DNA of 64,000 nt from a virus (taxonomy: Duplodnaviria > Caudoviricetes). Both the position numbers and the translations under genes were made by a program. Below are positions 1 to 64,000 of the stretch, piece after piece; positions within the stretch are counted from its first letter, which is position 1, and each line of letters begins with the position of its first letter. The notes under the pieces were generated by a model. That model did not search any database and was not told the origin of the DNA. It saw only the letters and a program-made list of their open reading frames with translations. Where the stretch lies: IMG/VR virus record IMGVR_UViG_3300020036_004254. One strand, written 5' to 3'.

Positions 1-59
1 ATCACAATGCAAGCCGTCGTCAAAAGTCTGTACGAAACCTTCCGAAAAGAGACAACCCC

Positions 60-266
60 GTGAAAGTTACCTCCGTCACCAAAATCCGCGAAATCGTCCT
101 CACCCTCTCCATTGAGGAAGCCCAGAATCTCATCGACTTTAGTGATATCGTTGGCGACTCCTTGCTAAATCCCCATAATGTCTACGCAACAAAAGCAGAC
201 AATGGACGATTCGCCCTGTACGAACTGCGTCGATTCCTCGGGTCCGCCATCCACAAAAATGCGTAA
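60..266 (+). CDS. hypothetical protein
   Basis: 68 aa ORF; GTGA overlap with an upstream partial ORF; overlaps next ORF. Confidence 0.6.
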   Translation: MKVTSVTKIREIVLTLSIEEAQNLIDFSDIVGDSLLNPHNVYATKADNGRFALYELRRFLGSAIHKNA

Positions 267-474
267 CCTCTCACTCTTCCTGTTCTCCTATTACGACCAC
301 TGGGCCTACGGCGGTTTCGAAATGAAAGAAATCGCCGTCGTCGCCAATACCGAATCGGAAGCCCTCGGAATGATTCTGGACAAATACCCAGAAACCACCC
401 CCACCAAATGGTGTCATAACAGTGTCGATATGACACGGCCCAACATCATCGAACTGTCCGAACGCTCCTCTTGA
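259..474 (+). CDS. hypothetical protein
   Basis: ATG at 259 (MRNLSLFLF...) overlapping the upstream stop. Confidence 0.6.
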   Translation: MRNLSLFLFSYYDHWAYGGFEMKEIAVVANTESEALGMILDKYPETTPTKWCHNSVDMTRPNIIELSERSS

Positions 475-499
475 CAAACACTGGGGTATAGGTTAGTAT
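471..499 (+). promoter_or_regulatory. sigma70-type promoter TTGACA-N17-TAGTAT
   Basis: consensus -35, 17 bp spacer, near-consensus -10; fires into non-coding DnaA-box region. Confidence 0.75.
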
Positions 500-592
500 T
501 CATCCGAGAGCCGTGTTCCACCCCGTCAGCCGTCATCCGTATCCCCACACACGAAGCCGTTCGGTTTGTACTGGAAGCCTACAACCGGAACG

Positions 593-671
593 TGTGGAGA
601 AATAATCCCACGTGGAAACAGATAGAGTTATCCACACCAGATGTGGATAAGTCGCCGTAAAATGTGGATAA
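593..671. promoter_or_regulatory. DnaA box cluster
   Basis: TTATCCACA at 628-636, TGTGGATAA at 642-650 and 663-671 (perfect), TGTGGAGAA at 593-601 (1 mismatch). Confidence 0.75.
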
Positions 672-913
672 CCTCGGGAGAAAGTCATTGGTAACCATTC
701 GGTTACTTAACATTATCTTGAAGTATTCTCAGTGAACCATTTGGTTCAGTGTCCTAATAATGAGACACCAACTAAATCTCAAGGGGTTACGCTCCGAGAA
801 AGATTTTTTCACCGGGATTGTTCAATCATTTCGGTGTGGTGGACGTAGATTGGAACGTTGGTGAAAACATGTGGTTAAACGTTGGGTCAACCCCTTGAGA
901 GGAGTGGAAAACG

Positions 914-1129
914 GTGAAATATTTTGCGATTCGGGCGTCCGAGACGGATTGGACGGTGCCTAATCAGTACGTGGCGAGCCGTGGTCGTCCGGTGCAGTGG
1001 ACGCGGGACGTAGACGATGCGGTGCAGTTTGGCACGGCGACAGCGGCCATGAATTTTGCGGGACTTCGTGGGATTTCTGCGGCGGTGTTGGTGGAGGTGT
1101 CTCACGAGGTGGTGGTTCGGGAAATCTAG
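914..1129 (+). CDS. hypothetical protein
   Basis: 71 aa ORF, GAGGAG RBS upstream of GTG. Confidence 0.7.
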   Translation: MKYFAIRASETDWTVPNQYVASRGRPVQWTRDVDDAVQFGTATAAMNFAGLRGISAAVLVEVSHEVVVREI

Positions 1130-1171
1130 GGGAAACCCTGACTTGCGTGGAAGCGAGCAAGCGAGTACTTT
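1128..1171 (+). promoter_or_regulatory. box-class promoter (GGGAAACCCTGAC + TTGCGT-N17-TACTTT), leaderless
   Basis: member of repeated promoter family; ATG 7 nt after -10. Confidence 0.75.
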
Positions 1172-1178
1172 TCGTCCC

Positions 1179-1559
1179 ATGAGACAGCCTATCTGCCCCG
1201 CCCGAGACTTTGGCACGTGTTCCTTCAGCAACAGCACGGGTCCGTCCTTGTGTGTGTTTTGTGGGACGGCCCATCCTTTCCCCCCGGAGAATTCTGTGGA
1301 AAACGAGTTGGTCAAGCCCAACATCAATCTGAACGGTTCTGACGGGATGGAGTTGGCTCGTCAGTACTACGAGGCGGCACAGGCGGTTGAGAACGCCGCA
1401 AATCTCATGGGGCGACTCGTCCACGGTCGGGACTATCAGGGGTCACCGGACGGTGCCTACGAGCGAGCCTACCAGCAGATGGTGGAGCGTCTCAAGCCCA
1501 TGATTTCTGCGTACAACGACCTGAAGGCGATTGCGGAACATTGTGTGGAGGAAGCCTGA
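1179..1559 (+). CDS. hypothetical protein (probably leaderless)
   Basis: MRQPICPARDFG...; start re-assigned to ATG 1179 after promoter. Confidence 0.65.
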   Translation: MRQPICPARDFGTCSFSNSTGPSLCVFCGTAHPFPPENSVENELVKPNINLNGSDGMELARQYYEAAQAVENAANLMGRLVHGRDYQGSPDGAYERAYQQMVERLKPMISAYNDLKAIAEHCVEEA

Positions 1560-1562
1560 TTC

Positions 1563-1605
1563 AGGGAAACCCTGACTAGCGCGGGGTTATCCCGTGAGAT
1601 ATTGT
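1563..1605 (+). promoter_or_regulatory. box-class promoter (AGGGAAACCCTGAC + TAGCGC-N17-TATTGT)
   Basis: repeat family, 17 bp spacer. Confidence 0.75.
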
Positions 1606-1636
1606 TAGTTCACACCTTTCAGACAGGAGTTGTGTT

Positions 1637-1813
1637 ATGGACGAGGTAATGTTCAATGCCAAGGAGCGAATGACGCAGGAGCTTCTGGTGGCCAACACGG
1701 GTCATTTGCTGGCCTTGGGGTGGTCGGAGAGTGCGGTGGTGCGCCATTGTGAGGCGGTGGCGACCGAGTACTTCGAGCGGTTGGAGAAGCGGGTGAGGGA
1801 GCGGGTCAAGTAG
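1637..1813 (+). CDS. small hypothetical protein (58 aa, MDEVMFNAKERM...)
   Basis: AGGAG RBS, own promoter; below ORF-track cutoff. Confidence 0.7.
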   Translation: MDEVMFNAKERMTQELLVANTGHLLALGWSESAVVRHCEAVATEYFERLEKRVRERVK

Positions 1814-1987
1814 TGTCTGTGCAGAGTTGAAGCCACTGAGTAATGCTAGAGCGGCGCGTTTCCATCTTTGAGTGGAAGGAAAGGGTTTGTCGCGTACTTT
1901 AGAACCCACAGACATTACCTGTTTTCTCTTGGGGGAAAGGAATACTGGCCATTTGAATCGGAGCAAAGTCCTTTCCCCCGGAGAATC

Positions 1988-2030
1988 GGGGAATCCCTGA
2001 CTAGCGCGAACGTTGGACTGGTTGTAGCTT
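1988..2030 (+). promoter_or_regulatory. box-class promoter (GGGAATCCCTGAC + TAGCGC-N17-TAGCTT)
   Basis: repeat family. Confidence 0.75.
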
Positions 2031-2069
2031 CAATCGTGTAGGGAAACACTAACCCAAACGGAGTGACCG

Positions 2070-2225
2070 ATGAGCAAGACGGCGAAGACCAAGGGCGAGA
2101 AGGCCAAGTGGATGCGTATCTCGACGGCGCGGGATTTCAAGACCTCGCACACGGCGGGGATGGTGTTCAAGGCGTCCGACCGGGACTACGTGGTGACCGC
2201 TGACGGTTCGTGGCGGCGTAAGTAA
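2070..2225 (+). CDS. small basic protein (51 aa, MSKTAKTKGEKAKW...)
   Basis: GGAG RBS, own promoter, GC3-rich codons. Confidence 0.7.
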   Translation: MSKTAKTKGEKAKWMRISTARDFKTSHTAGMVFKASDRDYVVTADGSWRRK

Positions 2226-2359
2226 GCGTTCTCTTGGGGTGACTGACGTGGATACACCCTGTGGCACATAGCCTGACGCGGTCACCCCTTGAGATTTGAC
2301 CAGACCTGAAAACCCCGATTTGTTTATGATGGGTGAGTAGCCGCTGGTCAAATCTTTTC

Positions 2360-2402
2360 AGGGAATCCCTGACTTGCCGGTTGGTGGGTCAGGGGTTACC
2401 TT
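2360..2402 (+). promoter_or_regulatory. box-class promoter (AGGGAATCCCTGAC + TTGCCG-N17-TACCTT)
   Basis: repeat family. Confidence 0.75.
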
Positions 2403-2432
2403 TCTGGTGTACACTCCACCGAGAGCATACCG

Positions 2433-2588
2433 ATGCCCAAGTTTATTCTTTGGTCCAACAACGACCCGAACAACGCCTTCGAGGTTGAGGCAGACAACCC
2501 CAACAATGCCGCCTTTGCCGCTCTGAGCGAACTTGGCTGGTCCATGAGTGACGGCGACGAGGACGAGGACGAGGACGAGGAGGATTAG
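2433..2588 (+). CDS. small acidic protein (51 aa, C-terminal DEDEDEDEED)
   Basis: own promoter; (GACGAG)n coding tract. Confidence 0.7.
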   Translation: MPKFILWSNNDPNNAFEVEADNPNNAAFAALSELGWSMSDGDEDEDEDEED

Positions 2589-2593
2589 AGAAT

Positions 2594-2637
2594 AGGGATT
2601 TCCCCGACTTGCTTTCGGGTGGGACGGGGAGTATCCT
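2594..2637 (+). promoter_or_regulatory. box-class promoter (AGGGATTTCCCCGAC + TTGCTT-N17-TATCCT) driving the tRNA
   Basis: repeat family; 10 nt upstream of tRNA. Confidence 0.75.
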
Positions 2638-2647
2638 TGTGTCAGAC

Positions 2648-2720
2648 GCCTCGGTAGCTCAGTTGGTAGAGCAAGGGACTTTTAATCCCAAGGTCGTGGG
2701 TTCGAGCCCCACCCGAGGCA
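2648..2720 (+). tRNA. tRNA-Lys (anticodon UUU), CCA not encoded
   Basis: acceptor GCCTCGG/CCGAGGC+A, D arm GCTC/GAGC, anticodon loop CTTTTAA, T arm GTGGG-TTCGAGC-CCCAC. Confidence 0.93.
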
Positions 2721-2741
2721 CTTCCTTTTGCGGAGAATACA

Positions 2742-2867
2742 ATGCTCAAGCTCATCTTCAACAGTCTGCTCTTGTTTCTGTTCGTGACCGTGGTGCTGGT
2801 GGTGGTGTTCTGGCTGTGCAAACATCTTCTGATTCTCTACGTGGTGTGGATGTGGGTGATGATGTAA
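2742..2867 (+). CDS. small hydrophobic membrane peptide (41 aa)
   Basis: GGAG RBS; MLKLIFNSLLLFLFVTVVLVVVFW... Confidence 0.6.
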   Translation: MLKLIFNSLLLFLFVTVVLVVVFWLCKHLLILYVVWMWVMM

Positions 2868-3034
2868 TGTTCATCGACGTTGACGACGAGCCTGTGTACA
2901 CGGTTCGGACCTCGGAGTCCAAGATTTTTGTGCAGGGGGATTCCAACCCCATGAGACGCCACGAGGCTGAGGCCACCCGAGACATGCTGAAGTGGATGGA
3001 CCCGGAATGTGTGGTGGAGATTGTTATCCTGTGA
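2867..3034 (+). CDS. hypothetical protein
   Basis: TAATG coupling to upstream ORF. Confidence 0.6.
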   Translation: MFIDVDDEPVYTVRTSESKIFVQGDSNPMRRHEAEATRDMLKWMDPECVVEIVIL

Positions 3035-3279
3035 GTGCCGCCACCCGAGCCAAGTCAGCCCGAGAACGGGCAAATATTGCCGCACGGTTTATCCGTCGCG
3101 GGTCCAAGGGCAGTCGAGCGTTTGCCGACTGTTTCGAAATGGGTGACGGAGACGAGGTGGCCAAGATTCTGGTACAGAAAGCACAGACGGACAAGCGTTT
3201 GGCGAACTTCTGTGTGTACCATTCTTTCGGGACACCGGAGCAGGTTCAGGCGTTGTGTGAGGGCTTGACAAACCCGTGA
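3031..3279 (+). CDS. hypothetical protein
   Basis: GTGA coupling to upstream ORF. Confidence 0.6.
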   Translation: MSAATRAKSARERANIAARFIRRGSKGSRAFADCFEMGDGDEVAKILVQKAQTDKRLANFCVYHSFGTPEQVQALCEGLTNP

Positions 3280-3293
3280 GAGGGTGTTATCAT
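3265..3293 (+). promoter_or_regulatory. sigma70-type promoter TTGACA-N17-TATCAT
   Basis: near-consensus. Confidence 0.8.
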
Positions 3294-3299
3294 TAGTTC

Positions 3300-3575
3300 A
3301 CACCGGGACAACGGGTATCTCACGACCCGCCCCTGTCAGGCAATAGCATAAACGGTAATGCGCCCCGTGAGAGGGGAGATTGGGGTTCGAATCCCCGGCT
3401 TGTCTTTGGTACTATCCCCAAGGGTTCGAAAAATATCGAGTTCCCGACTGGCCGAAGCGTTCTCTTGGGGTAGTCCCATTCTTTTCTCAGTACACGGGAA
3501 AGGCCCGGAAAAAATCCCGCGTCGGTACGGTTGCAACCGTGCTAATCATGTGCTATCCGTGGGTTGTCGCACATG
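3300..3575 (+). ncRNA. putative structured RNA including a tRNA-like element (3337-3406)
   Basis: D arm GCAT/ATGC, T arm GGGG-TTCGAAT-CCCC, aberrant anticodon arm CCCC-GTGAGA-GGGG, followed by several hairpins. Confidence 0.5.
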
Positions 3576-3833
3576 GGCGTGAAATCGGCTGACTACCACG
3601 TGTTCTTTTCTCCGGAGGTTCCAATGGGTGGTCGCATCGAAGGTGCAGGCATGAATCTCAAGGGGGTTCCCACGGTGACGGTGGTGTTCGGTCAGTGGAA
3701 TACCGTCCATCCTGTCCACGTGGTGGGTATTTTCAACACGGAAGAGAAAGCGGTGGCTCTGGTGAAAGAGGAAGAGGCTCGCACGGAGCATCGACGACTC
3801 CGGGTCTGGCACGAGACGTTCTTCGTGCAGTAA
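3564..3833 (+). CDS. hypothetical protein (start uncertain)
   Basis: ORF with coding-like C-terminal half (VVGIFNTEEKA). Confidence 0.5.
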   Translation: MSHMGVKSADYHVFFSPEVPMGGRIEGAGMNLKGVPTVTVVFGQWNTVHPVHVVGIFNTEEKAVALVKEEEARTEHRRLRVWHETFFVQ

Positions 3834-3900
3834 AGTTTGTCAAGGCCCCGCCAACGGAGTTGGCAGTAGAGCAGATGGATTGGGGTTGAAAGTCTGACCC

Positions 3901-3929
3901 TTGACAAACCCACTCGCCCCGAGTATCTT
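3901..3929 (+). promoter_or_regulatory. sigma70-type promoter TTGACA-N17-TATCTT
   Basis: near-consensus, upstream of ORF 3959. Confidence 0.8.
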
Positions 3930-3958
3930 CAGTCATCACTTCAACCACAGGAATCCTC

Positions 3959-4348
3959 ATGAAAAACGCCAAGACGGAAAAGGTCAAGAATACCCTCACC
4001 TACTATCTTGAGGACGGTACGGTTGCCGTGGTCCCGGCAAGCTGGCCCAAGGCCAAGTACATCATCAAGAATGCGTCTGGAATCTCGTTCTTCGAGGAGA
4101 ATCCGGGGTCGGATTCCCCGAATCTCCACGAAGTGGACCGCAAGGAGTTCAACGAGTTCATGGTGAACGACTTTCGTTATCGTGTGAACGGGGACAAGGT
4201 CGAGGGCAAGTATTTCCATGGTTGGGAAACGTGCGGTCTGTACGGCTCGGACGGGACCGTGTCGGAGGTCATCCGGACGATGACGGCACACAAGAGGTGG
4301 GACGAGTTGGCCAAACTGATTGCGTGTGTTCGGAATCCCACGAAGTAA
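3959..4348 (+). CDS. hypothetical protein
   Basis: 129 aa, AGGA RBS, own promoter. Confidence 0.8.
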   Translation: MKNAKTEKVKNTLTYYLEDGTVAVVPASWPKAKYIIKNASGISFFEENPGSDSPNLHEVDRKEFNEFMVNDFRYRVNGDKVEGKYFHGWETCGLYGSDGTVSEVIRTMTAHKRWDELAKLIACVRNPTK

Positions 4349-4419
4349 ACGGGTGGGTCAAGGGGTGGCCGGGAACGCTTCCCAGTAGTACAGGCAATGG
4401 CGAAAGTCTGTACCACCCC

Positions 4420-4448
4420 TTGACACACGCGGACTAACCACTTAACAT
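4420..4448 (+). promoter_or_regulatory. sigma70-type promoter TTGACA-N17-TAACAT
   Basis: near-consensus. Confidence 0.75.
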
Positions 4449-4477
4449 TCTCGTATCACCCCCGAAAGAGGAATCCC

Positions 4478-4882
4478 ATGAACTATTCGACTGTGACAAC
4501 CACCAAGACCCCGACTGGTGGTCATCTTTTCCACCTGACCGACACGCTCGGAAACGAGCATCGGGTGTTCTTCGACGCCGGAATCAACGTTCCCGCGTTC
4601 GTGGTCGTTCGCACCAACGGCATGTCCTTCCTGAACGCCCCTCCGGAAAAACCGTTCAAGAACGAAAACGTCTTCCGGTTGGAGACGAAGGTGTACAAGA
4701 CGTTCAAGTGGGGAGGGGTCGCCTACCGTGTTCGTGACGGCAAGGTGGAGTACCGTATCCGTGGCGACGAGTGGGCGACCACTGGTGCCGCAGAAGACGG
4801 TGATGTGTACAAACTCATCGCACATCTGGTCAACCACGGTGAGTACATGATTCTGCGCGACTTGCTCAACGCGATGGAGTAG
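4478..4882 (+). CDS. hypothetical protein
   Basis: 134 aa, GAGG RBS; possible weak similarity to ORF 3959 (YRVNGDKVE vs YRVRDGKVE). Confidence 0.8.
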   Translation: MNYSTVTTTKTPTGGHLFHLTDTLGNEHRVFFDAGINVPAFVVVRTNGMSFLNAPPEKPFKNENVFRLETKVYKTFKWGGVAYRVRDGKVEYRIRGDEWATTGAAEDGDVYKLIAHLVNHGEYMILRDLLNAME

Positions 4883-4924
4883 GGGTTTCCCCGACTTGCG
4901 GAAGACCTCTCACGAGGTTACGTT
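4881..4924 (+). promoter_or_regulatory. box-class promoter (GGGGTTTCCCCGAC + TTGCGG-N17-TACGTT)
   Basis: repeat family. Confidence 0.75.
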
Positions 4925-4955
4925 TCTCTTCACACCACTCACCCGGAGCAACACC

Positions 4956-5180
4956 ATGCTGACCTGCACCCATCAGGGACACTCCTCCCAGTCCACCCAA
5001 CTCAAGGTTCAGGAGACAGACCGCGACAAGACGATGTTGGCGTTCTATCCCGACAACGCCGGAATGCACACCATCTGGCTCAACGCCGAGAGCGTGTTGG
5101 TCTTGGCCCGGAAGCTGGAAGCGTGGGCAATCAAGCGCGGGGCCAACCTCCCAAAATCTTCTGTGGAAGGAAGCCTGTAA
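4956..5180 (+). CDS. hypothetical protein
   Basis: GGAG RBS before ATG 4956. Confidence 0.7.
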   Translation: MLTCTHQGHSSQSTQLKVQETDRDKTMLAFYPDNAGMHTIWLNAESVLVLARKLEAWAIKRGANLPKSSVEGSL

Positions 5181-5324
5181 AGGCTCACCGTTCAGGAGAA
5201 CTCTAATGCGTCGATAACCGTTGAATCTCAAGGGGTTGAGGAACGTTCGCCCCTTGAGATTCGCAGGACGTAAACGCAAACGTCGAATCAAACGTTGCAC
5301 CAAACGTTGCACCTCGGAGGATTG

Positions 5325-5471
5325 ATGTCTACGCTGTGGCGGTTGCTGATGGTTTCCCTGTTCTACTTCCTCGTGGTGTTCTTCCCGGTTGACCCGTGGC
5401 AGAGGTTGGTGTCGGCGTCCGCTGGGATGATTTTGCTCAACGAACTGTTCGAACCGCGCAAGAAGAGGTGA
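5325..5471 (+). CDS. small membrane protein (48 aa)
   Basis: GGAGG RBS; hydrophobic segments. Confidence 0.6.
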   Translation: MSTLWRLLMVSLFYFLVVFFPVDPWQRLVSASAGMILLNELFEPRKKR

Positions 5472-5666
5472 AAACGGTGGCGTGTTCGTTGGAGTAAACG
5501 GAAACGTGTTCAACGGAGTAAACGTCATCAATCTTTTGGGGCAAAGATATTGGATAAGATTTTTTGCAGAGCATTGGACAGTTGTCTTTTGCCCCAAGAG
5601 AATGCCCCTTGACAGACTCGTTTCAAGGGGTTATCTTTTGTGCATACCCTCTGGAGATTCCAAGCG

Positions 5667-5840
5667 ATGAAGGACACCAAAGAGTACTGGAAAGAAAAGG
5701 CCGTTTATCTTGCGGCAATGGTGGCCTTGGTTCCTGTGCAAGATAGAATCTTGCCCGACGTTGAGGCTGGCGAGCTTGATTTTGCCACTGATATCTTGGC
5801 GCAATATCCGCCCCTTGACAAACCCCGGAAGCAAGGTTAA
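5667..5840 (+). CDS. hypothetical protein
   Basis: promoter TTGACA-N17-TATCTT at 5609-5637, GGAG RBS. Confidence 0.65.
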   Translation: MKDTKEYWKEKAVYLAAMVALVPVQDRILPDVEAGELDFATDILAQYPPLDKPRKQG

Positions 5841-5869
5841 CGTTCGGGTAACCCCAAGAGGACGGCACA

Positions 5870-6073
5870 ATGCGCGGAAAAACCACGTTGTTCGTTGACC
5901 AGTACGGAAGCAAGGTCTACGCCAAGACTGTCAAGGAACTGGTCACCGTCGCCGGGGGCGGCAAGGTTTCCAAGATGTATCAGGACGGAATGGGCGGGTT
6001 GAGCTATCACGTGGGCTACGTGGTGGGAAAGCGTTGGTTCACGGCATTCGTTCCTTTCTCCGCAAAGGTCTAG
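5870..6073 (+). CDS. hypothetical protein
   Basis: promoter TTGACA-N17-TAACGT at 5815-5843, GAGG RBS. Confidence 0.75.
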   Translation: MRGKTTLFVDQYGSKVYAKTVKELVTVAGGGKVSKMYQDGMGGLSYHVGYVVGKRWFTAFVPFSAKV

Positions 6074-6081
6074 AGGACACT

Positions 6082-6261
6082 ATGGCCAAGAAAGTTGCCA
6101 CTGAAGGAATGCACCACTCCCGTGCGTGGCGTCTCGGCTGGGAAGATGCCGCAAACGGAATGCCCCGTGGCCACTCGGAGAACGGGTTCCGCACCGTGCG
6201 CGGTGATTCCTATTCAGAAATGATGTACGACGACGGGTACAACGTCGGGTCGTGTCGGTAA
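6082..6261 (+). CDS. small hypothetical protein (AWRLGWEDA / YDDGY motifs)
   Basis: GAGG RBS. Confidence 0.65.
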   Translation: MAKKVATEGMHHSRAWRLGWEDAANGMPRGHSENGFRTVRGDSYSEMMYDDGYNVGSCR

Positions 6262-6303
6262 GGGTTTCCCCGACTTGCGGAAATGATTAGTTCCCGCTAG
6301 TAT
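6261..6303 (+). promoter_or_regulatory. box-class promoter (AGGGTTTCCCCGAC + TTGCGG-N17-TAGTAT), leaderless
   Basis: repeat family; ATG 7 nt after -10. Confidence 0.75.
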
Positions 6304-6310
6304 TCATCCC

Positions 6311-7027
6311 ATGAAGACTCCCAGCGGCGTCATCCTCTACACGGGTCCGTCCCAATTGACGGGCAAGCCCATCGTTGTGATTGCCACTGGACTGAACAAG
6401 TCCAGCCGCAATGCCAAGACGGGCGGCATGGTCCAAACCTACATTCTTTGCGCCGATGTCAATCCCATTGAGGCTCTCAACGGGGCGGATACGGCGATTT
6501 TCGGGGGTTGCATTCACCGCAAGAATCCTGTCACGGGGGTTCGCACCTGTTACGTTCGGATTGACACGGGTCCGAACGGCGTGTACAAGGCTTGGAAGCG
6601 CGGCGTTTATCCTGTGCTGACGGATTGGGCCGTCTTCACGGGCAAGGCCATCCGGTTTGGCACCTACGGTGACCCTGCCGCCGTCCCGCTTCACGTGTGG
6701 CAAAATCTTGCCGCCTACGCTGGGACGACGACGGGCTATACGCACCAATGGCGAGCCAAGAAGTTTGCGGGGTTGGCATCGTTCTGCCAAGCCTCTGCCG
6801 AGACTGCCGATGATGTCATTCGCGCAAACGCCAAGGGGTTTGGCACCTTCCGGGTTCTACCCGTGATGGAATCTGTTCCCGCAAATGCCATGCACTGCCC
6901 CGCATCGGCGGAAATGGGTAAGGTTACTACGTGCATCGAATGCGGGGCGTGTGACGGATTCAGCAAGCGCAACGTGGCTATCTTTGCACACGGCGCAACC
7001 GGACACAAGTACACGGGCGCACGTTAA
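6311..7027 (+). CDS. conserved phage Cys-rich protein (gp88/DUF7227-like, possibly Fe-S binding)
   Basis: motifs NAKTG, CxHR...CYV, RFGTYGDPAAVP, GYTHQW, CPA...CxxCxxC, AHG. Confidence 0.7.
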   Translation: MKTPSGVILYTGPSQLTGKPIVVIATGLNKSSRNAKTGGMVQTYILCADVNPIEALNGADTAIFGGCIHRKNPVTGVRTCYVRIDTGPNGVYKAWKRGVYPVLTDWAVFTGKAIRFGTYGDPAAVPLHVWQNLAAYAGTTTGYTHQWRAKKFAGLASFCQASAETADDVIRANAKGFGTFRVLPVMESVPANAMHCPASAEMGKVTTCIECGACDGFSKRNVAIFAHGATGHKYTGAR

Positions 7028-7069
7028 GGGAATCTCTGACTTGCGCTAACCCTTTTCACGGGATACCTT
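7027..7069 (+). promoter_or_regulatory. box-class promoter (AGGGAATCTCTGAC + TTGCGC-N17-TACCTT), leaderless
   Basis: repeat family; ATG 6 nt after -10. Confidence 0.75.
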
Positions 7070-7075
7070 TCCCTC

Positions 7076-7258
7076 ATGAAAACTTTCTCCATCACGTTCA
7101 ACGGGCGACCCATTGGGTCGATTGGTATTTGCTCTGTCTTTACGGTGGAAGTCACCGCAAGAGACATTTGGGATGCCTGTTCCCGTCTGTACGAAACACA
7201 CGAACATATCCGGTTGGTGACACACAGTGAAGTACAGAATAAGGGAAACCCCGACTAG
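7076..7258 (+). CDS. hypothetical protein
   Basis: 60 aa ORF after promoter. Confidence 0.7.
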   Translation: MKTFSITFNGRPIGSIGICSVFTVEVTARDIWDACSRLYETHEHIRLVTHSEVQNKGNPD

Positions 7259-7284
7259 CGTTCCGCTTTTCAGGGGTTTACCTT
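7242..7284 (+). promoter_or_regulatory. box-class promoter (AGGGAAACCCCGAC + TAGCGT-N17-TACCTT)
   Basis: repeat family. Confidence 0.75.
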
Positions 7285-7313
7285 TCGTTCACACCCTCTA
7301 GGGAGAATCACCG

Positions 7314-7847
7314 ATGTCCAGCTTGCTCCAAAATCTTGCGGGGATGAAGGGCGCGAAGTTCGCCTCTTTCGTCTACACCGCCAAGCCGTCAGGCCCCCGG
7401 CTCACTGAGGAAAAGGCGCGGCACGTGCTTATCCTCGGTGCGTCCACCAAATCTTTGTACGAACGGGATTTGGAAGTGTTGGCGGAAATCGCGCCGACGC
7501 TCAAGGGGCTGGAAGCCGACGCCGCAGAAATCATCGCGGAATCCCGGCGCGTGTCGCTCGCCGTCGGCATCGGCCACAATCCGGCGTACACCGGGGAAGA
7601 TGCCTACAGCGCAACCAACATCCCCGGCGTCAAGGTCCACAACGTCACGGGAGAAATCCACGTAAACGGATTGGTCGTGCGGAAGGATGTCATCACGGAA
7701 GCGACCTACCGCAAGGTCAACAGCAAGCCTGAGACGCTGGCACGTAAGGCCGTGGAGAACATGCTCCCGTCGTCCAAGTTCCGCCAGTTCAAGCTGTCCG
7801 GTATCACCGTCGCCAAGCTCAACGGCGAGACAATCGAAATGGAATAA
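7314..7847 (+). CDS. hypothetical protein
   Basis: 177 aa, GGAG RBS, strong codon bias. Confidence 0.85.
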   Translation: MSSLLQNLAGMKGAKFASFVYTAKPSGPRLTEEKARHVLILGASTKSLYERDLEVLAEIAPTLKGLEADAAEIIAESRRVSLAVGIGHNPAYTGEDAYSATNIPGVKVHNVTGEIHVNGLVVRKDVITEATYRKVNSKPETLARKAVENMLPSSKFRQFKLSGITVAKLNGETIEME

Positions 7848-8187
7848 GTCTCAGGGGGTTGTGGACTCGCCCCTTGAGCGTCTTTTTTGTTCAAAACGTA
7901 AACCCAAACGTTGCGCCAAACGCAAAGCGAAACGTTGCCACTCGGTATTTTTGCGCTATGTGCAACTCCTCTGACACTCGCACGGCATCCCCGGAAGCGC
8001 AAGGGTTGTCGTTCCCCCTTGAGCAAACAGAATCCGCCGAACGGCGAGCAACCAAGCGTCGGCGTCTACGGCTCATGCTCTTGCACCTTGGCCACTGGAT
8101 TCTTTCCAGTGCAGTAACCAACATGAGCGAAGCTCAACTAGACGCGATGCTCTTGCTCGTCCACAGTGCAGACCCGAACAAGCTGTA

Positions 8188-8260
8188 GGCTGGCACGGAA
8201 CTTGCAGGCGCACGGGCTGGCACGGAACTTGCAGGCGCACGGGCTGGCACGGTTTTTGCT
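8188..8260 (+). repeat. 27 bp tandem repeat, each unit containing a sigma54 -24/-12 consensus
   Basis: GGCTGGCACGGAACTTGCAGGCGCACG x2 plus GGCTGGCACGGTTTTTGCT; TGGCAC at 8191, 8218, 8245. Confidence 0.85.
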
Positions 8261-8441
8261 TCCCGTGCGTTCATCCCGACGACGGAAAAAAGTTCGGGTT
8301 CCCACTTGCGGAAATGGAATCGCCCCCTTACCCTTCCTGAAGGGCCGAAATGCCCGGCAGGGTTTTTTGACAATCGGGGGAAAAATGTTCGCCCCGAATG
8401 GGCGCGAACCATGTTCCCCCACTTTTCAGGGAGCTACAAAG

Positions 8442-9506
8442 ATGGCGCACGAACTGGAACAGAATGAAGAGGGAACGTCGTTTTTCCAAGTGGTGCGGGA
8501 AGGTGTCGCGCTTGCGTGGCACAATCTCGGCAAGTATTTCACTGCCGACGAACGGCCCAACACAACGGCGGAAGCTCTGAAGCTCTGCCGTGGTGACTTC
8601 GAAGTCGAAGTCAGGCCCCAGACTTACACCGCCTACACTTCCGACGGTGACACATACCAACGGGAAAGCACGCTGTCGGCGGCTATCGTCCGGACGGACA
8701 ACAACGTCGAAGTGGGGAGCGCGACACCGGGATATACGGTGATGCAATTCAGTGAGGCGATGCGGAACCTTGACCCGTTCATCGGGGAAGGGTTGGCGAC
8801 AATCGAGACGGCTGGCGTCTTCCGCAACGGTGACAAGGCTTTCATGCTCATGCGGTGGAATATCGAACGCTTTGGCGACCTTTGCCGGGAAGCGTTCGGG
8901 GACAGCATGCGAGCCTACGGGCTGGCCACGGCATCCCACTCTGGCCGGGACGGTATCTGTTTCTACGATACCGATGTCACCGTGGTGTGCCAGAATACGG
9001 AACGGGCCGCCGTCAATGGGTCCACCTCCAAGTTCATGGCGAAGCACTCGCGCAAGGCTGGGACGCGAGTCGTGGACGGTGTGACCAAGCTTTGGGGCGG
9101 AGTGGTCGCACAGCGTGAGGAAATCGGACGGGCAATCCTTGCCCTCCGTTCCCTGACGTTGGACGAAGCGACCTTCCGGGCAATGGTGCTGGACGTTATC
9201 GCACCACTGCCGCAAGAGTCGAAGAGCTTCGACCCGAGCGCGAAGTTCGCCAACACGATGGTCCGACGGGCAGAGGAAAAGAGGCTTACGCTGTCAAGCC
9301 TCTGGCACAACGCACCGGGACACGTTGGTGACGGGTCGGCTTGGGAAGCGTACAAAGCGGTGACGCATGCCGCCGACCATAGCGGTGTCCTTTGGTCGCC
9401 CCGGTCGCTGGAATCACGGGCCGAGGGACTGCTAGAGGGTCCGATGGTCACCGCCAAGAATGCGGTCTATAACGGACTGCTGGAACTGGCCACGGCAGGG
9501 AAGTAA
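8442..9506 (+). CDS. DUF932/DUF945 family (phage/plasmid-like TIGR03299) protein
   Basis: MAHELE, AWHNLG, VRTD, ETAG, SHSG, VVCQNT, KHS, GSAWEAYKAVT motifs; RBS GGAG before ATG 8442. Confidence 0.85.
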   Translation: MAHELEQNEEGTSFFQVVREGVALAWHNLGKYFTADERPNTTAEALKLCRGDFEVEVRPQTYTAYTSDGDTYQRESTLSAAIVRTDNNVEVGSATPGYTVMQFSEAMRNLDPFIGEGLATIETAGVFRNGDKAFMLMRWNIERFGDLCREAFGDSMRAYGLATASHSGRDGICFYDTDVTVVCQNTERAAVNGSTSKFMAKHSRKAGTRVVDGVTKLWGGVVAQREEIGRAILALRSLTLDEATFRAMVLDVIAPLPQESKSFDPSAKFANTMVRRAEEKRLTLSSLWHNAPGHVGDGSAWEAYKAVTHAADHSGVLWSPRSLESRAEGLLEGPMVTAKNAVYNGLLELATAGK

Positions 9507-9511
9507 GGGAC

Positions 9512-9546
9512 AGCGGGGCAAGGCTTGGACAGCTTGCCCCGCTTTC
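9512..9546 (+). terminator. stem-loop terminator
   Basis: AGCGGGGCAAG/CTTGCCCCGCT inverted repeat right after stop. Confidence 0.6.
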
Positions 9547-10058
9547 CTGCCTCTGGAACATAACTAGTTAGTTATGCGTGACTATTCGTTTAAAGGCGAT
9601 TTAAGGGCCTATCGCCGTTTAGGGCTATAGGGGTAGCCTAAACCCAAACGTGCATACGCTAAGTATATGTGTTTCAACAGGTTACACGCTTTGTGATAGT
9701 GCCTCTGCATACGGATTATGCAGGCTCTAATGCCCGTATAACGCAAGATTTGGCCGAATGTGTGCCTTAATGTTTTATTCGGGAATCGTTCGGTCTATAG
9801 AGTGATAGCACTTTCAGGGAAACCCTTATTGACTTTGGGGCGCGAGTGGTGTACCCGCTCAGAGAAAAGGGCTATATGACTTTATAGGAATATTCGGAAT
9901 ACCCGACCGACATGGGGGCATGGCATATGAAACGAGGTTACGATTTTCAAAAAATATTTCCCAGAATTTTTTTCCCGGGAAACCCAAATCATAAGACGCG
10001 GTGGAATACCCTTGTGTTCAGGAAGTGAATACCCTTGTGTTTGCTGATTGGCAAACAC

Positions 10059-10499
10059 TCACCACTCAAAGGAAAACTGTTCTCCGTTGATGATATCACG
10101 CCAGTGTTCAGGAAGTTGACAGTTGTGTGGAGCGTGGGTGAAGAGGGGAGCGATTTGGAAGTCGTTGTATCCGGCACGACCGCACCCGATGCGAGTGACG
10201 GCGAAGGTGAGGTTTGGGTATTGGTTGGCGTAGTCGAGGAAGGTGGAGACGTAGTTGACGACTGTTTTGAACGGGAGCGTGTTGATGTTTTCGTCTTTGG
10301 TGGGGATGGCGTAGGCTCGTCCTTGGGGACCATGTCCGACTCCACGGACGGCTCCATAGAGGTCAAGGGCGTCTTTAGCGGCACCCGCACCGTGTCGTCC
10401 TGCGAGGTTGGAGCCAAAGACGAAGATAGCGTTGGGGTGTTTCATGAGGGATTCCACGCGGAGTGTTTCGGCGTGGTCGTTGACGGTGAAGCGTTTCAT
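10059..10499 (-). CDS. macro-domain-like phage protein (A1S_2505-type)
   Basis: IFVFGSNLAGRHGAGAA...AYAIPTK...VTRIGCGRAG motifs. Confidence 0.8.
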   Translation of the reverse strand: MKRFTVNDHAETLRVESLMKHPNAIFVFGSNLAGRHGAGAAKDALDLYGAVRGVGHGPQGRAYAIPTKDENINTLPFKTVVNYVSTFLDYANQYPNLTFAVTRIGCGRAGYNDFQIAPLFTHAPHNCQLPEHWRDIINGEQFSFEW

Positions 10500-10669
10500 G
10501 GTTGGATATTGTGTTTTTTCGCCCATTCAATGAGGATGGATTTGAAAGTTTTTCTGTCGATGTATTTTTCTGTATAATCTCCATTGGGTCTAAGCCACGG
10601 GAGGGTGTCTGTCCATTTTTCGTTATGGAGTTCATCAATGAGTATGTTGAGGAGTTCAGTGTCGGTCAT
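10496..10669 (-). CDS. small hypothetical protein (57 aa, MTDTELLNIL...)
   Basis: ATGA coupling at both ends. Confidence 0.65.
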   Translation of the reverse strand: MTDTELLNILIDELHNEKWTDTLPWLRPNGDYTEKYIDRKTFKSILIEWAKKHNIQP

Positions 10670-11001
10670 GGTTGGGCCTCGGGGGTTGACGCTGTCAAAA
10701 TCTGACTGTCAAGTTTTGTGACACACGAGGTCAGCACTTTATTGACGGCATCACAGAGGACGCAGTCGTAGCGTTTGTGGGTGCGGCATCTGCCATAGGT
10801 GGTGAATTCTCGTAGTGTGTTTTTGAGGGTTTGTTGTGCGTTTGTGATGGCGTGATTATAGACCAAGTCACGAAACGTTTCCAGTTCTTGGATGCACCCA
10901 GCACAGGCGAAGTACTCGCCGTCGGGTTCTCCTTTCTCGGGGTAGTCACATCCAAAGCGTTGGGCCAGTGCGAACATCATGTCTCGTTCGGGGGTGGTCA
11001 T
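10666..11001 (-). CDS. hypothetical protein with CxxC motifs
   Basis: 111 aa ORF in coupled operon. Confidence 0.65.
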   Translation of the reverse strand: MTTPERDMMFALAQRFGCDYPEKGEPDGEYFACAGCIQELETFRDLVYNHAITNAQQTLKNTLREFTTYGRCRTHKRYDCVLCDAVNKVLTSCVTKLDSQILTASTPEAQP

Positions 11002-11205
11002 AAATGAATTTCTCTGTTGAGGTGTCCGCGATTAGCCATTAGGATACCTCGGTCCACGCACAGCGGACAGACCGATGATGAATACCATGACGATGAAAAT
11101 GTATGAGAACATTACGGTTGGGCCTCATCGATATTGGAGGTGGTGTGTCCACAGGGGCAGACAAAGAGCCATTCGTAGTCTGGCGGGGTATTGGGGAAGG
11201 TCATT

Positions 11206-11691
11206 TCATGGTGATGAATGTGGGGTGTGTTCCAGAACTTCCACCACGGGTGTTTCGGTGTGGGGAGTGGAGGGTGGACAAAGGGCCATTTCAGTTGTAG
11301 ATTTCTCTGATGGGACAGGGTCAGGTTGTGTAGGGTTGTTTTCATTGCGCCAGTGTTCCCATGAGGGGTGGGTGGCTTTATGGTAAAGCCACGAGGGGTG
11401 TTCGGGTTTGGGGGTGAAGGGCGGGGTCACGATGGGATTTTGACAGCGTTGGCAGAGGGGGACGTAGAGGGTTTCTTCTGGTCCATATTCATTGGTGACG
11501 AGGGCATAGGAGAGGTGTGTTTCACAGAAGTAGAGTCCACAGCCGTATTCCCCGCCAAGTGGGTCACCGCCGCAGACGTATCCAAGTCCTCGGTCGATGG
11601 TGCGTTTACATTTGGGGTGGTCGCAGAAGGCGGGGACGCCGTATCCTACGTCACGTTTCCACTTGTGGTCGTATCCTATAGACCAGCCCAT
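11206..11691 (-). CDS. conserved phage Cys/His-rich protein
   Basis: MGWSIGYD...GYGVPAFCDHPKC...CGLYFC; RBS GGAGG. Confidence 0.7.
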   Translation of the reverse strand: MGWSIGYDHKWKRDVGYGVPAFCDHPKCKRTIDRGLGYVCGGDPLGGEYGCGLYFCETHLSYALVTNEYGPEETLYVPLCQRCQNPIVTPPFTPKPEHPSWLYHKATHPSWEHWRNENNPTQPDPVPSEKSTTEMALCPPSTPHTETPVVEVLEHTPHSSP

Positions 11692-11969
11692 GGAGCCTCC
11701 TGAGGGATTGCCCATTCATCTTGGTATCCAGCGGCTCGAATCAGATTTCGAATCAGGGCATGAATAGTTCTGGCTTCATCTTTTCCGTACATGTTGTACA
11801 GGTGGGCTTCGGTTAAAAACGGTGCCGTTTCGTCTCCGGGTTCGAACATGGGATATTGTTTGGAATGGCCGTTGACTTTGGAGTGTGCCTTAAGATTCAC
11901 ATCGGGCACGTGGGTCATTAGGCGTCTGACGGCGTCTTCGAACGCGGGGCGGTCAAATGATGGAGTCAT
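11676..11969 (-). CDS. hypothetical protein
   Basis: 97 aa, ATGA-coupled. Confidence 0.7.
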   Translation of the reverse strand: MTPSFDRPAFEDAVRRLMTHVPDVNLKAHSKVNGHSKQYPMFEPGDETAPFLTEAHLYNMYGKDEARTIHALIRNLIRAAGYQDEWAIPQEAPWAGL

Positions 11970-12442
11970 GGAATGGGGAAGGGTTTGAGGTCGTGGGGTT
12001 GGTCGTCAATGAGAGTGTGGGGTTTTGCTATCTTGGCGCGAAGAGCATCTGCAAGCGCGTACACACCAGATTCAATACCATCGGCGTGGTGTGGAGAACG
12101 GATGGCACATGCATCCGTAATGACCTTGCGAAGGAACTCCTCTGACAGACTTTGGCGAGCGGAGCATCGCTTGCAAGTGACCCGCCGCTTGTGGCCAATG
12201 AATGACTCGCCACAGTGAATGCAGTTGTTGACGTAGTTCCCGTTCTCGTGCGAGAAGTCCTCGGGCCAGTCACACTCCCGCGCTTCGCGCTCGGGGTCGG
12301 GTTGTTCAGGACCACCCCACCGTTGCCACGGGAGCGGACAGGACCGACCTGTTGCGTGTGGTTCATTGTCGCGGTTCTGTGGGCAGAGTGAGTGAACGCA
12401 GTCACCGTCCTGCCCTGCCGCGCAGAGGGTAAGCGTGGTCAT
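11966..12442 (-). CDS. hypothetical protein with zinc-ribbon (EDFSHENGNY...CxxC...CxxC)
   Basis: ATGA-coupled start at 12442. Confidence 0.7.
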   Translation of the reverse strand: MTTLTLCAAGQDGDCVHSLCPQNRDNEPHATGRSCPLPWQRWGGPEQPDPEREARECDWPEDFSHENGNYVNNCIHCGESFIGHKRRVTCKRCSARQSLSEEFLRKVITDACAIRSPHHADGIESGVYALADALRAKIAKPHTLIDDQPHDLKPFPIP

Positions 12443-12846
12443 GGGTTTTCTCTGGTAAGTTTCATTTTGACACCAACGTAGGCATCGGTGAGGATGTCGT
12501 ATTGGTCTGAGAGGGTGGCAACTTCTTTTTTGAGTCTGGCTATTTCCTCTACGGCGTTGACCACATTCTGAGCAGAGACAAACACACTCAGACCACAAGG
12601 CGGATTGTGGTGATAGCGTGTGGCGACCTCTTCGAGCGAGACTTCGGTGTACGAAGGAATCTTATGAATCGCATCAAATTCTTCTTGGTTTACCGCTCTG
12701 AAACGGACGACATATCTTCCCGAAAGAATATGTTTATTGGCCTCGTAATGGGACAAGGTATATTGAAAGGGGTGTGGTGTTTCGTAATTGTAGAAAATAC
12801 CCCACATTTCAAGGGGTTTCAGCGGGTATAGAAAATCGTTAGTCAT
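12439..12846 (-). CDS. hypothetical protein
   Basis: 135 aa, coupled. Confidence 0.7.
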   Translation of the reverse strand: MTNDFLYPLKPLEMWGIFYNYETPHPFQYTLSHYEANKHILSGRYVVRFRAVNQEEFDAIHKIPSYTEVSLEEVATRYHHNPPCGLSVFVSAQNVVNAVEEIARLKKEVATLSDQYDILTDAYVGVKMKLTRENP

Positions 12847-13219
12847 TGGTGTCTCCTGAGGGTACGTGAAAGAATCCCATTTGACCCCGGTAGGGGGTGA
12901 GTGGGAGTGCGGTGGGGTTTTTCAGAACAAAGCCGTACTTTCCGGTGAACCACGGGCTGTCCGACCGTTCAACACAGTCCGCGATGTCCACGGTTCCGAC
13001 CAACCCGCCCATGGGAAAGGCGTCTGGGTCGGGAAGTGGGATGTTGGGATGGGTGTGCATGACGGTGACGTACCCCATGTGGTCAAACGATTTTCCGGCG
13101 TGGACAAAGAACGTCCCTCGGTGGTTGGTGCGCCACGAGCGATTTTCAATATCTTTGTAGCCGTTGACGATGAGCCACGCCCACGGCTGTCGAATGGTCA
13201 GGGCATTCATTCCATACAC
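12839..13219 (-). CDS. ASCH domain protein
   Basis: ALTIRQPWAWLIVNGYKDIENRSW...HAGK...GGLVGTV...RGQMGFF. Confidence 0.9.
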   Translation of the reverse strand: MYGMNALTIRQPWAWLIVNGYKDIENRSWRTNHRGTFFVHAGKSFDHMGYVTVMHTHPNIPLPDPDAFPMGGLVGTVDIADCVERSDSPWFTGKYGFVLKNPTALPLTPYRGQMGFFHVPSGDTND

Positions 13220-13575
13220 TCGGCAATTTGGTCGGTGATAGTGGTGTAGAAATCGCGCACGGCTTCGTTGAATTCGTTTTTGGTGATGAATTCCATATTA
13301 TCGGATATATTACAACGAGCGTTCGTGTCTAGTTCAATGACGTTGTGTGGGGTGTGTTGAATGGTCCACCCCCGGAGATTGTTCATGGTGTCAATGTGGG
13401 TGATAATTCCGTACATCCACCAACGGTCTGACCCACCGTAACTATTCCGGAACCGAAAACATTTCCCAACGTGTCGCGCTCTCTCAGCCGCTTTTGACGC
13501 TTCTGTATATTCCTTCTCGCGCTTGAGAATATCGTGGGCTTTTTCAACCTGTTGTTTGGTTGGGCGGTTATTCAT
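13207..13575 (-). CDS. hypothetical protein
   Basis: ORF in coupled operon. Confidence 0.7.
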   Translation of the reverse strand: MNNRPTKQQVEKAHDILKREKEYTEASKAAERARHVGKCFRFRNSYGGSDRWWMYGIITHIDTMNNLRGWTIQHTPHNVIELDTNARCNISDNMEFITKNEFNEAVRDFYTTITDQIAECME

Positions 13576-13846
13576 GGTCAAATTCCTCGGCAATGACATC
13601 TTCAATGGCATTCAGAATGGTGGTATCGTTGGTGCCGTTCAGTAAATCTGAGGCGGTCAGGACTTTGACCATGGCCACGCGGTAGATGGAGCGTTCGTGG
13701 TTGCGGATATGGTCTTCAAAGTTATCCAACGTGTTGAACGCTCGTGTCGTGTTTTCTCCAGAGGCTCTGGGACGAGACAGGAGGTTCTGCATGGTGGTGC
13801 GATACGAATCCACCAAATCTTTCAAGTGAATAAGGTCACTGTTCAT
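13568..13846 (-). CDS. hypothetical protein
   Basis: 92 aa, coupled. Confidence 0.7.
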   Translation of the reverse strand: MNSDLIHLKDLVDSYRTTMQNLLSRPRASGENTTRAFNTLDNFEDHIRNHERSIYRVAMVKVLTASDLLNGTNDTTILNAIEDVIAEEFDHE

Positions 13847-14322
13847 AGAGTCCTCATGGGGATAACCAAAAAGTGTGAACGTTCGGATGCTCTGGGGATT
13901 AAGACGCCTCTGGTGCCGCTTCCTTCGTCTCCCCCGTAGACATCCCGGAATCGTCCGGTGCGAATCAGGGCGAGCAAATCGGTTGGACGAATGGACCAGA
14001 TTTCATTCAGGTGTTTCAAATAATACACAAACCAATCAGCGGTACAAACTTGGATGCCGGATTTCTTGCCACGGGACTGGACTTCGATAAAGAGATTGCC
14101 TGTGTCTTTGGTGGGGGTAATCAGCACATCGGTTTTGATTTCGAAGGAGACAGGACCATGGCCAAAGACACTTCCGTTAGGAAAGTTGATGATGCGGTCG
14201 TATCGATTGGTGTCGTTGGAGGCAATGGGTGTTCCATCGTATTCCTGTGCAAACAATGTCACGACTTCGTGTTCCCCGGCTTCTCCGTCTTCAAGGTCTT
14301 GAGAAAAGTTATAGTGGGCCAT
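13843..14322 (-). CDS. PD-(D/E)xK nuclease-like phage protein
   Basis: DLEDG..GE, YD, EIKTD, TGNLFIE, SGI...ADW motifs. Confidence 0.7.
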   Translation of the reverse strand: MAHYNFSQDLEDGEAGEHEVVTLFAQEYDGTPIASNDTNRYDRIINFPNGSVFGHGPVSFEIKTDVLITPTKDTGNLFIEVQSRGKKSGIQVCTADWFVYYLKHLNEIWSIRPTDLLALIRTGRFRDVYGGDEGSGTRGVLIPRASERSHFLVIPMRTL

Positions 14323-14557
14323 CACGGTCCTCGGTAATTTCATTGTAGATAACACTGTAGAGTACACCGAGGGCCACCAGCAACATAAAGTAATCCCCAA
14401 TCCATTCATAAATGTAGAACAGTACCGTATATACAGCAAGAACCACTGCGATAGCAAGGATTGCAAATACACCGACACCAAGAATCACCATACTCGTTAC
14501 TACCAACGCTTTGAGAGAATTCGGGAGCCTGTTATAGAGTGCGTCAAGTTTGTTCAT
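14309..14557 (-). CDS. membrane protein
   Basis: two hydrophobic segments; LKALVVTS motif. Confidence 0.7.
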   Translation of the reverse strand: MNKLDALYNRLPNSLKALVVTSMVILGVGVFAILAIAVVLAVYTVLFYIYEWIGDYFMLLVALGVLYSVIYNEITEDRDGPL

Positions 14558-14781
14558 ATAACGATGATAACCCAAATATAGAAGACAATGAAGATTAACT
14601 CAAAAATTAGCGTGATTTCACCAAACAGGAGATAGGAGGCCCACAACAGTCCAAAAAATGCGCCTAAGAATACAAAGAGAGAGGTGGTGACTACCAAAGC
14701 CCGAAGGGGGCGATTCATGGTTTGCAACCACTTCATAATACGAAGAAGGGTTTTATCAGTGACAATGATTTCTTTAGACAT
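14554..14781 (-). CDS. membrane protein (probable paralog of the adjacent gene)
   Basis: two hydrophobic segments; LRALVVTTS motif. Confidence 0.7.
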   Translation of the reverse strand: MSKEIIVTDKTLLRIMKWLQTMNRPLRALVVTTSLFVFLGAFFGLLWASYLLFGEITLIFELIFIVFYIWVIIVI

Positions 14782-15220
14782 GTGAGGTATTCCGTTTGAG
14801 GTATTGGTCGATAGCTTCGCGGAGATTTTGGCAAATCACTTTCCCTTGTTCAGACACCCAAAACTCTTCTGGGCCTTGGGACAGGGTCGCCCCGTATTCT
14901 CCGGATTCTACCCATGCATCGGTGTAGCCAAGGTCAATCCGTTCTTCCGTTTTGAGGCATTCTTCAAGGCCGTCCAGCAACAGTTTATCCTTGGTCAGTT
15001 CTTGGACTTGGTGTCGCAGGTCTTTGATTTCTCGCCCCAAGGTGCAGTTGCAAATCAATCCTTCTGTTCCCACTCGTGCGTTGTGGTTGCCGTTGCAGAA
15101 AGCCACATGGAGCGTTCCTTCTTCGAGTTTTCTAAACATCCGAATGATGTCTTGTTCATAGGCGGCGATGGTGTTTTCCAACTTTGCCACATATTCTTGG
15201 ATTGTCTCATTTGAGTTCAC
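14774..15220 (-). CDS. hypothetical protein (first gene of leftward operon)
   Basis: GGAGG RBS before GTG 15220; downstream of leftward promoter. Confidence 0.7.
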   Translation of the reverse strand: MNSNETIQEYVAKLENTIAAYEQDIIRMFRKLEEGTLHVAFCNGNHNARVGTEGLICNCTLGREIKDLRHQVQELTKDKLLLDGLEECLKTEERIDLGYTDAWVESGEYGATLSQGPEEFWVSEQGKVICQNLREAIDQYLKRNTSHV

Positions 15221-15246
15221 ATGACCTCCGTCAAGGGTACTCAGGT

Positions 15247-15314
15247 ATAGTATCACCCATTTCGCACTTTGTCAACCCCCACCCCTTGACATCGTGGGGA
15301 CAGGGGTGTATCTT
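15247..15314. promoter_or_regulatory. back-to-back divergent sigma70 promoters
   Basis: minus: TTGACA(15275-15270)-N17-TACTAT; plus: TTGACA(15286)-N17-TATCTT. Confidence 0.8.
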
Positions 15315-15366
15315 CCGGAGTCGGTCAAAAACACCATAAATAAAACGCACCAGAACCGGGAGGAAA

Positions 15367-15606
15367 ATGAAGCGAAGATTTTGGCGGGACGCCTCTCGGC
15401 AACGGAAGGCACAACTGGTATTGTTAACCAAGGCATTTGTATTTCAAATATTTTCGGTTATCATGACATTTGTGTTGGCCTTGGCGATTACCCGGGACAT
15501 GGATATGAGTTTATCTTTTTCTGCGGTGGATATTGCGATGAAAGTCGTGTTATATTACGTGTTTGATGTCAGTTGGACCAAGTTGTTAACCCATTTTAAG
15601 GAGTAA
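15367..15606 (+). CDS. DUF2061-like small membrane protein
   Basis: KAFVFQIFS...KVVLYYVFD..W pattern; GAGG RBS. Confidence 0.7.
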   Translation: MKRRFWRDASRQRKAQLVLLTKAFVFQIFSVIMTFVLALAITRDMDMSLSFSAVDIAMKVVLYYVFDVSWTKLLTHFKE

Positions 15607-15609
15607 GGT

Positions 15610-15906
15610 ATGGTACAGGATACAGTTTCAGCCGTGCAGGACAGTGTGGTAGCCGTTGCCGCCGACAGTGCGGTGGCGGGTTGGGTGATTGCGATTGGCG
15701 GATTAGTGGTAGTGGCCGCTGTTCTCAAGCTGTTGTTTTTCACCAAGGATGCTCCGGGTGAGCCAGTCAACGGTGGTGGCGGTGGTACTGATGAAACGGG
15801 CGGTGGCGAAGCCGAGGTCAGCGATTTGGCCAAGACAGGCGACCGCGCAAAGTCATCTGATGAATCGTTTGGCGGCGGCGTCGGCGGAACGGTTACCGAG
15901 TTCTAA
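15610..15906 (+). CDS. membrane-anchored Gly-rich protein
   Basis: single TM segment then low-complexity tail. Confidence 0.7.
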   Translation: MVQDTVSAVQDSVVAVAADSAVAGWVIAIGGLVVVAAVLKLLFFTKDAPGEPVNGGGGGTDETGGGEAEVSDLAKTGDRAKSSDESFGGGVGGTVTEF

Positions 15907-15907
15907 G

Positions 15908-16093
15908 ATGTCGGGCAATGGAAAGGGGGACGACGGTCGTCCGATGGTCGTCCCCAAGAAGGTGTACGACCAAAATCATGAAAACACGTTTGGAAAACAC
16001 ATACCATGGTGGGAAAGGAGAAAACTAGATGCCACATCCACACAAGAACCGTCCACGCAAGGGGCGACGGAAGATAGGAAGCAAGAAGCGTAA
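15908..16093 (+). CDS. small conserved T4-like phage protein (GKG..RP...FGK)
   Basis: MSGNGKGDDGRPMVV...TFGK. Confidence 0.6.
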   Translation: MSGNGKGDDGRPMVVPKKVYDQNHENTFGKHIPWWERRKLDATSTQEPSTQGATEDRKQEA

Positions 16094-16155
16094 AATGCGC
16101 CGGAATCGACGCAAATAGTGCGCAAGTCTTTAACATTATCAAAACAGGTGATTAT

Positions 16156-16413
16156 ATGAACGATTTGACCCCGCAGAACAAGAAAGAATTGTTGGAATCC
16201 TTGAGAATTATCGACGCGGCCATGCATCGTGCTGACGCCGAGCGAACTTTAATCAAGACAGAGAAGAAAAAAATTCGTGAAGCCTTGGATTTGAAGACCA
16301 AAGTTGTGAATCGTCTGGCCAAAGCCTTTTTCCGTTCGAATTTTACCGAGGAAAAGGACGAATTTGAGGAGTTTGAGAACATTTTCAAGGCTGTGTTACC
16401 CAATGCAACTTGA
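16156..16413 (+). CDS. dsbA: T4 DsbA-like dsDNA-binding protein
   Basis: 85 aa helical, ...RADAERTLIK...VVNRLAKAFFRSNF.EE...FE pattern. Confidence 0.7.
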   Translation: MNDLTPQNKKELLESLRIIDAAMHRADAERTLIKTEKKKIREALDLKTKVVNRLAKAFFRSNFTEEKDEFEEFENIFKAVLPNAT

Positions 16414-17437
16414 TTTGGACCAACCCAAGCTAGATTTTGACGATGTGATGTTGGTTCCGAGCTACAGTGACATGACAAGTCGAAAAGAGGTGATGTTGAC
16501 AAGAGAAATTCGCGGTCGGTGGGGTCAAACACTCACCGGGGTGCCTATTATTGCCGCCAACATGCACGGGGTTGGGACATTCAAGATGGCAAAAGCTCTT
16601 TCGCACTATGGAATGTTCACGGCTATCAACAAGGACACCCCGGTAAAATCGTGGTTTGAGTTTTTTGAAAACCCGATTATTAGTGAACCATCGATTGATA
16701 GGGTGTTTCTCACGTTGGGAATGGACATGAAGGGAGAAACAGCAAATATTGACAAGCTTCGAATGTTGGTTGCTTCCAAGTGCTTCCGTCAGATGAAGAT
16801 TGTGATTGATGTGGCCAACGGATACATGAACCCGTTCTACGACTACATCAAACTGGTACGGTACACTGCACCGGATGCGTTCATTATGGCGGGAACCGTG
16901 TGTACACCAGAAGCCGCCCAACGTGTTGTGGAATCTGGTGCGGATTTGGCACGGGTTGGAATTGGTAGCGGAGCGGTATGCGTCACGCGCACGGTGGCGG
17001 GTGTTGGGTATCCACAAGCATCTGCGATTATAGAATGCGCCCAAACCGCTGATGTGGTGTGTGACGGGGGTTGTACCACCCCGGGAGATTTCGCCAAGGC
17101 ATTTGCCTTGGGGTCATCGATGGTCATGGCAGGAACGGTGTTTGCGGCACACGAAGAGGGCGGGGTTGAACCGGATGAACGCGGATTTGTTCCGTTCTAT
17201 GGAATGAGTTCTCATGAGGCACAGCCGACGAAACGAAACTATCGGTCTTCCGAAGGTCGGGTAGTCAAGCTCCCGTATCGCGGGATGGTGGATAATACCG
17301 TTTGTCACATTTTGGGTGGGTTGCGGTCGGCTTGTACCTATTCGAACGCGGCCTCGTTGAACGAATTACATCAGAATGCACGAGTGATTCGCGTGAACAA
17401 TCAACTGAATCGGTCGGTGGAGAAATACACTATTTAG
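16403..17437 (+). CDS. guaC: GMP reductase
   Basis: KLDFDDV, IIAANM.GVGTF, IDVANGY, VGIGSGAVCVTR, DGGC, FYGMSS, YRSSEG, ILGGLRSACTY. Confidence 0.92.
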   Translation: MQLDLDQPKLDFDDVMLVPSYSDMTSRKEVMLTREIRGRWGQTLTGVPIIAANMHGVGTFKMAKALSHYGMFTAINKDTPVKSWFEFFENPIISEPSIDRVFLTLGMDMKGETANIDKLRMLVASKCFRQMKIVIDVANGYMNPFYDYIKLVRYTAPDAFIMAGTVCTPEAAQRVVESGADLARVGIGSGAVCVTRTVAGVGYPQASAIIECAQTADVVCDGGCTTPGDFAKAFALGSSMVMAGTVFAAHEEGGVEPDERGFVPFYGMSSHEAQPTKRNYRSSEGRVVKLPYRGMVDNTVCHILGGLRSACTYSNAASLNELHQNARVIRVNNQLNRSVEKYTI

Positions 17438-17447
17438 GAGGGGGCGT

Positions 17448-17654
17448 ATGGCGAACGTGGGTGAGCGAAATCAGGAGTTTGAAGAAGCCATAAATACAGA
17501 TAAGCAGAACTATCTGAGTTTCTTCGTAAACGAATTTGATATGGAGTTAGACCACATGGAGGGAGTGTTGTCCACAGAAACATCAAAAATTCTCCTCAGT
17601 TGGGTGCGAGACAAACTACGAAAGTTACACGAGGATTTTAATGCCGACCTATGA
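17448..17654 (+). CDS. hypothetical protein
   Basis: 68 aa, AGGAGG RBS. Confidence 0.7.
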   Translation: MANVGERNQEFEEAINTDKQNYLSFFVNEFDMELDHMEGVLSTETSKILLSWVRDKLRKLHEDFNADL

Positions 17655-17658
17655 ATAG

Positions 17659-17692
17659 TATAAATACTCCTGTCATCCTAAACAGGAGTATT
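17659..17692 (+). promoter_or_regulatory. T4-type late promoter overlapping an RBS-sequestering hairpin
   Basis: TATAAATA at 17659-17666; AATACTCCTGT/ACAGGAGTATT 11 bp stem covers the AGGAG RBS. Confidence 0.8.
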
Positions 17693-17693
17693 C

Positions 17694-18287
17694 ATGAAAT
17701 CGCCATACACATATTATCTTTATCATATACCAACACAGAAAAAATATTATGGTGTTCAATATGGTCCGAAATCAAATCCGGATAATCTTTGGACTACATA
17801 TTTTAGTAGTTCCAAAAAAGTTCACGAACTAATAGAACAATATGGGAAAGATAGCTTTTTCTTTGAGATTAGAAAACTATTCAAAACACCAGAAGAAGCT
17901 TTTTCTTGGGAACAACGTGTGTTGCAAAAACTTAAAGTTGTAGGAAAGGATGAGTGGTTAAACCAAGCATTGGCTCGCGGACCATACCTTTCATGGGGAA
18001 AACGGTCTAGAAAAACAAGATTGAAAATATCCTTAGCTTTGACCGGGAAAAAGCGTGGTTGTATATCTGAAGAAACAAGACTAAAGATGAGCATAGCCGC
18101 CAAAAAGCGTGGATATAACAGAACAGATTACAAGCCAACCGAAGAAACAAAGAAAAAAATGAGTCTTTCACAAAAAGGAAAGACTAATGTGGGAAAAATT
18201 CAAACACCTGAACACCGAAAGAAAAACAGTGAAGCTGTTTCCGCGTGGTGGAAAAAACGAAAGGAGAATTCTCTTGCCCTGTTATGA
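17694..18287 (+). CDS. GIY-YIG-type homing endonuclease with NUMOD3 repeats
   Basis: YTY...YYG...YFSSS...E.RVL...WLN; ETRLKMS/ETKKKMS repeats. Confidence 0.88.
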   Translation: MKSPYTYYLYHIPTQKKYYGVQYGPKSNPDNLWTTYFSSSKKVHELIEQYGKDSFFFEIRKLFKTPEEAFSWEQRVLQKLKVVGKDEWLNQALARGPYLSWGKRSRKTRLKISLALTGKKRGCISEETRLKMSIAAKKRGYNRTDYKPTEETKKKMSLSQKGKTNVGKIQTPEHRKKNSEAVSAWWKKRKENSLALL

Positions 18288-18543
18288 ATATCGCTGTAAA
18301 GCCTGTGAATACAAGTTCAACCTCATGGTACGAATTTCTGCCATGGATGAACCGACCACAGAACCGTGTCCGTCTTGTCATGCTAGTGAAATTGAACGCA
18401 TGTTTCCTTCTATTGCACCAAGTATTGGGGATGCAGTTCGTTTAGGAATTCGCCGTCCGGATGAAGGATTTAAGGATGTGCTTCGAAAGATTCACGATGC
18501 CAACCCACAATCGAACATCAAGGATACCTCTAGATACATCTAG
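18274..18543 (+). CDS. FmdB-family zinc-ribbon protein (TTG start)
   Basis: PCYEYRCKAC...CPSC...GFKDVLRKI; AAGGAG RBS. Confidence 0.8.
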   Translation: MPCYEYRCKACEYKFNLMVRISAMDEPTTEPCPSCHASEIERMFPSIAPSIGDAVRLGIRRPDEGFKDVLRKIHDANPQSNIKDTSRYI

Positions 18544-18554
18544 CCCAACAGAAT

Positions 18555-19328
18555 ATGCCGCGTAAAAAGCGACCTCTTTCTCATTTGCCACAGCCTACTC
18601 CCACCCCTCACCCATCAGACAAAGAAGCGAAAACCAAGGTTAAGGTTACGGATTTGATTGATGTTCGCCCTCTCACCTTAAATCAAGAAGCGTTTTTCAG
18701 ATTCTACAAAAATGGAAATCCGGCATTATTACTTCACGGGGTTGCGGGGTCTGGTAAAACATTCATCGCCATCTACAATGCCTTGAAGGAAATTCTAGAC
18801 CGAACAAGTCAATATCGAAAGTTGGTGATTGTGCGGTCAGCCGTTCCATCCCGAGATATTGGACATTTACCCGGAGACGAAAAAGAAAAGAGTGAAGTCT
18901 ACATGATTCCGTATGTGGATATTTGTTCCGCGTTGCTCCCACGGTTTGGGGACCAAGCATGGGCACGGTTGGTTGAGCAGAAAGTGGTGGAATTCATGAT
19001 TACGTCACACGTGCGGGGCTTGACTTTGGACGAGTGCATCGTTATCGTTGATGAAGCGCAAAACATGACAGACATGGAGTTAAACTCCATTATGACCCGG
19101 GCAGGAAACAACACCAAGATGATTTTCTGTGGAGATTTCCGGCAGACCGATTTGGTAAAGCGGCACGATTTGTCTGGGTTGAAAAAGTTTGTATCGATTG
19201 TCGAACACATGGACTCATTTCGGGTGGTGGAGTTTGGTGTGGAGGATATTGTACGAAGTGCGTTATGTAAGGAGTATATCATAGCGCGAATGCAGTATGA
19301 AGATTTACTCACAAATGAACGGAGTTAG
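18555..19328 (+). CDS. phoH: PhoH-like ATPase
   Basis: GVAGSGKT, RSAV, IGHLPG, RGLT, DEAQN, GDFRQTDL, DIVRS. Confidence 0.93.
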   Translation: MPRKKRPLSHLPQPTPTPHPSDKEAKTKVKVTDLIDVRPLTLNQEAFFRFYKNGNPALLLHGVAGSGKTFIAIYNALKEILDRTSQYRKLVIVRSAVPSRDIGHLPGDEKEKSEVYMIPYVDICSALLPRFGDQAWARLVEQKVVEFMITSHVRGLTLDECIVIVDEAQNMTDMELNSIMTRAGNNTKMIFCGDFRQTDLVKRHDLSGLKKFVSIVEHMDSFRVVEFGVEDIVRSALCKEYIIARMQYEDLLTNERS

Positions 19329-19329
19329 T

Positions 19330-19575
19330 ATGTTACCAGCGCAAGTAAACACCATCCTCGCGCCGTATCGGTTGGAGTTGACCGATAACGGAACCCGGAT
19401 ACGGTCGATGGACTTTGAATTTGGTACGGTGGGAATTGAAGCGGTTTACGAAATGATGTTCTTACATCAAGTCACCCGAGAACAAGCATTGCAAGATGTG
19501 GCAATGTTGCTCAACACTGCCAGTCCCAAGAAAAAGAAACCGAAGAAAAAGGTCAAGTCGGTGCTTCATGCATGA
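19330..19575 (+). CDS. hypothetical protein
   Basis: GGAG RBS before ATG 19330. Confidence 0.6.
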   Translation: MLPAQVNTILAPYRLELTDNGTRIRSMDFEFGTVGIEAVYEMMFLHQVTREQALQDVAMLLNTASPKKKKPKKKVKSVLHA

Positions 19576-19844
19576 CCAACACCCAACGCGGAGTCAAATA
19601 TAGAGTCAAATGGAGAACATTATGTTTTGAGTTGTTAGGAGACATCTGCATCGGATGTGGCACACGGAATCGTCAAGTGTTCACCATTAATCATGTAGAC
19701 GGGGATGGACACAAACACCGACACCGACACACTCGCCAACCCAGTTGGAAGAAGTACTGTGAGCAGATTATCGTGGGAAAACCCCGATTAGAGATTCAGT
19801 GTTATAACTGTCACGCTGAGTTGGATTTGAAGCGGGACGTATGA
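19572..19844 (+). CDS. small HNH-like endonuclease
   Basis: CIGCG...INHVDGDG...QCYNCH. Confidence 0.7.
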   Translation: MTNTQRGVKYRVKWRTLCFELLGDICIGCGTRNRQVFTINHVDGDGHKHRHRHTRQPSWKKYCEQIIVGKPRLEIQCYNCHAELDLKRDV

Positions 19845-20383
19845 ATGGAATCAAGAAAAGAAATAACATCTGCGTCAGAAAAATTGTTTTTTGCTAGGTT
19901 AATGCCGTAGGCAACAAACTGAACGTTCCCCTGAATGTAACCTTTAGAAGAATCGATTCTATCCAAAGAAGCAGAAGTCAACCCCATTTTCTCCCCATTT
20001 TTTTGAAGTGTTATTGGGACGTTTGACAAGCTACACCTTTCAGTCCATATAGATTGAAGATATTCTTCCGTAAGTTCAGAAAACGTATTACACGAATCGA
20101 AAGGAAGCCCGTCTTTAAACTTCCGGTTTCTAGCTTTTCTTAAGATGTATGTGAACTTTCCTTTTTTCTTTCCGGGTCTTCCGGTGTTAAATTTTTGTAG
20201 TCTTTTGATATTTCTAAGTACCTCTTCGCTTGTTCTGTTTTTCAATCGAAACGTCGAAGCACAAGACAAGGAACAAAAGAACGTTGTGCGTCCTTTTTTG
20301 GTCTGACGGTTATATTCCCCGTTTATATACCAAAAAGATTTTGAACAAACGCCGCAGTTGAGTTGTATGTGAGTTTTTGACAT
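19811..20383 (-). CDS. His-Me finger/HNH-type endonuclease
   Basis: CxxC...FCSLSC N-terminus; SLDRIDSSKGYIQGNVQFV...NLAKN. Confidence 0.8.
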   Translation of the reverse strand: MSKTHIQLNCGVCSKSFWYINGEYNRQTKKGRTTFFCSLSCASTFRLKNRTSEEVLRNIKRLQKFNTGRPGKKKGKFTYILRKARNRKFKDGLPFDSCNTFSELTEEYLQSIWTERCSLSNVPITLQKNGEKMGLTSASLDRIDSSKGYIQGNVQFVAYGINLAKNNFSDADVISFLDSIHTSRFKSNSA

Positions 20384-20399
20384 GTTGGATGATAGTAAA

Positions 20400-20665
20400 A
20401 TGTTTTGCAGAAAGGTTTCTTGGACGGGAGATTCGAAGCTCCCCGCCTCCATTCTGTTTATACCGTCTACATTTTGTTTTCGGGGGCGAAATGGATTCGA
20501 CAGGGAATTAAGTACACCAAAACCGCTATCCGAAAAGGCGAAGGGCCGTAAGCCCTAGCGAAAACTTAAAGGAGAATAACAACTATTCGACCTTGCTTCT
20601 TTCTGGTGCGCTTCAAGCCGCCTAAGGAAACTGAGCATCGCCCACTTGGAAACAGAACGGGCAAT
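20400..20665 (+). ncRNA. ssrA: permuted (two-piece) tmRNA
   Basis: acceptor piece GGACGGGAG-ATTCGAAG-CTCCC-CGCCTCCA (ends 20451) precedes coding piece GGGGGCGAAATGGATTCGAC (starts 20482); G3.U70; tag ENNNYSTLLLSGALQAA* at 20572-20625. Confidence 0.88.
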
Positions 20666-20666
20666 C

Positions 20667-20700
20667 CTTCTCGGCATATCTTCGGGTGTGCCGAGAAGTT
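20667..20700 (+). terminator. strong hairpin after tmRNA
   Basis: CTTCTCGGCATATC-TTCG-GGTGTGCCGAGAAG. Confidence 0.65.
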
Positions 20701-20774
20701 CTCGTTTGGGGGGTTGACAAGCCATGGCAGACCGACTACATTTCTTACATGAACCCCTTACCAAAGGAGTGACA

Positions 20775-21215
20775 ATGCTTATCACCTTACTATCCGTGGG
20801 CTTGTTGTTTGGAACCCCCACGAAACCTATCGATGTACAAGAACTCGAATGTCTGGCCAAGAACATTTATTACGAAGCCCCAGACGAGCCGTATGAAGGA
20901 AAGTTGGCCGTAGCGACCGTTACGATGAATCGGGTGGAGAATGAGTACTACCCAGACACCGTGTGTGAAGTCGTCTACCAACCCTACCAATTTTCGTGGA
21001 CGAGAAATCCCTACCCCATTCGGGAACCAAAGATTTACGAGGAAGCCGAACAAATTGCATGGGAAGTTTTGATGGAAAATAAACGGTTGAGGAGCATTGG
21101 AAATGCCATGTTCTATCACAACCAGACGGTCAAACCCAAGTGGAGTCTTACCATGGAACCAATTCGTCGTATCGGAGGTCACACGTTCTATGTCACAAGA
21201 CGAGTTAACCGTTGA
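20775..21215 (+). CDS. SleB-like cell wall hydrolase (Hydrolase_2)
   Basis: CLAKNIYYEA, VTMNRV, VCEVVYQPYQFSW, IGGHTFY; promoter TTGACA-N17-TACATT at 20714-20742. Confidence 0.9.
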   Translation: MLITLLSVGLLFGTPTKPIDVQELECLAKNIYYEAPDEPYEGKLAVATVTMNRVENEYYPDTVCEVVYQPYQFSWTRNPYPIREPKIYEEAEQIAWEVLMENKRLRSIGNAMFYHNQTVKPKWSLTMEPIRRIGGHTFYVTRRVNR

Positions 21216-21450
21216 ATATTTGATTACCCGCCAATTCAAAACCTCCGAGGAATTTTCTACGTACATAGAAACGGAATCGGCAAAACGTAAGATTACCAAC
21301 TACGAAATGATTGTTGAATATTGCGAAGAACGGAATGTGGACCCTACAGCGGCGGCATCCCTCATCACCCATCGATTAAAACAACTGATTCTGATTGAGG
21401 CAGAAAACCTCAACCTCATGAAAAAGAAAACCCCGAGGCTTTCAACATGA
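21190..21450 (+). CDS. 33: late transcription coactivator gp33
   Basis: FSTYIE...IVEYCEE.NVD...LI...LK..I..EAENLNLMK; synteny with 59 and 32. Confidence 0.85.
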   Translation: MSQDELTVEYLITRQFKTSEEFSTYIETESAKRKITNYEMIVEYCEERNVDPTAAASLITHRLKQLILIEAENLNLMKKKTPRLST

Positions 21451-21902
21451 AACACAATATTCTAGACGACATCAATGGTGCCATAGAAGATTTACGACAA
21501 GACAAAAATTTGAATATATCTAGCGATTTTGATAGTATTGTCATGGCGTGGGGCAACCCTTTTCAAGAGGTTTTGAAGTTTGATGTAGAGTTGCAAAAAC
21601 TCCAAGACGATGTGCTAGAAGAGGCCGAGAATCTTGTGCGGGAGATTCAGAAAATTCGGAATGCGATGGCATCGGAAGATGCCTTGAATGCTCTCATGCT
21701 TCGTGACCTTGAACAGCTTGCCTTGACCTCTGATGATTATAATGGGGATTGGACGTTGGACGATTATTATCTGAGAGAGAATCTAAAAGAAGAAACCGAA
21801 AAGTTCGATGACAAAGCATTAAAAGATGCTACCCGTCTCTTTGAAAACGTGATGACAGCCAGTTTGAAAAAATGGAAACAGAACGGAACATACATTGATT
21901 GA
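21447..21902 (+). CDS. hypothetical acidic helical protein
   Basis: 151 aa, ATGA-coupled. Confidence 0.75.
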   Translation: MKHNILDDINGAIEDLRQDKNLNISSDFDSIVMAWGNPFQEVLKFDVELQKLQDDVLEEAENLVREIQKIRNAMASEDALNALMLRDLEQLALTSDDYNGDWTLDDYYLRENLKEETEKFDDKALKDATRLFENVMTASLKKWKQNGTYID

Positions 21903-22369
21903 GGAACAGTATGACTACATGGGCAGAAGAAATGAATGCACAGCTTCGCTGGGACAGACGGTTTATTGAAATGGCCGAGTTGGTGTCTACGTGGAGCAAG
22001 GATACCACCAAGGTGGGGTGTGTCATTGTCGGTCCAGACAAGGAAGTGCGGTCTGTTGGATACAACGGATTTCCACGTGGGGTCAAGGAAACCGCTGAGA
22101 AGACAGAACGCCCCGAAAAGTACCTCTGGACCGAACACGCCGAGCGTAACGCCATCTACAACGCCGCTCGCATGGGGTTGAGTCTCAAGGGATGTACCTT
22201 GTACTGTTCGTGGGAGCCGTGTATGGAATGTGGCCGTGCCATCATTCAATCGGGAATTGACACGGTGGTTGCGAAAAAACGTGATGATGCTGGTAAATGG
22301 GGTGAAGAATTTTACAAATCGTTGGTTATGATTCAGGAAGCGGGTCTAGAATTCAGATACATTCTATGA
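21899..22369 (+). CDS. cd: dCMP deaminase
   Basis: WSKD.TKVG, GYNGFPRG, HAERNAI, PCMEC. Confidence 0.9.
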   Translation: MRNSMTTWAEEMNAQLRWDRRFIEMAELVSTWSKDTTKVGCVIVGPDKEVRSVGYNGFPRGVKETAEKTERPEKYLWTEHAERNAIYNAARMGLSLKGCTLYCSWEPCMECGRAIIQSGIDTVVAKKRDDAGKWGEEFYKSLVMIQEAGLEFRYIL

Positions 22370-22950
22370 GTCCGTTCAAGGCATATGAAATGTACATGCA
22401 TCTGAAGTTACATTTCACTTCGGATACATACGATGTACGTAAGTACCCCATGAAAAGAATGTCGGTGACCTCGTTTGAAAAGGGTACGATTAAGTTTAAA
22501 TTGTTCAAGCTGACGCAGAAATATAATGATATTCAGCTTCGGGAGTACTTTATTGCTAACTTCTTGAACGGTGATAAATACGGTGGGATGTATAATGCCA
22601 ATGCAGACGAGGTTTTATTGGATTGGCAAAAGCGCGTTCAGGGCTTGACATACCACTACAGACAGGATATATTGCATCTTCAGGAACAAGGGGTTGAAAC
22701 TCCTGATATGGCTTGGTCTGGTGACAGCCATCCCCTTCTCGCCAAGGAATATTTGGGTAAGCGCATCAATTTGGAAACCCTTGTCATCCTCGACAAACTA
22801 TTTAATTTTCGGCCCGTGGTCGATAAGCGTTTGACGGATGATTTTATGTGGAATCCGATTTCTAAGTTGATGTACAAATACGAACCATTCCTTACGTTTA
22901 ACAAGGAAGATTTTTTGGAGGCGACCAAAAGAGTCTTCGCACCCCGGTGA
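22366..22950 (+). CDS. 59: helicase loader gp59
   Basis: AYEMYMHLKLHF..YD, YFIANF, INLETLVILD, KYEPF. Confidence 0.88.
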   Translation: MSPFKAYEMYMHLKLHFTSDTYDVRKYPMKRMSVTSFEKGTIKFKLFKLTQKYNDIQLREYFIANFLNGDKYGGMYNANADEVLLDWQKRVQGLTYHYRQDILHLQEQGVETPDMAWSGDSHPLLAKEYLGKRINLETLVILDKLFNFRPVVDKRLTDDFMWNPISKLMYKYEPFLTFNKEDFLEATKRVFAPR

Positions 22951-23027
22951 GAACATCTTTTGTTATGGTTGGACCATTGTTCATACACCGTTATATACCG
23001 TTATACACCGCAAAAAAGGAGCTACAC

Positions 23028-23957
23028 ATGTTTACCAGTTTGAGAGAAATGCGTAACAAGGGCAGTGATTTGTCCAGTTTGGTCAAGCAGGTCGAAGACA
23101 CGACCAAGAAGAGTTACGAGAAGGAAGAAGAGGGTACGTTTTGGTCCCCTCCGGTAGATAAAGCAGGAAATGGTATTGCCATTATCCGCTTTATGCCAGC
23201 CCCCAAGGGGGAAGACGCCGAGTTCGTTCGCCGTTGGGACCACGGATTTCAGGGTCCGACAGGCAAGTGGTACATTGAGAATTCTCTGACCACGCTTGGC
23301 CCGGATTTCAAAGACCCTGTCTCTGAAGACAACAGCCGCCTGTGGGCACTTGACACCACAGATGACGGCCCAAACCGCAAGATTGCGCGTGAGCGCAAGC
23401 GTCGGTTGAACCACTATTCGAACATTTTGGTCATCAAAGACCCAGCCCGTCCGGAGAACGAGGGCAAGGTGTTCTTGTTCAAGTACGGCGTGAAAATCTT
23501 TGACAAGATTAAGAGCGCGTTGAAGCCACCCGTTGAGGGAATGGCGACATTCAACCCTTTCAACTTGTTCACGGGTGCGAATTTCCAGTTGGTGGTGTGC
23601 AATGTTGCCAAGCGTCGAAACTACGACCAGAGCATGTTCCTTGCTCCGGGTGAAATCCTCGGACCTGATGGCAAGCCCTACTCTGACGATAAGTTGGATG
23701 AGTTGTGGAACCAGTGCCGCTCGCTCAAGGATTTCCTTGATGCTAGACACTTCAAGTCTTACGAAGTGCTGAAGAAGCGGTTTGAGTTTGTCACGAACGC
23801 CGCTCCTGCCGCCGTCAGTGCTGGTGTGAAGGAAGAGAAGCAACCAGAACTGAAGAGTGAAGAGCCAAAGAACATGAAGACTTCTACTCCTGTTGAGGTT
23901 GATGAAGACCCAGAGGATACAGAAGAGTACTTCAAGAGCTTGGCGAATCAGGACTAA
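23028..23957 (+). CDS. 32: single-stranded DNA binding protein gp32
   Basis: DKAGNG.A.IRF.PA, HGFQGPTGKWYIENSLTT, PENEGKVFLFKYG, FKSYE.LK, acidic tail; AGGAG RBS. Confidence 0.95.
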   Translation: MFTSLREMRNKGSDLSSLVKQVEDTTKKSYEKEEEGTFWSPPVDKAGNGIAIIRFMPAPKGEDAEFVRRWDHGFQGPTGKWYIENSLTTLGPDFKDPVSEDNSRLWALDTTDDGPNRKIARERKRRLNHYSNILVIKDPARPENEGKVFLFKYGVKIFDKIKSALKPPVEGMATFNPFNLFTGANFQLVVCNVAKRRNYDQSMFLAPGEILGPDGKPYSDDKLDELWNQCRSLKDFLDARHFKSYEVLKKRFEFVTNAAPAAVSAGVKEEKQPELKSEEPKNMKTSTPVEVDEDPEDTEEYFKSLANQD

Positions 23958-23968
23958 GTTCTAAACAA

Positions 23969-24007
23969 AGAGGGGGAGAAGCCGTTATGGTTTCTCCCCC
24001 TTTCTCT
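23969..24007. terminator. bidirectional terminator between convergent genes
   Basis: AGGGGGAGAAGCC/GGTTTCTCCCCCT stem with A/T tracts. Confidence 0.75.
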
Positions 24008-26040
24008 TACATGGTGTTCTGTGGGAACAGTGTTCTGGACACTCGCTTGTCTTGAAATCTCATCAGACTAGGATGTACAGGGCGGATAAACACCACCTGT
24101 GGTTCTGATGAATGTTGTGGTGCTGGTGCTGGTGTTACGTAATTATTTGTCACGTGTGATGGTGGTGGAGTCATTGTTGGGGTCATGGATAGCGTATCAT
24201 CGATGTTCCCTCTGGATACCCCGTCTACCATCCCACTCTGTCGTTGTAAGTTTCTCTGGCTGGTTGCTCTATTCGCCGCTTGCATTTCCGCAAAGGAATT
24301 GAAACCGTGCTGTCTGGCAACATTTGCCGCGTTTTGGTCTACTTCAAGCGAACGGGCGTTTTCTGCCTCATTCATGCGTTCCCCGACCGTTTGCAACCCT
24401 AAACGACGATTTGCCCATCCACCAAGCTTCCACCCACCAACTACCCCTCCTGCCGCGATTGACGCCATTCCTAGACCACGTGCGGCCATTCCAGCAAACC
24501 GTTTGACACCACCCAACATCCCACGCGCTCGGTCCATCAGACTCACGGGTTCTGGTGTTTCCTCAGGAACCTGTGTTGGCTGTGGTGCCGCAGGTTGTGC
24601 CGCCGTTGGTACCGGGGGTGATGCGTTCTTTTGGTCAATATCGGCGTTTACTTTTAATGCTCGGTCGTGCGCTTCATCTTTGTCTTTAATGAAGTTTTTC
24701 TCCTTCATCCGATAATCAATTTTGGCATTTGTGCTTAAAGCTCTGCCATGGACCTTTTCCTTTTCAACTTCCAATGCCTCTGCGTGAGCCACATCCTTAT
24801 CGTGAATATAGGATTCTTCTTTCTTTTTTCTATCAATGTCTTGATTAATCTTTAATGCTTTTTCGTGGTCCTCGTCTCGTGGGGATACGGGTTCTACTGG
24901 TCCTTTTTTGGTACCACTATCCAACATTTTTTCTGCAAGTTTTCTTCCGTCTGGGTTGTTTCCTTTATATCCCAACGCCTTCATGATTTTCTGAATTTCG
25001 TCTTCTCTGGTATCTGCGTTGTTTTCTTGAGTTTTGGTTTTTGCATTGGTTGGTTTTTCTTCCAACAACTCATGAATAGACTTGAGTTCTTCCAAAATAT
25101 CTGAAGAGACAGAATCGTCCTGATTGTCTTCTATCTTGTTGACAGACGCCCGTTCTGCCGCAATACGTCGGGCATTGCGCTGTTCCTCTGCGTTACGCTG
25201 TTCGTCCCGTACCTCATCGGCCCCATCCATTTCCAATGCTTGAGCGTGAATGAGTTCTTTGTCACGAATGGGGTCGTCAGCGATTGGGTTTCCGGCAAAC
25301 AAGGCGTTGTCTCGGATGCGATTTTCCCGAAGGGCTTCCTCGTGAACCGAACCCATTTCCTGTTGTTTGCGCTGTTGTTTGTGCTGACGTACCGCATCAA
25401 AATCGCGGTTATCTTCGTAGGCTTCTTCCTGTAATCGGCGCATTTCCACATTACGCTTTGATTTTTCTAACGCTTCCTCATCCCCAACGGCCTTTTTGAA
25501 TTCGGCTTTGTTGTTATCTGCGCCGAACAAGACCTTGAAATCTTGAAGTGTTTCCTTCATATACGAATGACCCAAGCCACGAGTTCGTGTATCTTGGGGT
25601 TGAATGCCGAGGAAGTTTCTCGCCAACACTTCCTTCATGTTTCTGGGTTGTGCCCGTGGCATAGACAAGTCTTCGCCCATGGCTTTAACTTTATCTACAT
25701 ATACTTTGAGTGCCCGTTTTACGTCTGATTGTGTTGCTTTATTCCAATCTTTTTTCAGAATCAAGTAGAGCTTTGCGGCATGCGAAGCCATCTTTCGGTC
25801 AAACAAATTCAAACTAGCTAGGTTTTTCGGGATAACGCCAAAATCGTCAATAAGCTCCGCAACGATACGTAACCCTTCTACATTCGTTGAGATTTGGGGG
25901 AGCAATGAGCGCAACCCAATCAAAACGTTGATATACTGGTCGTTACGAGCGACAACTCCCTGAATATCCATTTCTGGCTTTATGGGTCGAATTGCCTCTC
26001 GAATGTGCTTAGAAGAACGAACCTTTTTTGGTGTAGACAT
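24007..26040 (-). CDS. putative tail tape-measure/baseplate hub (gp29-like position)
   Basis: 677 aa helical protein with internal H.xAL repeats and a Gly/Ala hydrophobic segment, directly downstream of gp26/gp51. Confidence 0.6.
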   Translation of the reverse strand: MSTPKKVRSSKHIREAIRPIKPEMDIQGVVARNDQYINVLIGLRSLLPQISTNVEGLRIVAELIDDFGVIPKNLASLNLFDRKMASHAAKLYLILKKDWNKATQSDVKRALKVYVDKVKAMGEDLSMPRAQPRNMKEVLARNFLGIQPQDTRTRGLGHSYMKETLQDFKVLFGADNNKAEFKKAVGDEEALEKSKRNVEMRRLQEEAYEDNRDFDAVRQHKQQRKQQEMGSVHEEALRENRIRDNALFAGNPIADDPIRDKELIHAQALEMDGADEVRDEQRNAEEQRNARRIAAERASVNKIEDNQDDSVSSDILEELKSIHELLEEKPTNAKTKTQENNADTREDEIQKIMKALGYKGNNPDGRKLAEKMLDSGTKKGPVEPVSPRDEDHEKALKINQDIDRKKKEESYIHDKDVAHAEALEVEKEKVHGRALSTNAKIDYRMKEKNFIKDKDEAHDRALKVNADIDQKNASPPVPTAAQPAAPQPTQVPEETPEPVSLMDRARGMLGGVKRFAGMAARGLGMASIAAGGVVGGWKLGGWANRRLGLQTVGERMNEAENARSLEVDQNAANVARQHGFNSFAEMQAANRATSQRNLQRQSGMVDGVSRGNIDDTLSMTPTMTPPPSHVTNNYVTPAPAPQHSSEPQVVFIRPVHPSLMRFQDKRVSRTLFPQNTM

Positions 26041-26048
26041 GGAAATAC

Positions 26049-26162
26049 CTATTCTGAATTATTCTTTTTCTTGATATGGTCGATAAGCAACCCGATAAAC
26101 ACTTCTCTTTCCCACGGCATCATACTTTCTACTTCGGATAGCGAATATTTGTGAAGTTGCAT
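26049..26162 (-). CDS. 51: gp51-like baseplate hub assembly segment (probably expressed by frameshift from gp26-like gene)
   Basis: MQLHKYSLSEVESMMPWEREVFIGLL..HI. Confidence 0.75.
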   Translation of the reverse strand: MQLHKYSLSEVESMMPWEREVFIGLLIDHIKKKNNSE

Positions 26163-26212
26163 CAACAAAAAGTTGGTTTTGTAGAAATTAGCCGAGTTAT
26201 CGTGAGAAAGAG

Positions 26213-26917
26213 TTACACGAAAAAATTGTTGATTCCACCAATAACAACGTCATTATCCGTTCCACATCGTTCGCATTGATATTCTTTACTACACTGAAGC
26301 AGGGGCATGGTTGCGAAAAACGATTCTACCTTATCGTACTGTGTCGGGAGTAACCCTTCAATGAAGTTCTGTACATCCTGACGATTATCGGCCTTGGTTT
26401 TAATAACCTCGTCCTTGGTTATAATACTATCGACGCAGTCGATGACAATCGCATCTACATTTTCATCATTTTCAGTTTCCCCAAACATGATGTTGAAGTG
26501 ATGGAGTGTTGGATACTTCATCAACAACCGAACTTCTTCATCAATAGGAACGTTTGGTGAATGGGACTCGTTTACGATAAGCTTGAAATCATCAATTCGT
26601 GTAACAGCGGTTGTGCGATGTCCACACTTCCCGCACACCAGAAAATACTCAATCTCTTCACCAACCGATTTCCCACGAATGGCAAGAAAGGCGTACTGTA
26701 CATCGAACATCGGGCTGGTGTCTGCATTAACAACACCATCTGTACAATCTCGTACCACATCACCAACGGTACGAATAATCATTTCTCTATCACCCGAATC
26801 CTTTGCCATAATCAACAACTTTTCTTCTTTGACCAAAAACGGTCTGTAATCCACAACTTTTTTGGTGAACGGCAACGTCATCTGATATCGCGGCACTTTG
26901 ACTAATGGTATAGACAT
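26213..26917 (-). CDS. 26: baseplate hub assembly protein (gp26-like)
   Basis: YRPFLVKEEKLL, FD.QY.FL.IRGKSVGE, CGKC, MKYP, FF.TMP, CERC. Confidence 0.85.
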   Translation of the reverse strand: MSIPLVKVPRYQMTLPFTKKVVDYRPFLVKEEKLLIMAKDSGDREMIIRTVGDVVRDCTDGVVNADTSPMFDVQYAFLAIRGKSVGEEIEYFLVCGKCGHRTTAVTRIDDFKLIVNESHSPNVPIDEEVRLLMKYPTLHHFNIMFGETENDENVDAIVIDCVDSIITKDEVIKTKADNRQDVQNFIEGLLPTQYDKVESFFATMPLLQCSKEYQCERCGTDNDVVIGGINNFFV

Positions 26918-26932
26918 ATAATCCTCAAATGT

Positions 26933-27703
26933 TTAGAATGATTGTGTAATTCCAGAACCAGACACTCTACCAGTTCTGTCAAAAAATGTATCGGTTGGGC
27001 TTCTTCGGCGTTGTTCTGGTGCGGACAATCGTGAAATGATATCTTGTTGTGTTGCACCACCACCACGCTCGGCAAACTGGGAACTGGGCACTTCCGATGA
27101 TAGGAGGATGTCTTCCCACCATTTGAATGTAATACCAACCGTCAAGCGATGGTACCCCTCTGCCCCACTAGACATTTCTTGGTTTTCAAGAACGGTGGGC
27201 CACGCTTCACGTAGTTTGATTCCGTACAATGTAGTTTCTGCGTTCTTGGTAGAATCGGTTTCAAAAATCGGGGTGAGTGAATATATGTTTATTTCACCAA
27301 TGTAGTCTTTGTAAAACCCAACCTCTCTGGGTCTGGACCCACCGATTGTCATGGGGTTTACGGCCAAGGACATCCATTGGTTGAAAAAGTCTTTCACAGA
27401 CCACGTATTGTCTACCAGAAATCGAAAAGTAATCATGCGATTTTTGTAATCCACATGACTGGCGCGTTGCTCGGTCAAGGCATTGATGCGAAGAGAACGA
27501 GTTTCGATGATTTTCCCGGGGAAGGTGGCTTCTTCACACATCATTCCAATGGTATTGTTTTGGTTGGAAATAGAAGGGATACCACCACCCAGCGTGAGAC
27601 GCGGTGGAAAAAATTCAACCAAGAATCGATTTCGACGCGCAAATCCCGTGTTCCGGGCTTTGGAAATGAAATCTTGAAGACTGGGGATAAAAAGTTCTGC
27701 CAT
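26933..27703 (-). CDS. 54: baseplate tail-tube initiator (gp54-like)
   Basis: GFARRNRFLV, CEEATFPG, FFNQW, L.EAWP; tail-tube fold pattern. Confidence 0.75.
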   Translation of the reverse strand: MAELFIPSLQDFISKARNTGFARRNRFLVEFFPPRLTLGGGIPSISNQNNTIGMMCEEATFPGKIIETRSLRINALTEQRASHVDYKNRMITFRFLVDNTWSVKDFFNQWMSLAVNPMTIGGSRPREVGFYKDYIGEINIYSLTPIFETDSTKNAETTLYGIKLREAWPTVLENQEMSSGAEGYHRLTVGITFKWWEDILLSSEVPSSQFAERGGGATQQDIISRLSAPEQRRRSPTDTFFDRTGRVSGSGITQSF

Positions 27704-27712
27704 GTCAGTTCC

Positions 27713-28273
27713 TTATAGATAAGCGGTGTATTTACTTTGTTTCACAAACCGTTCTACGGGTAACATAATTGTTGTCTTCCAGTCTTCTTCTTGTATAGCC
27801 AAGAAATATTGGTTTTTGACATGGCTGTACAGATAGCGTTTGACACAATGTTCTGCAAACATACTTGCATGGGCCACCAATGCCGCCCACGTTATCCCCT
27901 CAGAGTTTTGAATGGCCATGATGGTTCTCAAAAACGCCATTCGGTCATGCGGATTGAGATAGTGAAAATTCACCCCAGTAAACCCATCTGGATGCATTCG
28001 AAACGGAATCACCAAGGGAAATGCGTCCCAATGCGGAAGGGTTTTCTCGTGCTTGGGGTGATAGTAAAACAACGACATGCGCCCAATGCCCACCCCGTTC
28101 ATTCCCATACCCAAACCACTTCGCATAACTTTTTGTGGGGTGATGTTTTTCAATCCGTACCCAAGTTGTCGAATTTGGTCCTGATACCAACGTACCGAGC
28201 GAATAGGATTACCCTTAAGGGCATCCTCGCGCAAATGGACAAAGGGATGTGGTTTGGTTCTACGAATGGACAT
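27713..28273 (-). CDS. 2: DNA end protector gp2
   Basis: YHPKHEKTLPHWDAFPLV, GVNFHYL, CVKRYL.SHV, LPVERF. Confidence 0.9.
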   Translation of the reverse strand: MSIRRTKPHPFVHLREDALKGNPIRSVRWYQDQIRQLGYGLKNITPQKVMRSGLGMGMNGVGIGRMSLFYYHPKHEKTLPHWDAFPLVIPFRMHPDGFTGVNFHYLNPHDRMAFLRTIMAIQNSEGITWAALVAHASMFAEHCVKRYLYSHVKNQYFLAIQEEDWKTTIMLPVERFVKQSKYTAYL

Positions 28274-28366
28274 AGGGGGGTTGACAAAGAATCTTCAGAT
28301 GCATAAACAGGGTGTAACCGTGTGAGGCAGTAGTTCCAAGGATGAGTATAAGGTTATTTATGGTGA

Positions 28367-28951
28367 TTAAGATGAGACTGTCGAATCTTCTGTTAGTTTA
28401 CGTCCCCGCAACGAATTGCGGATACGTTCTTTGGACTCCTGAGATAATGTAGCACCCGTTCTCGTGGGGTGTCCCCTTCTACTATTCGAAATATTCTTTC
28501 GTGTTTCTATGGGTGTTGATAACCCCCGATTCCAAGTGACACACCCCTTCTTCGCTCTTGAAATCGCTTCACAGTGGGATTTTGACCGCTTCCTGCCCTT
28601 AAGCGAATTTGAGATTTTCATTTTATGTTGTTCAGTCATGGCCCCCGCGTGATGAAAAGGACCGTTGAAAAGAGATTGATTTAACCATTCAACTCTTTCG
28701 TGAAGTCGCATCTTGGCTATGACTTTCTGCTCCCAATCAAATGCGTCGGGACCACTAGAAAAAGTTTTTCGTATTTCAAATTTGAACGACTCTTTACCAA
28801 ATTGTGATATGAGTGATTTAACCTTTTTTGAACTAGAAAAATACGTTCTCCAAAGGTTGTTGGGGTGCGCTTTTTTACCATGCTGAACCCCGTAATACTT
28901 CAGTCCAGTTGGAATATGGTAAAGAAGATAAGTGTATGGAGTTGGTGTCAT
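28367..28951 (-). CDS. GIY-YIG-type homing endonuclease with NUMOD3 repeats
   Basis: PYTYLLYHIPTGLKYYGVQ...YFSSS...WEQKV...WLNQ; paralog of 17694-18287. Confidence 0.88.
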   Translation of the reverse strand: MTPTPYTYLLYHIPTGLKYYGVQHGKKAHPNNLWRTYFSSSKKVKSLISQFGKESFKFEIRKTFSSGPDAFDWEQKVIAKMRLHERVEWLNQSLFNGPFHHAGAMTEQHKMKISNSLKGRKRSKSHCEAISRAKKGCVTWNRGLSTPIETRKNISNSRRGHPTRTGATLSQESKERIRNSLRGRKLTEDSTVSS

Positions 28952-29403
28952 GATATTATATCCAAATCTTTTTCTGTTATAAGCATGAATTGCATATCGT
29001 TTGCGTCAGCGAATTTCGTGGCCGCTTTCCATTTTGCTAGGTTGATGCCCCACTGCTTTACCTCGGCAACAAACCGCTGTGTCTTCCGTTTAGGAATCGT
29101 TGGCTCCTTCGTGAAGCGCGAGGGCTTTACTTCAACAATATATTTTTGAATTTTGCCCGATTTTGTTCTGATTTTAATGTAGAAGTCAACAAAGTATCGG
29201 TGCATCTGACTATCGATAGGACTCTTGTAGGGAACTACCACTTCCTCACTCCCCCACTCCAATACATTGGTGTTCAAATCACACCATTTCATGAAACGAA
29301 TTTCGTAAGAAGACCGATAGACGATATTCATAAAATCCCCACGATATTTCTGGGGATTTTGAGGTTGGAATTTTCCTTTGTAGCAATCTTTTCTATACGC
29401 CAT
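28948..29403 (-). CDS. 4: head completion nuclease gp4
   Basis: KY.GD..NIVYRSS.E, W.SEE, HRYFVDF, EVKP, N.AKW.AA, ITEKDL. Confidence 0.92.
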   Translation of the reverse strand: MAYRKDCYKGKFQPQNPQKYRGDFMNIVYRSSYEIRFMKWCDLNTNVLEWGSEEVVVPYKSPIDSQMHRYFVDFYIKIRTKSGKIQKYIVEVKPSRFTKEPTIPKRKTQRFVAEVKQWGINLAKWKAATKFADANDMQFMLITEKDLDIIS

Positions 29404-29412
29404 GAAATACCA

Positions 29413-29451
29413 TATAAATAGAGGATAAACCTTCTTTCACGAGTATTTATG
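29413..29451. promoter_or_regulatory. divergent T4-type late promoters
   Basis: TATAAATA (+) at 29413-29420; CATAAATA (-) at 29444-29451. Confidence 0.7.
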
Positions 29452-30522
29452 GCCGAAACTAAATCTGCTGACCTAATTTTCAACTCAGCCGCGATTAGAC
29501 AAGGAACAGACGAAACGGGTGGATTCAACGTCATTCGGTATCCTCAGGATTTAGCGACCCCGCAACATCCTCATTACGTCATGTTTTTCATCAATGTCCG
29601 CGAATCTGACATTCGGGGAATGGCCAACGCCCCGTTGACCATGAATGTTAAGTTTGACAATACTCAAGCAAATCGACCAAACACTGAAGGTGATTTGGGT
29701 GTACTGCCCACAATTGCTGGCGCACAGGTGGGGTTTGCTGGTGGATTTTTTGGTGGTCGTTTTGCTTCAGAGACGGGTCGTCAGGGAGCGGCGTTGCGTT
29801 TGGGGGCGGCTGGTGCGGTAGTCGGTGCGGCACTTGGTGCTGGTGCTGGTGCGCTCGCCGCAACTCAGCTTGACCGTTCTCAAGTGTTGCTCAAAGATGT
29901 TATCGCCTTGTACATGGCGGGAAAACCAGTTGCGAGCTATGAGGCCGCATGGGGTGAAGAAGATTTGGGGTTGGTTGGTGCATTTGCCGACAGTGCCAAC
30001 CCCTTGAACAGCCTTTCTGAAGCAGGTAATCTCGCCGGGGCACTGATGATGAAAGGTTCAGAAAGTGCTGGAAGTAGATTGATTGGAAATGCTGGTCGTG
30101 CGATACAAGGCACTGCGGCCATGACACCAAACCCCTTCAAAGCACAGTTGTTCAAAAACATGAAGTTTCGTACTTTTTCTTTTGAGTATACGTTTCTTCC
30201 CAAAGACGAAAACGAATATACCTCGGTGAAACGTATTATCAACCTGTTCAAAAAGTACATGCACCCGAGTCTGGGACCGGGAAAGTTCATTACAAAGTAC
30301 CCGGGTGAATTTTCTATTGCCTACTACTACAAAAATGCGGTCAACGCCGAGTTGTTTCGTATTTCAAACTGTGCCTTGACCAGTTTGACCACGGAGTTTG
30401 GTGGGTCTGATTTTGTCACGTTTCGTGGAAAAGATGGTGCCCCGACAGAAATTACATTAAAGATGAGATTTGTTGAACTTGAAATGTTGACTCAGGAACG
30501 ATTCAACACCAGAGGATTTTAA
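29449..30522 (+). CDS. 48: baseplate tail-tube cap gp48
   Basis: RYP.DL, IALYM, NP....F....RTFSF.YTF.PK, F.ELE; synteny. Confidence 0.85.
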   Translation: MAETKSADLIFNSAAIRQGTDETGGFNVIRYPQDLATPQHPHYVMFFINVRESDIRGMANAPLTMNVKFDNTQANRPNTEGDLGVLPTIAGAQVGFAGGFFGGRFASETGRQGAALRLGAAGAVVGAALGAGAGALAATQLDRSQVLLKDVIALYMAGKPVASYEAAWGEEDLGLVGAFADSANPLNSLSEAGNLAGALMMKGSESAGSRLIGNAGRAIQGTAAMTPNPFKAQLFKNMKFRTFSFEYTFLPKDENEYTSVKRIINLFKKYMHPSLGPGKFITKYPGEFSIAYYYKNAVNAELFRISNCALTSLTTEFGGSDFVTFRGKDGAPTEITLKMRFVELEMLTQERFNTRGF

Positions 30523-30524
30523 TC

Positions 30525-31046
30525 ATGACGTACTTTAGCAAGTTTCCGTTGTATTTGACCACCGCTGGGTTTCGTGGGGCCATTGGAACTACTACCACGG
30601 AGAAAAATCAACTTATTATCACCGATTTTTTCCGACGCATTCGGACGGGAAAGGAATTTGTTGATGTGTCTACAGGCGTCATTCCGTTTGCCGTGCAGGA
30701 TGGGTACACCCCAGAGCGTCTTGCCCATGAGTTCTATGGGTCAGCGTATTATCATTGGGTCATTCTCTTGGTGAACAACATCGTAAACCCCAGAGAAGAA
30801 TGGCCGATGGATATTGACCAGTTCAACGAGTTTATGGCAGACAACTATGAGGATGCAATAGAGGTTCACCATTACATCGACCCTGTGAGCGGGTTTGTGG
30901 TGGACGCTGATTTTTCTGGTGCCGTCCCGGTTACCAATCTGGAATATGAAGAAACGATTAACGAGCAAAAACGGCACATCAAAATGCTGGATTCCAAATA
31001 TCTTCAACAATTTGTCACGATGTTCGATAACTTAATCATTAGATAA
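30525..31046 (+). CDS. 53: baseplate wedge gp53
   Basis: YFSKFP, TPE.LA..FYG...YHWVILL.N, YEE.INE.KR.IK. Confidence 0.9.
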   Translation: MTYFSKFPLYLTTAGFRGAIGTTTTEKNQLIITDFFRRIRTGKEFVDVSTGVIPFAVQDGYTPERLAHEFYGSAYYHWVILLVNNIVNPREEWPMDIDQFNEFMADNYEDAIEVHHYIDPVSGFVVDADFSGAVPVTNLEYEETINEQKRHIKMLDSKYLQQFVTMFDNLIIR

Positions 31047-32401
31047 TGACTATACCGTTTATACCCAGCATCGATATCAACCTCGAACACATTAACGAAC
31101 CCGGGGATGTTATCACGGAAGCGATTGTCATCACCAAGGACAATGGCGATTCATATAACATTGCCAATTTCTGTATTGAAACGGTGTTGTTTGAGGATAT
31201 TTTTTCCAACACCTTAATGGGTCATATCTATGTGCGGGATGCCGCGAATCTTATCACCATGATTCCGTTGGTGGGAACGGAGACAGTCACTTTTTCGTTT
31301 CGGACCCCAACACTCACCGAAAGCATTCGCAAGACCTTCAAGATTGTTTCAGTGGATGACCGTGTGTTTACCAAAACCGATGTGGAACAGGGGTATACCA
31401 TTTCATTCATTTCAATGGAAGCCTATGTAGATAACGTAAGTGCATTATCGAAGAAGTTTTCTGGAAGTACCGATGCGGTGGTCAAAAAGATATTTCAAGA
31501 GCATCTCAGCGTGAAGCGCGTAGTTGGAAACACAAACTCTTCCAACACCGATTTGATTACCAGCGGTAGACCTCACGGGTCATCGGTTTCGTTTGTGGCG
31601 TGTTCGTGGAGTCCATTAAAGTGCATTAACTGGGTAGCGAACAGAAGTTTTGGGAACTCTGGGGAAGCCCCATCCTTCTTGTTTTTTGAAACGAACAAGG
31701 CGTTCAAGTTCATGAGCATTGAGGAGTTAATAGACCAACAACGATTGGCGGGTGGAGTATTTTCTGAATACACCTATTCACCAAACTACGCATCAAAGAT
31801 TACAAACCCGGAAAGCGGTTTTCTGTATTCTAAACCGGAACTGGCCAAGCAATATAACATTATTCGACACATTTCGCCCTATAGCTATTTCAACACGCTG
31901 GATGGGCAAGATATGGGGTATTTTGCAGGCACGTTGATTACTCAAGATTCGACGTTGAAAACGTATCAAGAGTTTCCCTACGACCATTACAATCAATACA
32001 AAGATTTTAAACATCTGGAAAACAACCCCAGCTATTCTTCACGACAGGCGCGTGAAGTGGCGATGAAAAACGTGGTGCGGACCAAGGTATATAAGCTTCA
32101 TGACGATACCACCGACCCTTTGTACGAGAAATGGATGCTTCAGCGCAACTCGTTGTTGCTAGAAGCGACCAAGTTCCATTTGGAAATTGAAGTGCCGGGA
32201 CGAACGGATATAGAAGTGGGAATGCTGATTAACTTTTTATATCCCAAAGCTATCGATAAAAACGATGTGCAGTCAAACAACGTTCTTGACCCATTCATTT
32301 CTGGGTTGTACTTGATAACGGCTATTCGGCATTCATTTAAGTTAAACAAACACACGATGTATTTGGAAATCATGAAAGACTCCTTTAAGAATCCGGTATA
32401 A
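31046..32401 (+). CDS. baseplate hub protein (gp27-like/tail protein)
   Basis: EDIFSN..MG, FLFFET..F.F.SIE, VPG, SGLYLITAIRH; between gp53 and gp5. Confidence 0.75.
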   Translation: MTIPFIPSIDINLEHINEPGDVITEAIVITKDNGDSYNIANFCIETVLFEDIFSNTLMGHIYVRDAANLITMIPLVGTETVTFSFRTPTLTESIRKTFKIVSVDDRVFTKTDVEQGYTISFISMEAYVDNVSALSKKFSGSTDAVVKKIFQEHLSVKRVVGNTNSSNTDLITSGRPHGSSVSFVACSWSPLKCINWVANRSFGNSGEAPSFLFFETNKAFKFMSIEELIDQQRLAGGVFSEYTYSPNYASKITNPESGFLYSKPELAKQYNIIRHISPYSYFNTLDGQDMGYFAGTLITQDSTLKTYQEFPYDHYNQYKDFKHLENNPSYSSRQAREVAMKNVVRTKVYKLHDDTTDPLYEKWMLQRNSLLLEATKFHLEIEVPGRTDIEVGMLINFLYPKAIDKNDVQSNNVLDPFISGLYLITAIRHSFKLNKHTMYLEIMKDSFKNPV

Positions 32402-32403
32402 CT

Positions 32404-34347
32404 ATGGCGAACTTTTTTGATAACGGTGGGTTTTTTTGGTGGACGGGTGTGGTAGAAGACCGCAACGACCCGTTGTTTTTGGGTCGTTGTAAAGTGCGTA
32501 TTGTTGGATATCATTCTTCTGACACGACCGTGTTGCCGACTGAGGATTTGCCGTGGGCAACAGTGGTTCAGCCTATTACTTCTGCCGCCATGACCGGAAT
32601 AGGTCAAACCCCGCTTGGGTTGGTAGAAGGAACGTGGGTGTTGGGATTTTTTGCAGACGGCAAAGATAATCAAGAACCCATGGTATTGGGTGCGTTGGGT
32701 GGTATTCCCCAAAGTGCATATTACAATTCCGTTCCAAAAACACAAGGATTTCAAGACGCAACAAAAACCTATCCGGTCACCGAGTTGTTAGATGAACCAG
32801 ATACCAATCGATTGGCCAGAGGAATTCGGACAACCTTCGTAGATGATAAGGATTCAAGACGTTCCAAAAATATTCCATTATCCCGGGATAACGGAACATG
32901 GAACGAACCAAAAAGTCCCTTTGCCGCCAAGTACCCATTTAACCACGTTCGTGCAACCGAATCGGGGCACATTCAAGAATTTGATGATACCCCGGACGCC
33001 GAGCGTTTGCACACGTATCACAAGGCAGGAACATTTACAGAAGTAGACCGGAATGGTACACGTGCCACCCATATCATTGGAGACAACTACGAAGTCTTGG
33101 AACGAAATGGGTATTTGTACATCAAGGGAAAAATGAATGTGACCATAGACGGGTCGTCAAATGTCTATGTTAAAAACAATTGCAATCTTCAAGTCGATGG
33201 TTCGTTGTTAACCGACGTTCATGGGGATTATACATTGAACGTGGCAGGGGACATTAAAGTCTCTGGCGGAAAGACCTTTCAAATGAGAGCCAAGAAAGGC
33301 GTCAAACTTCGTGGTAAGGGGGTTGATATCAAATCCGACTCTTCTATCAATATGTTGGCAAAAACATCTATCGGTTTGAAAGCCGGGATGTCTATGTACT
33401 TGGAGGCGGCGTCAAAGTTTGCCATCAAAGCGGTAACAGCGGCAGTTGATGCGGTATTCCAACAGAAGAATATGACGGTTTCTACCCCCAGCGTCGAGGC
33501 AACAACCGCGTTGGCGTCAGCGGCAGTTGGTACGGCAGGTAACCCATCTGTTCCTGCGGCGGTAGAATCCAAGTCTCCAACAGAACCCACGTTCTCAAAC
33601 TTGGGATTTGTGTTATCCGAAGCACAGAAAAAATCATTTAAGATTGAGGCGTTTAAAGCTCAAGAGGCCGCAAAGGATACCAAAATGGTTCCAGCAGGTC
33701 GTCAGGTTGCTCAGGAATACGCCGATTTGAAGACGGAAGAGTTGTCCAGCAACGCTGTGGTGTCAGCCCCGGTTATTCCAGAAGACACCGCGACAGAAAC
33801 AACCCCGGTAGATTACACCTGTGAGGTGGGTATGCGGGTTGTAGAATTCGCCAAACAGGACATTGGGGTTTTGGAAACAAGTACACCACCCGGAAAAAAT
33901 TATGGTGGTAAGCGTGGCGGTGGTGCCTTGCCTGTAGGAGAGTTTGGTCGAATTGATGAAATGTTGGAAATTGCTGGACTGGATAACAAAGCGGAAGTTC
34001 GAAGAAAAGGCGAGGGCTTTTACTGGTGCGCGGCGGCGGTTACCGCATGGTGGAAAGCCGCAGGATTGCCAGTTCCGGTTGGCCCAGCCTCATGTCGAAA
34101 CTGGGAATCGTGGGGTCGAAAGAATGGATATTTTTCTAGCACCCCGAAAATTGGTGCGGCTGTTCTCTATGGACCATCCGGAGCGGCACACCACATTGGT
34201 ATCGTTTCGGCGGTGGATGCAGACGGCAACATCACCACCATTGAAGGAAATACTAGTGGCGGTGGATTTACTCGTAATGGTTGTGGCGTTTTCTACAAAA
34301 CCCCTCGGTCGTATATCGGGTTTATCATTCCACCCACTTGCTCATAA
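32404..34347 (+). CDS. 5: baseplate spike gp5 with C-terminal CHAP peptidase domain
   Basis: WWTGVVEDRNDP..LGR.KVR OB fold; YPFNHV..TESGH..EFDDTP; C-terminal WCAA...HIGIV...IEGNT. Confidence 0.9.
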   Translation: MANFFDNGGFFWWTGVVEDRNDPLFLGRCKVRIVGYHSSDTTVLPTEDLPWATVVQPITSAAMTGIGQTPLGLVEGTWVLGFFADGKDNQEPMVLGALGGIPQSAYYNSVPKTQGFQDATKTYPVTELLDEPDTNRLARGIRTTFVDDKDSRRSKNIPLSRDNGTWNEPKSPFAAKYPFNHVRATESGHIQEFDDTPDAERLHTYHKAGTFTEVDRNGTRATHIIGDNYEVLERNGYLYIKGKMNVTIDGSSNVYVKNNCNLQVDGSLLTDVHGDYTLNVAGDIKVSGGKTFQMRAKKGVKLRGKGVDIKSDSSINMLAKTSIGLKAGMSMYLEAASKFAIKAVTAAVDAVFQQKNMTVSTPSVEATTALASAAVGTAGNPSVPAAVESKSPTEPTFSNLGFVLSEAQKKSFKIEAFKAQEAAKDTKMVPAGRQVAQEYADLKTEELSSNAVVSAPVIPEDTATETTPVDYTCEVGMRVVEFAKQDIGVLETSTPPGKNYGGKRGGGALPVGEFGRIDEMLEIAGLDNKAEVRRKGEGFYWCAAAVTAWWKAAGLPVPVGPASCRNWESWGRKNGYFSSTPKIGAAVLYGPSGAAHHIGIVSAVDADGNITTIEGNTSGGGFTRNGCGVFYKTPRSYIGFIIPPTCS

Positions 34348-34362
34348 CGCATAAATATCACT

Positions 34363-34761
34363 ATGACCTTTCTAAAACCCGTTCGTTTATACAAAGACCT
34401 AGACTTGAATTTCATCGCGCATCCTGATACGCACGATGTTACCAAAGTATTGGATGTCAACGCCGTTAAACAATCTTTAATGTTGTTGATTAACACCTAT
34501 TTTGGTGAGCGTCCGTTTCACCCGGAAATGGGGTCGGCGGTTTCTCGAATTCTGTTTGAACCGATTGACCCGATTATGACAGAGGTGTTGAGACGGTCTA
34601 TTGAACAGGTCATTCAAAATCATGAGCCGCGTGTAACTATTGAGTTGTTAGAGGTATCCCCGAGAGAAGATGATAATGCATACAACGTGTATTTACAGGT
34701 GAATATTATCGGAGTTCCCACACCCGTTACATTTTCCTTTACTTTGCAGAGACTACGATAA
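34363..34761 (+). CDS. 25: baseplate wedge gp25
   Basis: YKDLDLNF..HP, AVKQS, GERPFHP, EPRV; late promoter CATAAATA at 34350. Confidence 0.92.
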   Translation: MTFLKPVRLYKDLDLNFIAHPDTHDVTKVLDVNAVKQSLMLLINTYFGERPFHPEMGSAVSRILFEPIDPIMTEVLRRSIEQVIQNHEPRVTIELLEVSPREDDNAYNVYLQVNIIGVPTPVTFSFTLQRLR

Positions 34762-36656
34762 TGACTGACTTGCGCGTAACCGAACTAGATTTCGAGGCGA
34801 TTAAAACCAATCTTAAGAATTTCATGAGGGCACAGTCTGAGTTTTCAGACTATGATTTTGACGGGTCGGCGTTGAATGCGTTGTTAGATGTGTTGGCGTA
34901 CAACACCCACTATAACGCGATGTTGGCGCATTTGATGTCAAATGAAATGTTTATTGACACCGCTATCAAACGGTCGTCTGTCGTGTCTATCGCTAAAACA
35001 ATGGGGTACATCCCGCGTTCGTATTCGGCGGCAAGAGCTACAATCTCGTTAACCGTTCCTACAGACAGTCCACTTCCGATGACCGTGGACACCTCAACCA
35101 AATTCACCACCACCAAAAACGGAACTCCTTATACATTCAATGTTGAGGAATCGGTCACCGTCACCCCGGAAGCGATTAGCGGGGGATATCAGGCGGTGTT
35201 TCCAGAGGTGTTGTTGGTTGAAGGTACTCGTCTCCAAAATGCATTCACCGTGACGGCAGATAACCGACAGGGACCGTTTGTCATCCCCGTTGAAAATATT
35301 GATTTGTCAACCATCCGGGTTGTGGTGAAAACCTCTGCAAACGTGGAAGAATACACCGTGTTTACACGGTCGTTGACGGTTGTAGACGTTTCAGACACCA
35401 GTACCGTGTTTTGGGTAGAAGAGAATGCAGACGGGAAGTTTCAATTGATTTTTGGTGACGATGTCATTGGTGCCACGCTGGATGTGGGTAATATTGTCAC
35501 CGTGTACTATGTGGCGTGTAACGGGAGTACACCAAACGGGGTTCGCACGTTTACTCTTTCTGGTACAGTTGGCGGAACCTCTAATGTCACGATTACCACG
35601 GTTGATGTGGCTGGGGCTGGTGCGGAAAAAGAAACCATCGATAGCATTCGGTTTAATGCACCCAAGTTCAACAACACCAGAAATCGTGCGGTGACTGCTC
35701 AAGATTACAAGTCGTTGATTCTTGCAGATTCGAATATCAACTTCAAGGCCAATTCTATTTCCGTGTGGGGTGGAGAAGAAAACATCCCCCCGGTGTACGG
35801 AAAGGTCTTTATCACTATCGACCCAACAGATTCGTATCTTATCACGGATTCTGACAAAAAGTATATCATTGACCGAATTTTGCGTCCTCGAAGTGTCATG
35901 TCTATCCAACATGAGTTTGTAGACCCTGAGTTTATCTATTTGGGGTTTGATGTGGTCATTTCCTACAATGAAAACATCACCAACTTGTCTTCGACTGAGT
36001 TGACCGCGTTGGCACACGACCGTATCACAGAGTTCTTTTCTGAGAATCTCTCTACACTAGACCGAACCTTTTTCTTCTCACAGCTTGTTGATGCTATCAC
36101 CACCATCAACCCTGCCATTTTGGGTGTGTTGGTGAATATGCGTATTCAGAATCGTATTACAAAGCTGGCATCGTTTAACACAACCAAGAACCTTCGCTTT
36201 TTGGCTTCGTTAGAACCCGATAGCATTTCTAGTACAGTGTTTGTTTCTTTGGTAAACGGAATTTCGTACAACGCCTATATTAAAGATTTTCACGATGGCG
36301 TTATCAAAGACCCCACTGGGACTGGAACATTGAAGTTGTTGGAGGCGGACACCAACACCGTATTGGTGTCTGCATTGGGCACCGTTGACTACAAAACAGG
36401 CATTCTGTCCTTCTCAGATTTGAACATTTCTTCCTATCTGGGGAACATCACGGATGTTCGAATCAACGCCGTCCCACAGAGCCTTTCCAAGAACATTTCC
36501 CCCAGTGTGATTTCTGCAACCGAACAATCCACTAGCGCGGTGTTTCCGGCACCAGCAAAAAACATCATCATTGAGCTAGATGACAGCGAAATCAATACTG
36601 CTATCAAGCTAAACCCCGGGTTGAACATTACCACCATTCCGTTTAGCGAACTCTAA
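34761..36656 (+). CDS. 6: baseplate wedge gp6
   Basis: LDFE.IK.NL, DYDF.GS, LAYNTHY, RSSVVS.AK, RAVT..DY, WGGE, YGKVFI. Confidence 0.93.
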
Positions 36657-39223
36657 TGTCTTCTTTCCGTCATAAGCTTCATCATTTTATTTCAGGACAA
36701 ATCCCGGATTACATCCGGGAGAACTATCCTATATTCGTATCTTTCGTTCAAGCCTACTACCTATTTCTTGAAGAAACGGGTGAGGCGAATGATGTGTTGC
36801 TGAACACGGATACGTGGATGGATATTGACCAAACGCTTGATGACTTCATTCCGCTGTTCCAAAAGCAGTACATGGGAAACATTCCCCAGAGTGCCATTGT
36901 TGACATCAAACGTCTTATTAAGTTTGTCAACGAATTTTACGAGGCCAAGGGGTCGGAAAACGGAACCGAATTGTTCTTCCGATTTATGTTTAATGATACC
37001 GCCAGTGTCAAATATCCGGGAGATAACCGTTTGGTGGCATCTGGTGGAAACTGGAAGCAACGAAAAAGCATCAAACTAGATACCGGAACGATTTCCACTG
37101 ACAACAACCCCTTCTTGATGAAGGGGCGAAAGATTTTTGTTGAGTATACCCTGTACGAAAATGGGGTGGGAAATGTTGTGTATCGGGTTCCCGTATCATG
37201 CCTTGATGTGGTTAAACTATCAGCACCAAACATTTATCGGTTGGATGTAGAACTATCAGATTCGGTCGTCTTCCCAGACACCGCGATTAGCACACACCCC
37301 TCCAACGAAGCGGAGACGGTGTACGACAGTCATTTGTATGTTTTGATGAATTTGACTTCTGACGAGGACATGCAGTTGGGTGTTGCCCCATCATGGAGTG
37401 CCTGTGGCACGTTGTCCAAGCAATTGGTAAGCATTAAGCGCATTGTAACTGGCGGAACAAACTTTCGTGTCGGTGAATCGTTTTATGTAAATGAAGGTGG
37501 AACCTCTGGTGAATATTTCGAGTTTGATGTGGATGTCCCGAGTGAATGGTATACATTAAACATTAGTGGAACCGACGCATATGTGTCTCCGTCACTCATG
37601 TTAAACAACGCCATCGTTCGTGTTCGGAATATTATTTCTGAGAATCTGGGTCCGTATTTTGCCCAGAACTACACGGTGGATTTGTTTGAAACATATACCA
37701 CCGAATCCAGAGATAGGCAAATTCGCCATCTTCAAATTGTTACTACAGGTCAGCGTTTTTCGGTTCGAGAATATTTCAACCCGAGATACTTCATTTCGTA
37801 TAGCGACCCGCTTGATGATTATTTGGCGGAATCAACCCCATCGTACAACTCGTATACATTTCCGATTGAGCTATTGGAAGATTCTGTTCCGGTCAGCGAA
37901 GTGAGTTTTGATTTTTACGCAAAAGATGCGGGTGAAATGGCCACGGTCATTTTTAACACGGGTTATGTGTATGTCGAACCCGGGCGTTATGTAGATAGCG
38001 TCAGTTTGTTGTCAGAAATGAATAAGTTGCAAGACAATTTCTTGTTTCAACCATATTCCTACACTGTCAAAACCCATCAGGGGTTTGATACGTGGAAAGA
38101 CGCATATACCAAATCAAATCACCCTGCTGGATTTATTCTTTTTGCCAACTTGAACATTGATGAGTTGACACCATTAGATGTTACGGTCGAATCGGTAGAT
38201 GTGGATGAAACGTTTGTTATTGTTAGCGCAACCCCATCTGTCACACCAACCCCGTCCATAACGTTAACACCGTCAGTTACCCCTTCGGTGACGCCGTCGA
38301 TTACACGAACCCCGTCGGTGACAGCTTCAGTTACCCCCACACCAACCCGCACTCCATCGATTACTGTCACCCCTTCGATAACACCAACTGTAACGGTAAC
38401 ACCGACCAGAAACGCTTCATCATCTGTGACGCCGACAGTCACCCCGTCGATTACCCGTACACCTTCGGTCACCCCGTCAATTACCCCATCGATTACCCGT
38501 ACACCTTCGGTCACCCCATCGATTACCGCTTCTACGACCCCAACGGTAACCCCGACGGCGACACGGGCCGCAACAGCTACTCCGTCTGTTACCCCATCGA
38601 TTACCCCAACGGTAACACGTTCGGTGTCGGTCACACCAAGTATTACCCCGTCAATAACCCCATCAGTTACCAGAACACCCTCGGTGACGCCGTCGATTAC
38701 ACGAACCCCGTCGGTGACACCGTCGATTACCCCGACTGTTACACCAACTCGTACTACATCAGCAACCCCTACCCCAACCCCTACCCCAACTGTTACCCCA
38801 ACTCCCACAATCACCACCATCTGTTATGTCACAGGGGATTTACTAACAGGCCCGGGTCAGGCATCATCAATTTTGGCGTGTGCATTGGGTGATACACTTG
38901 ATATTACAGTGTACACCGATGGTGCTTTGTTCTACAGTGATTTCCCGTGTAGTGGTGGGTTGGTCCTTGATGGGTATTACAAGACCGCTTCAAACGGTTG
39001 GATTCAGTACAGCGGTGGCTCTGTTATAAATAGTGGAAGTTGTGCTATCCCGCCAAGCCCATCAGTTACACCGACCCCGACCCCAACCCCTTCAGCGGGT
39101 TGCCCAGAGGTTGGAACTAATATTTGTCAGGGTATTGACTTGTACATTGCCGACGGTGCCTGTGGTTGGTCACAGATTTGCCCAGATAACATCGCTTGCG
39201 GTGGTACACAAAGTTGTTCATAA
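36656..39223 (+). CDS. 7: baseplate wedge gp7-like protein with C-terminal mucin-like TPS tract and Cys-rich tip
   Basis: [37 protein letters not shown]; then roughly 200 aa of TPSV/TPSI repeats. Confidence 0.8.
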
Positions 39224-39257
39224 CGTATAAATATCCCTATATCAACCACAGGCCACA

Positions 39258-41210
39258 ATGAAAAAACGTCCAAGTAGAGCAAGATTGGCAAGAATCGTTC
39301 CGGGTCCACCAGCCCCGGAACGGGTTACCAATGATGTGTTGATTGACGGGGTATGGTATCTGAACCAACCCCTTGCCCCGTCTCATACCCCATCAGTTAC
39401 CCCAACGCCTTCTATATTGATTTCGGTTTCTGTGACCCCGACGGTAACCCCGACGGTATCTGTGACTCCGTCCATCACCCCGTCGATTTCAATTTCTTCG
39501 ACACCATCGGTTACCCCGTCGGTAACTGCATCAGTCACCCCATCTATAACACCTTCTTCGTCGGCCAATGCCACCCCATCGGTGACCCCATCGGTAACAC
39601 CGTCGGTAACTGCGTCTGTGACGCCAAGCGTCACTCCATCTATTACTCGCACGGCCTCCGTGACACCATCGGTAACCCCATCGGTGACTCGTACCGCGTC
39701 GGTGACGCCAAGTGTTACCCCAAGTATCACTCCAAGTATCACTCCAACAATCACACCAAATGCGTCTACTTCTGTAACTCCAACAGTTACACGCACGGCT
39801 TCTGTGACTCCGTCTGTCACACCAACGAGAGACGCTTCGCCATCAGTGACACCAACGGTTACTCCGTCAATCACCTTGACACCGTCGGCTTCTCCTGATT
39901 TGGGCGCACCAGCGTTTAATGAAAGTTTCTTGGTTGCATCAGACACCAATGGGTCACCAGACGGAACAACCGCAAATCCGTTGACTATTACGGTGAAAGA
40001 CCTTCTTGGAAACTTGTTGTCCGGTGAAAGTGTATCCTACGACATTGAAAGAACGTTTGTGGATGCAGACCAAACCACTCTTACTGGCGATTTGCTCGAA
40101 ATTGAAACCACAACAGGTGTGTTGACACTAACGTTGCATATCAAGAACAGCGCGGGCGTCCCGCTCCCGGGTTGGGCAACCAAGGATATCATTTTCTCTG
40201 CAACGGGAACAGGAAATACCTTTACCCCAATCGACAGTATTTCTGACCGCAATGGTGATTATCGTGTTTCGTTCTCATCAACAGAAAATGAAGTGAAGAT
40301 TATCACTGTTTCTGTTAAGAATATTGCTATTACACAGAACTATTCCGTTGTAGTAACCACCCCGGGTGTTGTCACGCCACTCTTTTTCTCGGACTTCTCT
40401 ACAGCAACCGGAACTTCTTCTCTGGCACGTTCGGATAACAGTAAGTGGAACATTGTTGGTGATTTGACTATTATTGCAAACCCCGGAAACATCGGAATGC
40501 CGTCGAACATGGTCAACGTGGCACAAGTTCCGTGGTATCCTGTAGCGGGTGGTGGAGCAACAAACAGAAAGGGTGGTTTGACCGCCCCGTCTCCTGAAGG
40601 ATTGTCGTTGCCAAACCCGGGTGATTTACAATACTATAGATGGTACTATGAAAACGAACAACCCAATGGTACTGTTGACGAACAAACACACCCTGTACAA
40701 GACGGTGCCGCCGCTGGAACCCTGAACTGGGAACTTGCCGTGCGTAACGATGTGGACGGTGGATACTACGGAAACCAAATTCTTTTGAACTCTGCTGTAC
40801 TTGGGAATGTAAGAATCTTTCAATCGCCAAGATTAGATAAATTCAAAACATATCGGTATGAAGTTAAATTGACCGTGATTTCAACAACCGAATTTAAACT
40901 ATCTGTCAGAGTATATGATGAGGCAATAAGCACCATTGTTCCAATTTTGACGGATGCTGATTATGTCCAAACATCGCCGCTTGTTGGTTCACCACCGACT
41001 ATGGAAGAATATTTCGTTTCTCAAAATCATGTATTCTTGAATTTCGATTACGTTGAGGGATTGAACATTGGTGTAAACGATGGTGGTCAGGCTGGTGAAG
41101 AAGGTATTTACGGTCACCAAGGTGGTGTGGCCATTACAAGAAATACCGTATTGAATGAAACAGTTTGGGTGGGTCCATATGGAACAGTAAAGGGGGAAAA
41201 CAATGGCTAG
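39258..41210 (+). CDS. mucin-like stalked virion protein A (N-terminal tag, TPS tract, Ig/invasin-like domains, beta-rich head)
   Basis: late promoter TATAAATA at 39226; [18 protein letters not shown]; TPS repeats. Confidence 0.8.
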
Positions 41211-42606
41211 TCCAGTCCGGTCTACAACAGGTGATGTTGAACTCACATTTGATGCAACATTAGATGCGAGTGGAACAATTGTAACACAAGCATTTGACGC
41301 TGGGTCTGATGCGAATAGACATTTGTTGGCCATTATCACTTATGATGGTGCATCGTCGCATACATTAGGAGACACTTCTTGCGCGTATAACGGTGTTACT
41401 ATGTCCCCGTTAGGAGCATCTTTTGGTTCTGGTCAGTCCAGAACTCGTGTTTTTCAACTTATAAACCCAACCTCTGGCTCAAACGACTTCACTCTAGACC
41501 CAAGCGCGGGTGTTGGGTCAGAAGATGTTGTGATAACTCTTATGTGCAAATCAAATGTTGACCAAACAACTGCATATGAGAACTATGTTACCGCAACAGG
41601 AACAGATTCGTCAAACCCATATACATCAGCAGTGACCATTACATCTAGTGCGACTGATAGATTGGTGGTAACTGGTCATGCGGTACGTGCATCTTCTGTT
41701 ACAGGAGGAACAGCGACAAACTTCACAGAAAGAACAGATAACGTTAACGCCAACATAGGGTTGGTGACAGGCGAAGCGGCTGGCGCATCAAGCGTGGCAA
41801 CCAGTGTGGCGTGGGCAGGTGTTTTCGCAATTGATTATGGGGCATTTGGTATCAGTCTCGTTGGTATTAGCCCCGGGCCAACCATTACTTCAGAACCATC
41901 AAGTGCCGCCGTGGTGTTAAACAATGATACAAGAACCAGCGCAACATTTGTTGCAACGGCGGTTGGTACTGGTGATATCATTGGTCAGTGGCAAAAGGAA
42001 GGGGTAAACATTTCAAACGGCGGAATCTATTCTATCACAGAATCCCCCGCTGGTACGTTTACTTGTATTGTCACCCCAACCGACGCAACATTTGACGGTC
42101 AAACAATTACTTGTGAGTTAACTGACGATACCGGAACTAGAGAAACTGTTGGAGCGATACTCACCATTCTTAACGGACCAGAAGTAAATCCAACGTCGGG
42201 TTCTACTACTGCTGGTGTACACTCTACCGATTTGACGAGTGACGATGAATTGTTAGACGCAGGGGAGTGTTTGTTGATTAGCGGCAGAATTGCGGCAAGT
42301 GTGGTGGCGCGAACCATCACAAACCCCATGTATCCGTCTGTCACGCCTTCGTTGACCGCAACCCCATCGGTAACACCAAGTATTACCCCATCCGTGACGA
42401 GAACACCGTCGATTACCCCATCACTGACAGCAACACCAACTGTAACACCAACCCGTGATGCATCCCCAACACAGACGCCATCGGTGACACCAAGTATTAC
42501 GCCTACCATCACCAGAACACCATCGTTGACACCGAGTATTACCCCGTCAAGAAGCCCGTCAAGAACACCGACACCAACACCAACTCCGTCAACCAGCCGC
42601 CCCTAA
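41203..42606 (+). CDS. virion protein with beta-rich domains, Ig-like domain and C-terminal TPS tract
   Basis: 467 aa Ser/Thr/Gly-rich; PTITSEP...QWQK...ITC Ig pattern. Confidence 0.75.
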
Positions 42607-44040
42607 ATGAAAAAGAGACAATCTAGAGGTTCTATAGGGGGAGGGCGGGGTGGAAATGGTGGAAAACCCATTCTCAACCGTAGCGGAAATGATGTGTTGA
42701 TAGATGGGGTGTGGTATATCAACCAACCACTTGCTCCGTCTCGCACACCGAGCATAACCCCTACGGTCAGCACATCAGTTTCGGCCACCCCATCAGTCAC
42801 CCCATCTGTAACAAGAACTCCTTCTATTACCCCATCTATTTCTCTTAGTGTTACCCCAACGGCAACGCCGTCTGTAACACCAAGCATTACCCCGTCGGCA
42901 ACCCAAACACCCTCGGTGACGCCAAGTGTTACCCCAAGTGTTACCCCAAGTTCATCACAATTTGTCAGTCAGAGTGTGACCCCGAGTGTCACACCCTCCG
43001 TGACACCCAGCGTAACCGCTTCAGTAACACCATCGGTAACACGAACACCGTCTGTTACACCGAGTATTACTCCATCTATCACTAGAAGTGTTTCACCAAC
43101 AACAACGCCTTCTGTAACACCGACAATCACTCCTACCCCAACGAGGAACGCAAGTGTAACCCCAACTCCATCTATTACCCCAACTGTGGGCAGTGGACTT
43201 TGGACACCTGTATTCTTAGCGGATTGGGGAACTAGTACGGGAACTGGGACAACTGCGTTACGAGACGGTACAACATTCGATGCTCTTTCCCCGGCTTCTG
43301 CTGATAACGGTGAAGTCATAGCCGCTCCGGGTGGTTACGGGTGGAACACCGTTAACATTCTTCATCATTATTCAATCAATGATGCCAGAGCCGGATGGTT
43401 GGAGATTCAGAAAAATACATTGGGGGTACAAGCCGAAGGAGAAGTTCGCAACTTCCGATGGGCGCATGTAAACATTCACCCAACCGCCGCAGAAGGGGCA
43501 ACAGATAACTCGCATCATTGTATACAGGACGGATATCCGTCGGGTGCAGGTTCGTTTCAAAATTGGAACATCACAGACGGAACAAACTTTGTTGGAGAAT
43601 GGGAACCGAACTTTCTAATCTCTAACGGGGGTGGTGGACGGTACTATCTAAACTCTGCCGTGACGCCAACCCGTCTTAACAAAGACACGCGGTACACCTT
43701 TGAAGTACAAATTGTTAGAGGTACGACGGGGGCTGGTACGTCCAACGCATTCCGTTTCCGTGCGTGGATTTATGATGAAAATGGGGTGGAAATCTACGGA
43801 CCATCAGACTTTGTGTCCAATTTGTATTCAGGTGAGACTTTGGCCAATGACCGTTGGCACACGTACAACAATCTCAATGGAACTCAACAGTTTAACATTG
43901 GGTGTAACGGTGCGACTGCCACAAGCTATCCTCTCTCGGTTGGGTATTTTGGAGAAGTAGCAATGGTATCCAGTATCTCTGATGGGGATTTGACAGCGGG
44001 TACAGCTATTGGTGTATATGGAACATGTTCCGGAGAATAA
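42607..44040 (+). CDS. mucin-like stalked virion protein B
   Basis: MKKRQSRG...[21 protein letters not shown] tract, head domain paralogous to A and C. Confidence 0.8.
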   Translation: MKKRQSRGSIGGGRGGNGGKPILNRSGNDVLIDGVWYINQPLAPSRTPSITPTVSTSVSATPSVTPSVTRTPSITPSISLSVTPTATPSVTPSITPSATQTPSVTPSVTPSVTPSSSQFVSQSVTPSVTPSVTPSVTASVTPSVTRTPSVTPSITPSITRSVSPTTTPSVTPTITPTPTRNASVTPTPSITPTVGSGLWTPVFLADWGTSTGTGTTALRDGTTFDALSPASADNGEVIAAPGGYGWNTVNILHHYSINDARAGWLEIQKNTLGVQAEGEVRNFRWAHVNIHPTAAEGATDNSHHCIQDGYPSGAGSFQNWNITDGTNFVGEWEPNFLISNGGGGRYYLNSAVTPTRLNKDTRYTFEVQIVRGTTGAGTSNAFRFRAWIYDENGVEIYGPSDFVSNLYSGETLANDRWHTYNNLNGTQQFNIGCNGATATSYPLSVGYFGEVAMVSSISDGDLTAGTAIGVYGTCSGE

Positions 44041-45462
44041 ATGAAAAAAAGACAATCAAGGGGTTCGGTGAATATAGTACGTGGCGGTCCGCCGATTCTT
44101 CAAAGAACTGGCAATGATGTATTGATAGATGGGGTGTGGTATATCAACCAACCCCTTGCTCCGTCTCACACTCCTAGTGTAACCCCGACAACAAGTGCTT
44201 CTGTCTCGGTGACACCGTCTATCACACCCAGTGTAACAGTCACCCCATCAATCACCCCGAGTGTCTCGGTGACGCCGACAGTTACAAGAAGTGTAACCCC
44301 ATCGGTTACGCCGTCAGTAACGGTAAGTGTCACTCCATCAATCACCCCAAGTGTGACCCCAACGGTCACCTCAAGTGTATCTCCATCGGCAAGCCCGGGT
44401 ATATCAAGGACACCATCGGTCACACCTTCAGTAACAGCGAGTGTGACTCCGTCGATTACTCCTTCAATCACCAGAACACCATCGGTCACACCTTCAGTAA
44501 CAGCGAGTGTGACTCCGTCGATTACTCCTTCAATCACCAGAACGCCGTCAGTAACTCCGAGCATTACACCAAGTATAACCCCAACCGCAACGGCAAACGC
44601 ATCGCCGTCTCCAACTCCAACCCCAACCCCATCTACCGGAGCGCAAACGGTACAATTTCAATCGGACTTTGGATTTGCATTGGGAACAAGCACCTCTGCA
44701 AAAGGTGATAATGGAAAATGGGATTTGTTGGGTGGTTCTGGGCAAGAAGTTGTTGCCTCTACAGGGTTGGATTTCCCATCTACGAACGTGTGTAGATTTA
44801 CCGCAAACTATTCAAACAGTGGATTTGCTTTAAACCGTCACACAGGAATGCCAACTATACCCGCTGGGACTACTAGATATTACAGATGGTATGTTCGAAT
44901 GGAGTTTCCTGATGAGTTGGTTGGAAATGGTGACCACCCATGGCAAGATGGTAACGCAGTAGGAAGTTCTAACTGGATGGTTGGTGTGCATTATGGTTCC
45001 GATGTTGGTGGCGCACATGCCAGCGATTGGCAAATAGGTGCTATCATGTTGTTGGATACGGATGGGTTGTTTGATAACGGCCCGTGGTTGTCCAAGAGTG
45101 TTACCTATCGCGTAGAAGTGGCGGTACATAACATTGACGACTCACAATATAACTATAGTCAGCGTGTTTATGCCAGTGACGCCGATGGTGGTGCATTGCT
45201 ATATAGTGCATCTGATTTCCCCGCCGATGCGGGTGGTGGAACTCTTGCAACACGAGGGCCATGGAACTGGGATAACTTGGCATGGTCTGACGGACTTAAC
45301 TGCGGAACTAACGATTTTGAAACCGCTGGAAACGAGTCATGGTGGAATGTTGGTTCCCCGACCTTCCTTTATGGTTATCAAGGATGCTTCCTTGTGCTTG
45401 ATAGAACAGAAAGTATTTCAGCCGGAACATGGGTTGGTCCATACGGGGCTATCGATGCCTAA
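44041..45462 (+). CDS. mucin-like stalked virion protein C
   Basis: MKKRQSRG...[21 protein letters not shown] tract, head domain paralogous to A and B. Confidence 0.8.
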   Translation: MKKRQSRGSVNIVRGGPPILQRTGNDVLIDGVWYINQPLAPSHTPSVTPTTSASVSVTPSITPSVTVTPSITPSVSVTPTVTRSVTPSVTPSVTVSVTPSITPSVTPTVTSSVSPSASPGISRTPSVTPSVTASVTPSITPSITRTPSVTPSVTASVTPSITPSITRTPSVTPSITPSITPTATANASPSPTPTPTPSTGAQTVQFQSDFGFALGTSTSAKGDNGKWDLLGGSGQEVVASTGLDFPSTNVCRFTANYSNSGFALNRHTGMPTIPAGTTRYYRWYVRMEFPDELVGNGDHPWQDGNAVGSSNWMVGVHYGSDVGGAHASDWQIGAIMLLDTDGLFDNGPWLSKSVTYRVEVAVHNIDDSQYNYSQRVYASDADGGALLYSASDFPADAGGGTLATRGPWNWDNLAWSDGLNCGTNDFETAGNESWWNVGSPTFLYGYQGCFLVLDRTESISAGTWVGPYGAIDA

Positions 45463-45499
45463 ATGTTGTATAAATAGTCATACATCTTAACCGTCAATT

Positions 45500-47191
45500 A
45501 TGCCCACACTACTTAAGTTGAGAACAGAAGCGGCTCGCTCATTCCTGAGAGACGTAACGAACGAGAATGATGTTTTTCATATCTTTTTCGGCAAAACGGA
45601 CCCTTGGGACGACGATAACGCACCACCAGCGGTAACCGATACACGGTTGACGGATGCTGACGCACACGCAAACATTCTTGCAGTAAAGAGAATTGGTATT
45701 AATGATGTGGCATACTTAATCCCCAACGTTGTGTGGGACTCAACTGCCCTAACGGTGTATGACCGTTATACGGACAACGCAGACTTGTCTGAGTTGAATT
45801 TTTATGTGTACAATGACAGCAACTATTGCATTTACAAATGTTTGAATAGACAAGATTTGATTGACGGCAATGCCGGGGTGTTGTTTCCAGAGGCGGCGGT
45901 TGATGGAGATTATTACACCAGCGGTCTTTACAAGTGGAAAAAGGTTGACGGGTCGTGGAATCTTGTGTCTACTGTTATCCCCAGTGATTCAACCGGGACA
46001 GAAAAGTTCAACACGGTTGATGGATACTGGTGGAAAATGGTATATAAGATTCCAGACGCAGACCGGGAAAAGTTTGCCACAGCGGATTATCTCCCGGTGC
46101 GATTTATTCCTTCAAGCACATTGTTTGATGTCATGGGACACATTCCTGTGGTTGGTGGAATCACTATTACCAACCCGGGAAGTGGGTATACCACCGCACC
46201 AACTGTTATTATCACCGGAGACGGAAGTGGAGCATACGCGACGGCGTCGGTCAATAAATACGGTGAAGTAATAGATATCCAAGTTATTGCCGAGGGTCAC
46301 GGGTATTCCTTTGCTATCGTAGATTTTGTTGGTGGTGGGGGAACAGGGTGTACTGCAACGGCAAATCTTGAACCAGATGGTCCTATTCCTGAAGACCCAA
46401 ATGTCATGGTTGCTTCTACGGCATTAGCAACCGCTGGCGCGATTGAATTTATTGACATTGAAGATGGTGGACAAAACTATTCCGCCACTTCGCAGTTTAC
46501 TGTTGAAGGTGATGGAGAGGGCGCAACCGTCATCGTTGTCATCAATGAAAGCGGGTCCATTGAATCGATTCAAACAAGTAACATGGGAACGGGTTATACC
46601 TATGCAAACATTGTATCTTCTGGGTCAGGAGAGAACGCAGTGTTGCGACCGATTATCAGCCCAATTTGGGGACATGGGGGAAATGTCCCTACCGAGTTGC
46701 TAGCCTCTATTGTGGGTATTGTTGTTGACGTTGAAACACCATTTACCCCACCAACCCCACAAGGTGATTTTTTCATCGGCAATGATTTCCGGCAAGTTGG
46801 TGTCATCAAAAACATTAGAGAATATGGGTTGTATGGAAATGTGTTTGTTGAAGACACCGGAGATTCGTGCTATAAGATTTCTGTAGTTGACATTTCGGCG
46901 TATAACATTGACGATGTGATTGTTAGTGATACGGGTGGTCGATTCATAGTAGTAGAAAAGAACCCATACCCTGAAACCAGTGTGGTCAAGCTTCTTCCCA
47001 TAACTGACAGTATCACTATTGACAGCGCACTGACCAACGAAACAACCTCATCTGCATTGGCGACTTTAATCGACGTTGTTTCGCCCGAGATAAATAAGAA
47101 AACGGGTGACATCATTTATCTGAAAAACCTATCCCCGTATACACGACAGCTTTATCAAACTGAGACAGTAAAACTTTATCTTCAATTCTAA
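45500..47191 (+). CDS. 8: baseplate wedge gp8-like protein
   Basis: GK..PW, YD.Y, FYV, YKCLN, DGY.WK..Y, GHG, NDFRQVG; late promoter TATAAATA at 45469. Confidence 0.85.
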   Translation: MPTLLKLRTEAARSFLRDVTNENDVFHIFFGKTDPWDDDNAPPAVTDTRLTDADAHANILAVKRIGINDVAYLIPNVVWDSTALTVYDRYTDNADLSELNFYVYNDSNYCIYKCLNRQDLIDGNAGVLFPEAAVDGDYYTSGLYKWKKVDGSWNLVSTVIPSDSTGTEKFNTVDGYWWKMVYKIPDADREKFATADYLPVRFIPSSTLFDVMGHIPVVGGITITNPGSGYTTAPTVIITGDGSGAYATASVNKYGEVIDIQVIAEGHGYSFAIVDFVGGGGTGCTATANLEPDGPIPEDPNVMVASTALATAGAIEFIDIEDGGQNYSATSQFTVEGDGEGATVIVVINESGSIESIQTSNMGTGYTYANIVSSGSGENAVLRPIISPIWGHGGNVPTELLASIVGIVVDVETPFTPPTPQGDFFIGNDFRQVGVIKNIREYGLYGNVFVEDTGDSCYKISVVDISAYNIDDVIVSDTGGRFIVVEKNPYPETSVVKLLPITDSITIDSALTNETTSSALATLIDVVSPEINKKTGDIIYLKNLSPYTRQLYQTETVKLYLQF

Positions 47192-47196
47192 GGCAC

Positions 47197-50100
47197 ATGA
47201 ATACAAATACTTTTCCGTATTTTAACGATTTTGTTCCAAACAAGAGATACTACGAAATCTTGTTCAAACCGGGATATTCGGTACAAGCTCGTGAGCTAAC
47301 ACAGCTTCAAACAATGTTGCAAAATCAGATTAAAGAGTTTGGAGATACTATCTTCAAGCAAGGAACAGTCATTACGGGTTGTGCGGAATCCCATAACTTC
47401 AAGACCCCGTTTGTCAAAATTGAAGACATCGATATTTCTGTTTACCCATTGTCATACTACGAAGGGATGACAGTTACCGCAACAAATGGTGTGAGTGCTG
47501 TCATCAAGAAGACCATTGCTGGTACAGAAGCAGAAAGTCCGAATCTAAACACGCTATACCTCCATTACACCTCAAACAACGTCACGGACACTGACCCGTC
47601 GTTGATTGGCACCATTTCGACATTTACCGCTGGGCAGGTCTTGACGGTAACAGGTGACAATGCTGGGGTAACTTCATTCACGGTTGCCGCAGTTACACCG
47701 ACCGGAGAAGGTTCGCTCTTTTCATTGAACGACGGAATTGTGTATGTAAACGGGCGATTCTTGGTCCACAGCGACCAGACCATTGTTATCGACAGATATT
47801 CCAGCACCCCGACACAGAAAGTTGGATTTCGTGTTGTTGAAGAAGTAGCAACGGCACTGGATGATTCCACCCTGAATGACCCAGCACAGGGTGCATACAA
47901 TTTTAACGCCCCGGGTGCAGACCGTTACAAGATTACCACGGAACTGTATTCATACAGTGGTGTTGGCGAAAAACCAGAAGACTTCTTCCTATTGTTTGAT
48001 GTGGAAAACGGAGTCATCAAACGCCGTTATGACAAAACACAATATTCTGAACTGAGCCGCGAGTTTGCCAACAGAACGTATGACGAATCTGGTGATTACA
48101 CCGTTCGTCCGTTTCCTGTTATCGTCAATGAACATTTGTTGGCTGATGCCAACCATGGAAAGTATACCGCATCAACCACCCCTGTTGGGGACGCGGGAAA
48201 GCTTGTTGTGGCCGTTGAACCCGGAAAGGCATTTGTTCGGGGTTACGAACATGAGCTATTTTCTTCGGAGTTTCTTGAGATTGATAAGAGTCTCGCCACC
48301 AACGTGAGTGAGAATCGCGGAACTAGCACATTTTACGGAAGTTACATTCTCGTATCATATGTTGTTGGACCATGGAGAATCAACACCAATACCCGGGTGA
48401 GCATTCGCAGTGCCGCGTACACGGGTTCATACCCAGCAATCGGTGGTGGCGGTGGTTCGGAAATCGGAACTGCCAGAATTCGAAATATTCAATATGAAAG
48501 CGGAACCATTGGAACCGTTGGTGCGGTATATCGTCTGTACCTTCACGACATAACCTTTACTTCAGGTGGTGTTGGGAGCATTGGGGCGTTTTATTTGAGT
48601 GAGGGTTACGGAAGTTACGCGAACGTTTCTGGCACACCGTTGTTCTTGGAAACCAAGTTTGTTGCGCCAATTTTCCCGTTGACTCAGAAAAACGTGGAAA
48701 CGTTGGGCGACACCTCATATGTGTACAAGAAACTATTCACCGAGAAGGCGGTTAGTGGTGCTGGTATCGTTTCCCTATCATTGTCTTCGGATGAGGAATG
48801 GGCGTTCAGCACAGTCAGCGATAGCATTCTTGACGAAGACATTCGCGTTACGTTGGTAGAACCCGGAACGGGTTTGGGTACGTCTGGCACAACATTTGAC
48901 CTTGCGTCTGCCGATGTAACACGAACCTCGGCACAAGCTCTCACTATTGATTTGAATGCCACACCAACAGGTTCTCCGACCGTTGATGTGTTGATTAGCG
49001 TTCGAACTGGTGTTGGCATCGCCCAACAGAAAACTCTACGGTCAAATCGCTATGTGAAGATTCAAGCCAGCGGAGAAGGTCCGTTTAGTCTTGGGTTGCA
49101 CGATGTTATTTCCATTGAAAAGATTTGGGCCGCAACGGGTCCAGTGTCTTATCCAACGGTAGACCCTGAAAGCGATGACGCAACATGGGATGACGTAACT
49201 TCATGGTTTGATTTGGACAATGGACAGACGGATACGATGTACAATCTCGCGTCTATCTCCAAGAACAACGCAGAAACAATCAACGGGTTGTACTTGATTG
49301 TCAAATTGAACTATTTTGAACATGCTTCGAGCGGCGGATTCTATTCGGTCGATTCGTACCCATTGCCTATACAGGGGGAACTACCAACCGCTGACCAGAT
49401 TCAGTGGCATGATATTCCAACGTACACAACCAGCGCAGGAATCACCTTCAATCTCCGAGATTGTGTGGATTTCCGTTTGACAGTGGCGAACACGGCGTTG
49501 GACGCTGATAACATTGCTGGGGCAACAATTACACCAACCTCAACGGTGGTGTTTGCCTCAGGGGTAACATCACCTGTACCAACCGAAACATTCATTACTG
49601 ACATTACCTACAATCTTCCTCGCATTGACCGAGTCATTTTGGACAATGCCGGAACATTCAGCGTGGTGTCTGGAATTGCATCAGAGCGTCCGACGACCCC
49701 AAGACAACCAGATAACGCAATGACGTTGGCGATAATCAATATCCCAGCGTTCCCGGCGTTGTCACCATATTACGCACGACAGGTCGGTAAACTTGAATGT
49801 GCCACAACCATCGTGTTTGTGGATAACAGCCGTTTTACTATGCGTGATATCGGGGCTATTCAGCGCAGAGTAGAACGTCTAGAAAAATACGCCTCGCTTT
49901 CTGTGCTTGAGCAACAGGCGGCGTCAATGTTGATTGCCGACAACTCTGGAAACGATAGATTTAAGAATGGTATCATGGTGGACCCATTCACCGGACACAG
50001 TGTTGGTAATGTGTCAAATGAAGATTATGCATGTTCTATTGCACGTGGAGAGGCCCGACCATTCTTCAACTTGGATAACATCGGGATGGAATACGATGAT

Positions 50101-52713
50101 TCTTCAACGGATGTTGTAAGAAAGTCAAATGATAAGGCCGTGGTTGTTCGACAGGTGCTAGTTGGCGCACTGAGCTTTGTTGATGGAGAGGAAATCACCA
50201 CCGATGGTGGTGGAACCGCTACTTTGCGATACTCTGCACTTATCGTTTCAGACGATGAGTATCAGTGGGTGCGTTTGTATTTGGAAGAGGCCGCTGGTAT
50301 TATCAGCAACGGAAGTATTGTCACTGGCGAAACTAGTGGGGCAACCGGAACTATTCCAACGTCCACCCCGGTCGTCGCAGGAACAACGTTCCCAGAGCTT
50401 GTTACAACACCCACAGACGGAAATCTCGTCACCCTGCCGTATACCCATGTGGTGTATGCAGAAAGCCCGTATGCAACCAAGGCTAGAAACTGTTCAAGTC
50501 AGATTCTTTTCTCTTTTGAAGGTTCTATGGAACTTTCTCCAAAGAGTGACGAGTGGCCTGACACTTCTATTCGCCCAGAAATTCTGTTCAACACCGATGG
50601 AATTTCTGATAACTGGGTTTCTATGGCAACCCCGTGGGGAAGTCAGTGGGAAAACTGGAAGACGTTGTGGCAGAAGTACGATGCAACAACTCAAGATACC
50701 CGTAATGCCTCTATCGACCCTTCTGTGTTGACTACGTCACAACGGCAGTTGAGAGACGGTATTGCATTGAGCTTGGAAGAAAGCAAGAACGCTAACATTA
50801 TTCCATACATGAGAAGCGTTGTTATCACATTTTCCGCAACTCGTTTGAAGGCATACACCACGGTGTATCCGTTCTTTGACGGGGTGGATGTGTCATCACA
50901 TTGCAAACTGGATTCGGTTGACGAATACGGCACATCATTGGTGACGGATGCGTCAGGGTCGGTGGTTGGACAATTCCGTATTCCGGCTGAAACCTTCATG
51001 GCGGGAAGCAAGAACTTTGTACTTTCTGATGTGAGCAGTGACCCATTCTCGTTGAGTGCAACGACCATGGCCTATGCCGCATATACATCAAGCGGCGACC
51101 GCTTGTTTGACGAAAGCACCATTCTCAGCACACAGAAACCAGAAACCACCTTTGATTTCCAGCGTACCTCTCAAAACACCGCTGTGGAACGTGTGTCAAC
51201 CACCAGCGATTCAATCTCACAGACCATTGACCCGATTGCTCAGACATTCTTCGTTAGCAATAGCGAAGGTGGTGTAGTATTGACAAAAATTGGGGTATAC
51301 TTTAAGAGCAAGTCACTAACCTCACCCATTACACTACAGCTACGGGAAACCAAAAACGGGTTCCCCACAGAAACCATTCTACCGTACAGCACGGTTACAC
51401 TCTCCCCAGAGGATGTTAACGTTTCTGACGATGGTTCTGGGGTTACGGAATTCACGTTCCCATCCCCGGTGTATTTGAAGAACAATACTGAGTATGCATT
51501 TGTGTTGCTTCCAACAGGAAATGATGATGGTTACGAAGTTTGGGTTGGCGAACTTGGCCAGCTAGAGGTTGGCACCACGAACATTGTCGATAAACAGGCA
51601 AATGCGGGTGTCTTGTACGTGGCCGGAAACAACAGAACATGGACTCAGTTTATCAACGAAGACATTAAGTTCACTGCATTCCGTGGTGATTTCAGTGGGT
51701 CGGGTACACTCGTCCTTCGAAATCTTCCAATGGAATACCTAACCTTTAGTAACATGTCTGGGGTGTTTTATCCCGGGGATGTGGTTGTTGGAAGCGAAGC
51801 GGGTGCAGGAGAAGGTATCATTCAATACTTCGATTACGAAACCAACGAAGCACAGGTACTTGTTACCTCAGGCTCTTTTGGTGACGTTTCCGGGGTTGAT
51901 GCGATTACCTGTACTCACCCAGATGAAGTTTTGACGGCGGATACACTCTCGGTGAAGAAAGCCGTGGATGCGTTGTCCCCAACTCTGTCCTTCTTGAATT
52001 TCAACAATACCGTCATTACATGGGGATATAAGATTTACAAGTATGACGGAACCCCGTTCAATCTGGGTGACGGCCTTGGATACACGGACCTGTCAAGCAC
52101 TGGAACCGTAGAAATGTTGCAACCCATGGCGGTTTTCTCGGATTCTCAAAACCCGTCTTCATTCATGATGCAAGCCGAGCTATCAACAAACGCATCCAAC
52201 ATTTCTCCTATTGTGGATTTGGAAAAGGTGGGAAGTGTTATTATCACCAATGCGATTAACAACCCAAGCGGGGTGTTAACCTCGGAGGCTGATAACGGCG
52301 GAACAGCACAATCACGATACATTTCACGTACTGTGATTTTGGATGACGGACAAGAAGCAGAAGACTTGATGGTATTTCTATCTGCCTCAATTCCTTCAGA
52401 TACGTCTATTGCAGTTTTTGCTAAACTTTCTGCGCCAGACGAAACCATTACCTTCAGTGACCGCCCATGGACCTTGTTGACCGAGAATGTGGTCAATGGT
52501 ATTGGGGAATACGCTGAACGATATTACACCATTCCGACCACAGAAGGAGTTGCGGAAACTGGATATTTGGACGCAGGAATCTATAAATATGTTCGAGATA
52601 CCGTCACCCATAGCAAAATTAAATCATTTGCTGTGAAGATTGTATTTTTGTCCGATGATACCACTCGCGTTCCTAAAATTCGGGATTTGCGTACCATTGC
52701 TCTACAGGCATAA
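47197..52713 (+). CDS. large virion structural protein (DUF4815/VrlC-like)
   Basis: PY.NDF...YY.ILFKPG..VQARELTQLQ, APGADR, RTYDESGDY, FTMRDIG, RFKNG..VDPF, DPIAQTF, RDLR.IAL. Confidence 0.88.
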   Translation: MNTNTFPYFNDFVPNKRYYEILFKPGYSVQARELTQLQTMLQNQIKEFGDTIFKQGTVITGCAESHNFKTPFVKIEDIDISVYPLSYYEGMTVTATNGVSAVIKKTIAGTEAESPNLNTLYLHYTSNNVTDTDPSLIGTISTFTAGQVLTVTGDNAGVTSFTVAAVTPTGEGSLFSLNDGIVYVNGRFLVHSDQTIVIDRYSSTPTQKVGFRVVEEVATALDDSTLNDPAQGAYNFNAPGADRYKITTELYSYSGVGEKPEDFFLLFDVENGVIKRRYDKTQYSELSREFANRTYDESGDYTVRPFPVIVNEHLLADANHGKYTASTTPVGDAGKLVVAVEPGKAFVRGYEHELFSSEFLEIDKSLATNVSENRGTSTFYGSYILVSYVVGPWRINTNTRVSIRSAAYTGSYPAIGGGGGSEIGTARIRNIQYESGTIGTVGAVYRLYLHDITFTSGGVGSIGAFYLSEGYGSYANVSGTPLFLETKFVAPIFPLTQKNVETLGDTSYVYKKLFTEKAVSGAGIVSLSLSSDEEWAFSTVSDSILDEDIRVTLVEPGTGLGTSGTTFDLASADVTRTSAQALTIDLNATPTGSPTVDVLISVRTGVGIAQQKTLRSNRYVKIQASGEGPFSLGLHDVISIEKIWAATGPVSYPTVDPESDDATWDDVTSWFDLDNGQTDTMYNLASISKNNAETINGLYLIVKLNYFEHASSGGFYSVDSYPLPIQGELPTADQIQWHDIPTYTTSAGITFNLRDCVDFRLTVANTALDADNIAGATITPTSTVVFASGVTSPVPTETFITDITYNLPRIDRVILDNAGTFSVVSGIASERPTTPRQPDNAMTLAIINIPAFPALSPYYARQVGKLECATTIVFVDNSRFTMRDIGAIQRRVERLEKYASLSVLEQQAASMLIADNSGNDRFKNGIMVDPFTGHSVGNVSNEDYACSIARGEARPFFNLDNIGMEYDDSSTDVVRKSNDKAVVVRQVLVGALSFVDGEEITTDGGGTATLRYSALIVSDDEYQWVRLYLEEAAGIISNGSIVTGETSGATGTIPTSTPVVAGTTFPELVTTPTDGNLVTLPYTHVVYAESPYATKARNCSSQILFSFEGSMELSPKSDEWPDTSIRPEILFNTDGISDNWVSMATPWGSQWENWKTLWQKYDATTQDTRNASIDPSVLTTSQRQLRDGIALSLEESKNANIIPYMRSVVITFSATRLKAYTTVYPFFDGVDVSSHCKLDSVDEYGTSLVTDASGSVVGQFRIPAETFMAGSKNFVLSDVSSDPFSLSATTMAYAAYTSSGDRLFDESTILSTQKPETTFDFQRTSQNTAVERVSTTSDSISQTIDPIAQTFFVSNSEGGVVLTKIGVYFKSKSLTSPITLQLRETKNGFPTETILPYSTVTLSPEDVNVSDDGSGVTEFTFPSPVYLKNNTEYAFVLLPTGNDDGYEVWVGELGQLEVGTTNIVDKQANAGVLYVAGNNRTWTQFINEDIKFTAFRGDFSGSGTLVLRNLPMEYLTFSNMSGVFYPGDVVVGSEAGAGEGIIQYFDYETNEAQVLVTSGSFGDVSGVDAITCTHPDEVLTADTLSVKKAVDALSPTLSFLNFNNTVITWGYKIYKYDGTPFNLGDGLGYTDLSSTGTVEMLQPMAVFSDSQNPSSFMMQAELSTNASNISPIVDLEKVGSVIITNAINNPSGVLTSEADNGGTAQSRYISRTVILDDGQEAEDLMVFLSASIPSDTSIAVFAKLSAPDETITFSDRPWTLLTENVVNGIGEYAERYYTIPTTEGVAETGYLDAGIYKYVRDTVTHSKIKSFAVKIVFLSDDTTRVPKIRDLRTIALQA

Positions 52714-52715
52714 AT

Positions 52716-52910
52716 ATGAACGATAACTTTGTACGTGACCCTGCTTCATCGGCTCTTATCAACAACGACATCGTTGGTTTAGAAGCCTATAAGAAAAGAA
52801 AAGAGCAGGGGATGAAATTGGAACGAGTTTCTCGGGAAATGAGTACGCTACAAATAGAATTGGAAGAGATTAAATCTCTTCTTCACAAACTAATCAAAAC
52901 AAAGGAATAA
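52716..52910 (+). CDS. small coiled-coil protein typical downstream of VrlC-like genes
   Basis: VRD..S.ALIN....Y.K...EIKSLL. Confidence 0.8.
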   Translation: MNDNFVRDPASSALINNDIVGLEAYKKRKEQGMKLERVSREMSTLQIELEEIKSLLHKLIKTKE

Positions 52911-52913
52911 CAA

Positions 52914-53576
52914 ATGGCTATCACACCACTTTATACACTTCGAAGCGCGAAAGGAACGCCATTGACAAATGATGAGGTCGATGGTACGTTTCAATACCTC
53001 AAGGACGCCATCGATGCGTTGGAAGAGGGTGTCTTTTCGAACTCTGGTGAACTAGCCGGATTGTTGGGCGACGAAACAGGAAGCGGAAAGGCGGTATTCA
53101 ATACCAATCCGGTATTCGTGACCGGAGTATACACCACCTCTTTGTCTTTTGAAGTTTTCAATACCACCGCCACCACCATTAACGCCTTTGGTGCCGCCAC
53201 CACGATTAATTTTGGTGCGCCGGGATGTACCACCACGTTCCAAGGTGATGTCCGGGCAACTGGTGATTTGGTATCTGCCGCCTCATCTGATATTCGATTG
53301 AAGACCCGTGTGCGTCCGATTGAACATGCTCTTGAGCTTGTGGCGGCTCTCCGTGGTGTCACGTGGGAATGGAGAGAAGAGGTGAAGGATGCAGTCAAGC
53401 AAATGCCCAAGACTGGTCTTATTGCTCAAGAGGTTGAGACGGTATTTCCAGAAGTGGTCACTACACGAGAAGATGGGTTGAAGGCAATTCATTATGACCG
53501 CATCATTGGTTTGTTGGTCGAAGCAATCAAGGAATTGAATGAAAAGGTTGAACGTCTTGAGAACAAGGGTGTATAA
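52914..53576 (+). CDS. short tail fibre protein with intramolecular chaperone (peptidase S74) domain
   Basis: KGTPLTNDEVD N-terminus; SDIRLK...GLIAQEVE.VFPE.V...LVEAIKEL. Confidence 0.85.
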   Translation: MAITPLYTLRSAKGTPLTNDEVDGTFQYLKDAIDALEEGVFSNSGELAGLLGDETGSGKAVFNTNPVFVTGVYTTSLSFEVFNTTATTINAFGAATTINFGAPGCTTTFQGDVRATGDLVSAASSDIRLKTRVRPIEHALELVAALRGVTWEWREEVKDAVKQMPKTGLIAQEVETVFPEVVTTREDGLKAIHYDRIIGLLVEAIKELNEKVERLENKGV

Positions 53577-54173
53577 ATGACACTTCAGGGAAGTGGGCAG
53601 ATTAGCTTAAACGATATTCGGGTGGAAATGGGGGAGTCCGGGGGAAACTATTCTTTAACGGAACTTTCTACTGTCCCCAAACTGAATACCGGGGCGTCCC
53701 CACGCCCTGATGGTGCGGCACCTCATGCGATGTCTGAATTCTATAGTTACAATCATCTGACCAACGCATCACCGACCCCAACACCAACACCGACCCGTAA
53801 TGCGTCTCCGTCAGTCACCCCGACGTTGACCCCAACGGTGACCCCAACGGCAACACGCAATGCGTCTCCGTCAGTCACCCCATCGATTACGCCGTCTATC
53901 ACTCGCAATGCGTCTCCGACCCCGACGCCAACCCCGTCAACATGTTTTGCATTCTTCACGACTACGCTGTACACACAGCCGTCTGGAACAGACTGTAGCG
54001 GAGCATCTGGGGCGTTCACCGCATATCACAACACCTCCCCGATTGAATTTGGTACTAGAATCTACAGTGCATCTGGGTGTACGTCTCCCATCGATGGTCG
54101 CTTCACCGATTCTAGCCGAATCTACACATTGGTGACTGGTACGGTGACAAACATTGAGGATTGCGTTGCTTAA
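53577..54173 (+). CDS. fibre-tip/adhesin-like protein with TPS tract
   Basis: MTLQGSGQISLNDIR.E...MSEFY N-terminus, TPS tract, Cys-bracketed C-terminal domain. Confidence 0.7.
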   Translation: MTLQGSGQISLNDIRVEMGESGGNYSLTELSTVPKLNTGASPRPDGAAPHAMSEFYSYNHLTNASPTPTPTPTRNASPSVTPTLTPTVTPTATRNASPSVTPSITPSITRNASPTPTPTPSTCFAFFTTTLYTQPSGTDCSGASGAFTAYHNTSPIEFGTRIYSASGCTSPIDGRFTDSSRIYTLVTGTVTNIEDCVA

Positions 54174-54181
54174 TTTGAGTG

Positions 54182-54189
54182 TATAAATA
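54182..54189 (+). promoter_or_regulatory. T4-type late promoter for glycosylation operon
   Basis: TATAAATA 38 nt upstream of GTG 54227. Confidence 0.75.
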
Positions 54190-54226
54190 GAACCAGTCGG
54201 ATGACAACACACCTGAGGAGTTTCTA

Positions 54227-55477
54227 GTGAAAGATTTAATCTATGTGCAAATTGCGGCGTACCGTGACCCTGAGTTATTGAAAACGGTTCGTGAATGTTT
54301 TAACTTGGCAAAACACCCAGAGAAAATTCAAATGTGTATTGCATGGCAACATGCACAAGAAGACACATGGGACACGTTAGCGGAGTTTCAAGACCACCCT
54401 CAAGTTACCATCATTGACATAGATTACAAAGACGCTCGTGGGGTGTGTTGGGCAAGACACAAGCTCAATAAAGAGTATCGTGGTCAAAAATACACCCTTC
54501 AGTTAGATTCTCATCACCGATTTACGCAAGATTGGGATGCCGAACTCAAGAAAATGTTTAAGGGGTTGGTGAAACAGGGTTTCAAGAAGCCTCTGATTAC
54601 CGCATATCTTCCCAGCTACGACCCAAACAACGACCCGGGTAGTCGAATCACCACCCCGTGGAATACGGACTTTGACCGTTTTTCCCCAGACGGAAACGTC
54701 CATTTTCAACCCAACAGCATCGATGACTGGCGCGACCGCCCACATCCAATCCCAGCACGATTTGTGTCTGGGCACTTTCTGTTTACATTGGGTAAGTTTT
54801 GTAAGGAAGTAGAGTATGATTCATCATATTATTTCCATGGGGAAGAAATCAACTTGTCTGTCCGTGCGTACCTTGCGGGATATGACCTGTTTCACCCCAA
54901 TAAAGTCATCATGTGGCACGAATACACTCGTTCCAACAAAAAGAAGCATTGGGACGACCACACGAACTGGAATGCGTTAAACGATTTCTCCCACGCGCAC
55001 AATCGACAAATGTTGGGTATCGATGGCGTGGTCCAGCCCCGAGTGACGGGAAATGCGCGTCAACTAGAAGATTATGAACGGTATGCGGGTCTTCAGTTCA
55101 GCACACGACGAGTTCACACCAAAACGATTGAAAAGAAGTATCCGCCTATTTGTACGGCAGACGACCCAACCTTTGAAGAAGGTCTTCGAAGCTTCCGACG
55201 GTACTGTATCGATTTGTACAAGGGAGCGTTTACTGAAACGGACTATACGGTGTGGGTATTGGCATTTAAGGACGCCGACGGAAACGAAATCTACCGAGAA
55301 GACGTTAGCCCAGACGAAATCAAACGGTTGATGGCAGAGATTCCTGATGATAAGTTTGTTCATGTATGGAGAACTTTTTTCTCGTCCGCGTTGCCAACTA
55401 AATACATTGTGTGGCCAGCCACCACCTCAAAGGGTTGGTTGCCTATTATTGAAGGTTCATTAGTGATTGACAAGTGA
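54227..55477 (+). CDS. GT60-like polypeptide N-acetylglucosaminyltransferase 1
   Basis: IYVQIAAYRDPEL, ARGVCWAR, LQLDSHHRF.QDWD (DxH), ITAYLP, F.SGHF.F, YFHGEEI..SVR, WH. Confidence 0.85.
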   Translation: MKDLIYVQIAAYRDPELLKTVRECFNLAKHPEKIQMCIAWQHAQEDTWDTLAEFQDHPQVTIIDIDYKDARGVCWARHKLNKEYRGQKYTLQLDSHHRFTQDWDAELKKMFKGLVKQGFKKPLITAYLPSYDPNNDPGSRITTPWNTDFDRFSPDGNVHFQPNSIDDWRDRPHPIPARFVSGHFLFTLGKFCKEVEYDSSYYFHGEEINLSVRAYLAGYDLFHPNKVIMWHEYTRSNKKKHWDDHTNWNALNDFSHAHNRQMLGIDGVVQPRVTGNARQLEDYERYAGLQFSTRRVHTKTIEKKYPPICTADDPTFEEGLRSFRRYCIDLYKGAFTETDYTVWVLAFKDADGNEIYREDVSPDEIKRLMAEIPDDKFVHVWRTFFSSALPTKYIVWPATTSKGWLPIIEGSLVIDK

Positions 55478-55484
55478 GGTTGTT

Positions 55485-56741
55485 ATGAAGAAAAAGACCA
55501 TTTTCATCCATCTTCCGGCGTACCGTGACCCGGAACTTATTCCAACCATTAAAGATGCGTTGGCCAAAGCGAAGCACCCAAAGAACCTTCGGTTTGGAAT
55601 TTGTCATCAGTATAACCCAGAAGACACATTCGATGACTTGTCAGAGTTTGAAAATGACAAGCGATTCAAGATTGACAAAATCTTGTATACCAATGCCAAG
55701 GGGTTGCCCTATGCCCGTCAGCGTATCAATGATATGATTACTGACGAGACATACATTTTGCAGTTGGATTCACACCACCGATTTGCAGAAAACTGGGACG
55801 AGACACTTATCAACATGCACTCCAAGTTGGAGAAAGAGGGGTTCAAGCCCATTCTCACGGGGTATCTGCCGTTGTACGACCCGTTCAACGACCCCGCAGG
55901 TCGTAGCATGGACCCGTGGCTTCAGCATTTTGTGTGTTTCTATCCTCACGGCACCATTTTCATCCGTCCCAGCGGCATTCCAGATTGGAAGAATCTCAAA
56001 GGCCCTGTGCGGTCCAGATTCCTCTCTGGACACTTCTGTTTTGCCAGAACCGAATGGGCCAAGACAATCAAACACGACCCGGATATCTATTTCAGCGGCG
56101 AAGAAATCAACCTCACGGTTCGTTCCTTCACCCATGGATATGACATGTTTCACCCCCATGTGCTGGTCATCTGGCACTCTACCATGCGCGAAGAACGGGC
56201 TGGGAAACTGTCATGGGATGACGAGCATAAGCGTGGAGTGGACACCAACGCGCACCAGACACGAGGTCGTGCGAAAATTCGTCAGTTGTTCCGCACCGAG
56301 GATAACGGGTTTGATTTGACTGGGTATGACATCGGAACGGAGCGAACTATTCGGGACTACGAAGAGTACGCAGGGTTTGATTTCAAACGTCGGGCCGTTC
56401 AGAAATACACCTTGGATTACAAGTATCCGCCAAACCCCAAGGTGGATGATTGGGAAGCGAGCCTATGCACATCCTTCTATAACCTAATCTCGTTTGACAA
56501 GACCAATTTCAAACTGAAGGATTACGAGTACATGGTCTGTGCCTATGATGACGAAAACGGAAACAACATCCAGCGACAAGATTTTCAGAAACATGAAATT
56601 GAGAAGTTCATGGCACAGCCCGGAAACTGGGTACATTTTGAACGTCATTTTCTCACCGAGAAAAAGCCCTACAAATGGGTTATCTGGGCGTATAGCAAAT
56701 CACAAGGCTGGGCCGAACGTTTGGAACACATCATCCAATGA
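55485..56741 (+). CDS. GT60-like polypeptide N-acetylglucosaminyltransferase 2
   Basis: IFIHLPAYRDPEL, AKGLPYAR, LQLDSHHRF.ENWD, FLSGHF.F, YFSGEEI..TVR.FTHGYD, WH. Confidence 0.85.
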   Translation: MKKKTIFIHLPAYRDPELIPTIKDALAKAKHPKNLRFGICHQYNPEDTFDDLSEFENDKRFKIDKILYTNAKGLPYARQRINDMITDETYILQLDSHHRFAENWDETLINMHSKLEKEGFKPILTGYLPLYDPFNDPAGRSMDPWLQHFVCFYPHGTIFIRPSGIPDWKNLKGPVRSRFLSGHFCFARTEWAKTIKHDPDIYFSGEEINLTVRSFTHGYDMFHPHVLVIWHSTMREERAGKLSWDDEHKRGVDTNAHQTRGRAKIRQLFRTEDNGFDLTGYDIGTERTIRDYEEYAGFDFKRRAVQKYTLDYKYPPNPKVDDWEASLCTSFYNLISFDKTNFKLKDYEYMVCAYDDENGNNIQRQDFQKHEIEKFMAQPGNWVHFERHFLTEKKPYKWVIWAYSKSQGWAERLEHIIQ

Positions 56742-57412
56742 GTGACTACAATCCAATAAATGACCTATCAATTCTCATTGAAAAATATGGCTCTGACAAG
56801 TTTCTCAGCCATTATACTGACTGTTACCACGCTGTGTTCAAAGATATTCGCCCATCTATCAAGAGTGTATTGGAGATTGGGGTCGGAAGTTTGGAAAACG
56901 TCCCCAGTTCAGCCGTGGGATTTACCCAACACCACCCCCATTACACCCCGGGAGGTTCTCTTCGGGCGTGGCGAGATTATTTCCCCAACGCTAACATTTT
57001 TGGATTAGACATAGCCGAGGATTGTCGAATCACCGAAGAGCGAATTGAGACAATGATTTTTAGCTCTACTGATTTGTATCAATGTCACGTGCATTTGGGG
57101 ACGACTAAATATGACATCATCATTGATGATGGGTTGCACATCGCGGAAGCGCAACTTATGACGATGTTCAACATGTTTCCACATGTGGCAGACGGGGGAT
57201 TTTATTGCGTTGAAGATATGTCTGGTGGCGGGGATGAGCGTGAAATGTTCTCGTTTTACCGCAAAGAAATCTCCCCCATTGTAGACGCGCACGAGTTCTA
57301 CTATAGAGGCAACATCTTGATTGTCAAGAAAAACTATAGTGGATTGGGTGACGTTGGTCGGGATGGTCACGCATTTCCAGCACGAGAGTTTTCACCACTT
57401 AAAGTAGGGTAA
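56738..57412 (+). CDS. class I SAM-dependent methyltransferase (sugar O-methyltransferase-like)
   Basis: KYGSDK, VLEIGVG, GGSLRAWRDYFPNA.I.GLDI, IIIDDG.H, GGFYCVED. Confidence 0.85.
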   Translation: MSDYNPINDLSILIEKYGSDKFLSHYTDCYHAVFKDIRPSIKSVLEIGVGSLENVPSSAVGFTQHHPHYTPGGSLRAWRDYFPNANIFGLDIAEDCRITEERIETMIFSSTDLYQCHVHLGTTKYDIIIDDGLHIAEAQLMTMFNMFPHVADGGFYCVEDMSGGGDEREMFSFYRKEISPIVDAHEFYYRGNILIVKKNYSGLGDVGRDGHAFPAREFSPLKVG

Positions 57413-57415
57413 CGT

Positions 57416-59011
57416 ATGAAAAGCGAATTGTTTCGGGTATTGCAACCCCAGAATATCTTCCAAGAAAAGAAGCGGTTGGGTCCAACACAGGACGGTGGGT
57501 ATGTCATGCCAGTTTCGGTGTTGAATACCTGTGATGCGCTCTTCACCTATGGCGTTGGTGGAGAAACTCGTTATGAAGAAGAGTTTTCTCGGGATTACCA
57601 GAAGCCTGTCTTCATGTTTGACCACACCATTCCTTCTATCCCACATCTGTGTACGATTGACCCCAATGTTAAGTTTAAGAAAGAGGGTCTTGGGGCCGAG
57701 GAAAATTGTAAGGATTTTGTCGCTCACCTCCAAGAGTTTCGAAAAGAAGACGGCACTCCGTTTGAAAACGTCTTCCTGAAAATTGACATTGAAGGTGGGG
57801 AGTATGACTATCTGTTGAACGCCGATATCGATGCACTGGCCAAGGTGGTCTGTGGAATCAACTTGGAATTCCACTGGCTTCACGAAGAGCCGCGTCAGGA
57901 AAAGCTTGTTCGCATCATGAATAAGTTGAACACGCACTTCATCATGAACCACATTCACGCCAATAACTGGGTGACCATGTTTCCGTTGGAAGGCCGAATG
58001 CTTCCTATTGTGTTGGAAATGTCCTTTATCCATAGAAAGTTGGTCGAGAGGTCAGAACCAGAACTTCGTCAATTTCCCGTCGCAGGGCTTGACTGGCCCA
58101 ACCGCCCGGACGCGCCAGACCACGAACTCACATTTCTTAATTGGTTGCCACGACCCAATCAGAAGATTTACATTTCTTTGACCACGGTCCCGGCGCGGTT
58201 AGGAGATTGGGCGCAGGCCAAGCAAAATCTTGACTCGTTGCTCAACCAAAACACCACGGTGGAATATACGGTGTTGTTAAATCTTCCGCTTCGGTATTGT
58301 ATCACGGGAGAAGAATATATCATTTCAGACGAGTTGAAAGCCTATGCCGACGCCAACCCCAAACTGGTCATCAATCGGTTGTTGGTGGACAGAGGCCCTG
58401 TTGCAAAGATTGACGGGTTTTTGAGTGTCTCGACTAACCCAGAGGATATTATCGTGGTGTGCGATGATGACCATGTGTATCACGAGGATATGTTGGAATA
58501 TCATCTGAAGAAGCTACTCCAATATCCCAATGCGGCCACCGCATTTCGTGGTGATTTTATTGTTGAGAAGCGGGAATGGGTGGAGCCGGATGGTTCACGA
58601 AAGTACATGCTTCGCCCCACCCATTTGTATTTCCCTCCAAAAGAAGACCGTCAGTTATTGATTCCGGGTCACTGGCATTCTGTTGCCTATCGGAGAAAGT
58701 TCTTTGCCGATGATTTTGAAGCCGTGACCACCGGGATAGCAATCAATGACGACATCGCGGTGGGATACTACCTGAAGCGGCGTCAGATTCATATCATGTG
58801 TATTTCGTGGGACAAAGAAACCGATTGGCGTCCTGCCAATGACAACGGTCGGGCCGCATCAACCTTCCCAATTGTTCGCACGTTGCCAAGTTCCGGAACC
58901 AGTGGGTTCCACGCACACCGGGAAAAAAGCAAGGACCACGTTGGAGAAATCGACAACACACTCGTCAAACCAGAAATTGAAGACGGCCACTTTAAGATTT
59001 ATTCGGAGTAA
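57416..59011 (+). CDS. FkbM-like methyltransferase fused to GT-A glycosyltransferase
   Basis: RLG..QDGGY, LKIDIEGGEY, EFH, H.H.NN; C-terminal ISLTTVPARL...GP..K...CDDD. Confidence 0.8.
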   Translation: MKSELFRVLQPQNIFQEKKRLGPTQDGGYVMPVSVLNTCDALFTYGVGGETRYEEEFSRDYQKPVFMFDHTIPSIPHLCTIDPNVKFKKEGLGAEENCKDFVAHLQEFRKEDGTPFENVFLKIDIEGGEYDYLLNADIDALAKVVCGINLEFHWLHEEPRQEKLVRIMNKLNTHFIMNHIHANNWVTMFPLEGRMLPIVLEMSFIHRKLVERSEPELRQFPVAGLDWPNRPDAPDHELTFLNWLPRPNQKIYISLTTVPARLGDWAQAKQNLDSLLNQNTTVEYTVLLNLPLRYCITGEEYIISDELKAYADANPKLVINRLLVDRGPVAKIDGFLSVSTNPEDIIVVCDDDHVYHEDMLEYHLKKLLQYPNAATAFRGDFIVEKREWVEPDGSRKYMLRPTHLYFPPKEDRQLLIPGHWHSVAYRRKFFADDFEAVTTGIAINDDIAVGYYLKRRQIHIMCISWDKETDWRPANDNGRAASTFPIVRTLPSSGTSGFHAHREKSKDHVGEIDNTLVKPEIEDGHFKIYSE

Positions 59012-59012
59012 T

Positions 59013-59861
59013 ATGCCACCGATTATTGTAACACTCACCACGGTTCCCGAGCGATTCACCGGAATGTACGGTGACAACGAGCTTGGTATGAAATCAAATA
59101 TTGACTCGTTGTTGAATCAAGAGTTTGACAGGGACTATGAAATCCACCTAAATATCCCTGATGTCATGAAGTACACCGGGGAAGCCTATATCATCCCAGA
59201 GTGGTTGTTAGAGCGGGAGCGGGACAACCCAACCAAGTTGAAGTTGTTTCGTGGGGTAGAAGACATGGGTCCAATCACCAAGATGTATCATACCGTGATG
59301 CGGACCACAGACCCGGATGCCATTATCATTGTTTGCGACGATGATTTGGTCTATCACCCTAAGATGGTGGCGGAACAGGTCAAGAACCAAGAAACCTACA
59401 CCAACACCGTATGCGGATATGACGGCATTCGCATGGAAGACCCTTATTCACTTACTGACCCACCGGATATCAGAACCCATTTTGTGGTGTCGGTATTCAA
59501 GGATGTATATGTTAACTATCTCCAACACTACAAGACCGTTTCGTACCGTCGGCACTTTTTCGACGCCTCGTTCCCCGAGTTCATTGCAGAATACTGCAAT
59601 GCCGACACCGCCACGGGATGGAATGATGATATCACTATTGGGGCGTACCTTGGAAAAATGGGCATTCAGAAAATGGTTCGGTGTTATGAGGATGAAGAGC
59701 AGTTGTTAACGATTGAGCAATGGCAAGAAAAGGGTGGAGTCTTGACTTTTCCTGTAGTACGGCACATTGCACGAGGTGGAGAAGAAGGATGCTTTTTGTA
59801 TCGTCGGGACAATAAGGAACATCAATACTACGAATTTTTGAAAAAAGGATATCTTAAATAA
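59013..59861 (+). CDS. GT-A fold glycosyltransferase
   Basis: VTLTTVPERF, SLLNQ, DMGPITK, IIVCDDDLVY, NDDI. Confidence 0.8.
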   Translation: MPPIIVTLTTVPERFTGMYGDNELGMKSNIDSLLNQEFDRDYEIHLNIPDVMKYTGEAYIIPEWLLERERDNPTKLKLFRGVEDMGPITKMYHTVMRTTDPDAIIIVCDDDLVYHPKMVAEQVKNQETYTNTVCGYDGIRMEDPYSLTDPPDIRTHFVVSVFKDVYVNYLQHYKTVSYRRHFFDASFPEFIAEYCNADTATGWNDDITIGAYLGKMGIQKMVRCYEDEEQLLTIEQWQEKGGVLTFPVVRHIARGGEEGCFLYRRDNKEHQYYEFLKKGYLK

Positions 59862-62137
59862 TGCCATTTTCCACACCGATTTTTAAGGAAGAAACCGTTG
59901 ACTTTGTGACGGCAAAGTTTCAGCCAACCGACACCGTCTTGGATATTGGGGCTGGGTCAGGAACCTATGCAGACCGTCTTGGACACCATTTCAAGCGCAT
60001 GGATGCGGTCGAAGTCTTTGCGCCATACATCGAAGAATATCATTTGAAGTCCAAATATGCCAAGGTCTTCAACGAAGATGCCACCACCTTCAACTTTGAT
60101 TACTACGATTTGATTATTCTTGGGGATGTGTTGGAACACATTTCAGAAGAGAACGGGGTAGCACTCATTGAACGATTGTACGACAAGTGTCGTGATATGA
60201 TTATTTGCATCCCCTTCAACTCCACACAGGGTGTGCATTTTGACAACGAGGCTGAGATTCATCTTCAACCAACCTTGACCAACGAGTCGTTCCTTGCCAA
60301 GTATAAGGGATTTCGTCCTTTTGCTTTGCGTGACGATTATGGTATCTACATCAAAGACATTCCAGAGAACAGAAAATATTTCATCACCTATGATGAGGTA
60401 TGGAGCGGTGAACGAAAGAATGCCGCCCCGCGTTCTCCTATGGAAGGAACAACCATTGTCACAGGATTTTGGGATATTGGTCGCGTTGGTCGTGATTTGG
60501 AACACTATCTCACCCACCTGAAGAACTTACTCAATCTTGACGCCAAACTGTTTCTCTATTTGCCGTCAAAATTCGAACATTTGGTGTGGGAAAACCCCAA
60601 GCGCACCAGAAAGAACACCTACGTTCGCACATGGGAACTTTCCGATGTCAAGGATTTGATGGCACCATTTTGGGACAAGATTCAAGAAATCCGCACCAGC
60701 GAATCATGGCAGAATAGCACGGGTGAGGGTGGGTGGCTAAAGGGTAGCCCTCAAGCGGTAAACGAGTGGTATAACCCCATTGTCATGTCAAAGATGCCCA
60801 TGCTTCACAATGCCGTGTGTTGGAACCCGTTCAACAGCGAAAACTTCTTGTGGATTGACAGCGGCATCACTCATACCGTGTATGACAAGATGTTGATTGA
60901 TGAAAAGGCTCTTGACAAAATGATTCCCCACTTGGACCCGTTTGTTTTCTTGAGTTATCCCTATGAGACAACCCAAGAGATTCACGGGTTCCCCAAGGAT
61001 AAGATGGATGTCTATGCGGGTGCCCCGGTGCATTATGTGTGTCGTGGTGGATTGTTTGGCGGCACCAAGGCCGCGATTCGAGAGGCCAACACCATGTACT
61101 ACAGTCTGTTGATGGATACCTTGAATGCAGGATACATGGGAACGGAAGAGAGCATTTTCACCCTAATGGCCTATCGCCGTCCAGAAATCTATCGTCGCTA
61201 TGAGTTGGACGAAAACGGTCTTATCGTTAAATACATTTCCGCTCTTCTGGATGGAACGGCGGAACTCGTGGCCATCCCTCAAACCACAAAGAAGTTGGCG
61301 AATATGTACAAGAATGTAGAAAAGAAAAAGACCGATTTGTATATTTTGACGTTCAACTTCCCTGAACAGCTAACCGAAATCTTCAAAAGTTTGGATAGGG
61401 CAGAATGGTTGAAGAAGGCCAATCAGGTGACGGTGATTGACAACTCAAACAAGGTAGAAAGTCAACAGGCCAACGCCGACATCTGTCGTCAATACGGGTC
61501 GCACCATGTCATCACAGGCAAGAACGGTGGAATTTGTGGTGGTCGTATGATTGCCGCGCAAATGTTCGAGGCGTCGGACGCGGACTTCTACATGTTCTTT
61601 GAAGATGATATGTTGTTCTACAACGAAGATGACCATGTTCCGTTCTGTCGAAACGGGTTCCGCACCATGATTCCCAACCTCTTCGAAAAACTCGAAGGGA
61701 TTATGCAGAAAGAAGATTTTGACTTTGTCAAGTTGTCGTTTACGGAAGTCTACATGGACAACCATCTTCAGGTGTCGTGGTACAATGTTCCCCAGTCTGT
61801 GCGAACGGAACAATGGCCGGAATATGACAAACTCCCTGTCCATGGACTTGACCCAAACTGTCCGCGCACGGCATTGGGAACCATTGACAATTACGAAGGA
61901 TTGTGCTATCTTACCGGAGATATTTACTACGCCAACTGGCCGATGATTATGAACAAAGAAGGAAACCGCAAGGTGTTTCTCGAAACAACATGGGCGAACC
62001 CCTATGAACAGACTTGGATGTCGTATGTATTTCAAGAAATGTTGAAGGATAAAATTCGGGGAGCGGTTCTTTTGGCGTCACCTATTCATCACAATAGAAC
62101 ATCACATTATCTACGTGAAGAGCGTCGGGAGAACTAA
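59861..62137 (+). CDS. tri-domain protein: SAM methyltransferase + HtrL/WlaTC-like glycosyltransferase + GT-A domain
   Basis: VLDIGAGSG, GDVLEH; TTIVTGFWDIGR, YN..VMSK, WIDSG, GGLFGG, GTEESIF; VIDNS, N.GI.GGR, FFEDD. Confidence 0.82.
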   Translation: MPFSTPIFKEETVDFVTAKFQPTDTVLDIGAGSGTYADRLGHHFKRMDAVEVFAPYIEEYHLKSKYAKVFNEDATTFNFDYYDLIILGDVLEHISEENGVALIERLYDKCRDMIICIPFNSTQGVHFDNEAEIHLQPTLTNESFLAKYKGFRPFALRDDYGIYIKDIPENRKYFITYDEVWSGERKNAAPRSPMEGTTIVTGFWDIGRVGRDLEHYLTHLKNLLNLDAKLFLYLPSKFEHLVWENPKRTRKNTYVRTWELSDVKDLMAPFWDKIQEIRTSESWQNSTGEGGWLKGSPQAVNEWYNPIVMSKMPMLHNAVCWNPFNSENFLWIDSGITHTVYDKMLIDEKALDKMIPHLDPFVFLSYPYETTQEIHGFPKDKMDVYAGAPVHYVCRGGLFGGTKAAIREANTMYYSLLMDTLNAGYMGTEESIFTLMAYRRPEIYRRYELDENGLIVKYISALLDGTAELVAIPQTTKKLANMYKNVEKKKTDLYILTFNFPEQLTEIFKSLDRAEWLKKANQVTVIDNSNKVESQQANADICRQYGSHHVITGKNGGICGGRMIAAQMFEASDADFYMFFEDDMLFYNEDDHVPFCRNGFRTMIPNLFEKLEGIMQKEDFDFVKLSFTEVYMDNHLQVSWYNVPQSVRTEQWPEYDKLPVHGLDPNCPRTALGTIDNYEGLCYLTGDIYYANWPMIMNKEGNRKVFLETTWANPYEQTWMSYVFQEMLKDKIRGAVLLASPIHHNRTSHYLREERREN

Positions 62138-62138
62138 C

Positions 62139-62792
62139 ATGCGTGAAAACACCGTTCCGGAAATCGCAAAAATCATCAACGAAGCCGTCACCCCAGTACT
62201 AATTTTGGTAGTGGGGAACGCTTGTAATGAGGAAACTCCTCGAATACAGGAAGACCTTGAAAAACGCATTCTAGAGGTCAATCGTGCGGTGGCAATGTTT
62301 ACCGTGTGTATGCCAGAAGGAAGCATTTCCTTCCCCAGACCACAGATTCCGGCGTTGTATTATTTCCTACCAAACAATCAAATCCCGGTGTTCTGGCGCG
62401 GAAATGATATGATTCAGCACATTGCACAAGACTTAGAAATTGTGGAAAAGATGTTCCTAGATGGTGTCTCGCACGAGGATGCCCGTTATGATGACACCAT
62501 GAAAACGCAGATTCGGGATACGGAAACTGCCTTTGCACAAGAAACCACAAAAGAATTTCCCCCAAAGCTCAAACAGGCTCGTAACTTCATCAAGGAAATG
62601 TGGACAACGGCACGACGGGGAATGAACAACCTCCCAGTAATCGCCACCGCAGAAGAAGGGGGAAGGAGATTGGATATTTGTGAAACTTGCCCAAGCTTCG
62701 AATCTTCATCAAATCGGTGTAAGGAGTGTGGGTGCGCCATGAATATCAAAACCCAGTTGGTGGCGTCTACTTGCCCATTGGGTAAATGGTAG
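62139..62792 (+). CDS. hypothetical protein with C-terminal Cys cluster (CxxC...CxxCGC...CP.GKW)
   Basis: RLDICETCP...RCKECGCAMNIKT...CPLGKW. Confidence 0.75.
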   Translation: MRENTVPEIAKIINEAVTPVLILVVGNACNEETPRIQEDLEKRILEVNRAVAMFTVCMPEGSISFPRPQIPALYYFLPNNQIPVFWRGNDMIQHIAQDLEIVEKMFLDGVSHEDARYDDTMKTQIRDTETAFAQETTKEFPPKLKQARNFIKEMWTTARRGMNNLPVIATAEEGGRRLDICETCPSFESSSNRCKECGCAMNIKTQLVASTCPLGKW

Positions 62793-62825
62793 CATAAATA
62801 AGGGGAACCCAACCCCGAGAAAAAA

Positions 62826-63158
62826 ATGGCCGCAATTCAAAATCTAGTAATCGACCAAGGAACCACGTTCAGTCGGACGTTTGATTTAACCGACGCGAAC
62901 GGGGTTCCTTACGATTTGTCAGAATATACCATCGTTGCTCAAATTCGCCGGGGATACGCCTCAAACTCTGGGTTGCAGTTTACCACCGCCATTGTTGGCG
63001 CGGCGGAAAACGGTTCGTTGTCAATTTCTCTAACCGCCGCCGAAACCCTGTCTTTGAAGTACGGGCGATATGTCTATGACATCAAACTCACGACTTCATC
63101 TGAACATCTTCGGGTTATTGAAGGCATTATTACCATTACTCCTACAGTCACCAGATAA
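62826..63158 (+). CDS. virion structural protein (BppU N-terminal-like)
   Basis: NLVIDQGTTF, AQIRR, ISLTA.ET, GRYVYDI, RVIEG...TPTVT; late promoter CATAAATA at 62793. Confidence 0.8.
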   Translation: MAAIQNLVIDQGTTFSRTFDLTDANGVPYDLSEYTIVAQIRRGYASNSGLQFTTAIVGAAENGSLSISLTAAETLSLKYGRYVYDIKLTTSSEHLRVIEGIITITPTVTR

Positions 63159-63418
63159 TGGCGAATATTGTTGTGCGGGTTCGTCAACCCTCATCGATAC
63201 GAGTTCAGGTTCAAACCCCTTCTACGGTAACAGCCTCTATACGCAAGTATATGGTCAAAAACGTAAATCTGGAAAATCTCTTGAACGTAAATGAAGACGC
63301 ATATGGGTTGAGTGATGGATTTACAATTCTATACAATCAAGCGACCAGAACATGGGAACCGCGATATGCCACCTCAACCTTTGATACCAGCGTTGATTTA
63401 GACGGAGGGACATTCTAA
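63158..63418 (+). CDS. small virion protein (LDGGTF C-terminus)
   Basis: L.NV...DG..L.YN...W; TAATG-coupled. Confidence 0.75.
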   Translation: MANIVVRVRQPSSIRVQVQTPSTVTASIRKYMVKNVNLENLLNVNEDAYGLSDGFTILYNQATRTWEPRYATSTFDTSVDLDGGTF

Positions 63419-63419
63419 T

Positions 63420-63647
63420 ATGACAAATATCATTAAACATAAACGTAGTGATGTTGATGGACGAGTCCCCACCACCGCTGATTTGGTCTTGGGTGAAATT
63501 GCAGTCAACTCGTTCAATGGAAAGCTCTTCATCAAAAGAAATCAAAACGGTGATGAGAGTATTATTCAGATAGGTGGAGAAATCACAGTTGGAACAACAC
63601 CGCCACAAGACCCAGTTGAGGGTGATTTGTGGGTAGACACAAACTAA
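63420..63647 (+). CDS. small tail-fibre-like protein (Mtd N-terminal-like)
   Basis: IKHKRS...P...L..GEIAVN...GKLF; GDLWVDT. Confidence 0.75.
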   Translation: MTNIIKHKRSDVDGRVPTTADLVLGEIAVNSFNGKLFIKRNQNGDESIIQIGGEITVGTTPPQDPVEGDLWVDTN

Positions 63648-63657
63648 TGGAGTATGA

Positions 63658-64000
63658 ATGTTAACTATCAACCGAAGTAAATACAAATCGGTAAACCTAG
63701 CCCACCTAGAACGCTATCTTGGTGCAGACAAAGTTGCACAGGTAAGTGCAAACATGAAAGGGTGGTATGGACCTCCGATTACGGTAGCGGGTGTTCCCGG
63801 GGCTGTGCAAGTGGGTCGGGACGGGGATTTTTGTGGAAAACTTAATGTTGGTGGAGAAGCGTCCAAGTGGGATTATGCTCATGACATTCTTCAGCGGTTG
63901 GAGAGAAAATTCCGTCGTGCTAGTTACCGAGAAATGAAGAATTTTCGCCTTTTGACAGGATTTTCTTCTATCGGTGACCTACTTTCCGAGGCGAGTACCG
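63658..64000 (+). CDS. hypothetical protein, truncated at window end
   Basis: open frame from ATG 63658 (GGAG RBS) to end: LERYLG...GWYGPPI.VAGVPG. Confidence 0.65.
   Translation, partial: MLTINRSKYKSVNLAHLERYLGADKVAQVSANMKGWYGPPITVAGVPGAVQVGRDGDFCGKLNVGGEASKWDYAHDILQRLERKFRRASYREMKNFRLLTGFSSIGDLLSEAST

What the first reader, a model, noticed from the sequence alone, without database searches (positions are those of the whole stretch)
471..912. DnaA-box cluster with palindromes at an apparent strand-composition switch
A 440 bp non-coding gap holds three perfect DnaA boxes (628 forward, 642 and 663 reverse) and near matches (593, about 870). It also has two related palindromes (GTAACCATTCGGTTAC at about 692, TGAACCATTTGGTTCA at about 733), an AT-rich stretch and a strong promoter (471-499) firing into it. 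The + strand looks C/A-rich to the left and G/T-rich to the right although genes on both sides are on +. T4-type replication does not need DnaA. Possible roles: a host-DnaA-assisted origin, a datA-like sink that titrates DnaA to stop host replication, or an injection-control signal like the DnaA-box-containing region of T5 first-step-transfer DNA.
Basis: partly seen in the sequence, partly recalled or inferred. Interest (0 to 1): 0.72.

Follow-up and report, generated by a model that had tools for sequence, protein, structure and literature searches.

The report
Host DnaA-box cluster in T4-like phage
An uncultured T4-like phage carries three perfect binding sites for the host replication starter protein DnaA next to its most easily melted early-region DNA; this looks like a replication origin, but the strand-composition evidence for one does not hold up.

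Summary
The three perfect DnaA boxes (628+, 642-, 663-) and two one-mismatch boxes (593, 870) are real and far beyond chance.

**For a selected, origin-like module**
- All five boxes are intact in a second, independently assembled strain (L163), although the sequence around box 1 has diverged.
- Just downstream, 679-778 is the least stable duplex in the 14-kb GC-rich early region.
- L163 has an exact chromosomal-type parS 1.47 kb upstream of box 1.

- Part of the "non-coding gap" (500-657) is the 3' remnant of a small gene that is intact in L163.
- The 471-499 promoter is strain-specific. A non-homologous breakpoint lies at 499/500.
- The skew flip is real but local. Synonymous-site skew reverses again 3.5-4.4 kb to the right and is about zero in late genes on both strands, so it is not a replication-type inflection.
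- No DnaA-trios, iterons, IHF site or GATC are present.
- The nearest relative (about 60% amino-acid identity, 127-kb contig) has no box cluster.

**Reading:** a lineage-specific host-DnaA docking module. Most likely it is an origin-like opening site (about 0.35). Rivals are control of early read-through transcription, a DnaA sink, and a recombination relic.

The overlapping window of this scan also noted this stretch (e1-5759016).

The parts
471..499 (+). Sigma-70-like promoter TTGACA-17-TAGTAT. It belongs to the left-hand cassette of this strain only.
   Evidence: 10 of 12 matches. Absent from L163, where the aligned stretch is coding and unrelated.
499..500 (.). Non-homologous breakpoint between this strain and L163.
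   Evidence: L163 1755-3847 matches window 500-2581 at 98.8%. L163 1-1754 has no match to window 1-499.
500..657 (+). 3' remnant, with no start codon, of a small conserved gene. The gene is intact in L163 (1643-1960, 105 aa).
   Evidence: Homologs P0002 (81 aa) and P0003 (77 aa) end just before the position of box 1.
593..601 (-). One-mismatch DnaA box (TTCTCCACA).
   Evidence: Conserved in L163 at 1857.
628..636 (+). Perfect DnaA box 1.
   Evidence: Intact in L163 at 1894, although 3 substitutions and a 2-nt indel lie just upstream and 2 substitutions just downstream.
642..650 (-). Perfect DnaA box 2. With box 1 it forms a palindrome with 12-nt arms (625-636 / 642-653).
   Evidence: Intact in L163.
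663..671 (-). Perfect DnaA box 3.
679..778 (.). Least stable duplex of the 14-kb early region (DUE-like). It contains both palindromes.
   Evidence: rank 1 in the first 14 kb and within the least stable 0.9% of all 100-bp windows in 64 kb. GC is about 0.39-0.40.
692..707 (.). Palindrome GTAACC-ATTC-GGTTAC.
   Evidence: In L163 the centre changes (ATTC to AATC) while the arms are kept.
730..751 (.). Palindrome CAGTGAACCA-TT-TGGTTCAGTG, which includes TGAACCATTTGGTTCA.
   Evidence: I7. Identical in L163.
777..900 (.). Perfect 12-nt inverted repeat TCTCAAGGGGTT / AACCCCTTGAGA, with the arms 100 nt apart. The right arm abuts the ribosome-binding site.
   Evidence: I2.
854..885 (+). Two copies of AACGTTGG, 24 bp apart start to start, bracketing the near-box at 870.
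   Evidence: D8.
870..878 (-). One-mismatch DnaA box (TTAACCACA).
   Evidence: Conserved in L163 at 2136.
914..1129 (+). First gene to the right (71 aa, GTG start, GAGAGGAG ribosome-binding site at 898-905). It is extremely G3/T3-rich and has no promoter-like site of its own apart from one overlapping its start codon.

Best explanation
The element is a docking site for host DnaA that selection keeps intact. It has three consensus boxes and two weaker ones, and it sits directly beside the most easily melted DNA of the phage's GC-rich early region.

I commit to this reading: DnaA from the host binds the boxes soon after infection and helps open or mark the 679-778 stretch. The phage's own T4-type proteins (gp32 is in the window) could then assemble a first replication fork there, possibly helped by early transcripts that read through the region as in T4 R-loop origins.

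Shown: the boxes, their conservation between two strains, the low duplex stability next to them, and the T4-type single-strand-binding gene. Inferred: DnaA binding, unwinding, and any use in replication.
For: - Box statistics.
- All three perfect and both near boxes are intact in L163, while 500-640 differs at 8 substitutions plus 2 indels (about 7%) against 0.3% in 641-2581.
- A 2-nt indel just before box 1 puts the boxes in different reading frames in the two strains. Homologs of the upstream gene end before the boxes. So coding constraint does not explain their conservation.
- 679-778 is the least stable duplex in 14 kb.
- The same three-box layout recurs in more than 120 bacterial genomes of many phyla and in 44 viral contigs. 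In the viral contigs the neighbouring genes include a DnaB-type helicase and primases, and none matched a Pfam family tied to dnaA or dnaN.
- An exact parS (TGTTCCACGTGAAACA) lies 1.47 kb upstream in L163. A parS near a DnaA-box cluster occurred in 7 of 120 bacterial loci and 0 of 160 other viral loci.
- gp32 is encoded in the window.
Against: - There is no replication-type skew. Synonymous-site skew flips back within 3.5-4.4 kb and is about 0 in late genes on both strands.
- No DnaA-trios occur beside any box.
- No iterons or Rep gene were found. There is no IHF site and no GATC.
- The upstream promoter is not conserved.
- The closest relative (G001, 127 kb, 75% complete) has only one perfect box and none in the syntenic 21 kb, so related phages replicate without it.
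- T4-type replication has no known need for DnaA (established knowledge).
Confidence: 0.35

Rival explanations
1. DnaA-dependent control of early read-through transcription, acting as a sensor of host growth state. The first gene on the right (914-1129) has no promoter of its own and must be transcribed through the boxes. Bound DnaA would act as a roadblock or modulator and tie expression of the right-hand early genes to the host's DnaA level. This would resemble the way phi29 uses Spo0A boxes and alphaproteobacterial phages use CtrA sites.
For: - Between 500 and 913 the scan found only one promoter-like site, at 895-923, and it overlaps the start codon.
- The boxes lie in both orientations inside the transcribed leader.
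- Precedents for host cell-cycle regulator sites in lytic phages: PMC2731898 for phi29. PMC9437464 for CtrA is known to me from its title and abstract only.
- DnaA-box roadblocks (E. coli asnC) are established knowledge recalled from memory.
- The leader 506-930 folds better than shuffles (z = -3.0).
Against: - The promoter scan covers only the sigma-70 consensus, so a missed promoter is possible.
- Nothing suggests why the 71-aa gene would need such control.
- The module is absent from relatives.
- This reading does not use the adjacent low-stability DNA.
Confidence: 0.25
2. A DnaA sink, like datA. Hundreds of replicating phage genomes, each with 3-5 good boxes, would soak up DnaA and stop new rounds of host chromosome initiation.
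For: High-affinity consensus boxes are clustered and conserved. The parS nearby could similarly soak up ParB. The copy-number argument is inference.
Against: - There is no IHF consensus in the gap, which datA needs for its activity (the datA requirement is established knowledge).
- Three boxes per genome is a small sink.
- This reading does not explain the adjacent unwinding-prone DNA.
- Relatives lack the cluster.
Confidence: 0.15
3. A recombination linker or a relic. The cluster sits on a mosaic boundary and may persist as a short conserved patch where early-gene cassettes are swapped, or as a recently captured fragment with little function for the phage.
For: - The divergence step (7% to 0.3%) falls between box 1 and box 2, and a non-homologous junction lies 130 bp to the left.
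- The cluster is lineage-specific.
- Local codon-composition domains change here, as expected for modules with different histories.
Against: - There is no homology beyond the boxes to any of 120 bacterial or 160 viral loci that carry similar clusters.
- Three perfect 9-mers plus two near-boxes survive in a fast-changing patch.
- The genome strongly avoids palindromes, yet it keeps a 12-nt-arm palindrome here.
Confidence: 0.15
4. A T5-like injection-stop or membrane-tethering signal, or a structured non-coding RNA encoded in the gap.
For: T5-like phages have 8 DnaA boxes in the injection-stop region, and the role proposed for them is itself untested (bioRxiv 10.1101/866236, abstract). The RNA fold has z = -3.0.
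Against: - T4-type phages package by headful with permuted ends, so a fixed internal stop signal has no defined distance from the entering end (inference from T4 biology).
- There are only 3 perfect boxes.
- Rfam finds nothing in the gap.
- The fold score is inflated by the palindromes, and there are no covariation data.
Confidence: 0.1

Closest known systems
Bacterial chromosome origins (oriC), including the basal unwinding system of DnaA boxes plus DnaA-trios (PMC8287927)
   Same: Clustered consensus DnaA boxes, including an inverted pair, directly beside the locally least stable DNA. A chromosomal-type parS lies within 1.5 kb, as in some bacterial origin regions.
   Different: No DnaA-trios, no flanking dnaA or dnaN, no GATC or IHF sites, and no genome-scale skew inflection in the sequence I could reach. 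The element sits in a lytic T4-like phage.
T5-family injection-stop region with 8 DnaA boxes (bioRxiv 10.1101/866236)
   Same: A virulent phage with several DnaA boxes, palindromes and inverted repeats in an untranslated stretch among the earliest genes.
   Different: T5 has 8 boxes in a fixed pattern inside a terminal repeat of a genome with defined ends, conserved across 25 phages. Here there are 3 perfect and 2 near boxes, in one lineage only, in a phage type expected to have permuted ends.
T4 R-loop origins oriF and oriG (promoter plus downstream unwinding element; from my own knowledge)
   Same: A T4-type replication machinery, with transcription running into an AT-rich, easily unwound stretch.
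   Different: T4 origins have no DnaA boxes. The promoter here is not conserved between strains.
phi29 parS sites and Spo0A boxes (PMC2731898); CtrA sites in alphaproteobacterial phages (PMC9437464, title and abstract only)
   Same: A lytic phage genome carries binding sites for host chromosome-segregation and cell-cycle proteins.
   Different: The regulator here is DnaA. The host and any deferred-lysis behaviour are unknown.

Membership tests
Bacterial oriC-type origin (basal unwinding system) | One or two DnaA boxes with at most 2 mismatches to TTATCCACA | tested here: met
   Three perfect and two one-mismatch boxes.
Bacterial oriC-type origin (basal unwinding system) | At least 3 DnaA-trios (NAN repeats) within 0-16 bp of a box (definition in PMC8287927) | tested here: not met
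   The longest run is 2 for every box. The strand orientation used is my inference from E. coli R1. By eye, the opposite side of box 3 also has none within 16 bp.
Bacterial oriC-type origin (basal unwinding system) | AT-rich unwinding region adjacent to the boxes | tested here: met
   679-778 is the least stable 100-bp duplex in the first 14 kb.
Bacterial oriC-type origin (basal unwinding system) | Genome-scale strand-composition inflection at the site | tested here: inconclusive
   The flip is local only. Third-position skew reverses again by 4.4 kb and is about 0 in late genes.
T4-type R-loop origin | Promoter directly upstream of an unwinding element | tested here: inconclusive
   Present in the window but absent in strain L163.
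T4-type R-loop origin | Persistent RNA-DNA hybrid that primes leading-strand synthesis | not testable with these tools
   Needs an experiment.
Iteron/Rep origins assisted by DnaA (P1 oriR, pSC101 type) | Array of iterons and an adjacent Rep initiator gene | tested here: not met
   Only short two-copy repeats were found. Flanking small proteins have no Pfam match.
datA-type DnaA-inactivating locus | DnaA-box cluster together with an IHF binding site | tested here: not met
   The boxes are present, but no WATCAANNNNTTR lies between 1 and 24,000.
T5-type injection-stop region | Eight DnaA boxes in a conserved pattern within a terminal repeat (10.1101/866236) | tested here: not met
   There are five boxes at most and the closest relative has no cluster. 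The genome ends could not be examined.

The most novel reading that the evidence does not exclude
The phage carries a miniature copy of a bacterial chromosome-origin neighbourhood: chromosomal parS, a DnaA-box cluster and an unwinding element, all within about 1.6 kb. This would load the host's ParB and DnaA onto phage DNA. It could give a T4-like phage a DnaA-started origin and host-style positioning, or it could jam the host's own initiation and segregation.
Probability: 0.2. Interest if true: 0.8.

Novelty: new variant of a known kind. Interest (0 to 1): 0.5.

Why it matters
T4-type phages are the textbook case of replication that does not depend on the host initiator. A selected DnaA-box cluster beside unwinding-prone DNA, with a chromosomal parS nearby, would show that some of them plug into the host's origin machinery, whether to start replication, sense host state or disable the host cell cycle. 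A cloned 400-bp fragment and purified DnaA would be enough to test it. If the cluster is only a mosaic-junction relic, it is a caution against calling phage origins from DnaA boxes and a local skew.

Tried and rejected
- **Whole-genome skew.** The 32 kb upstream, and the 48.9-kb contig recorded for protein P0001, could not be read.
- **IMG/VR searches.** The box-pair and three-box patterns gave 117+ and 44 loci, none homologous to the window. Protein searches with the 71-aa gene and with an L163 left-flank gene found nothing.
- **GenBank phages.** Only tRNA matches.
- **Known RNA family in the gap.** None.
- **CtrA sites (TTAA-N7-TTAA), IHF sites and GATC clusters in the gap.** None.
- **Paralogy of the genes flanking the locus (914-1129 against L163 461-667).** BLASTP finds no alignment, so I dropped that argument.
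- **Three-box clusters in other large viral contigs as T4-like parallels.** Of 10 contigs (87-155 kb) tested, 9 lack a gp6-like baseplate gene and one has a weak generic match.

Full report
**What the window is.** It comes from an uncultured T4-like myovirus.
- It encodes gp5-, gp6-, gp7- and gp8-like baseplate proteins, plus gp32, dCMP deaminase, PhoH and a SegE-like endonuclease.
- The nearest GenBank phages (Pelagibacter phage HTVC008M, Melnitz, cyanophages) share only about 35% amino-acid identity in gp6.
- Notes from other windows of this scan place the window start about 32 kb into a genome of at least about 170 kb.

**The observation.**
- TTATCCACA occurs perfectly at 628 (+), 642 (-) and 663 (-). 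The whole window has 4 perfect boxes against 0.62 expected.
- One-mismatch boxes lie at 593 and 870.
- Boxes 1 and 2 form a palindrome with 12-nt arms.
- The two related palindromes at 692-707 and 733-748 are real. Their core AACCATTYGGTT is exact nowhere else in 64 kb.
- The window avoids palindromes to an extreme degree (no GATC, and 25 palindromic hexamers absent), so retained palindromes are notable.
- 679-778 is the least stable 100-bp duplex in the GC-rich first 14 kb and lies within the least stable 0.9% of the whole window.

**A second strain changes the anatomy.** Metagenome contig L163 (3,847 bp) is 98.8% identical to window 500-2581, but its first 1,754 bases are unrelated to window 1-499.
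- In L163 an ORF (1643-1960, 105 aa) runs through the homolog of window 500-660. The window keeps only its 3' part, with no start codon.
- Two distant homologs of that protein (77 and 81 aa) end just before the position of box 1.
- A 2-nt indel immediately before box 1 puts the boxes in different frames in the two strains. The boxes are therefore not held by protein coding.
- The 471-499 promoter lies wholly in the strain-specific left segment.
- Differences between the strains number 8 substitutions and 2 indels in 500-640, against 6 substitutions in 641-2581. The divergence step falls between boxes 1 and 2.
- All five boxes are nevertheless untouched. With two sequences this is suggestive of selection, not proof. 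By my own hand count over positions 619-643, the chance that 5 substitutions miss the 9 bases of box 1 is about 0.08.

**The strand switch.** GC skew is negative and AT skew mostly positive across the 1.75 kb left of the boxes in L163. GC skew is also negative across the 470 bases on the left in the window, even though those two sequences are unrelated. To the right, GC skew is strongly positive. All these genes are on the + strand.
- At third codon positions, all 7 left genes are C-rich (-0.16 to -0.61).
- On the right, G-richness (+0.62 in the first gene) lasts about 3.5 kb. Skew then turns negative at 4.4-8.2 kb and varies gene by gene.
- In the late genes, third-position and fourfold-site skew is close to 0 on both coding strands.

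A replication-driven asymmetry should persist for tens of kb, so the flip is best read as a boundary between local composition domains in a mosaic early region. Why two unrelated left flanks share the C-rich bias remains unexplained.

**Relatives.**
- The closest relative found is G001 (L119): a 126,841-bp contig, 75% complete, with about 60% amino-acid identity and conserved gene order.
- It has no box, even with one mismatch, near the syntenic position, and only one perfect box in the whole contig.
- L165 and L166 (about 62% relatives) also lack the cluster. The cluster is therefore lineage-specific.

**How common the layout is.**
- The inverted pair plus a third box occurs in 44 IMG/VR contigs and in more than 120 bacterial genomes of many phyla. 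None shares homology with the window beyond the boxes.
- Genes next to the viral clusters are phage-like, including a DnaB-type helicase, Prim-Pol and D5 primases, and DUF932. No host dnaA or dnaN appears.

**parS.** L163 carries an exact TGTTCCACGTGAAACA at 422-437, 1.47 kb upstream of box 1, against 0.01 expected.
- This agrees with first-reader notes about the unseen upstream part of this genome (e1-5759017).
- The 64-kb window itself has no parS.
- A parS-like site within the fetched locus occurred in 7 of 120 bacterial three-box loci and in 0 of 160 other viral loci. This combination looks like a bacterial origin neighbourhood rather than a typical phage feature.

**Tests against known kinds.**
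- The basal unwinding system of bacterial origins needs at least 3 NAN trios within 16 bp of a box (PMC8287927). No box here has more than 2.
- There are no iterons or Rep gene, and no IHF, CtrA or GATC sites in the gap.
- T5-like phages have 8 DnaA boxes in the injection-stop region of a terminal repeat (10.1101/866236). That arrangement is not matched here.
- phi29 shows that a lytic phage can carry parS and binding sites for a host master regulator (PMC2731898).

**Reading.** DnaA binding is very likely. What it achieves is open.

| Reading | Confidence |
|---|---|
| Origin-like opening site for the first replication fork | 0.35 |
| Control of read-through early transcription, or sensing of host state | 0.25 |
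| DnaA sink | 0.15 |
| Recombination linker or relic at a mosaic junction | 0.15 |
| T5-like injection signal, or a non-coding RNA | 0.10 |

The origin-like reading ranks first because the boxes abut the least stable DNA of the region. The transcription reading rests on the first right-hand gene lacking its own promoter.

The overlapping window of this scan also flagged the same stretch (e1-5759016).

Noticed in passing
window 1-64000 (also L163): GATC is completely absent (about 249 sites expected), and at least 25 of the 64 palindromic hexamers are absent although each is expected 12-17 times. CTAG and AGCT are also strongly depleted. This suggests a host with many restriction systems.
   Followed up: partly
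L163 422-437: Exact chromosomal-type parS TGTTCCACGTGAAACA, 24 bp upstream of a small gene and 1.47 kb upstream of the DnaA boxes. The 64-kb window has none.
   Followed up: partly
window 20361-20716: ARAGORN calls a permuted (two-piece) tmRNA with tag peptide ENNNYSTLLLSGALQAA inside the phage genome. I did not check it further.
   Followed up: no
window 3335-3405: tRNA-like gene with an abnormal anticodon loop. ARAGORN reports a 2-nt anticodon and the Rfam tRNA score is 29.1 bits, just at threshold. It lies downstream of a near-consensus promoter at 3265-3293.
   Followed up: no
window 24000-61000: The IHF consensus WATCAANNNNTTR occurs 13 times against 3.2 expected, all in the late region and none in the early region.
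   Followed up: no
window 777-788, 889-900; L119 5380-6520: A motif of the form CCCC-NN-GAGA / TCTC-NN-GGGG recurs in both orientations in the early regions of the window and of relative L119, often near gene starts. Its role is unknown.
   Followed up: no
window 1-13500 versus 14000-64000: The early region has about 55% GC against about 45% for the rest of the window. Relative L119 shows a similar but weaker step.
   Followed up: partly
window 17694-18287: SegE-like GIY-YIG homing endonuclease with a NUMOD3 motif.
   Followed up: no

Follow-up and report, generated by a model that had tools for sequence, protein, structure and literature searches.

A tandem array of three sigma-54-type promoter boxes upstream of a phage DUF932 gene

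Three perfect sigma-54 (-24/-12) promoter boxes were found in tandem, on one strand and at a 27-bp period, directly upstream of the early promoter of a DUF932 gene in a 64,000-nucleotide stretch of viral DNA, the whole of which is referred to here as the window. Judged from the sequence, the boxes are real and almost certainly not of chance origin, and most likely they dock the sigma-54 RNA polymerase of the host. A survey of viral and bacterial collections indicates that tandem boxes form a genuine class found mostly in viruses, of which this locus is one small example.

The sigma-54 (RpoN) -24/-12 consensus is YTGGCACGrNNNTTGCW, with glnAp2, pspA and nifH as examples; transcription from such promoters requires rpoN and begins ~12 bases 3' of the GC. 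A pattern search of the 64-kb window for TGGCACG-N4-TTGCW returned exact matches at 8191-8206, 8218-8233 and 8245-8260 only, all on the + strand, which bears out the three consensus sites at 27 bp spacing reported in an earlier reading of this DNA (the first-pass annotation). The three boxes match the consensus at each of its twelve specified positions, and the flanking bases agree as well, with a Y preceding the T and an R following the G in every box. The GG at -24 and the GC at -12 are separated in all of them by ten bases, which is the spacing of sigma-54 promoters. When one mismatch was allowed, still just these three boxes were recovered in the 64 kb (three found vs. 0.53 expected); the pattern TGGCAC-N5-TTGC is expected 0.14 times in the window, and with two mismatches the window was at chance level, the three boxes excepted. 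The 27-bp period amounts to 2.57 turns at 10.5 bp per turn, in agreement with the earlier figure of about 2.5 helical turns, so that neighboring sites face opposite sides of the DNA, and it is shorter than the published footprints of the holoenzyme. Starts were predicted as motif center +19, following the rule of Bonocora et al. (PMC4591121).

The array begins with two identical 27-bp units (8188-8241, + strand), each with a perfect box and with predicted starts at 8217 and 8244, both of which land on the edge of the next box. Tandem Repeats Finder described 8188-8252 as 2.4 copies of a 27-bp unit with 100% identity, and the identity of units 1 and 2 extends over the 27 bp and the next 11. The third box, TGGCACGGTTTTTGCT, occupies 8242-8260 (box proper 8245-8260, + strand, predicted start 8271). 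It has 11 bases, GGCTGGCACGG, in common with the unit and then diverges: its N4 spacer is GTTT, a T-tract between the two elements, vs. GAAC in boxes 1 and 2, and its flank differs too, while the TTGC stays in register. The claim that the third unit diverges in the spacer but keeps both elements is thus upheld, and the retention of TTGC provides independent support of about 1/256. The array comprises more than one perfect box on the same strand at a period within 24-28 bp, with boxes that differ in spacer and flank. The hexamer GCACGG recurs across it as direct copies at 8193, 8210, 8220, 8237 and 8247 (alternating 17- and 10-bp spacing) and as an inverted copy at 8262. A repeat search further found a perfect 8-bp inverted repeat, CGCACGGG / CCCGTGCG, around box 3 (8236-8269, no strand assigned), the RNA of which folds with -21.9 kcal/mol (z -3.1).

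The three boxes are not independent. Since units 1 and 2 are identical, the extra copy is the product of recent slippage, and by this criterion sites 1 and 2 are a single recent duplication; their identity, taken with the divergence of box 3, suggests that the ancestor probably had two diverged boxes at a 27-bp distance. In the simplest history, slippage between the two 11-base repeats would then have added one more unit on the upstream side, bringing the number of boxes to three. Selection on the motif, which the first-pass annotation had proposed from the third unit, is plausible; it rests on the diverged third site and on the numerous viral contigs in which diverged boxes recur at this spacing (see below).

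The window encodes baseplate wedge, hub/lysozyme, tail-tube-cap and gp32-like proteins, and the baseplate wedge is ~34-38% identical to those of Pelagibacter phage HTVC008M, Methylophilales phage Melnitz and cyanomyoviruses. From the baseplate and gp32-like genes we infer that the window is part of the genome of an uncultured, distant T4-like myovirus. No DNA match to cultured phages was found, and a host assignment from the protein matches to cultured phages (~35% identity) was abandoned, these being too distant. As for marks of an actinophage, the window has no WhiB motif, and no WhiB gene (PF02467) is present in the 126-kb contig of the relative described below. The first 14 kb (1-14000; 52-57% G+C) form an early region rich in small genes, most of which match no family, while 14001-64000 (43-51% G+C) hold the structural and replication part. 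ARAGORN also predicted a tRNA with undetermined anticodon (3335-3405) and a permuted tmRNA-like gene (20361-20716).

The boxes lie within what is probably a non-coding control region of ~550 bp (7890-8441). The gene upstream of it (7314-7847, + strand, from the ORF list) encodes 177 aa without a Pfam or PHROG match, has a cassette of the kind described below at 7243, and shows a GC3 of 0.79, typical here. Directly 3' of it stands a terminator-like hairpin followed by a U-run (7850-7889, + strand); the fold of 7845-7892 reaches -16.5 kcal/mol (z -2.4), followed by CGUCUUUUUUG. The terminator scan did not flag this hairpin, the loop of which is too long. Its presence suggests that a new transcription unit starts beyond it. 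A doubtful 109-aa ORF with a TTG start (7859-8188, + strand) overlaps the hairpin; its coding signal is weak (GC3 0.61 vs. 0.69-0.79 in its neighbors), it has neither a family match nor a cassette of its own, and it is probably not a gene. Its stop codon (8186-8188) touches the repeat array.

Further upstream elements were sought by repeat search. At 7887-7966 (no strand assigned), ~250-330 bp upstream of the boxes, AAACG direct repeats with nested palindromes form a candidate protein-binding cluster. AAACG / CAAACGTTGC repeat clusters with a 12-bp period and nested palindromes are present both there and at 5277-5313; CAAACGTTGC showed no window-wide enrichment. The palindrome CACTGGA-N5-TCCAGTG (8093-8111, no strand assigned) has its center 115 bp before the start predicted for box 1. 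Both this palindrome and those at 7907-7966 are candidate activator sites only, and no convincing upstream activator site was found near the array. On the downstream side, the end of the last box is 37 bp away from the sigma-70-type promoter cassette and 182 bp from the DUF932 start codon; all three boxes are intergenic and point toward this gene, on the same strand. The whole region 8170-8445 folds with z -2.9, and no Rfam family was matched in 7000-10000.

A sigma-70-like promoter for the DUF932 gene had been proposed at 8306-8334, and this assignment held: it is a variant of an early promoter cassette (8296-8334, + strand) made up of GGGTTCCC, a -35 TTGCGG (8306-8311), a 17-bp spacer and a -10 TACCCT (8329-8334). 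Ten other clear copies of the cassette, all on the + strand, are found between 1130 and 9817, within a stretch of 1130-9833, with the form GGGWWWCCCYGAC, T(T/A)GCNN, 17 bp, TAnnnT, and the majority begin at the stop codon of the preceding gene. The copy at 2596 drives a tRNA-Lys gene. By comparison with this family, the ~108 bases that separate the stop codon at 8186-8188 from the DUF932 cassette, boxes included, are extra relative to the usual gene spacer of the phage. The cassettes resemble the promoter-early stem-loop (PeSL) cassettes of T4-type phages (PMC2839356, PMC4122927) in that both are short conserved promoter modules recurring between small, variable genes in a hyperplastic early region, a likeness drawn from the published descriptions. 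They are unlike PeSL in that no stable stem-loop (terminator) is joined to the promoter: the palindrome is only GGG-WWW-CCC, which makes no such structure, and the sole true terminator-like hairpin seen is that at 7850-7889. This comparison concerns the sigma-70 cassette and not the sigma-54 boxes.

The gene itself (8442-9506, + strand) encodes a 354-aa DUF932 / TIGR03299-type phage/plasmid-like protein (Pfam PF06067, E 7e-24; phrog_1221, E 3e-38), for which our literature search returned no description of function. An in-frame extension back to 8166, through the repeats, was rejected, since the homologues all start with the same MAHELE. The leader is ~100 nt long, vs. 25-35 nt for the other cassettes, and contains a long hairpin (8361-8435, + strand) built on an inverted repeat; the fold of 8340-8440 reaches -44.4 kcal/mol (z -3.6). 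This hairpin may be a control element for translation or stability.

Related loci were collected with the DUF932 protein, a search of viral and metagenome contigs which gave a 99% identical contig ending inside the gene, one 64% identical relative, and distant ones; other contigs, one of 26,966 bp, encode an identical protein. An exact search with the repeat unit found nothing beyond the window, and a search with the conserved promoter string returned the same 64% relative only. This relative, a 126-kb contig (L002), is the only informative one. Upstream of its DUF932 gene it keeps the promoter string TTGCGGAAATG and the leader string TTTGACAATC, and where the boxes sit here it has an unrelated repeat of ~28 bp (ACAACCCCGTGAGAGAAT core), present twice (2681-2708 and 2801-2828) and 120 bp apart. 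No exact box was found in its 126 kb. Four one-mismatch boxes there were taken as chance, their total being barely above the control and one pair (67299/67517) lying inside a coding ORF. The first-pass annotation had suggested that related phages be searched for the array; of the eight usable DUF932 loci recovered by profile search (25-64% identity; L002 and seven more distant ones), none had a box upstream. As far as these loci tell, the array is lineage-specific and the spacer preceding the DUF932 promoter is a hot spot of repeat turnover. With no counterpart in related DUF932 loci, function at this locus cannot be argued from conservation.

The layout itself is widespread among viruses. Two perfect boxes at a 23-35 bp period were found in at least 118 viral stretches, and the same pattern reversed, used as a control, in none. 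Bacterial and archaeal genomes totaling 596 Gb gave 35 such stretches, which form 34 families; in 16 of these families the N4 spacer is identical between the two boxes, and one stretch or more belongs to a contig that is also classed as viral. Judged from these raw counts, the enrichment of viral over bacterial DNA must be large. Clustering gave at least 83 viral families, 78 of 83 being something other than simple unit repeats. Among the matches listed, the period is 24-28 bp in 70 of 83 viral families, with a peak at 26; a sample over periods of 16-46 bp likewise showed a sharp peak at 26-27 and almost nothing at 19-23 or 30-34. Among the matches listed, too, the positions that the search pattern left unfixed were scored at 350 distinct viral sites: Y precedes TGG in 88%, R follows CACG in 72% and W follows TTGC in 78%. 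These positions match the sigma-54 consensus and thus give independent support for sigma-54 as the reader of the class. Arrays are intergenic in 43 of 49 families among the matches listed, and the next ORF is co-oriented with the array in 23 of 32 families (72%, p = 0.02, on crude ORF calls).

Two further features were considered for the class and set aside. A shared upstream enhancer was dropped, as upstream palindromes showed no consistent position across 67 array families. Brackets of inverted repeats (arms of at least 8 bp) were present in 5 of 79 array families vs. ~1.3 expected, a small excess confined to a minority, and were not retained as a general feature. A separate arrangement was seen in bases 1-240 of one contig (L229) and in ~20 similar contigs of ~11 kb (sample 3300045988, L224-L289), in which box-bearing units of ~70 bp are repeated at both ends. 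The end boxes of these small linear contigs point inwards, as if part of terminal inverted repeats, and bases 1-33 of L229 resemble a sequencing adapter. The literature search, which covered few subscription journals, yielded no paper describing tandem sigma-54 boxes in phages, and none on sigma-54 decoys.

A sigma-54 promoter needs RpoN in the cell and an AAA+ activator, which usually binds ~70-150 bp upstream. The first-pass annotation had proposed a search for the gene of an enhancer-binding protein; six-frame translation of the 64-kb window, which is only part of the phage genome, contained no GAFTGA, no activator-type Walker A and no RpoN-box motif, so that within this part the array is carried without a sigma-54 activator. 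The activator domain PF00158 was likewise absent from the window and from the 126-kb contig of the relative, which also lacks GAFTGA and RpoN, and neither an activator (PF00158, GAFTGA) nor RpoN was found in any of 50 carrier viral records among the matches listed, 12 of which are at least 90% complete. It is reasonable to suppose, as was earlier implied, that the host encodes RpoN. Among bacterial carriers of tandem boxes, rpoN is present in three and absent from two actinobacterial genomes; the motif alone is accordingly no proof of an RpoN host. Of these two cases, one looks like a plain 25-bp repeat of a single unit and the other is a metagenome bin. They are a Virgisporangium isolate and an actinomycete bin (L128 3144-3233; L136 6483-6526, L158 1426-1469); on a 61-kb contig of the latter, possibly a mis-binned phage, there are two diverged arrays.

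The reading that we tentatively favor, and which we judge a little short of probable, is that host sigma-54 polymerase docks at the boxes and that a host activator fires them as an auxiliary promoter for the DUF932 unit. Among known bacterial sigma factors, sigma-54 alone keeps RNA polymerase parked on DNA until it is fired by an ATPase. From the observed motif, its register, the anatomy of the locus and its recurrence in viral contigs, we propose binding, activation, start sites and a purpose for the multiple copies as follows. The host sigma-54 holoenzyme would park on the boxes as closed complexes, and a host enhancer-binding ATPase, invoked because none was found encoded by the phage, would fire them. 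Transcription would start at 8217, 8244 and 8271, with the proximal, T-tract-bearing box 3 as the main one, and the DUF932 unit would gain a second promoter dependent on the state of the host. The tandem copies would raise the capture of scarce holoenzyme, the spacing of ~2.5 turns placing neighboring complexes on opposite faces of the DNA.

This auxiliary promoter is favored by the orientation of the boxes, their place ahead of a second promoter, the terminator-like hairpin upstream and the precedent of phage YuA (see below); boxes and cassette together form a tandem sigma-54 plus sigma-70 layout, co-oriented with DUF932. Against it, DUF932 already has an early promoter, no activator was found in the window, the relative or the carrier records among the matches listed, no convincing activator site was found upstream of the boxes, the related loci lack the array, and the starts of boxes 1 and 2 would land on the next box, which allows a single open complex at a time. 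Moreover, bacteria should use tandem boxes if these made better promoters, yet only the 35 stretches mentioned above were found in 596 Gb. A decoy, a roadblock and a host-sensing promoter had all been offered by the first-pass annotation. Of these, the promoter gained mild support from the orientation here and in 23 of 32 families and from YuA; the trap stays alive through the lack of a phage activator and the rarity in bacteria; and the roadblock was weakened, as a hairpin already follows the upstream gene.

The main rival explanation is a non-productive trap: the boxes would bind the sigma-54 of the host, alone or as holoenzyme, in closed complexes that never fire, or else would form a protein barrier beside the early promoter. 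Replicating phage genomes could in this way soak up a scarce factor and shut down the sigma-54 programs of the host. We regard this as less likely than the auxiliary promoter but as a serious rival, since it accounts for the lack of an activator in the window, in the relative and in the 50 carrier records among the matches listed, for tandem boxes being far more common in viral contigs than in the bacterial genomes, and for the sharp 26-27 bp period, which at ~2.5 turns suggests that neighboring sites are occupied together. In E. coli, moreover, most sigma-54 sites carry inactive holoenzyme (PMC4591121), and repression or interference has been proposed as a regulatory role for non-promoter sites (PMC3844500). 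A sink, on the other hand, has no need of fixed orientation, and yet 72% of families point at the downstream gene; the 64-kb window offers just three sites, a block to read-through would be redundant with the hairpin at 7850-7889, and the literature search found neither an experiment nor a paper in support. For the class as a whole, we consider it similarly doubtful that the phased boxes of unrelated phages are a dedicated device which loads or sequesters several host sigma-54 polymerases at once, a takeover or anti-host element and not an ordinary promoter.

The remaining explanations appear less likely still. The reader might be not sigma-54 but a phage or host DNA-binding protein acting on the GCACGG repeats, the sigma-54 match being a look-alike; the five direct copies and one inverted copy of the hexamer, the operator-like bracketing of box 3 by the 8-bp inverted repeat and the tandem boxes of the two rpoN-less actinobacteria would fit. 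This seems improbable when the twelve positions are perfect in all three boxes, including a TTGC for which the GCACGG idea has no need, when the unfixed positions of 350 viral sites follow the sigma-54 consensus, and when one actinobacterial case looks like a simple 25-bp repeat and the other is a metagenome bin. A box, functional or relic, might also have been copied by slippage into a neutral, unstable repeat, so that the array as such has no present function. The identity of units 1 and 2 over 27 bp plus 11 and the evident plasticity of the intergenic spot, where the nearest relative lacks the array and carries an unrelated repeat, agree with such a history, but box 3 is no simple copy, has both elements in register, and is matched by diverged pairs at a 24-28 bp period in at least 78 viral families; we hold this, too, to be quite improbable. 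Least credible of all, and in our judgment very improbable, is an RNA-level element, that is, 5' hairpins in a transcript from upstream that influence termination or the stability of the RNA. Two folds speak for it, that over box 3 (-21.9 kcal/mol, z -3.1) and that of 8170-8445 (z -2.9); but there is no U-run after the box 3 hairpin and no Rfam match in 7000-10000, the upstream terminator-like hairpin should halt most incoming transcription, and the perfect -24/-12 motif would be left unexplained.

Sigma-54 controls nitrogen use, motility, envelope stress and RNA repair in bacteria. A phased layout in at least 83 viral families, rare in bacteria and with no phage activators found, points to a so far undescribed way in which phages couple to, or disable, host regulation. 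Taken alone the present locus is modest, with three boxes of which two are identical and which are not conserved in relatives; it is nevertheless a compact and easily synthesized case, in which one, two or three boxes can be placed beside a defined early promoter.

With bacterial sigma-54 promoters the boxes share GG and GC elements one helical turn apart, the full extended consensus, an intergenic position and an orientation toward a gene. They are unlike them in number and layout, with three boxes at a 27-bp period and the starts of the first two on the next box; in the window, which yielded neither an activator gene nor a clear upstream activator site; and in setting, directly upstream of a sigma-70-type promoter in a T4-like lytic phage. 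To our knowledge, the use of sigma-54 by phages is documented for very few of them, Pseudomonas phage YuA being the usual example. Its dependence on the sigma-54 of the host is cited in PMC5053324 from Ceyssens et al. 2008, and for one sigma-54-like promoter of this phage a transcription start has been mapped (bioRxiv 10.1101/2023.10.13.562163). As far as these sources describe it, YuA resembles the present case as a phage without a sigma-54 of its own that has a host sigma-54-type promoter beside sigma-70-type ones, and differs from it as a siphovirus with a single such promoter region and no phased tandem array. The dependence of YuA is experimental, while the case made here is one of sequence.

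The inactive, non-promoter sigma-54 sites of E. coli and Salmonella offer a parallel to a trap or barrier, both of which need a holoenzyme that can sit on a perfect box without transcribing (PMC4591121, PMC3844500). Those sites are single, mostly intragenic and usually of poorer consensus, whereas the sites described here are perfect, clustered and intergenic.

Follow-up and report, generated by a model that had tools for sequence, protein, structure and literature searches.

The 64,000-nt stretch of phage DNA analysed here (hereafter the window; IMG/VR virus record IMGVR_UViG_3300020036_004254) probably encodes a cytoplasmic mucin-type protein O-glycosylation system with which the phage modifies its own virion proteins. 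Six structural proteins bearing long Thr/Pro/Ser-rich tracts are encoded ahead of an operon that begins with two glycosyltransferases of CAZy family GT60, and the two features are associated, both statistically and by position, well beyond this phage. Mucin-type O-glycosylation is regarded as eukaryotic and, to our knowledge, glycosylation of the virion has been shown for only few tailed phages.

The source phage is an uncultured, lytic, T4-like phage of the Straboviridae type. Pfam analysis of its structural module (matches to Phage_gp53, Gp5_OB, GPW_gp25, Gp6-like, Baseplate_wedge, Phage-Gp8, T4_baseplate and gp32) revealed the baseplate gene order of T4-like myoviruses, namely gp53, gp5, gp25, gp6, gp7 and gp8, with gp32 nearby. 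The T4 late-promoter consensus box TATAAATA was found seven times in the window, always on the + strand, where 0.97 copies were expected, and five of the seven copies sit 30–45 nt upstream of ORF starts. One of the boxes is located at 39226–39233, just 5′ of ORF 39258, and another immediately precedes the glycosyltransferase genes (Table 1), which agrees with the late promoter that a preliminary description of this DNA had placed ahead of the operon.

That description had also listed six tract-bearing late structural ORFs, and all six were recovered on the + strand of the baseplate/fibre module, with (T/S)-P-(S/T)-(V/I) tracts of 78–210 aa. Their composition (T 25–34%, P 19–23%, S 13–22%; T+S 42–49%) is that of mucin domains, which are long Ser/Thr-rich tracts with frequent Pro. 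A DNA pattern encoding three T-P-[S/T]-[V/I] units in a row had 15 matches in the window, and none was seen in 100 shuffles. Codons vary from unit to unit, and duplication at the DNA level is limited to short stretches, such as a perfect 66-nt duplication in the tract of 44041.

The tracts occupy different positions in their proteins. The 210-aa T-P-S-V/I tract of the gp7-like protein 36656 (aa 519–728, nt 38210–38839) is followed by a second, short tract (aa 789–822) and a Cys-rich C-terminus, and the orthologue of this protein in locus L251 is likewise tract-bearing. Stalked proteins 39258, 42607 and 44041 have one N-terminal tag common to all three, and their tracts comprise 182 aa (aa 37–218, nt 39366–39911), 165 aa (aa 38–202, nt 42718–43212) and 175 aa (aa 35–209, nt 44143–44667), respectively. 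The tract of 41203 spans its last 98 aa (aa 370–467, nt 42310–42603). Lastly, 53577 comes after a fibre protein with an S74 chaperone domain (52914–53576) and holds a 78-aa tract (aa 59–136, nt 53751–53984); its N-terminal domain was seen again ahead of tracts in loci L017, L051, L120, L251 and L252.

Table 1. Features of the tract-protein and glycosyltransferase region, in coordinates of the window
Feature	Position	Strand	Basis or remarks
gp7-like baseplate wedge protein, 855 aa	36656..39223	+	PF23786 Baseplate_wedge 35 bits; between gp6 (34761) and gp8 (45500)
Stalked protein 1, 650 aa	39258..41210	+	N-terminal tag, tract, Ig-like Big_1 domain, C-terminal head
467-aa protein with C-terminal tract	41203..42606	+	No Pfam family found
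Stalked protein 2, 477 aa	42607..44040	+	N-terminal tag, tract, diverged head domain
Stalked protein 3, 473 aa	44041..45462	+	N-terminal tag, tract, diverged head domain
198-aa tract protein, directly 5′ of the glycosyltransferase operon	53577..54173	+	Tract finding
TATAAATA box (T4 late-promoter consensus)	54182-54189	+	37 nt 5′ of the GT60a GTG start at 54227
GT60a, 416 aa	54227..55477	+	PF11397 GT-A catalytic domain and separate C-terminal α/β domain of ~95 aa
GT60b, 418 aa	55485..56741	+	GT60a paralogue, 39% identical, same architecture
Stand-alone SAM-methyltransferase-like protein, 224 aa	56738..57412	+	phrog_21658 methyltransferase, E 5.8e-12; no Pfam match
FkbM-type methyltransferase (N-terminus) and GT2-like GT-A domain (C-terminus) fusion	57416..59011	+	PF05050, PF00535
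GT2-like glycosyltransferase, 282 aa from ATG at 59013	59013..59861	+	PF00535 18 bits, below cut-off
SAM-methyltransferase (aa 1-165) and two tandem GT-A domains (aa ~195-758)	59861..62137	+	PF13489, PF09612, AF2
217-aa protein, C-terminal Cys motif	62139..62792	+	Weak DUF6171 similarity; abuts operon, membership uncertain

The first two proteins of the operon, in which a GT60 signature had been noted from motifs, are clearly members of PF11397, the Pfam counterpart of CAZy family GT60 (PMC6418280), with scores of 220 bits (54227) and 176 bits (55467/55485) against a curated cut-off of 21. The lead glycosyltransferase also matched phrog_24687 (E 4e-137). In an alignment of 32 homologous sequences residues D94, H96, H97, R98, G205, E206, E207 and H231 were invariant, as were the DSHHRF, GEE and WH motifs to which they belong. 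An AF2 model of GT60a (pLDDT 92.9), in which aa ~318–411 form the small α/β domain, was closest in fold to the polypeptide GalNAc-transferases: its top ~49 PDB matches were all enzymes of this kind from animals or Toxoplasma (best E 5e-10). All of them belong to family GT27 (human GalNAc-T1, T2, T4 and T12, Drosophila PGANT9 and Toxoplasma GalNAc-T3), with which the phage enzymes have in common the GT-A fold, the D-x-H metal-binding motif and a downstream His. GT27 enzymes act on dense Thr/Ser/Pro repeats. The phage proteins differ from them in an identity of only 12–18%, in CAZy family and in having neither a signal anchor nor a ricin lectin domain; Pfam searches detected no ricin-type or other lectin family in the lead glycosyltransferases, and the absence of a C-terminal ricin-type lectin domain is what sets GT60 apart from GT27 (PMC8724618).

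The characterised GT60 members covered by reviews are polypeptide α-GlcNAc-transferases and kin of the GT27 ppGalNAc-transferases (PMC8724618, PMC6939170), and protist GT60 starts mucin-type chains on Ser/Thr-rich domains (PMC8724618). Like these protist enzymes (Dictyostelium Gnt1 and Golgi pp-αGlcNAcT, Trypanosoma cruzi OGNT and Toxoplasma Gnt1), the phage pair combines PF11397 and the DxH, GEE and WH motifs with the lack of a ricin-type lectin domain, and a soluble form, as predicted for the phage proteins, is also that of Gnt1. Unlike them, the pair is bacteriophage-encoded, its putative site of action is the bacterial cytoplasm and its putative acceptors are virion proteins of the same phage. 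The protist enzymes also differ in that the phage proteins are tandem paralogues, each extended by the additional C-terminal domain; the tandem arrangement is kept in L001–L005 and in 34 of the 85 loci analysed. Based on family and fold, we propose that GT60a is the initiating polypeptide O-HexNAc transferase.

The operon behind the last tract ORF is as tightly packed as first described, with gene starts at 54227, 55485, 56738, 57416, 59013, 59861 and 62139 and gaps of −4 to +7 nt. A search for transmembrane segments in the operon proteins found none, and they are predicted to be soluble. Besides the GT60 pair, the three methyltransferase domains (56738 and the N-termini of 57416 and 59861) and four further glycosyltransferase domains (the C-terminus of 57416, 59013 and two in 59861) of the preliminary description were all found again, some with borderline scores. 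Specifically, 57416 scored right at the cut-offs for both PF05050 (FkbM, 23 bits) and PF00535 (GT2, 23.3 bits), and its homologues are present in 19 of 83 GT60 loci. The 59013 protein is paralogous to the C-terminal half of 57416, and a homologue in locus L004 (3941–4741) matches both. In the same locus the 56738 homologue is fused to the two-GT-A protein, where it replaces that protein's own methyltransferase domain. The protein encoded at 62139 is conserved in L251.

The two-GT-A protein 59861 is the conserved partner of GT60, with a homologue of its core in 64 of the 83 loci. Pfam matches were PF13489 (Methyltransf_23, 32 bits) at the N-terminus and PF09612 (HtrL_YibB, 57 bits), and the AF2 model (pLDDT 89.4) displayed two Rossmann-like domains. 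The best PDB matches of the core were LARGE1, LH3, Mimivirus R699, K4CP and PmHS2 (E 1e-9). With its predicted two tandem GT-A domains, the core thus resembles the group made of LARGE1, E. coli K4 chondroitin polymerase, Pasteurella heparosan synthase 2, LH3, COLGALT1 and Mimivirus R699, but this is a resemblance only, at ~10% identity and with TM-scores of 0.23–0.27 that are low because the domain orientations differ. It departs from that group in the HtrL_YibB family of its first domain and in its N-terminal methyltransferase. LARGE1 extends a glycan of the dystroglycan mucin domain with a repeating disaccharide; as judged from its model, 59861 is possibly bifunctional and serves as a glycan extender or polymerase.

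The co-occurrence of GT60 genes and tract proteins was examined across viral records and bacterial genomes. PF11397 was found in 30 of 113 viral records with the tract pattern and in 1 of 106 control records (odds ratio 38, p 5.5e-9), or in 20 of 37 and 1 of 21, respectively, among records of at least 60 kb; these effect sizes are rough because the controls, viral contigs with a collagen-like repeat, were not matched to the tract-bearing records in habitat or phage lineage and the records are mostly fragments. Of 83 GT60 loci, 36 had P/T/S-tract ORFs no more than 10 kb from GT60, compared with 6 of 118 control loci (p 4e-11). A tract ORF lay within 1.5 kb and on the same strand in 16 of the 37 GT60 lineages obtained by clustering at 75% identity, and the GT60-adjacent tract proteins are mostly non-homologous to each other outside the tract. 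In bacterial genomes, (TP)n-type ORFs were located within 10 kb in 21 of 80 GT60 loci, and ~10 of these 21 border directly on the GT60 match with their start or end. Relatives of GT60 are encoded by at least 587 IMG/VR contigs and at least 184 bacterial species genomes.

The co-occurrence test suggested in the preliminary description gave a strong positive result in either direction and in numerous GT60 lineages, yet the association is not obligatory. The tract patterns detected no tract in the complete GT60-bearing genomes G175, G178, G196 and G229, and PF11397 was not found in the tract-bearing genome G001 (181 kb, 100% complete). Part of the adjacency could also reflect a shared location rather than a shared function, because both features sit in structural modules.

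These exceptions bear on an alternative in which the operon glycosylates virion proteins at other acceptors, for example the capsid, the tail sheath or fibre head domains, and the tracts are plain flexible linkers common in the fibres of such phages. No tract was detected in about 40% of the large records with GT60, four complete genomes among them, and the large ORFs upstream of GT60 in L001 and L003 encode Ser/Thr/Ala-rich repeats without Pro periodicity. Mycobacteriophages are reported to glycosylate their own structural proteins with phage-encoded glycosyltransferases, the glycans being attached C-terminally to capsid and tail-tube subunits (Freeman et al. 2023, as summarised in PMC12619734). 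The phage-encoded enzymes and self-derived targets are thus as proposed here; that summary names no long mucin-like stalks, and glycosylation is experimentally demonstrated in the mycobacteriophages whereas it is predicted in the source phage. We consider acceptors outside the tracts rather improbable in view of the ~38-fold enrichment of GT60 in tract-bearing records, the same-strand proximity of unrelated tract proteins in 16 lineages, the recurrence of the pairing in bacterial chromosomes, and a fold that is the one of enzymes acting on Ser/Thr/Pro-rich mucin repeats.

It is very unlikely that the GT60s act on hydroxyproline in the manner of Gnt1 and not on Thr/Ser, the tract prolines being hydroxylated (as happens in Skp1 or in arabinogalactan-type glycomodules of plants) before they receive GlcNAc. 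Gnt1, a hydroxyproline GlcNAc-transferase, does belong to GT60 (PMC6939170), and the prolines of the tracts are arranged in non-contiguous X-P repeats, but Pfam searches found no 2OG-Fe(II) oxygenase in the operon, and PF13640 was absent from four of the five GT60-plus-tract records searched, three of those four being complete genomes. Least probable of all is that no protein is modified and that the operon decorates phage DNA bases with glycans, or builds or alters host surface polysaccharide: the best-known roles of phage glycosyltransferases are serotype conversion and the glucosylation of DNA, viral glycosyltransferases have been reported to hypermodify DNA with glycans (cited in PMC12619734), LPS core clusters contain HtrL/YibB homologues and the GT60 gene of phage XacN1 lies near replication genes and not tail genes, but all known acceptors for the GT60 family and fold are polypeptides (PMC8724618), the operon follows a late-promoter box and lies among the structural genes of a lytic T4-like phage, its proteins are without membrane segments and the specific enrichment with tract proteins would be left unexplained.

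For mucin-type glycosylation of the tracts, we propose that the operon would be transcribed late in infection from TATAAATA at 54182. The soluble GT60s (54227 and 55485) would use a UDP-HexNAc donor, most likely UDP-GlcNAc, and put the first sugar on the hydroxyl groups of Thr and Ser in the dense (T/S)-P-(S/T)-(V/I) tracts. Acceptor proteins would be the gp7-like wedge protein, the small protein 53577 and the stalked proteins encoded between gp7 and gp8. Chain extension would fall to 59861 together with the two GT2-like domains of 57416 and 59013, while the three SAM-methyltransferase domains would modify or cap the sugars of the glycan. The coated tracts would then form extended hydrophilic stalks, presumably stiff and protease-resistant, that keep the distal head domains off the baseplate. 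Family, fold, soluble enzymes, promoter and co-occurrence all agree with this overall reading, first put forward in the preliminary description; it has to accommodate an association that is not obligatory.

A proteoglycan-like version of the scheme is conceivable though somewhat unlikely. Here the GT60 pair would prime the tracts, the two-GT-A protein would build a polymer of disaccharide repeats on every primer, and end-capping by the fused or adjacent methyltransferases would set the chain length, giving a baseplate with polysaccharide brushes. We know of no such brushes as a virion component in tailed phages. If real, they would be widespread among environmental phages, because of the number of IMG/VR contigs encoding GT60 relatives and the frequency of the two-GT-A partner in GT60 loci given above.

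Should the tracts carry glycans, a cytoplasmic mucin pathway based on GT60, a protist enzyme family, would operate in many and diverse environmental phages as well as in some bacteria. This would bear on how fibre and baseplate appendages are constructed, resist proteases and stick to surfaces, on the evolutionary history of GT27 and GT60, and on the use of soluble, bacterially expressed enzymes for adding O-HexNAc to designed Thr/Pro tracts.

A search of the literature found no published description of the pairing of GT60 with Thr/Pro tracts. The novelty originally claimed is qualified in one respect, in that the broader idea of glycoproteins made by phage glycosyltransferases was already put forward for XacN1, whose authors included ORF334 among the phage's own candidate enzymes (PMC5852040). 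Virions of XacN1 show at least two Schiff-positive glycoprotein bands, and the paper draws no connection to GT60 or Thr/Pro tracts (PMC5852040). The cultured jumbo phages XacN1 and Xoo-sp13 both encode a GT60 homologue and TP[ST][VI]-tract proteins in the tail module, which in XacN1 are ORF334 (39% identical) and ORF372, respectively. XacN1 thus resembles the source phage in this combination and, being cultured, permits a direct test of the prediction. It differs in being a Rak2-like jumbo phage and not T4-like, and its GT60 gene is single and lies beside a carbamoyltransferase gene, ~36 kb from the tract gene.

Sequence, predicted fold and comparative genomics together support a phage-encoded O-glycosylation system of predicted chemistry, in which GT60 enzymes would modify the phage's own Thr/Pro/Ser tract proteins. 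The proteins of 54227 and 55485 (ORFs are named by their start nucleotide; hereafter GT60a and its paralogue GT60b), which the preliminary description had placed in GT60 by motif, were indeed matched by the Pfam profile PF11397 with 220 and 176 bits, respectively, against a cut-off of 21. Both also matched phrog_24687. PF11397 corresponds to CAZy family GT60 (PMC6418280). The characterised members of this family are polypeptide alpha-GlcNAc-transferases; they are akin to the GT27 ppGalNAc-Ts and differ from them in having no ricin domain (PMC8724618, PMC6939170). In an alignment of 32 homologues the signature residues D94, H96, H97 and R98 (DSHHRF), G205, E206, E207 and H231 were invariant. 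Sequence search returned no solved-structure relative of GT60a. Its AlphaFold model (pLDDT 92.9) comprised a GT-A domain and a separate small C-terminal domain, and when this model was compared with the PDB using Foldseek, all of the top 49 or so matches were polypeptide GalNAc-transferases (best E-value 5e-10), the first match to a different enzyme appearing at rank 50. In another viral record, G046, the tandem GT60 pair occurs in fused form, a single 897-aa open frame at 38136-40457 holding two PF11397 domains.

The two genes belong to a tightly packed + strand operon, as had been described, with ORFs starting at 54227, 55485, 56738, 57416, 59013, 59861 and 62139 and gaps of -4 to +7 nt. The late promoter reported ahead of it was recovered as the box TATAAATA at 54182-54189, the start of 54227 lying 37 nt further on. 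The window contains seven copies of this box where 0.97 would be expected; every copy is on the + strand, and five of them sit 30-45 nt 5' of ORF starts. A hydrophobic segment of the membrane-anchor type was found in none of the operon proteins.

All six ORFs originally named as mucin-like (36656, 39258, 41203, 42607, 44041 and 53577) carry tracts of (T/S)-P-(S/T)-(V/I) units, spanning 210, 182, 98, 165, 175 and 78 aa, respectively, and composed of 25-34% T, 19-23% P and 13-22% S. A DNA pattern for three successive units occurred 15 times in the window and 0 times in 100 shuffles. Since the codons differ from unit to unit and DNA-level repeats are limited to short stretches, it is chiefly the protein repeat that is preserved, and local duplication is to some extent ongoing. 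A perfect 66-nt tandem duplication lies at 44410-44543, in the tract of 44041, and a 42-nt duplication, 93% identical, at 38441-38527; such duplication evidently still alters tract length. In 39258, 42607 and 44041 a common N-terminal tag is followed by the tract and then by diverged C-terminal heads. No Pfam family matched the head (aa 200-473) of the third of these stalked proteins (44041-45462), for which an ESM Atlas feature search gave leads only, DUF6645 and a sialidase-like CBM (scores 0.93-0.95). An R-(N/D)-A-S-P element also recurs within the tracts (TRNASPS, TRDASPS, PNASTS), for example at 53751-53984, 38210-38839, 39366-39911 and 42718-43212, and 53577 contains four N-A-S sequons.

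Pfam matches show that the window carries, on its + strand, a structural module of T4-like type; the genes of this module are collected in the table.

Structural genes of the window and their assignments
Gene product	Start (nt)	Strand	Location	Basis
gp53	30525	+		Pfam
gp5 with OB and CHAP domains	32404	+		Pfam
gp25	34363	+		Pfam
gp6	34761	+		Pfam
gp7-like wedge protein	36656	+		Pfam
gp8	45500	+		Pfam
DUF4815 protein, 1838 aa	47197	+		Pfam
Fibre with S74 chaperone domain	52914	+		Pfam
gp32	22947		Upstream	Pfam
T4 baseplate protein	26213		Upstream, with gp32	Pfam

In the gp5-like baseplate hub protein (32404-34347) the CHAP peptidase domain is C-terminal, and Pfam found no lysozyme domain. A megablast search with 45500-56741 as query revealed no close DNA relative among GenBank phages, and a cultured close relative is therefore lacking. 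The closest relative was an IMG/VR contig of 126.8 kb (L251/L409), with identities of 84% for gp6 and 76% for GT60a. At 1-2830 of this contig gp8 comes directly after the gp7 homologue, the four tract genes found at 39258-45462 of the window being absent between them; these genes are thus either an insertion here or a loss in L251. Relatives of gp6, sought as a lineage-matched control, amounted to just thirteen loci, most of them short, and both long ones carry GT60 and tracts.

The expected co-occurrence of tracts and GT60 genes held as a strong enrichment, not as a universal rule. The tract pattern was present in at least 118 stretches of IMG/VR. Whole-record searches, in which most records were fragments, detected PF11397 in 30/113 tract-bearing records (13/42 + 8/34 + 9/37) vs 1/106 control records (0/44 + 1/27 + 0/35), the controls having been picked by a collagen-like (G-X-Y)x9 pattern, irrespective of lineage and habitat (odds ratio 38, p 5.5e-9, Fisher). 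Among records of at least 60 kb the counts were 20/37 and 1/21 (p 1.4e-4). The listed tract lay no more than 6.5 kb from GT60 in about a dozen of the first 21 double-positive records, and one complete genome of 181 kb (G001) has a tract and lacks PF11397.

In IMG/VR, genes for GT60 relatives were found on at least 587 contigs. Starting from GT60, the association again stood, with a P/T/S-rich tract ORF within 10 kb at 36/83 loci vs 6/118 among the controls (p 4e-11), and it was again incomplete, the patterns used finding no tract in the complete GT60-bearing genomes G175, G178, G196 and G229. The strict tract pattern occurred anywhere in the record in 14/82 GT60 records, and a (TPxx)x5 pattern in 9/27 large GT60 records (a count that includes the spurious G184, which has an in-frame stop) vs 0/23 large controls. 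As the strict three-unit and (TPxx)x5 patterns miss the variant tracts TPTx, SPSx and (TP)n, the tract-bearing share of GT60 genomes is a lower bound. Clustering at 75% identity gave 37 GT60 lineages, 20 of them with a tract ORF in the locus; in 16 a same-strand tract ORF lies within 1.5 kb of GT60, mostly directly upstream as in the window. The tract proteins adjoining GT60 are mostly unrelated to one another beyond the tract, and those of tract-ascertained contigs have small N-terminal domains of four or more kinds, which argues that the tract, rather than one gene, travels with GT60.

The main alternative is glycosylation of virion proteins other than the tract proteins, and tract-less GT60 phages may have acceptors of this kind. 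At two GT60 loci without Pro-periodic tracts, large ORFs upstream of GT60 (L001, 888-6857; L003, 778-3594) contain Ser/Thr/Ala-rich repeats (ATSITFTPATASF...) that could represent an alternative acceptor type. A Gnt1-like route through hydroxyproline is possible in principle; no 2OG oxygenase was found in the operon, however, and the prolyl hydroxylase family PF13640 was absent from four of five GT60-plus-tract records. DNA or the host surface as target of the operon does not fit, being at odds with the fold, the association with tracts, the late setting among structural genes and the fact that the proteins are soluble.

Only four GenBank phages encode GT60 homologues (37-41% identity), namely the Xanthomonas jumbo phage XacN1 (ORF334), Xoo-sp13, Stenotrophomonas CM1 and RAS14. 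TP[ST][VI] tracts lie beside tail-sheath genes in XacN1 (ORF372, 27 units) and Xoo-sp13 (genes 331/332, 13/19 units); RAS14 showed none by the strict pattern. XacN1 virions contain at least two Schiff-stained glycoprotein bands, the proteins in which were not assigned, and the authors proposed that these are made by the phage glycosyltransferases ORF328 and ORF334 (PMC5852040). Among bacterial genomes, GT60 relatives occur in 184 species; (TP)n or TPxx ORFs lie within 10 kb at 21 of the best 80 bacterial loci, and about ten of these ORFs start or end right at the GT60 match.

The remaining operon proteins include further candidate glycosyltransferases and methyltransferases. 56738 matched a phage methyltransferase family (E-value 6e-12), 57416 is a fusion of an FkbM-type methyltransferase and a GT2-like domain, both scoring at the Pfam cut-offs, and 59013 is a GT2-like paralogue of the latter domain with a weaker score. 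In 59861, an N-terminal methyltransferase is accompanied by an HtrL_YibB domain (57 bits) and, towards the C-terminus, by one more domain. Sequence search of solved structures found no relative of 57416 and a weak methyltransferase match alone for 59861, and an NCBIfam search yielded nothing useful. The predicted fold of residues 190-758 of 59861 (pLDDT 89.4) consists of two tandem GT-A domains, and this core model was closest to the bifunctional two-domain enzymes LARGE1, LH3, Mimivirus R699, K4 chondroitin polymerase, heparosan synthase 2 and COLGALT1, with E-values down to 1e-9 and TM-scores of only 0.23-0.27. A homologue of the core is present at 64 of the 83 GT60 loci, its methyltransferase domain being fused or separately encoded depending on the locus.

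These data support a virus-encoded virion glycosylation system with GT60 enzymes, the chemistry being predicted. Virus-encoded virion glycosylation as such is already known. Literature searches on GT60/PF11397 in phages, on glycosylated virions and on mucin-like proteins of phages turned up no account of the GT60-tract pairing; one preprint names GT60 among viral auxiliary genes, and UniProt applies the automatic name 'Glycosyltransferase, GlcNAc' to uncultured-phage proteins.

Elsewhere in the window, a permuted tmRNA was detected at 20391-20625 (+) with Rfam RF04321 (89.5 bits, gathering score 47), and ARAGORN called a tmRNA at 20361-20716 with the tag peptide ENNNYSTLLLSGALQAA. The stretch 16364-18287 comprises a gene of the IMPDH/GMP-reductase family (189 bits) and, after it, a homing-endonuclease-like gene of GIY-YIG/NUMOD3 type, for which a separate TATAAATA box is present at 17659. 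Positions 1-14000 have a GC content of 52-57%, vs 43-48% in most of the rest, and only small ORFs, and might constitute an early region or a hyperplastic one; a tRNA-Lys (2648-2721) and an odd tRNA-like call (3335-3405) fall within these first ~14 kb.

Follow-up and report, generated by a model that had tools for sequence, protein, structure and literature searches.

What is a 6.2 kb block of four genes doing between gp7 and gp8, the baseplate wedge genes of an uncultured T4-like phage? We addressed this question in a window of 64,000 nt, the whole stretch of viral DNA analysed here (IMG/VR record IMGVR_UViG_3300020036_004254). Three of the four genes encode proteins with an N-terminal tag, a low-complexity stalk and a C-terminal head. 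On balance, we favour the reading that the block is a late-transcribed accessory cassette for host recognition, the heads of which bind, and probably cleave, a host glycan. The three proteins are most likely virion-anchored, tethered exopolysaccharide-binding or depolymerase modules, where we infer both the attachment to the virion and the catalysis.

Results and discussion

The block is an insertion in the wedge operon

Homologues of gp7 and gp8 border the block (Table 1). In the T4-type wedge order, gp25-gp6-gp7-gp8, these two genes adjoin, and they are directly adjacent both in the nearest relative of this phage (L005), whose gp8 is 71% identical, and in Pelagibacter phage HTVC008M. The original prediction that the block is a gp7/gp8 insertion is thereby borne out. 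Its four genes abut or overlap, and two late promoter motifs, TATAAATA, border it, compared with one at the gp7-gp8 junction of L005. The motif has 7 matches, all on the plus strand, against 0.97 expected. Lying between gp7 and gp8 and behind TATAAATA, the cassette is encoded in the baseplate module and placed for late expression. L005 lacks the cassette, which must therefore be dispensable for particle assembly.

No match to the region emerged when 50,697 phage genomes were searched by megablast. The window is matched colinearly, at 99-100% identity, by three independent metagenome contigs, which rules out an assembly artefact. Recent amplification of a repeat was likewise ruled out, as the repeat DNA copies are just 60-76% identical among themselves. 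The repeat also gives rise, as mirror-image artefacts, to the open reading frames called on the minus strand over the stalks.

Table 1. Features of the block and its surroundings (positions in the window).
Feature	Position	Strand	Evidence and remarks
gp7-like baseplate wedge protein, 855 aa	36656..39223	+	PF23786 and phrog_17744 matches; left border
Late promoter motif TATAAATA, T4-type	39226..39233	+	3 nt past gp7 stop, 25 nt ahead of ORF 39258 ATG
P0001, tagged stalked protein 1, 650 aa	39258..41210	+	ORF and translation
P0001 tag	39258-39383	+	
P0001 TPS stalk	39384-39887	+	
P0001 Ig-like region with Big_1	39888-40355	+	
P0001 head	40356-41207	+	
P0002, 467 aa, untagged	41203..42606	+	Start overlaps P0001 stop by 8 nt
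P0003, tagged stalked protein 2, 477 aa	42607..44040	+	ORF and translation
P0003 tag	42607-42741	+	
P0003 stalk	42742-43200	+	
P0003 head	43201-44037	+	
P0004, tagged stalked protein 3, 473 aa	44041..45462	+	ORF and translation
P0004 tag	44041-44166	+	
P0004 stalk	44167-44640	+	
P0004 head	44641-45459	+	
Second late promoter motif TATAAATA	45469..45476	+	Ahead of gp8; equivalent to the single gp7-gp8 promoter of L005
gp8 baseplate wedge protein	45500..47191	+	PF09215 (E = 3e-12), phrog_438 (E = 1e-78); right border
Two PF11397 genes (GT60-type polypeptide GlcNAc-transferase family)	54227..56741	+	E = 8e-65 and 2e-51

Three proteins share a tag and a stalk

ORFs 39258, 42607 and 44041 had been predicted to follow one architecture of common tag, common stalk and variable head, and all three exist as described, each with a tag, a TPS stalk and a C-terminal head. 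One refinement is needed for ORF 39258 (P0001), which has an extra Ig-like (Big_1) region leading from stalk to head. ORF 41203 (P0002) lies within the block yet outside the tagged family, and its architecture is unrelated: it begins with a globular, beta-rich domain instead of a tag, continues with an Ig-like region and ends in a TPS tail. A homologue (P0170, 50% identical) directly follows an Ig-plus-head protein in an unrelated phage contig, L093. An AlphaFold2 model of P0002 residues 1-345, built on a three-sequence alignment, reached a pLDDT of 48.8, too low for a fold search, and the ESM Atlas's own model leads only to unnamed viral proteins of ~220 aa.

The tag, of 42-45 aa, opens with a basic arm (MKKRxSR), which a spacer rich in Gly and Pro joins to an invariant core, [10 protein letters not shown](L/I)NQPLAPS; the MKKR(P/Q)SR start and this core, earlier described as near-invariant, were found in 3/3 ORFs. 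Searched as degenerate DNA, the tag occurs at three sites in the 64 kb, those of the three ORFs and no others, with 0 expected. Within the core we counted 5 synonymous changes against 1 conservative replacement (2 against 0 for the closest pair), and in the MKKRxSR block the Arg and Ser codon families differ between copies. Because synonymous changes dominate and codon families differ, it is the protein that is conserved, and the tag is under protein-level purifying selection.

Was the tag to be found elsewhere? The expectation that it would recur in other phages held in part: a similar tag precedes swapped heads in SU10-like phages (see below), whereas the exact core occurs in no other phage searched. 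A word-indexed protein database gave no match, a weak negative because public gene calls truncate such genes. IMG/VR, scanned with a degenerate DNA pattern, yielded no match to the window tag, a scan of metagenomes returned only the same phage and two unrelated chance matches, and the whole L005 record contains no tag at up to 3 mismatches. A role as a Tat signal was considered and dropped: SU10-type tags contain RRF, as do bacterial Tat-lipoprotein homologues, but have no hydrophobic segment.

The stalks (153-168 aa) are built from a [ST][VI]TP[ST] repeat with a 4-residue period and consist of ~50% Ser/Thr, 19% Pro and 21% Val/Ile, a repeat that cannot form an ordinary helix or sheet. Gene callers truncate such genes at the repeat, and public protein databases therefore hide both tags and stalks, an annotation blind spot. 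PHROGs yielded only low-complexity matches to the stalk and none to the heads. TPS tracts are a trait of this lineage, since gp7 has one in both the window phage and L005 and both genomes carry two PF11397 genes. In the window phage the gp7 stalk (~aa 560-745) is followed by a Cys-rich C-terminal knob, which has no detectable similarity to the Cys-rich end of ORF 53577; the gp7 of L005 ends in its TPS tail, without a knob. Ser/Thr/Pro-rich tandem repeats thus occur in the same genome as genes for an initiating polypeptide glycosyltransferase (PF11397), the combination that marks mucin-type domains. The phage's GT60-type enzymes are candidate modifiers of the TPS stalks. A full-text literature search returned no title or abstract on phage GT60 enzymes.

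The heads have separate origins

The heads, of ~275 aa, are mutually homologous but distant (BLASTP E = 8e-28, 7e-12 and 1e-4; 25-31% identity), and the motif skeleton previously proposed for them agrees with the columns conserved in an alignment of 55 family members. We built head trees with FastTree (159-row alignment) and by maximum likelihood with an AU test (40 rows). The three window heads group in three separate, well-supported clades, and each finds closer relatives elsewhere than in this phage; placing them in one clade is rejected (delta lnL 161, p-AU 7e-8). The idea of paralogues whose heads diverged in place is thereby overturned: different heads must have been grafted onto one tag-stalk module. 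Tag alignment, codons and trees together describe a shared anchor, the same N-terminus on C-terminal domains of separate origin. The nearest relative of the P0001 head is P0149, a protein of an SU10-like phage (54% identity), and the P0004 head shares 65% identity with P0005 and 57-59% with bacterial proteins of exopolysaccharide (EPS) loci.

The head family comprises at least 260 clusters at 50% identity. In the 150 matches listed the head is C-terminal, and its upstream partners are Ig-like stalks of the Big_1, Big_2 and Invasin_D3 types. Bacterial members are exported, Ig-stalked proteins, and 4/4 of those examined are encoded in EPS biosynthesis loci beside genes for Wzx/Wzy, GT4, polysaccharide deacetylase, GDSL/AlgX-like, MBOAT and PEP-CTERM proteins. 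Phage members occupy hypervariable slots of the tail module. In contigs of SU10-like podophages, the genes flanking such a slot are 88-100% identical and the tagged heads within it just 32-36%. These heads all begin M[NY]RRFSKGRNGLWK and have no stalk, and their slot lies beside head-tail adaptor and tail genes; a degenerate DNA scan of IMG/VR for this tag type gave nothing. The parallel shows that the logic of a tag plus swapped heads is general for the head family.

The head resembles polysaccharide lyases in fold

We modelled the P0004 head with AlphaFold2 (pLDDT 93.5). The model matches 178 chains at Z >= 8, the best with 210 aligned residues at an rmsd of 3.3, and the ranking is led by PL20 glucuronan lyase (Z 16.6), GH131 (Z 16.0) and PL14 (Z 15.5). 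Foldseek placed PL36, PL20, PL14 and PL7 at the top, and in the ESM Atlas the neighbours are heparin-lyase-I (PF14099) and PL14 clusters (TM 0.66-0.68). Over most of the domain, the model matches solved members of the ConA-like lectin/glucanase superfamily, whose fold is a curved two-sheet beta-sandwich. As modelled, the head is a ConA-like beta-jelly roll closest to PL20, GH131 and PL14 enzymes; structure prediction, Foldseek and the Atlas agree on the ConA-like, lyase-like carbohydrate-active fold that the original prediction had put forward for checking.

At the level of sequence profiles, the heads belong to none of PL20, PL14, PL7, PL36, PL13/PF14099 or GH131. Pfam, searched with three heads and five homologues at an E-value limit of 10, gave no match, nor did NCBIfam with the heads, and a head profile run against PDB sequences found only a dioxygenase (E = 0.63). 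Feature neighbours in the Atlas (DUF6645, DUF6772, a sialidase-like CBM and lyase-like clusters) have too few features in common with the heads to be informative.

Across the family, R82 and H99 (P0004-head numbering) are invariant and Y84, Q102, R157, E159 and Y246 near-invariant. In the model and the alignment, these Arg, His, Tyr, Glu and Gln residues alternate along strands that lie next to each other. In more than 50 very divergent members, conservation reaches 100% for R, 100% for H, 96% for E, 95% for R and 95% for Y. The most divergent of the window heads, that of P0003, lacks several of the residues that the family conserves (Y84A, R157T, R175W, Q247F).

Do the heads cleave or only bind? 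It is conceivable, though we give it clearly less credence, that the same virion-attached architecture carries non-catalytic lectins, acting, as the original prediction had it, as adhesins on host capsule or biofilm glycans. Pure lectins share the head fold at only slightly lower Z (~14), and ERGIC-53, legume lectins, sialidase CBMs and the Dit CBM2 of phage J-1 lie at Z 13-14.4, near the enzymes. Moreover, Cip1 and TtX122, which are close to the head in structure and whose Arg/His clefts are conserved, have yielded no demonstrable activity (PMC10916295), and the residue losses in the P0003 head point the same way. However, enzymes are the top structural matches, and conservation of charged residues over so many divergent members fits fixed chemistry better than variable binding sites. 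The bacterial members, too, lie in EPS biosynthesis loci, the usual place of dedicated lyases and hydrolases. We thus retain the reading of heads that bind and probably cleave.

A model for the cassette

In the model that we propose, the tag would anchor each of the three proteins at one type of virion site, probably on the baseplate, and the stalk would serve as an extended, probably O-glycosylated tether, with the phage's own GT60-type enzymes as candidate modifiers. The heads would attach to the exopolysaccharide or capsule of the host and probably cleave it, and heads of three clades would give the particle three glycan specificities. A predicted complex of the tag (P0004 aa 1-50) with the gp7 C-terminal knob and P0002 aa 1-345 scored 0.00, which, being a value obtained without controls, speaks neither for nor against binding.

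Might the proteins instead act away from the virion, as soluble late enzymes freed at lysis that digest the capsule or biofilm matrix surrounding the lysed host, with the tag serving folding, stability or another non-structural role? This would fit the lack of the cassette in the closest relative, which means that it is not needed for assembly, and the fact that no partner of the tag was found. We regard it as improbable, given that the cassette lies within the operon of baseplate wedge genes, downstream of a late promoter, and that purifying selection acts on a short N-terminal peptide borne by three otherwise unrelated heads. Moreover, the tagged, swapped heads of the SU10-like phages, beside head-tail adaptor and tail genes, are typical of attached receptor-binding proteins. 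The original prediction had also allowed that the tag recruits the glycosyltransferase; such a recognition signal, bringing GT60 enzymes, a different modifier or a chaperone to the adjoining stalk in place of a structural anchor, would suit a tag that directly adjoins the TPS tract and two PF11397 genes 9 kb downstream, but is very unlikely because gp7, ORF 41203 and ORF 53577 have long untagged TPS tracts, L005 has PF11397 genes and a TPS-bearing gp7 with no tag, and the SU10-like tagged heads are entirely stalkless.

Virion anchoring of a host-recognition cassette therefore remains our preferred reading. A bolder version, which we put forward only tentatively, is that the trimeric fibre or spike has been replaced by single-chain, O-glycosylated, mucin-like tethers of ~40-50 nm that plug into the baseplate by a short peptide and end in EPS-lyase-like heads captured from bacterial EPS-processing genes. 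The phage would then possess a three-clade "glyco-tentacle" apparatus for capture and digestion, and the heads would form a new family of polysaccharide lyases or hydrolases of bacterial EPS loci and phage tails.

The heads belong to a candidate new depolymerase or glycan-binding family, found both in the exopolysaccharide loci of bacteria and in hypervariable slots of phage tails. With the cassette, an uncultured T4-like lineage provides three natural specificity modules that share a scaffold, and display of heads by a peptide anchor and a putative mucin-like tether would depart from the usual rigid trimeric fibre.

Comparison with known systems

In fold, the head is like PL20 TrGL (2zzj), GH131 (3w9a), PL14 (5gmt, 3a0n), PL36 Aly36B (6kcv) and the PF14099 heparin lyase I, with Z of 14-16.6 over 203-234 aligned residues and conserved Arg/His/Tyr/Glu/Gln on adjacent strands. 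In sequence it stands apart from these lyases and hydrolases, with just 8-14% identity and no match by HMM. Siphophage baseplates display carbohydrate-binding modules, and one of these, the CBM2 in the "evolved Dit" of Lactobacillus phage J-1 (5ly8; Z 14.1 to the head model), is likewise ConA-like; it is borne by a baseplate component and directed at host cell-wall polysaccharide, a role akin to that predicted for the cassette heads. That CBM2 is inserted within a core protein of the baseplate, whereas the cassette head ends a separate protein on a long tether.

The stalk resembles the O-glycosylated Pro/Thr/Ser linkers of cellulases and mucin domains as a Ser/Thr/Pro-rich repeat tract between functional modules; unlike these, one stalk residue in five is Val/Ile and the 4-residue period is strict. 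Phage-encoded virion glycosylation is the subject of a report on mycobacteriophages (Freeman et al. 2023, PMC10527164). The likeness lies in the phage's own glycosyltransferase genes, here PF11397, while glycans on the stalk are only predicted.

The closest parallel in organisation is with arrays of receptor-binding proteins or depolymerases that combine a conserved N-terminal anchor with exchangeable C-terminal domains, such as TSP1-4 of CBA120, the dual tailspikes of K1-5/SP6 and those of the multi-depolymerase Klebsiella phage PhiK64-1. Their members are trimers, either beta-helix spikes or fibres, and their anchors are folded domains of ~100 aa or more. The cassette proteins, by contrast, have a peptide anchor of 42-45 aa, a low-complexity Pro/Thr/Ser/Val spacer and a single ConA-like jelly-roll head of an uncurated family. 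In common with these arrays are tandem genes in the tail/baseplate module, a shared N-terminus, glycan-directed C-terminal domains of separate origin and, as seen in the SU10-like contigs, module swapping between close relatives.

Results

The window belongs to a T4-like myophage; the features of this stretch are listed in the table below. Four genes (P0001 to P0004; ORFs 39258, 41203, 42607 and 44041) lie between gp7 and gp8, and the original prediction that they form an insertion is upheld, given that gp7 and gp8 adjoin both in Pelagibacter phage HTVC008M and in L005, the closest relative found (an IMG/VR contig of 126.8 kb whose gp8 is 71% identical). In L005, gp8 starts 31 nt after gp7 with one T4-type late promoter motif (TATAAATA) in the spacer; the order in HTVC008M is likewise gp25, gp6, gp7-like, gp8 and DUF4815. 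The block is a late operon, with four genes that abut or overlap and are bracketed by two TATAAATA motifs (7 in the window, all on the plus strand, vs 0.97 expected). The whole L005 record contains no head-family gene and no tag. It does encode both PF11397 (GT60-type) glycosyltransferases and a TPS-tailed gp7. The TPS stalk and the glycosyltransferases therefore belong to the lineage, to which the cassette has been added. Moreover, L005 gp7 stops at the end of its stalk, and thus the Cys-rich knob of the window gp7 co-occurs with the cassette.

A mis-assembly of repeats does not explain the arrangement: across the block, three independent metagenome contigs run colinear with the window and are 99-100% identical to it. 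No DNA-level similarity to the window was found among 50,697 phage genomes, and gp6 is at most 38% identical to those of HTVC008M and cyanomyoviruses. The Pfam matches of the gp5 homologue included no lysozyme-family domain.

Features of the window around the block of tagged stalked proteins
Feature	Position (nt)	Details
Region of raised GC	1-14000	GC 52-57% vs about 46%; few ORFs of at least 150 aa
tRNA-Lys	2648	ARAGORN
Odd tRNA	3335	ARAGORN
tmRNA-like call	20361-20716	ARAGORN; may be spurious
Endonucleases between baseplate genes	28367-29403	Minus strand; SegE-like GIY-YIG/NUMOD3 homing endonuclease and TnsA-like endonuclease
gp5	32404-34347	OB domain and C-terminal CHAP domain (E = 1e-10)
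gp25	34363	
gp6	34761	
gp7-like wedge protein	36656-39223	
Cys-rich knob of gp7	38888-39220	aa 745-855, beyond the TPS stalk
Late promoter motif	39226	
Block of tagged stalked proteins	39258-45462	
Late promoter motif	45469	
gp8	45500	
DUF4815 protein	47197	1838 aa
220-aa protein	52914-53576	Sole Pfam match Peptidase_S74 (endosialidase chaperone) domain, aa 125-183
198-aa stalked protein (ORF 53577)	53577-54173	
Late promoter motif	54182	
Downstream late operon	54227-62137	

The common architecture proposed for three of the block proteins was borne out. P0001 (650 aa), P0003 (477 aa) and P0004 (473 aa) share an N-terminal tag, consisting of an MKKR(P/Q)SR start and an invariant core of ten residues running into (L/I)NQPLAPS, then a stalk of 153-168 aa of [ST][VI]TP[ST] repeats with regularly spaced Val/Ile and a C-terminal head of about 275 aa. 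P0001 has an additional Ig-like (Big_1) region between stalk and head, whilst P0002 is untagged and has its TPS tract at the C-terminus, behind a beta-rich N-terminal domain and an Ig-like part. Outside the block, ORF 53577 also encodes an untagged stalked protein, in which a TPS tract separates a globular N-terminus (MTLQGSGQISLNDIRVEMG...) from a Cys-containing domain of about 75 aa at the C-terminus. BLASTP detected no similarity between this protein and the Cys-rich knob of gp7. In public gene calls (L002, L003 and L004, contigs of the same phage; P0025 and P0112), the stalked proteins are cut down to fragments of 187 aa and 405 aa and spurious minus-strand ORFs run across the TPS repeats; consequently, protein databases lack the tags and stalks.

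Codon usage indicates that conservation of the tag is at the level of the peptide and not of the DNA. A degenerate DNA pattern for its core matched exactly 3 sites, one in each tagged gene, vs 0 expected. Across the 18 core codons P0003 and P0004 differ by 2 synonymous and 0 non-synonymous changes, and P0001 differs from both by 5 synonymous changes and 1 conservative L/I change. The codons within MKKRxSR are CGT or AGA for Arg and AGT, TCT or TCA for Ser. The segment between this start and the core is free in sequence and length, yet Gly/Pro-rich and basic, and the DNA upstream of the tags shows no conservation. The stalk-coding repeats are mutually just 60-76% identical, which speaks for long-term selection on composition rather than recent amplification or gene conversion.

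The heads of the window are homologous but distant (E = 8e-28, 7e-12 and 1e-4; 25-31% identity). They had been taken for paralogues that diverged in place, a view we can no longer maintain, as they fall into three separate clades with closer relatives elsewhere. The P0004 head is 65% identical to P0005, a head from outside the window, and 57-59% identical to proteins of bacterial exopolysaccharide (EPS) loci. The P0001 head is 54% identical to the SU10-type protein P0149, and that of P0003 is about 30% identical to anything. Two of the three clades have 99% support in a 159-row tree, and forcing the heads into one clade in a 40-row ML tree costs 161 log-likelihood units (p-AU 7e-8). Therefore, a shared tag and stalk have been combined with three different heads.

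An exhaustive profile-free search placed at least 260 clusters (50% identity level) in the head family at E ≤ 0.001. The head domain is C-terminal in 150/150 matches listed. Ig-like stalks at the N-terminus are found in longer members (Big_1 in 17/54, Invasin_D3 in 13, Big_2 in 11), as are Tat or lipoprotein signals. In all four contigs examined, bacterial members lie inside EPS biosynthesis loci with Wzx/Wzy, several GT4 genes, a polysaccharide deacetylase, GDSL/AlgX-like and MBOAT acyltransferases and a PEP-CTERM protein. The remaining members include phage proteins. The window shares with an unrelated phage contig (L093) a conserved gene pair, in which an Ig-plus-head gene precedes one for a P0002-like protein.

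The P0004 head was modelled by AlphaFold2 with a 55-sequence alignment (pLDDT 93.5, pTM 0.92). As the original prediction had allowed, the modelled fold is a lyase-like jelly roll, one without a named family; the heads had no sequence-family match in Pfam, NCBIfam, PHROGs or PDB sequences. The top Foldseek hits in the PDB were alginate lyase PL36, TtX122 domains, PL20 glucuronan lyase, GH131, PL14 and PL7 (TM about 0.47-0.52). A structure search independent of Foldseek returned PL20 (Z 16.6), GH131 (Z 16.0) and PL14 (Z 15.5), with lectins and CBMs next (Z 13-14.4), and ESM Atlas neighbours include PF14099 (heparin lyase I family) and PL14 clusters (TM 0.66-0.68). Family-wide, R82 and H99 (P0004-head numbering) are conserved at 100% and Y84, R157 and E159 at 95-96%; further conserved polar residues are Q102, D103, R175, Y177, Y246 and Q247. 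These polar residues alternate along adjacent strands, a pattern expected if they line one face of the concave sheet. In P0003, which sits on a long branch of the tree, 4 of the conserved residues are replaced.

Discussion

Residue conservation across the head family suggests a fixed chemistry. However, no activity could be demonstrated for Cip1 and TtX122, structural neighbours of the head with comparable conserved Arg/His patches (PMC10916295), and for this reason catalysis by the heads is something we only infer. Taking tag, stalk and heads together, we lean modestly towards a reading in which the tag would fasten each protein to a common virion site, probably the baseplate. The stalk would act as an extended tether of about 40-50 nm (153-168 residues at roughly 0.25-0.3 nm each), probably O-glycosylated by the GT60-type enzymes of the phage, and the heads would bind, and probably cut, host exopolysaccharide with three specificities. 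The downstream late operon, behind its own TATAAATA motif, encodes two PF11397 glycosyltransferases conserved in L005, together with an FkbM-type methyltransferase plus GT2 protein and a methyltransferase plus HtrL/YibB protein.

That the heads are pure lectins, binding without cutting, is a possible but less probable account; lectins and CBMs are among their structural neighbours, behind PL20, GH131 and PL14. We consider it improbable that the proteins are soluble enzymes acting at lysis. That the tag is a modification signal, or recruits the glycosyltransferase as had been suggested, is very unlikely, because gp7, P0002 and ORF 53577 have TPS tracts without the tag and SU10-type heads have a tag without the stalk.

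An independent parallel to the tagged heads comes from SU10-like podophage contigs, recognised by SU10 portal, SU10 adaptor and large terminase. Here a 111-aa gene and a 53-aa gene precede the head(s) and a 371-aa gene follows, in a slot with one or two tandem head genes per contig (L091 3654-5399; L102; L104) and, in L104, an extra 109-aa tagged remnant. The slot flanks are 88-100% identical between contigs whereas the heads inside are just 32-36% identical; heads are swapped between nearly identical backbones. Every slot head starts with M[NY]RRFSKGRNGLWK. This is the hallmark of a host-specificity module that can be exchanged on a conserved anchor. Many further phage-type members likewise start with an Arg-rich arm and then a Gly/Pro linker. 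The window and SU10 tags loosely share the pattern M-x-[KR]-R-x-S-[KR]-G, then [ND]-G-[LV]-W-[KY]-[IL], a resemblance we regard as a lead only. The SU10-type tagged heads lack the stalk, whilst those of the window are borne on TPS stalks; the logic of a conserved anchor with exchangeable heads is the same in both.
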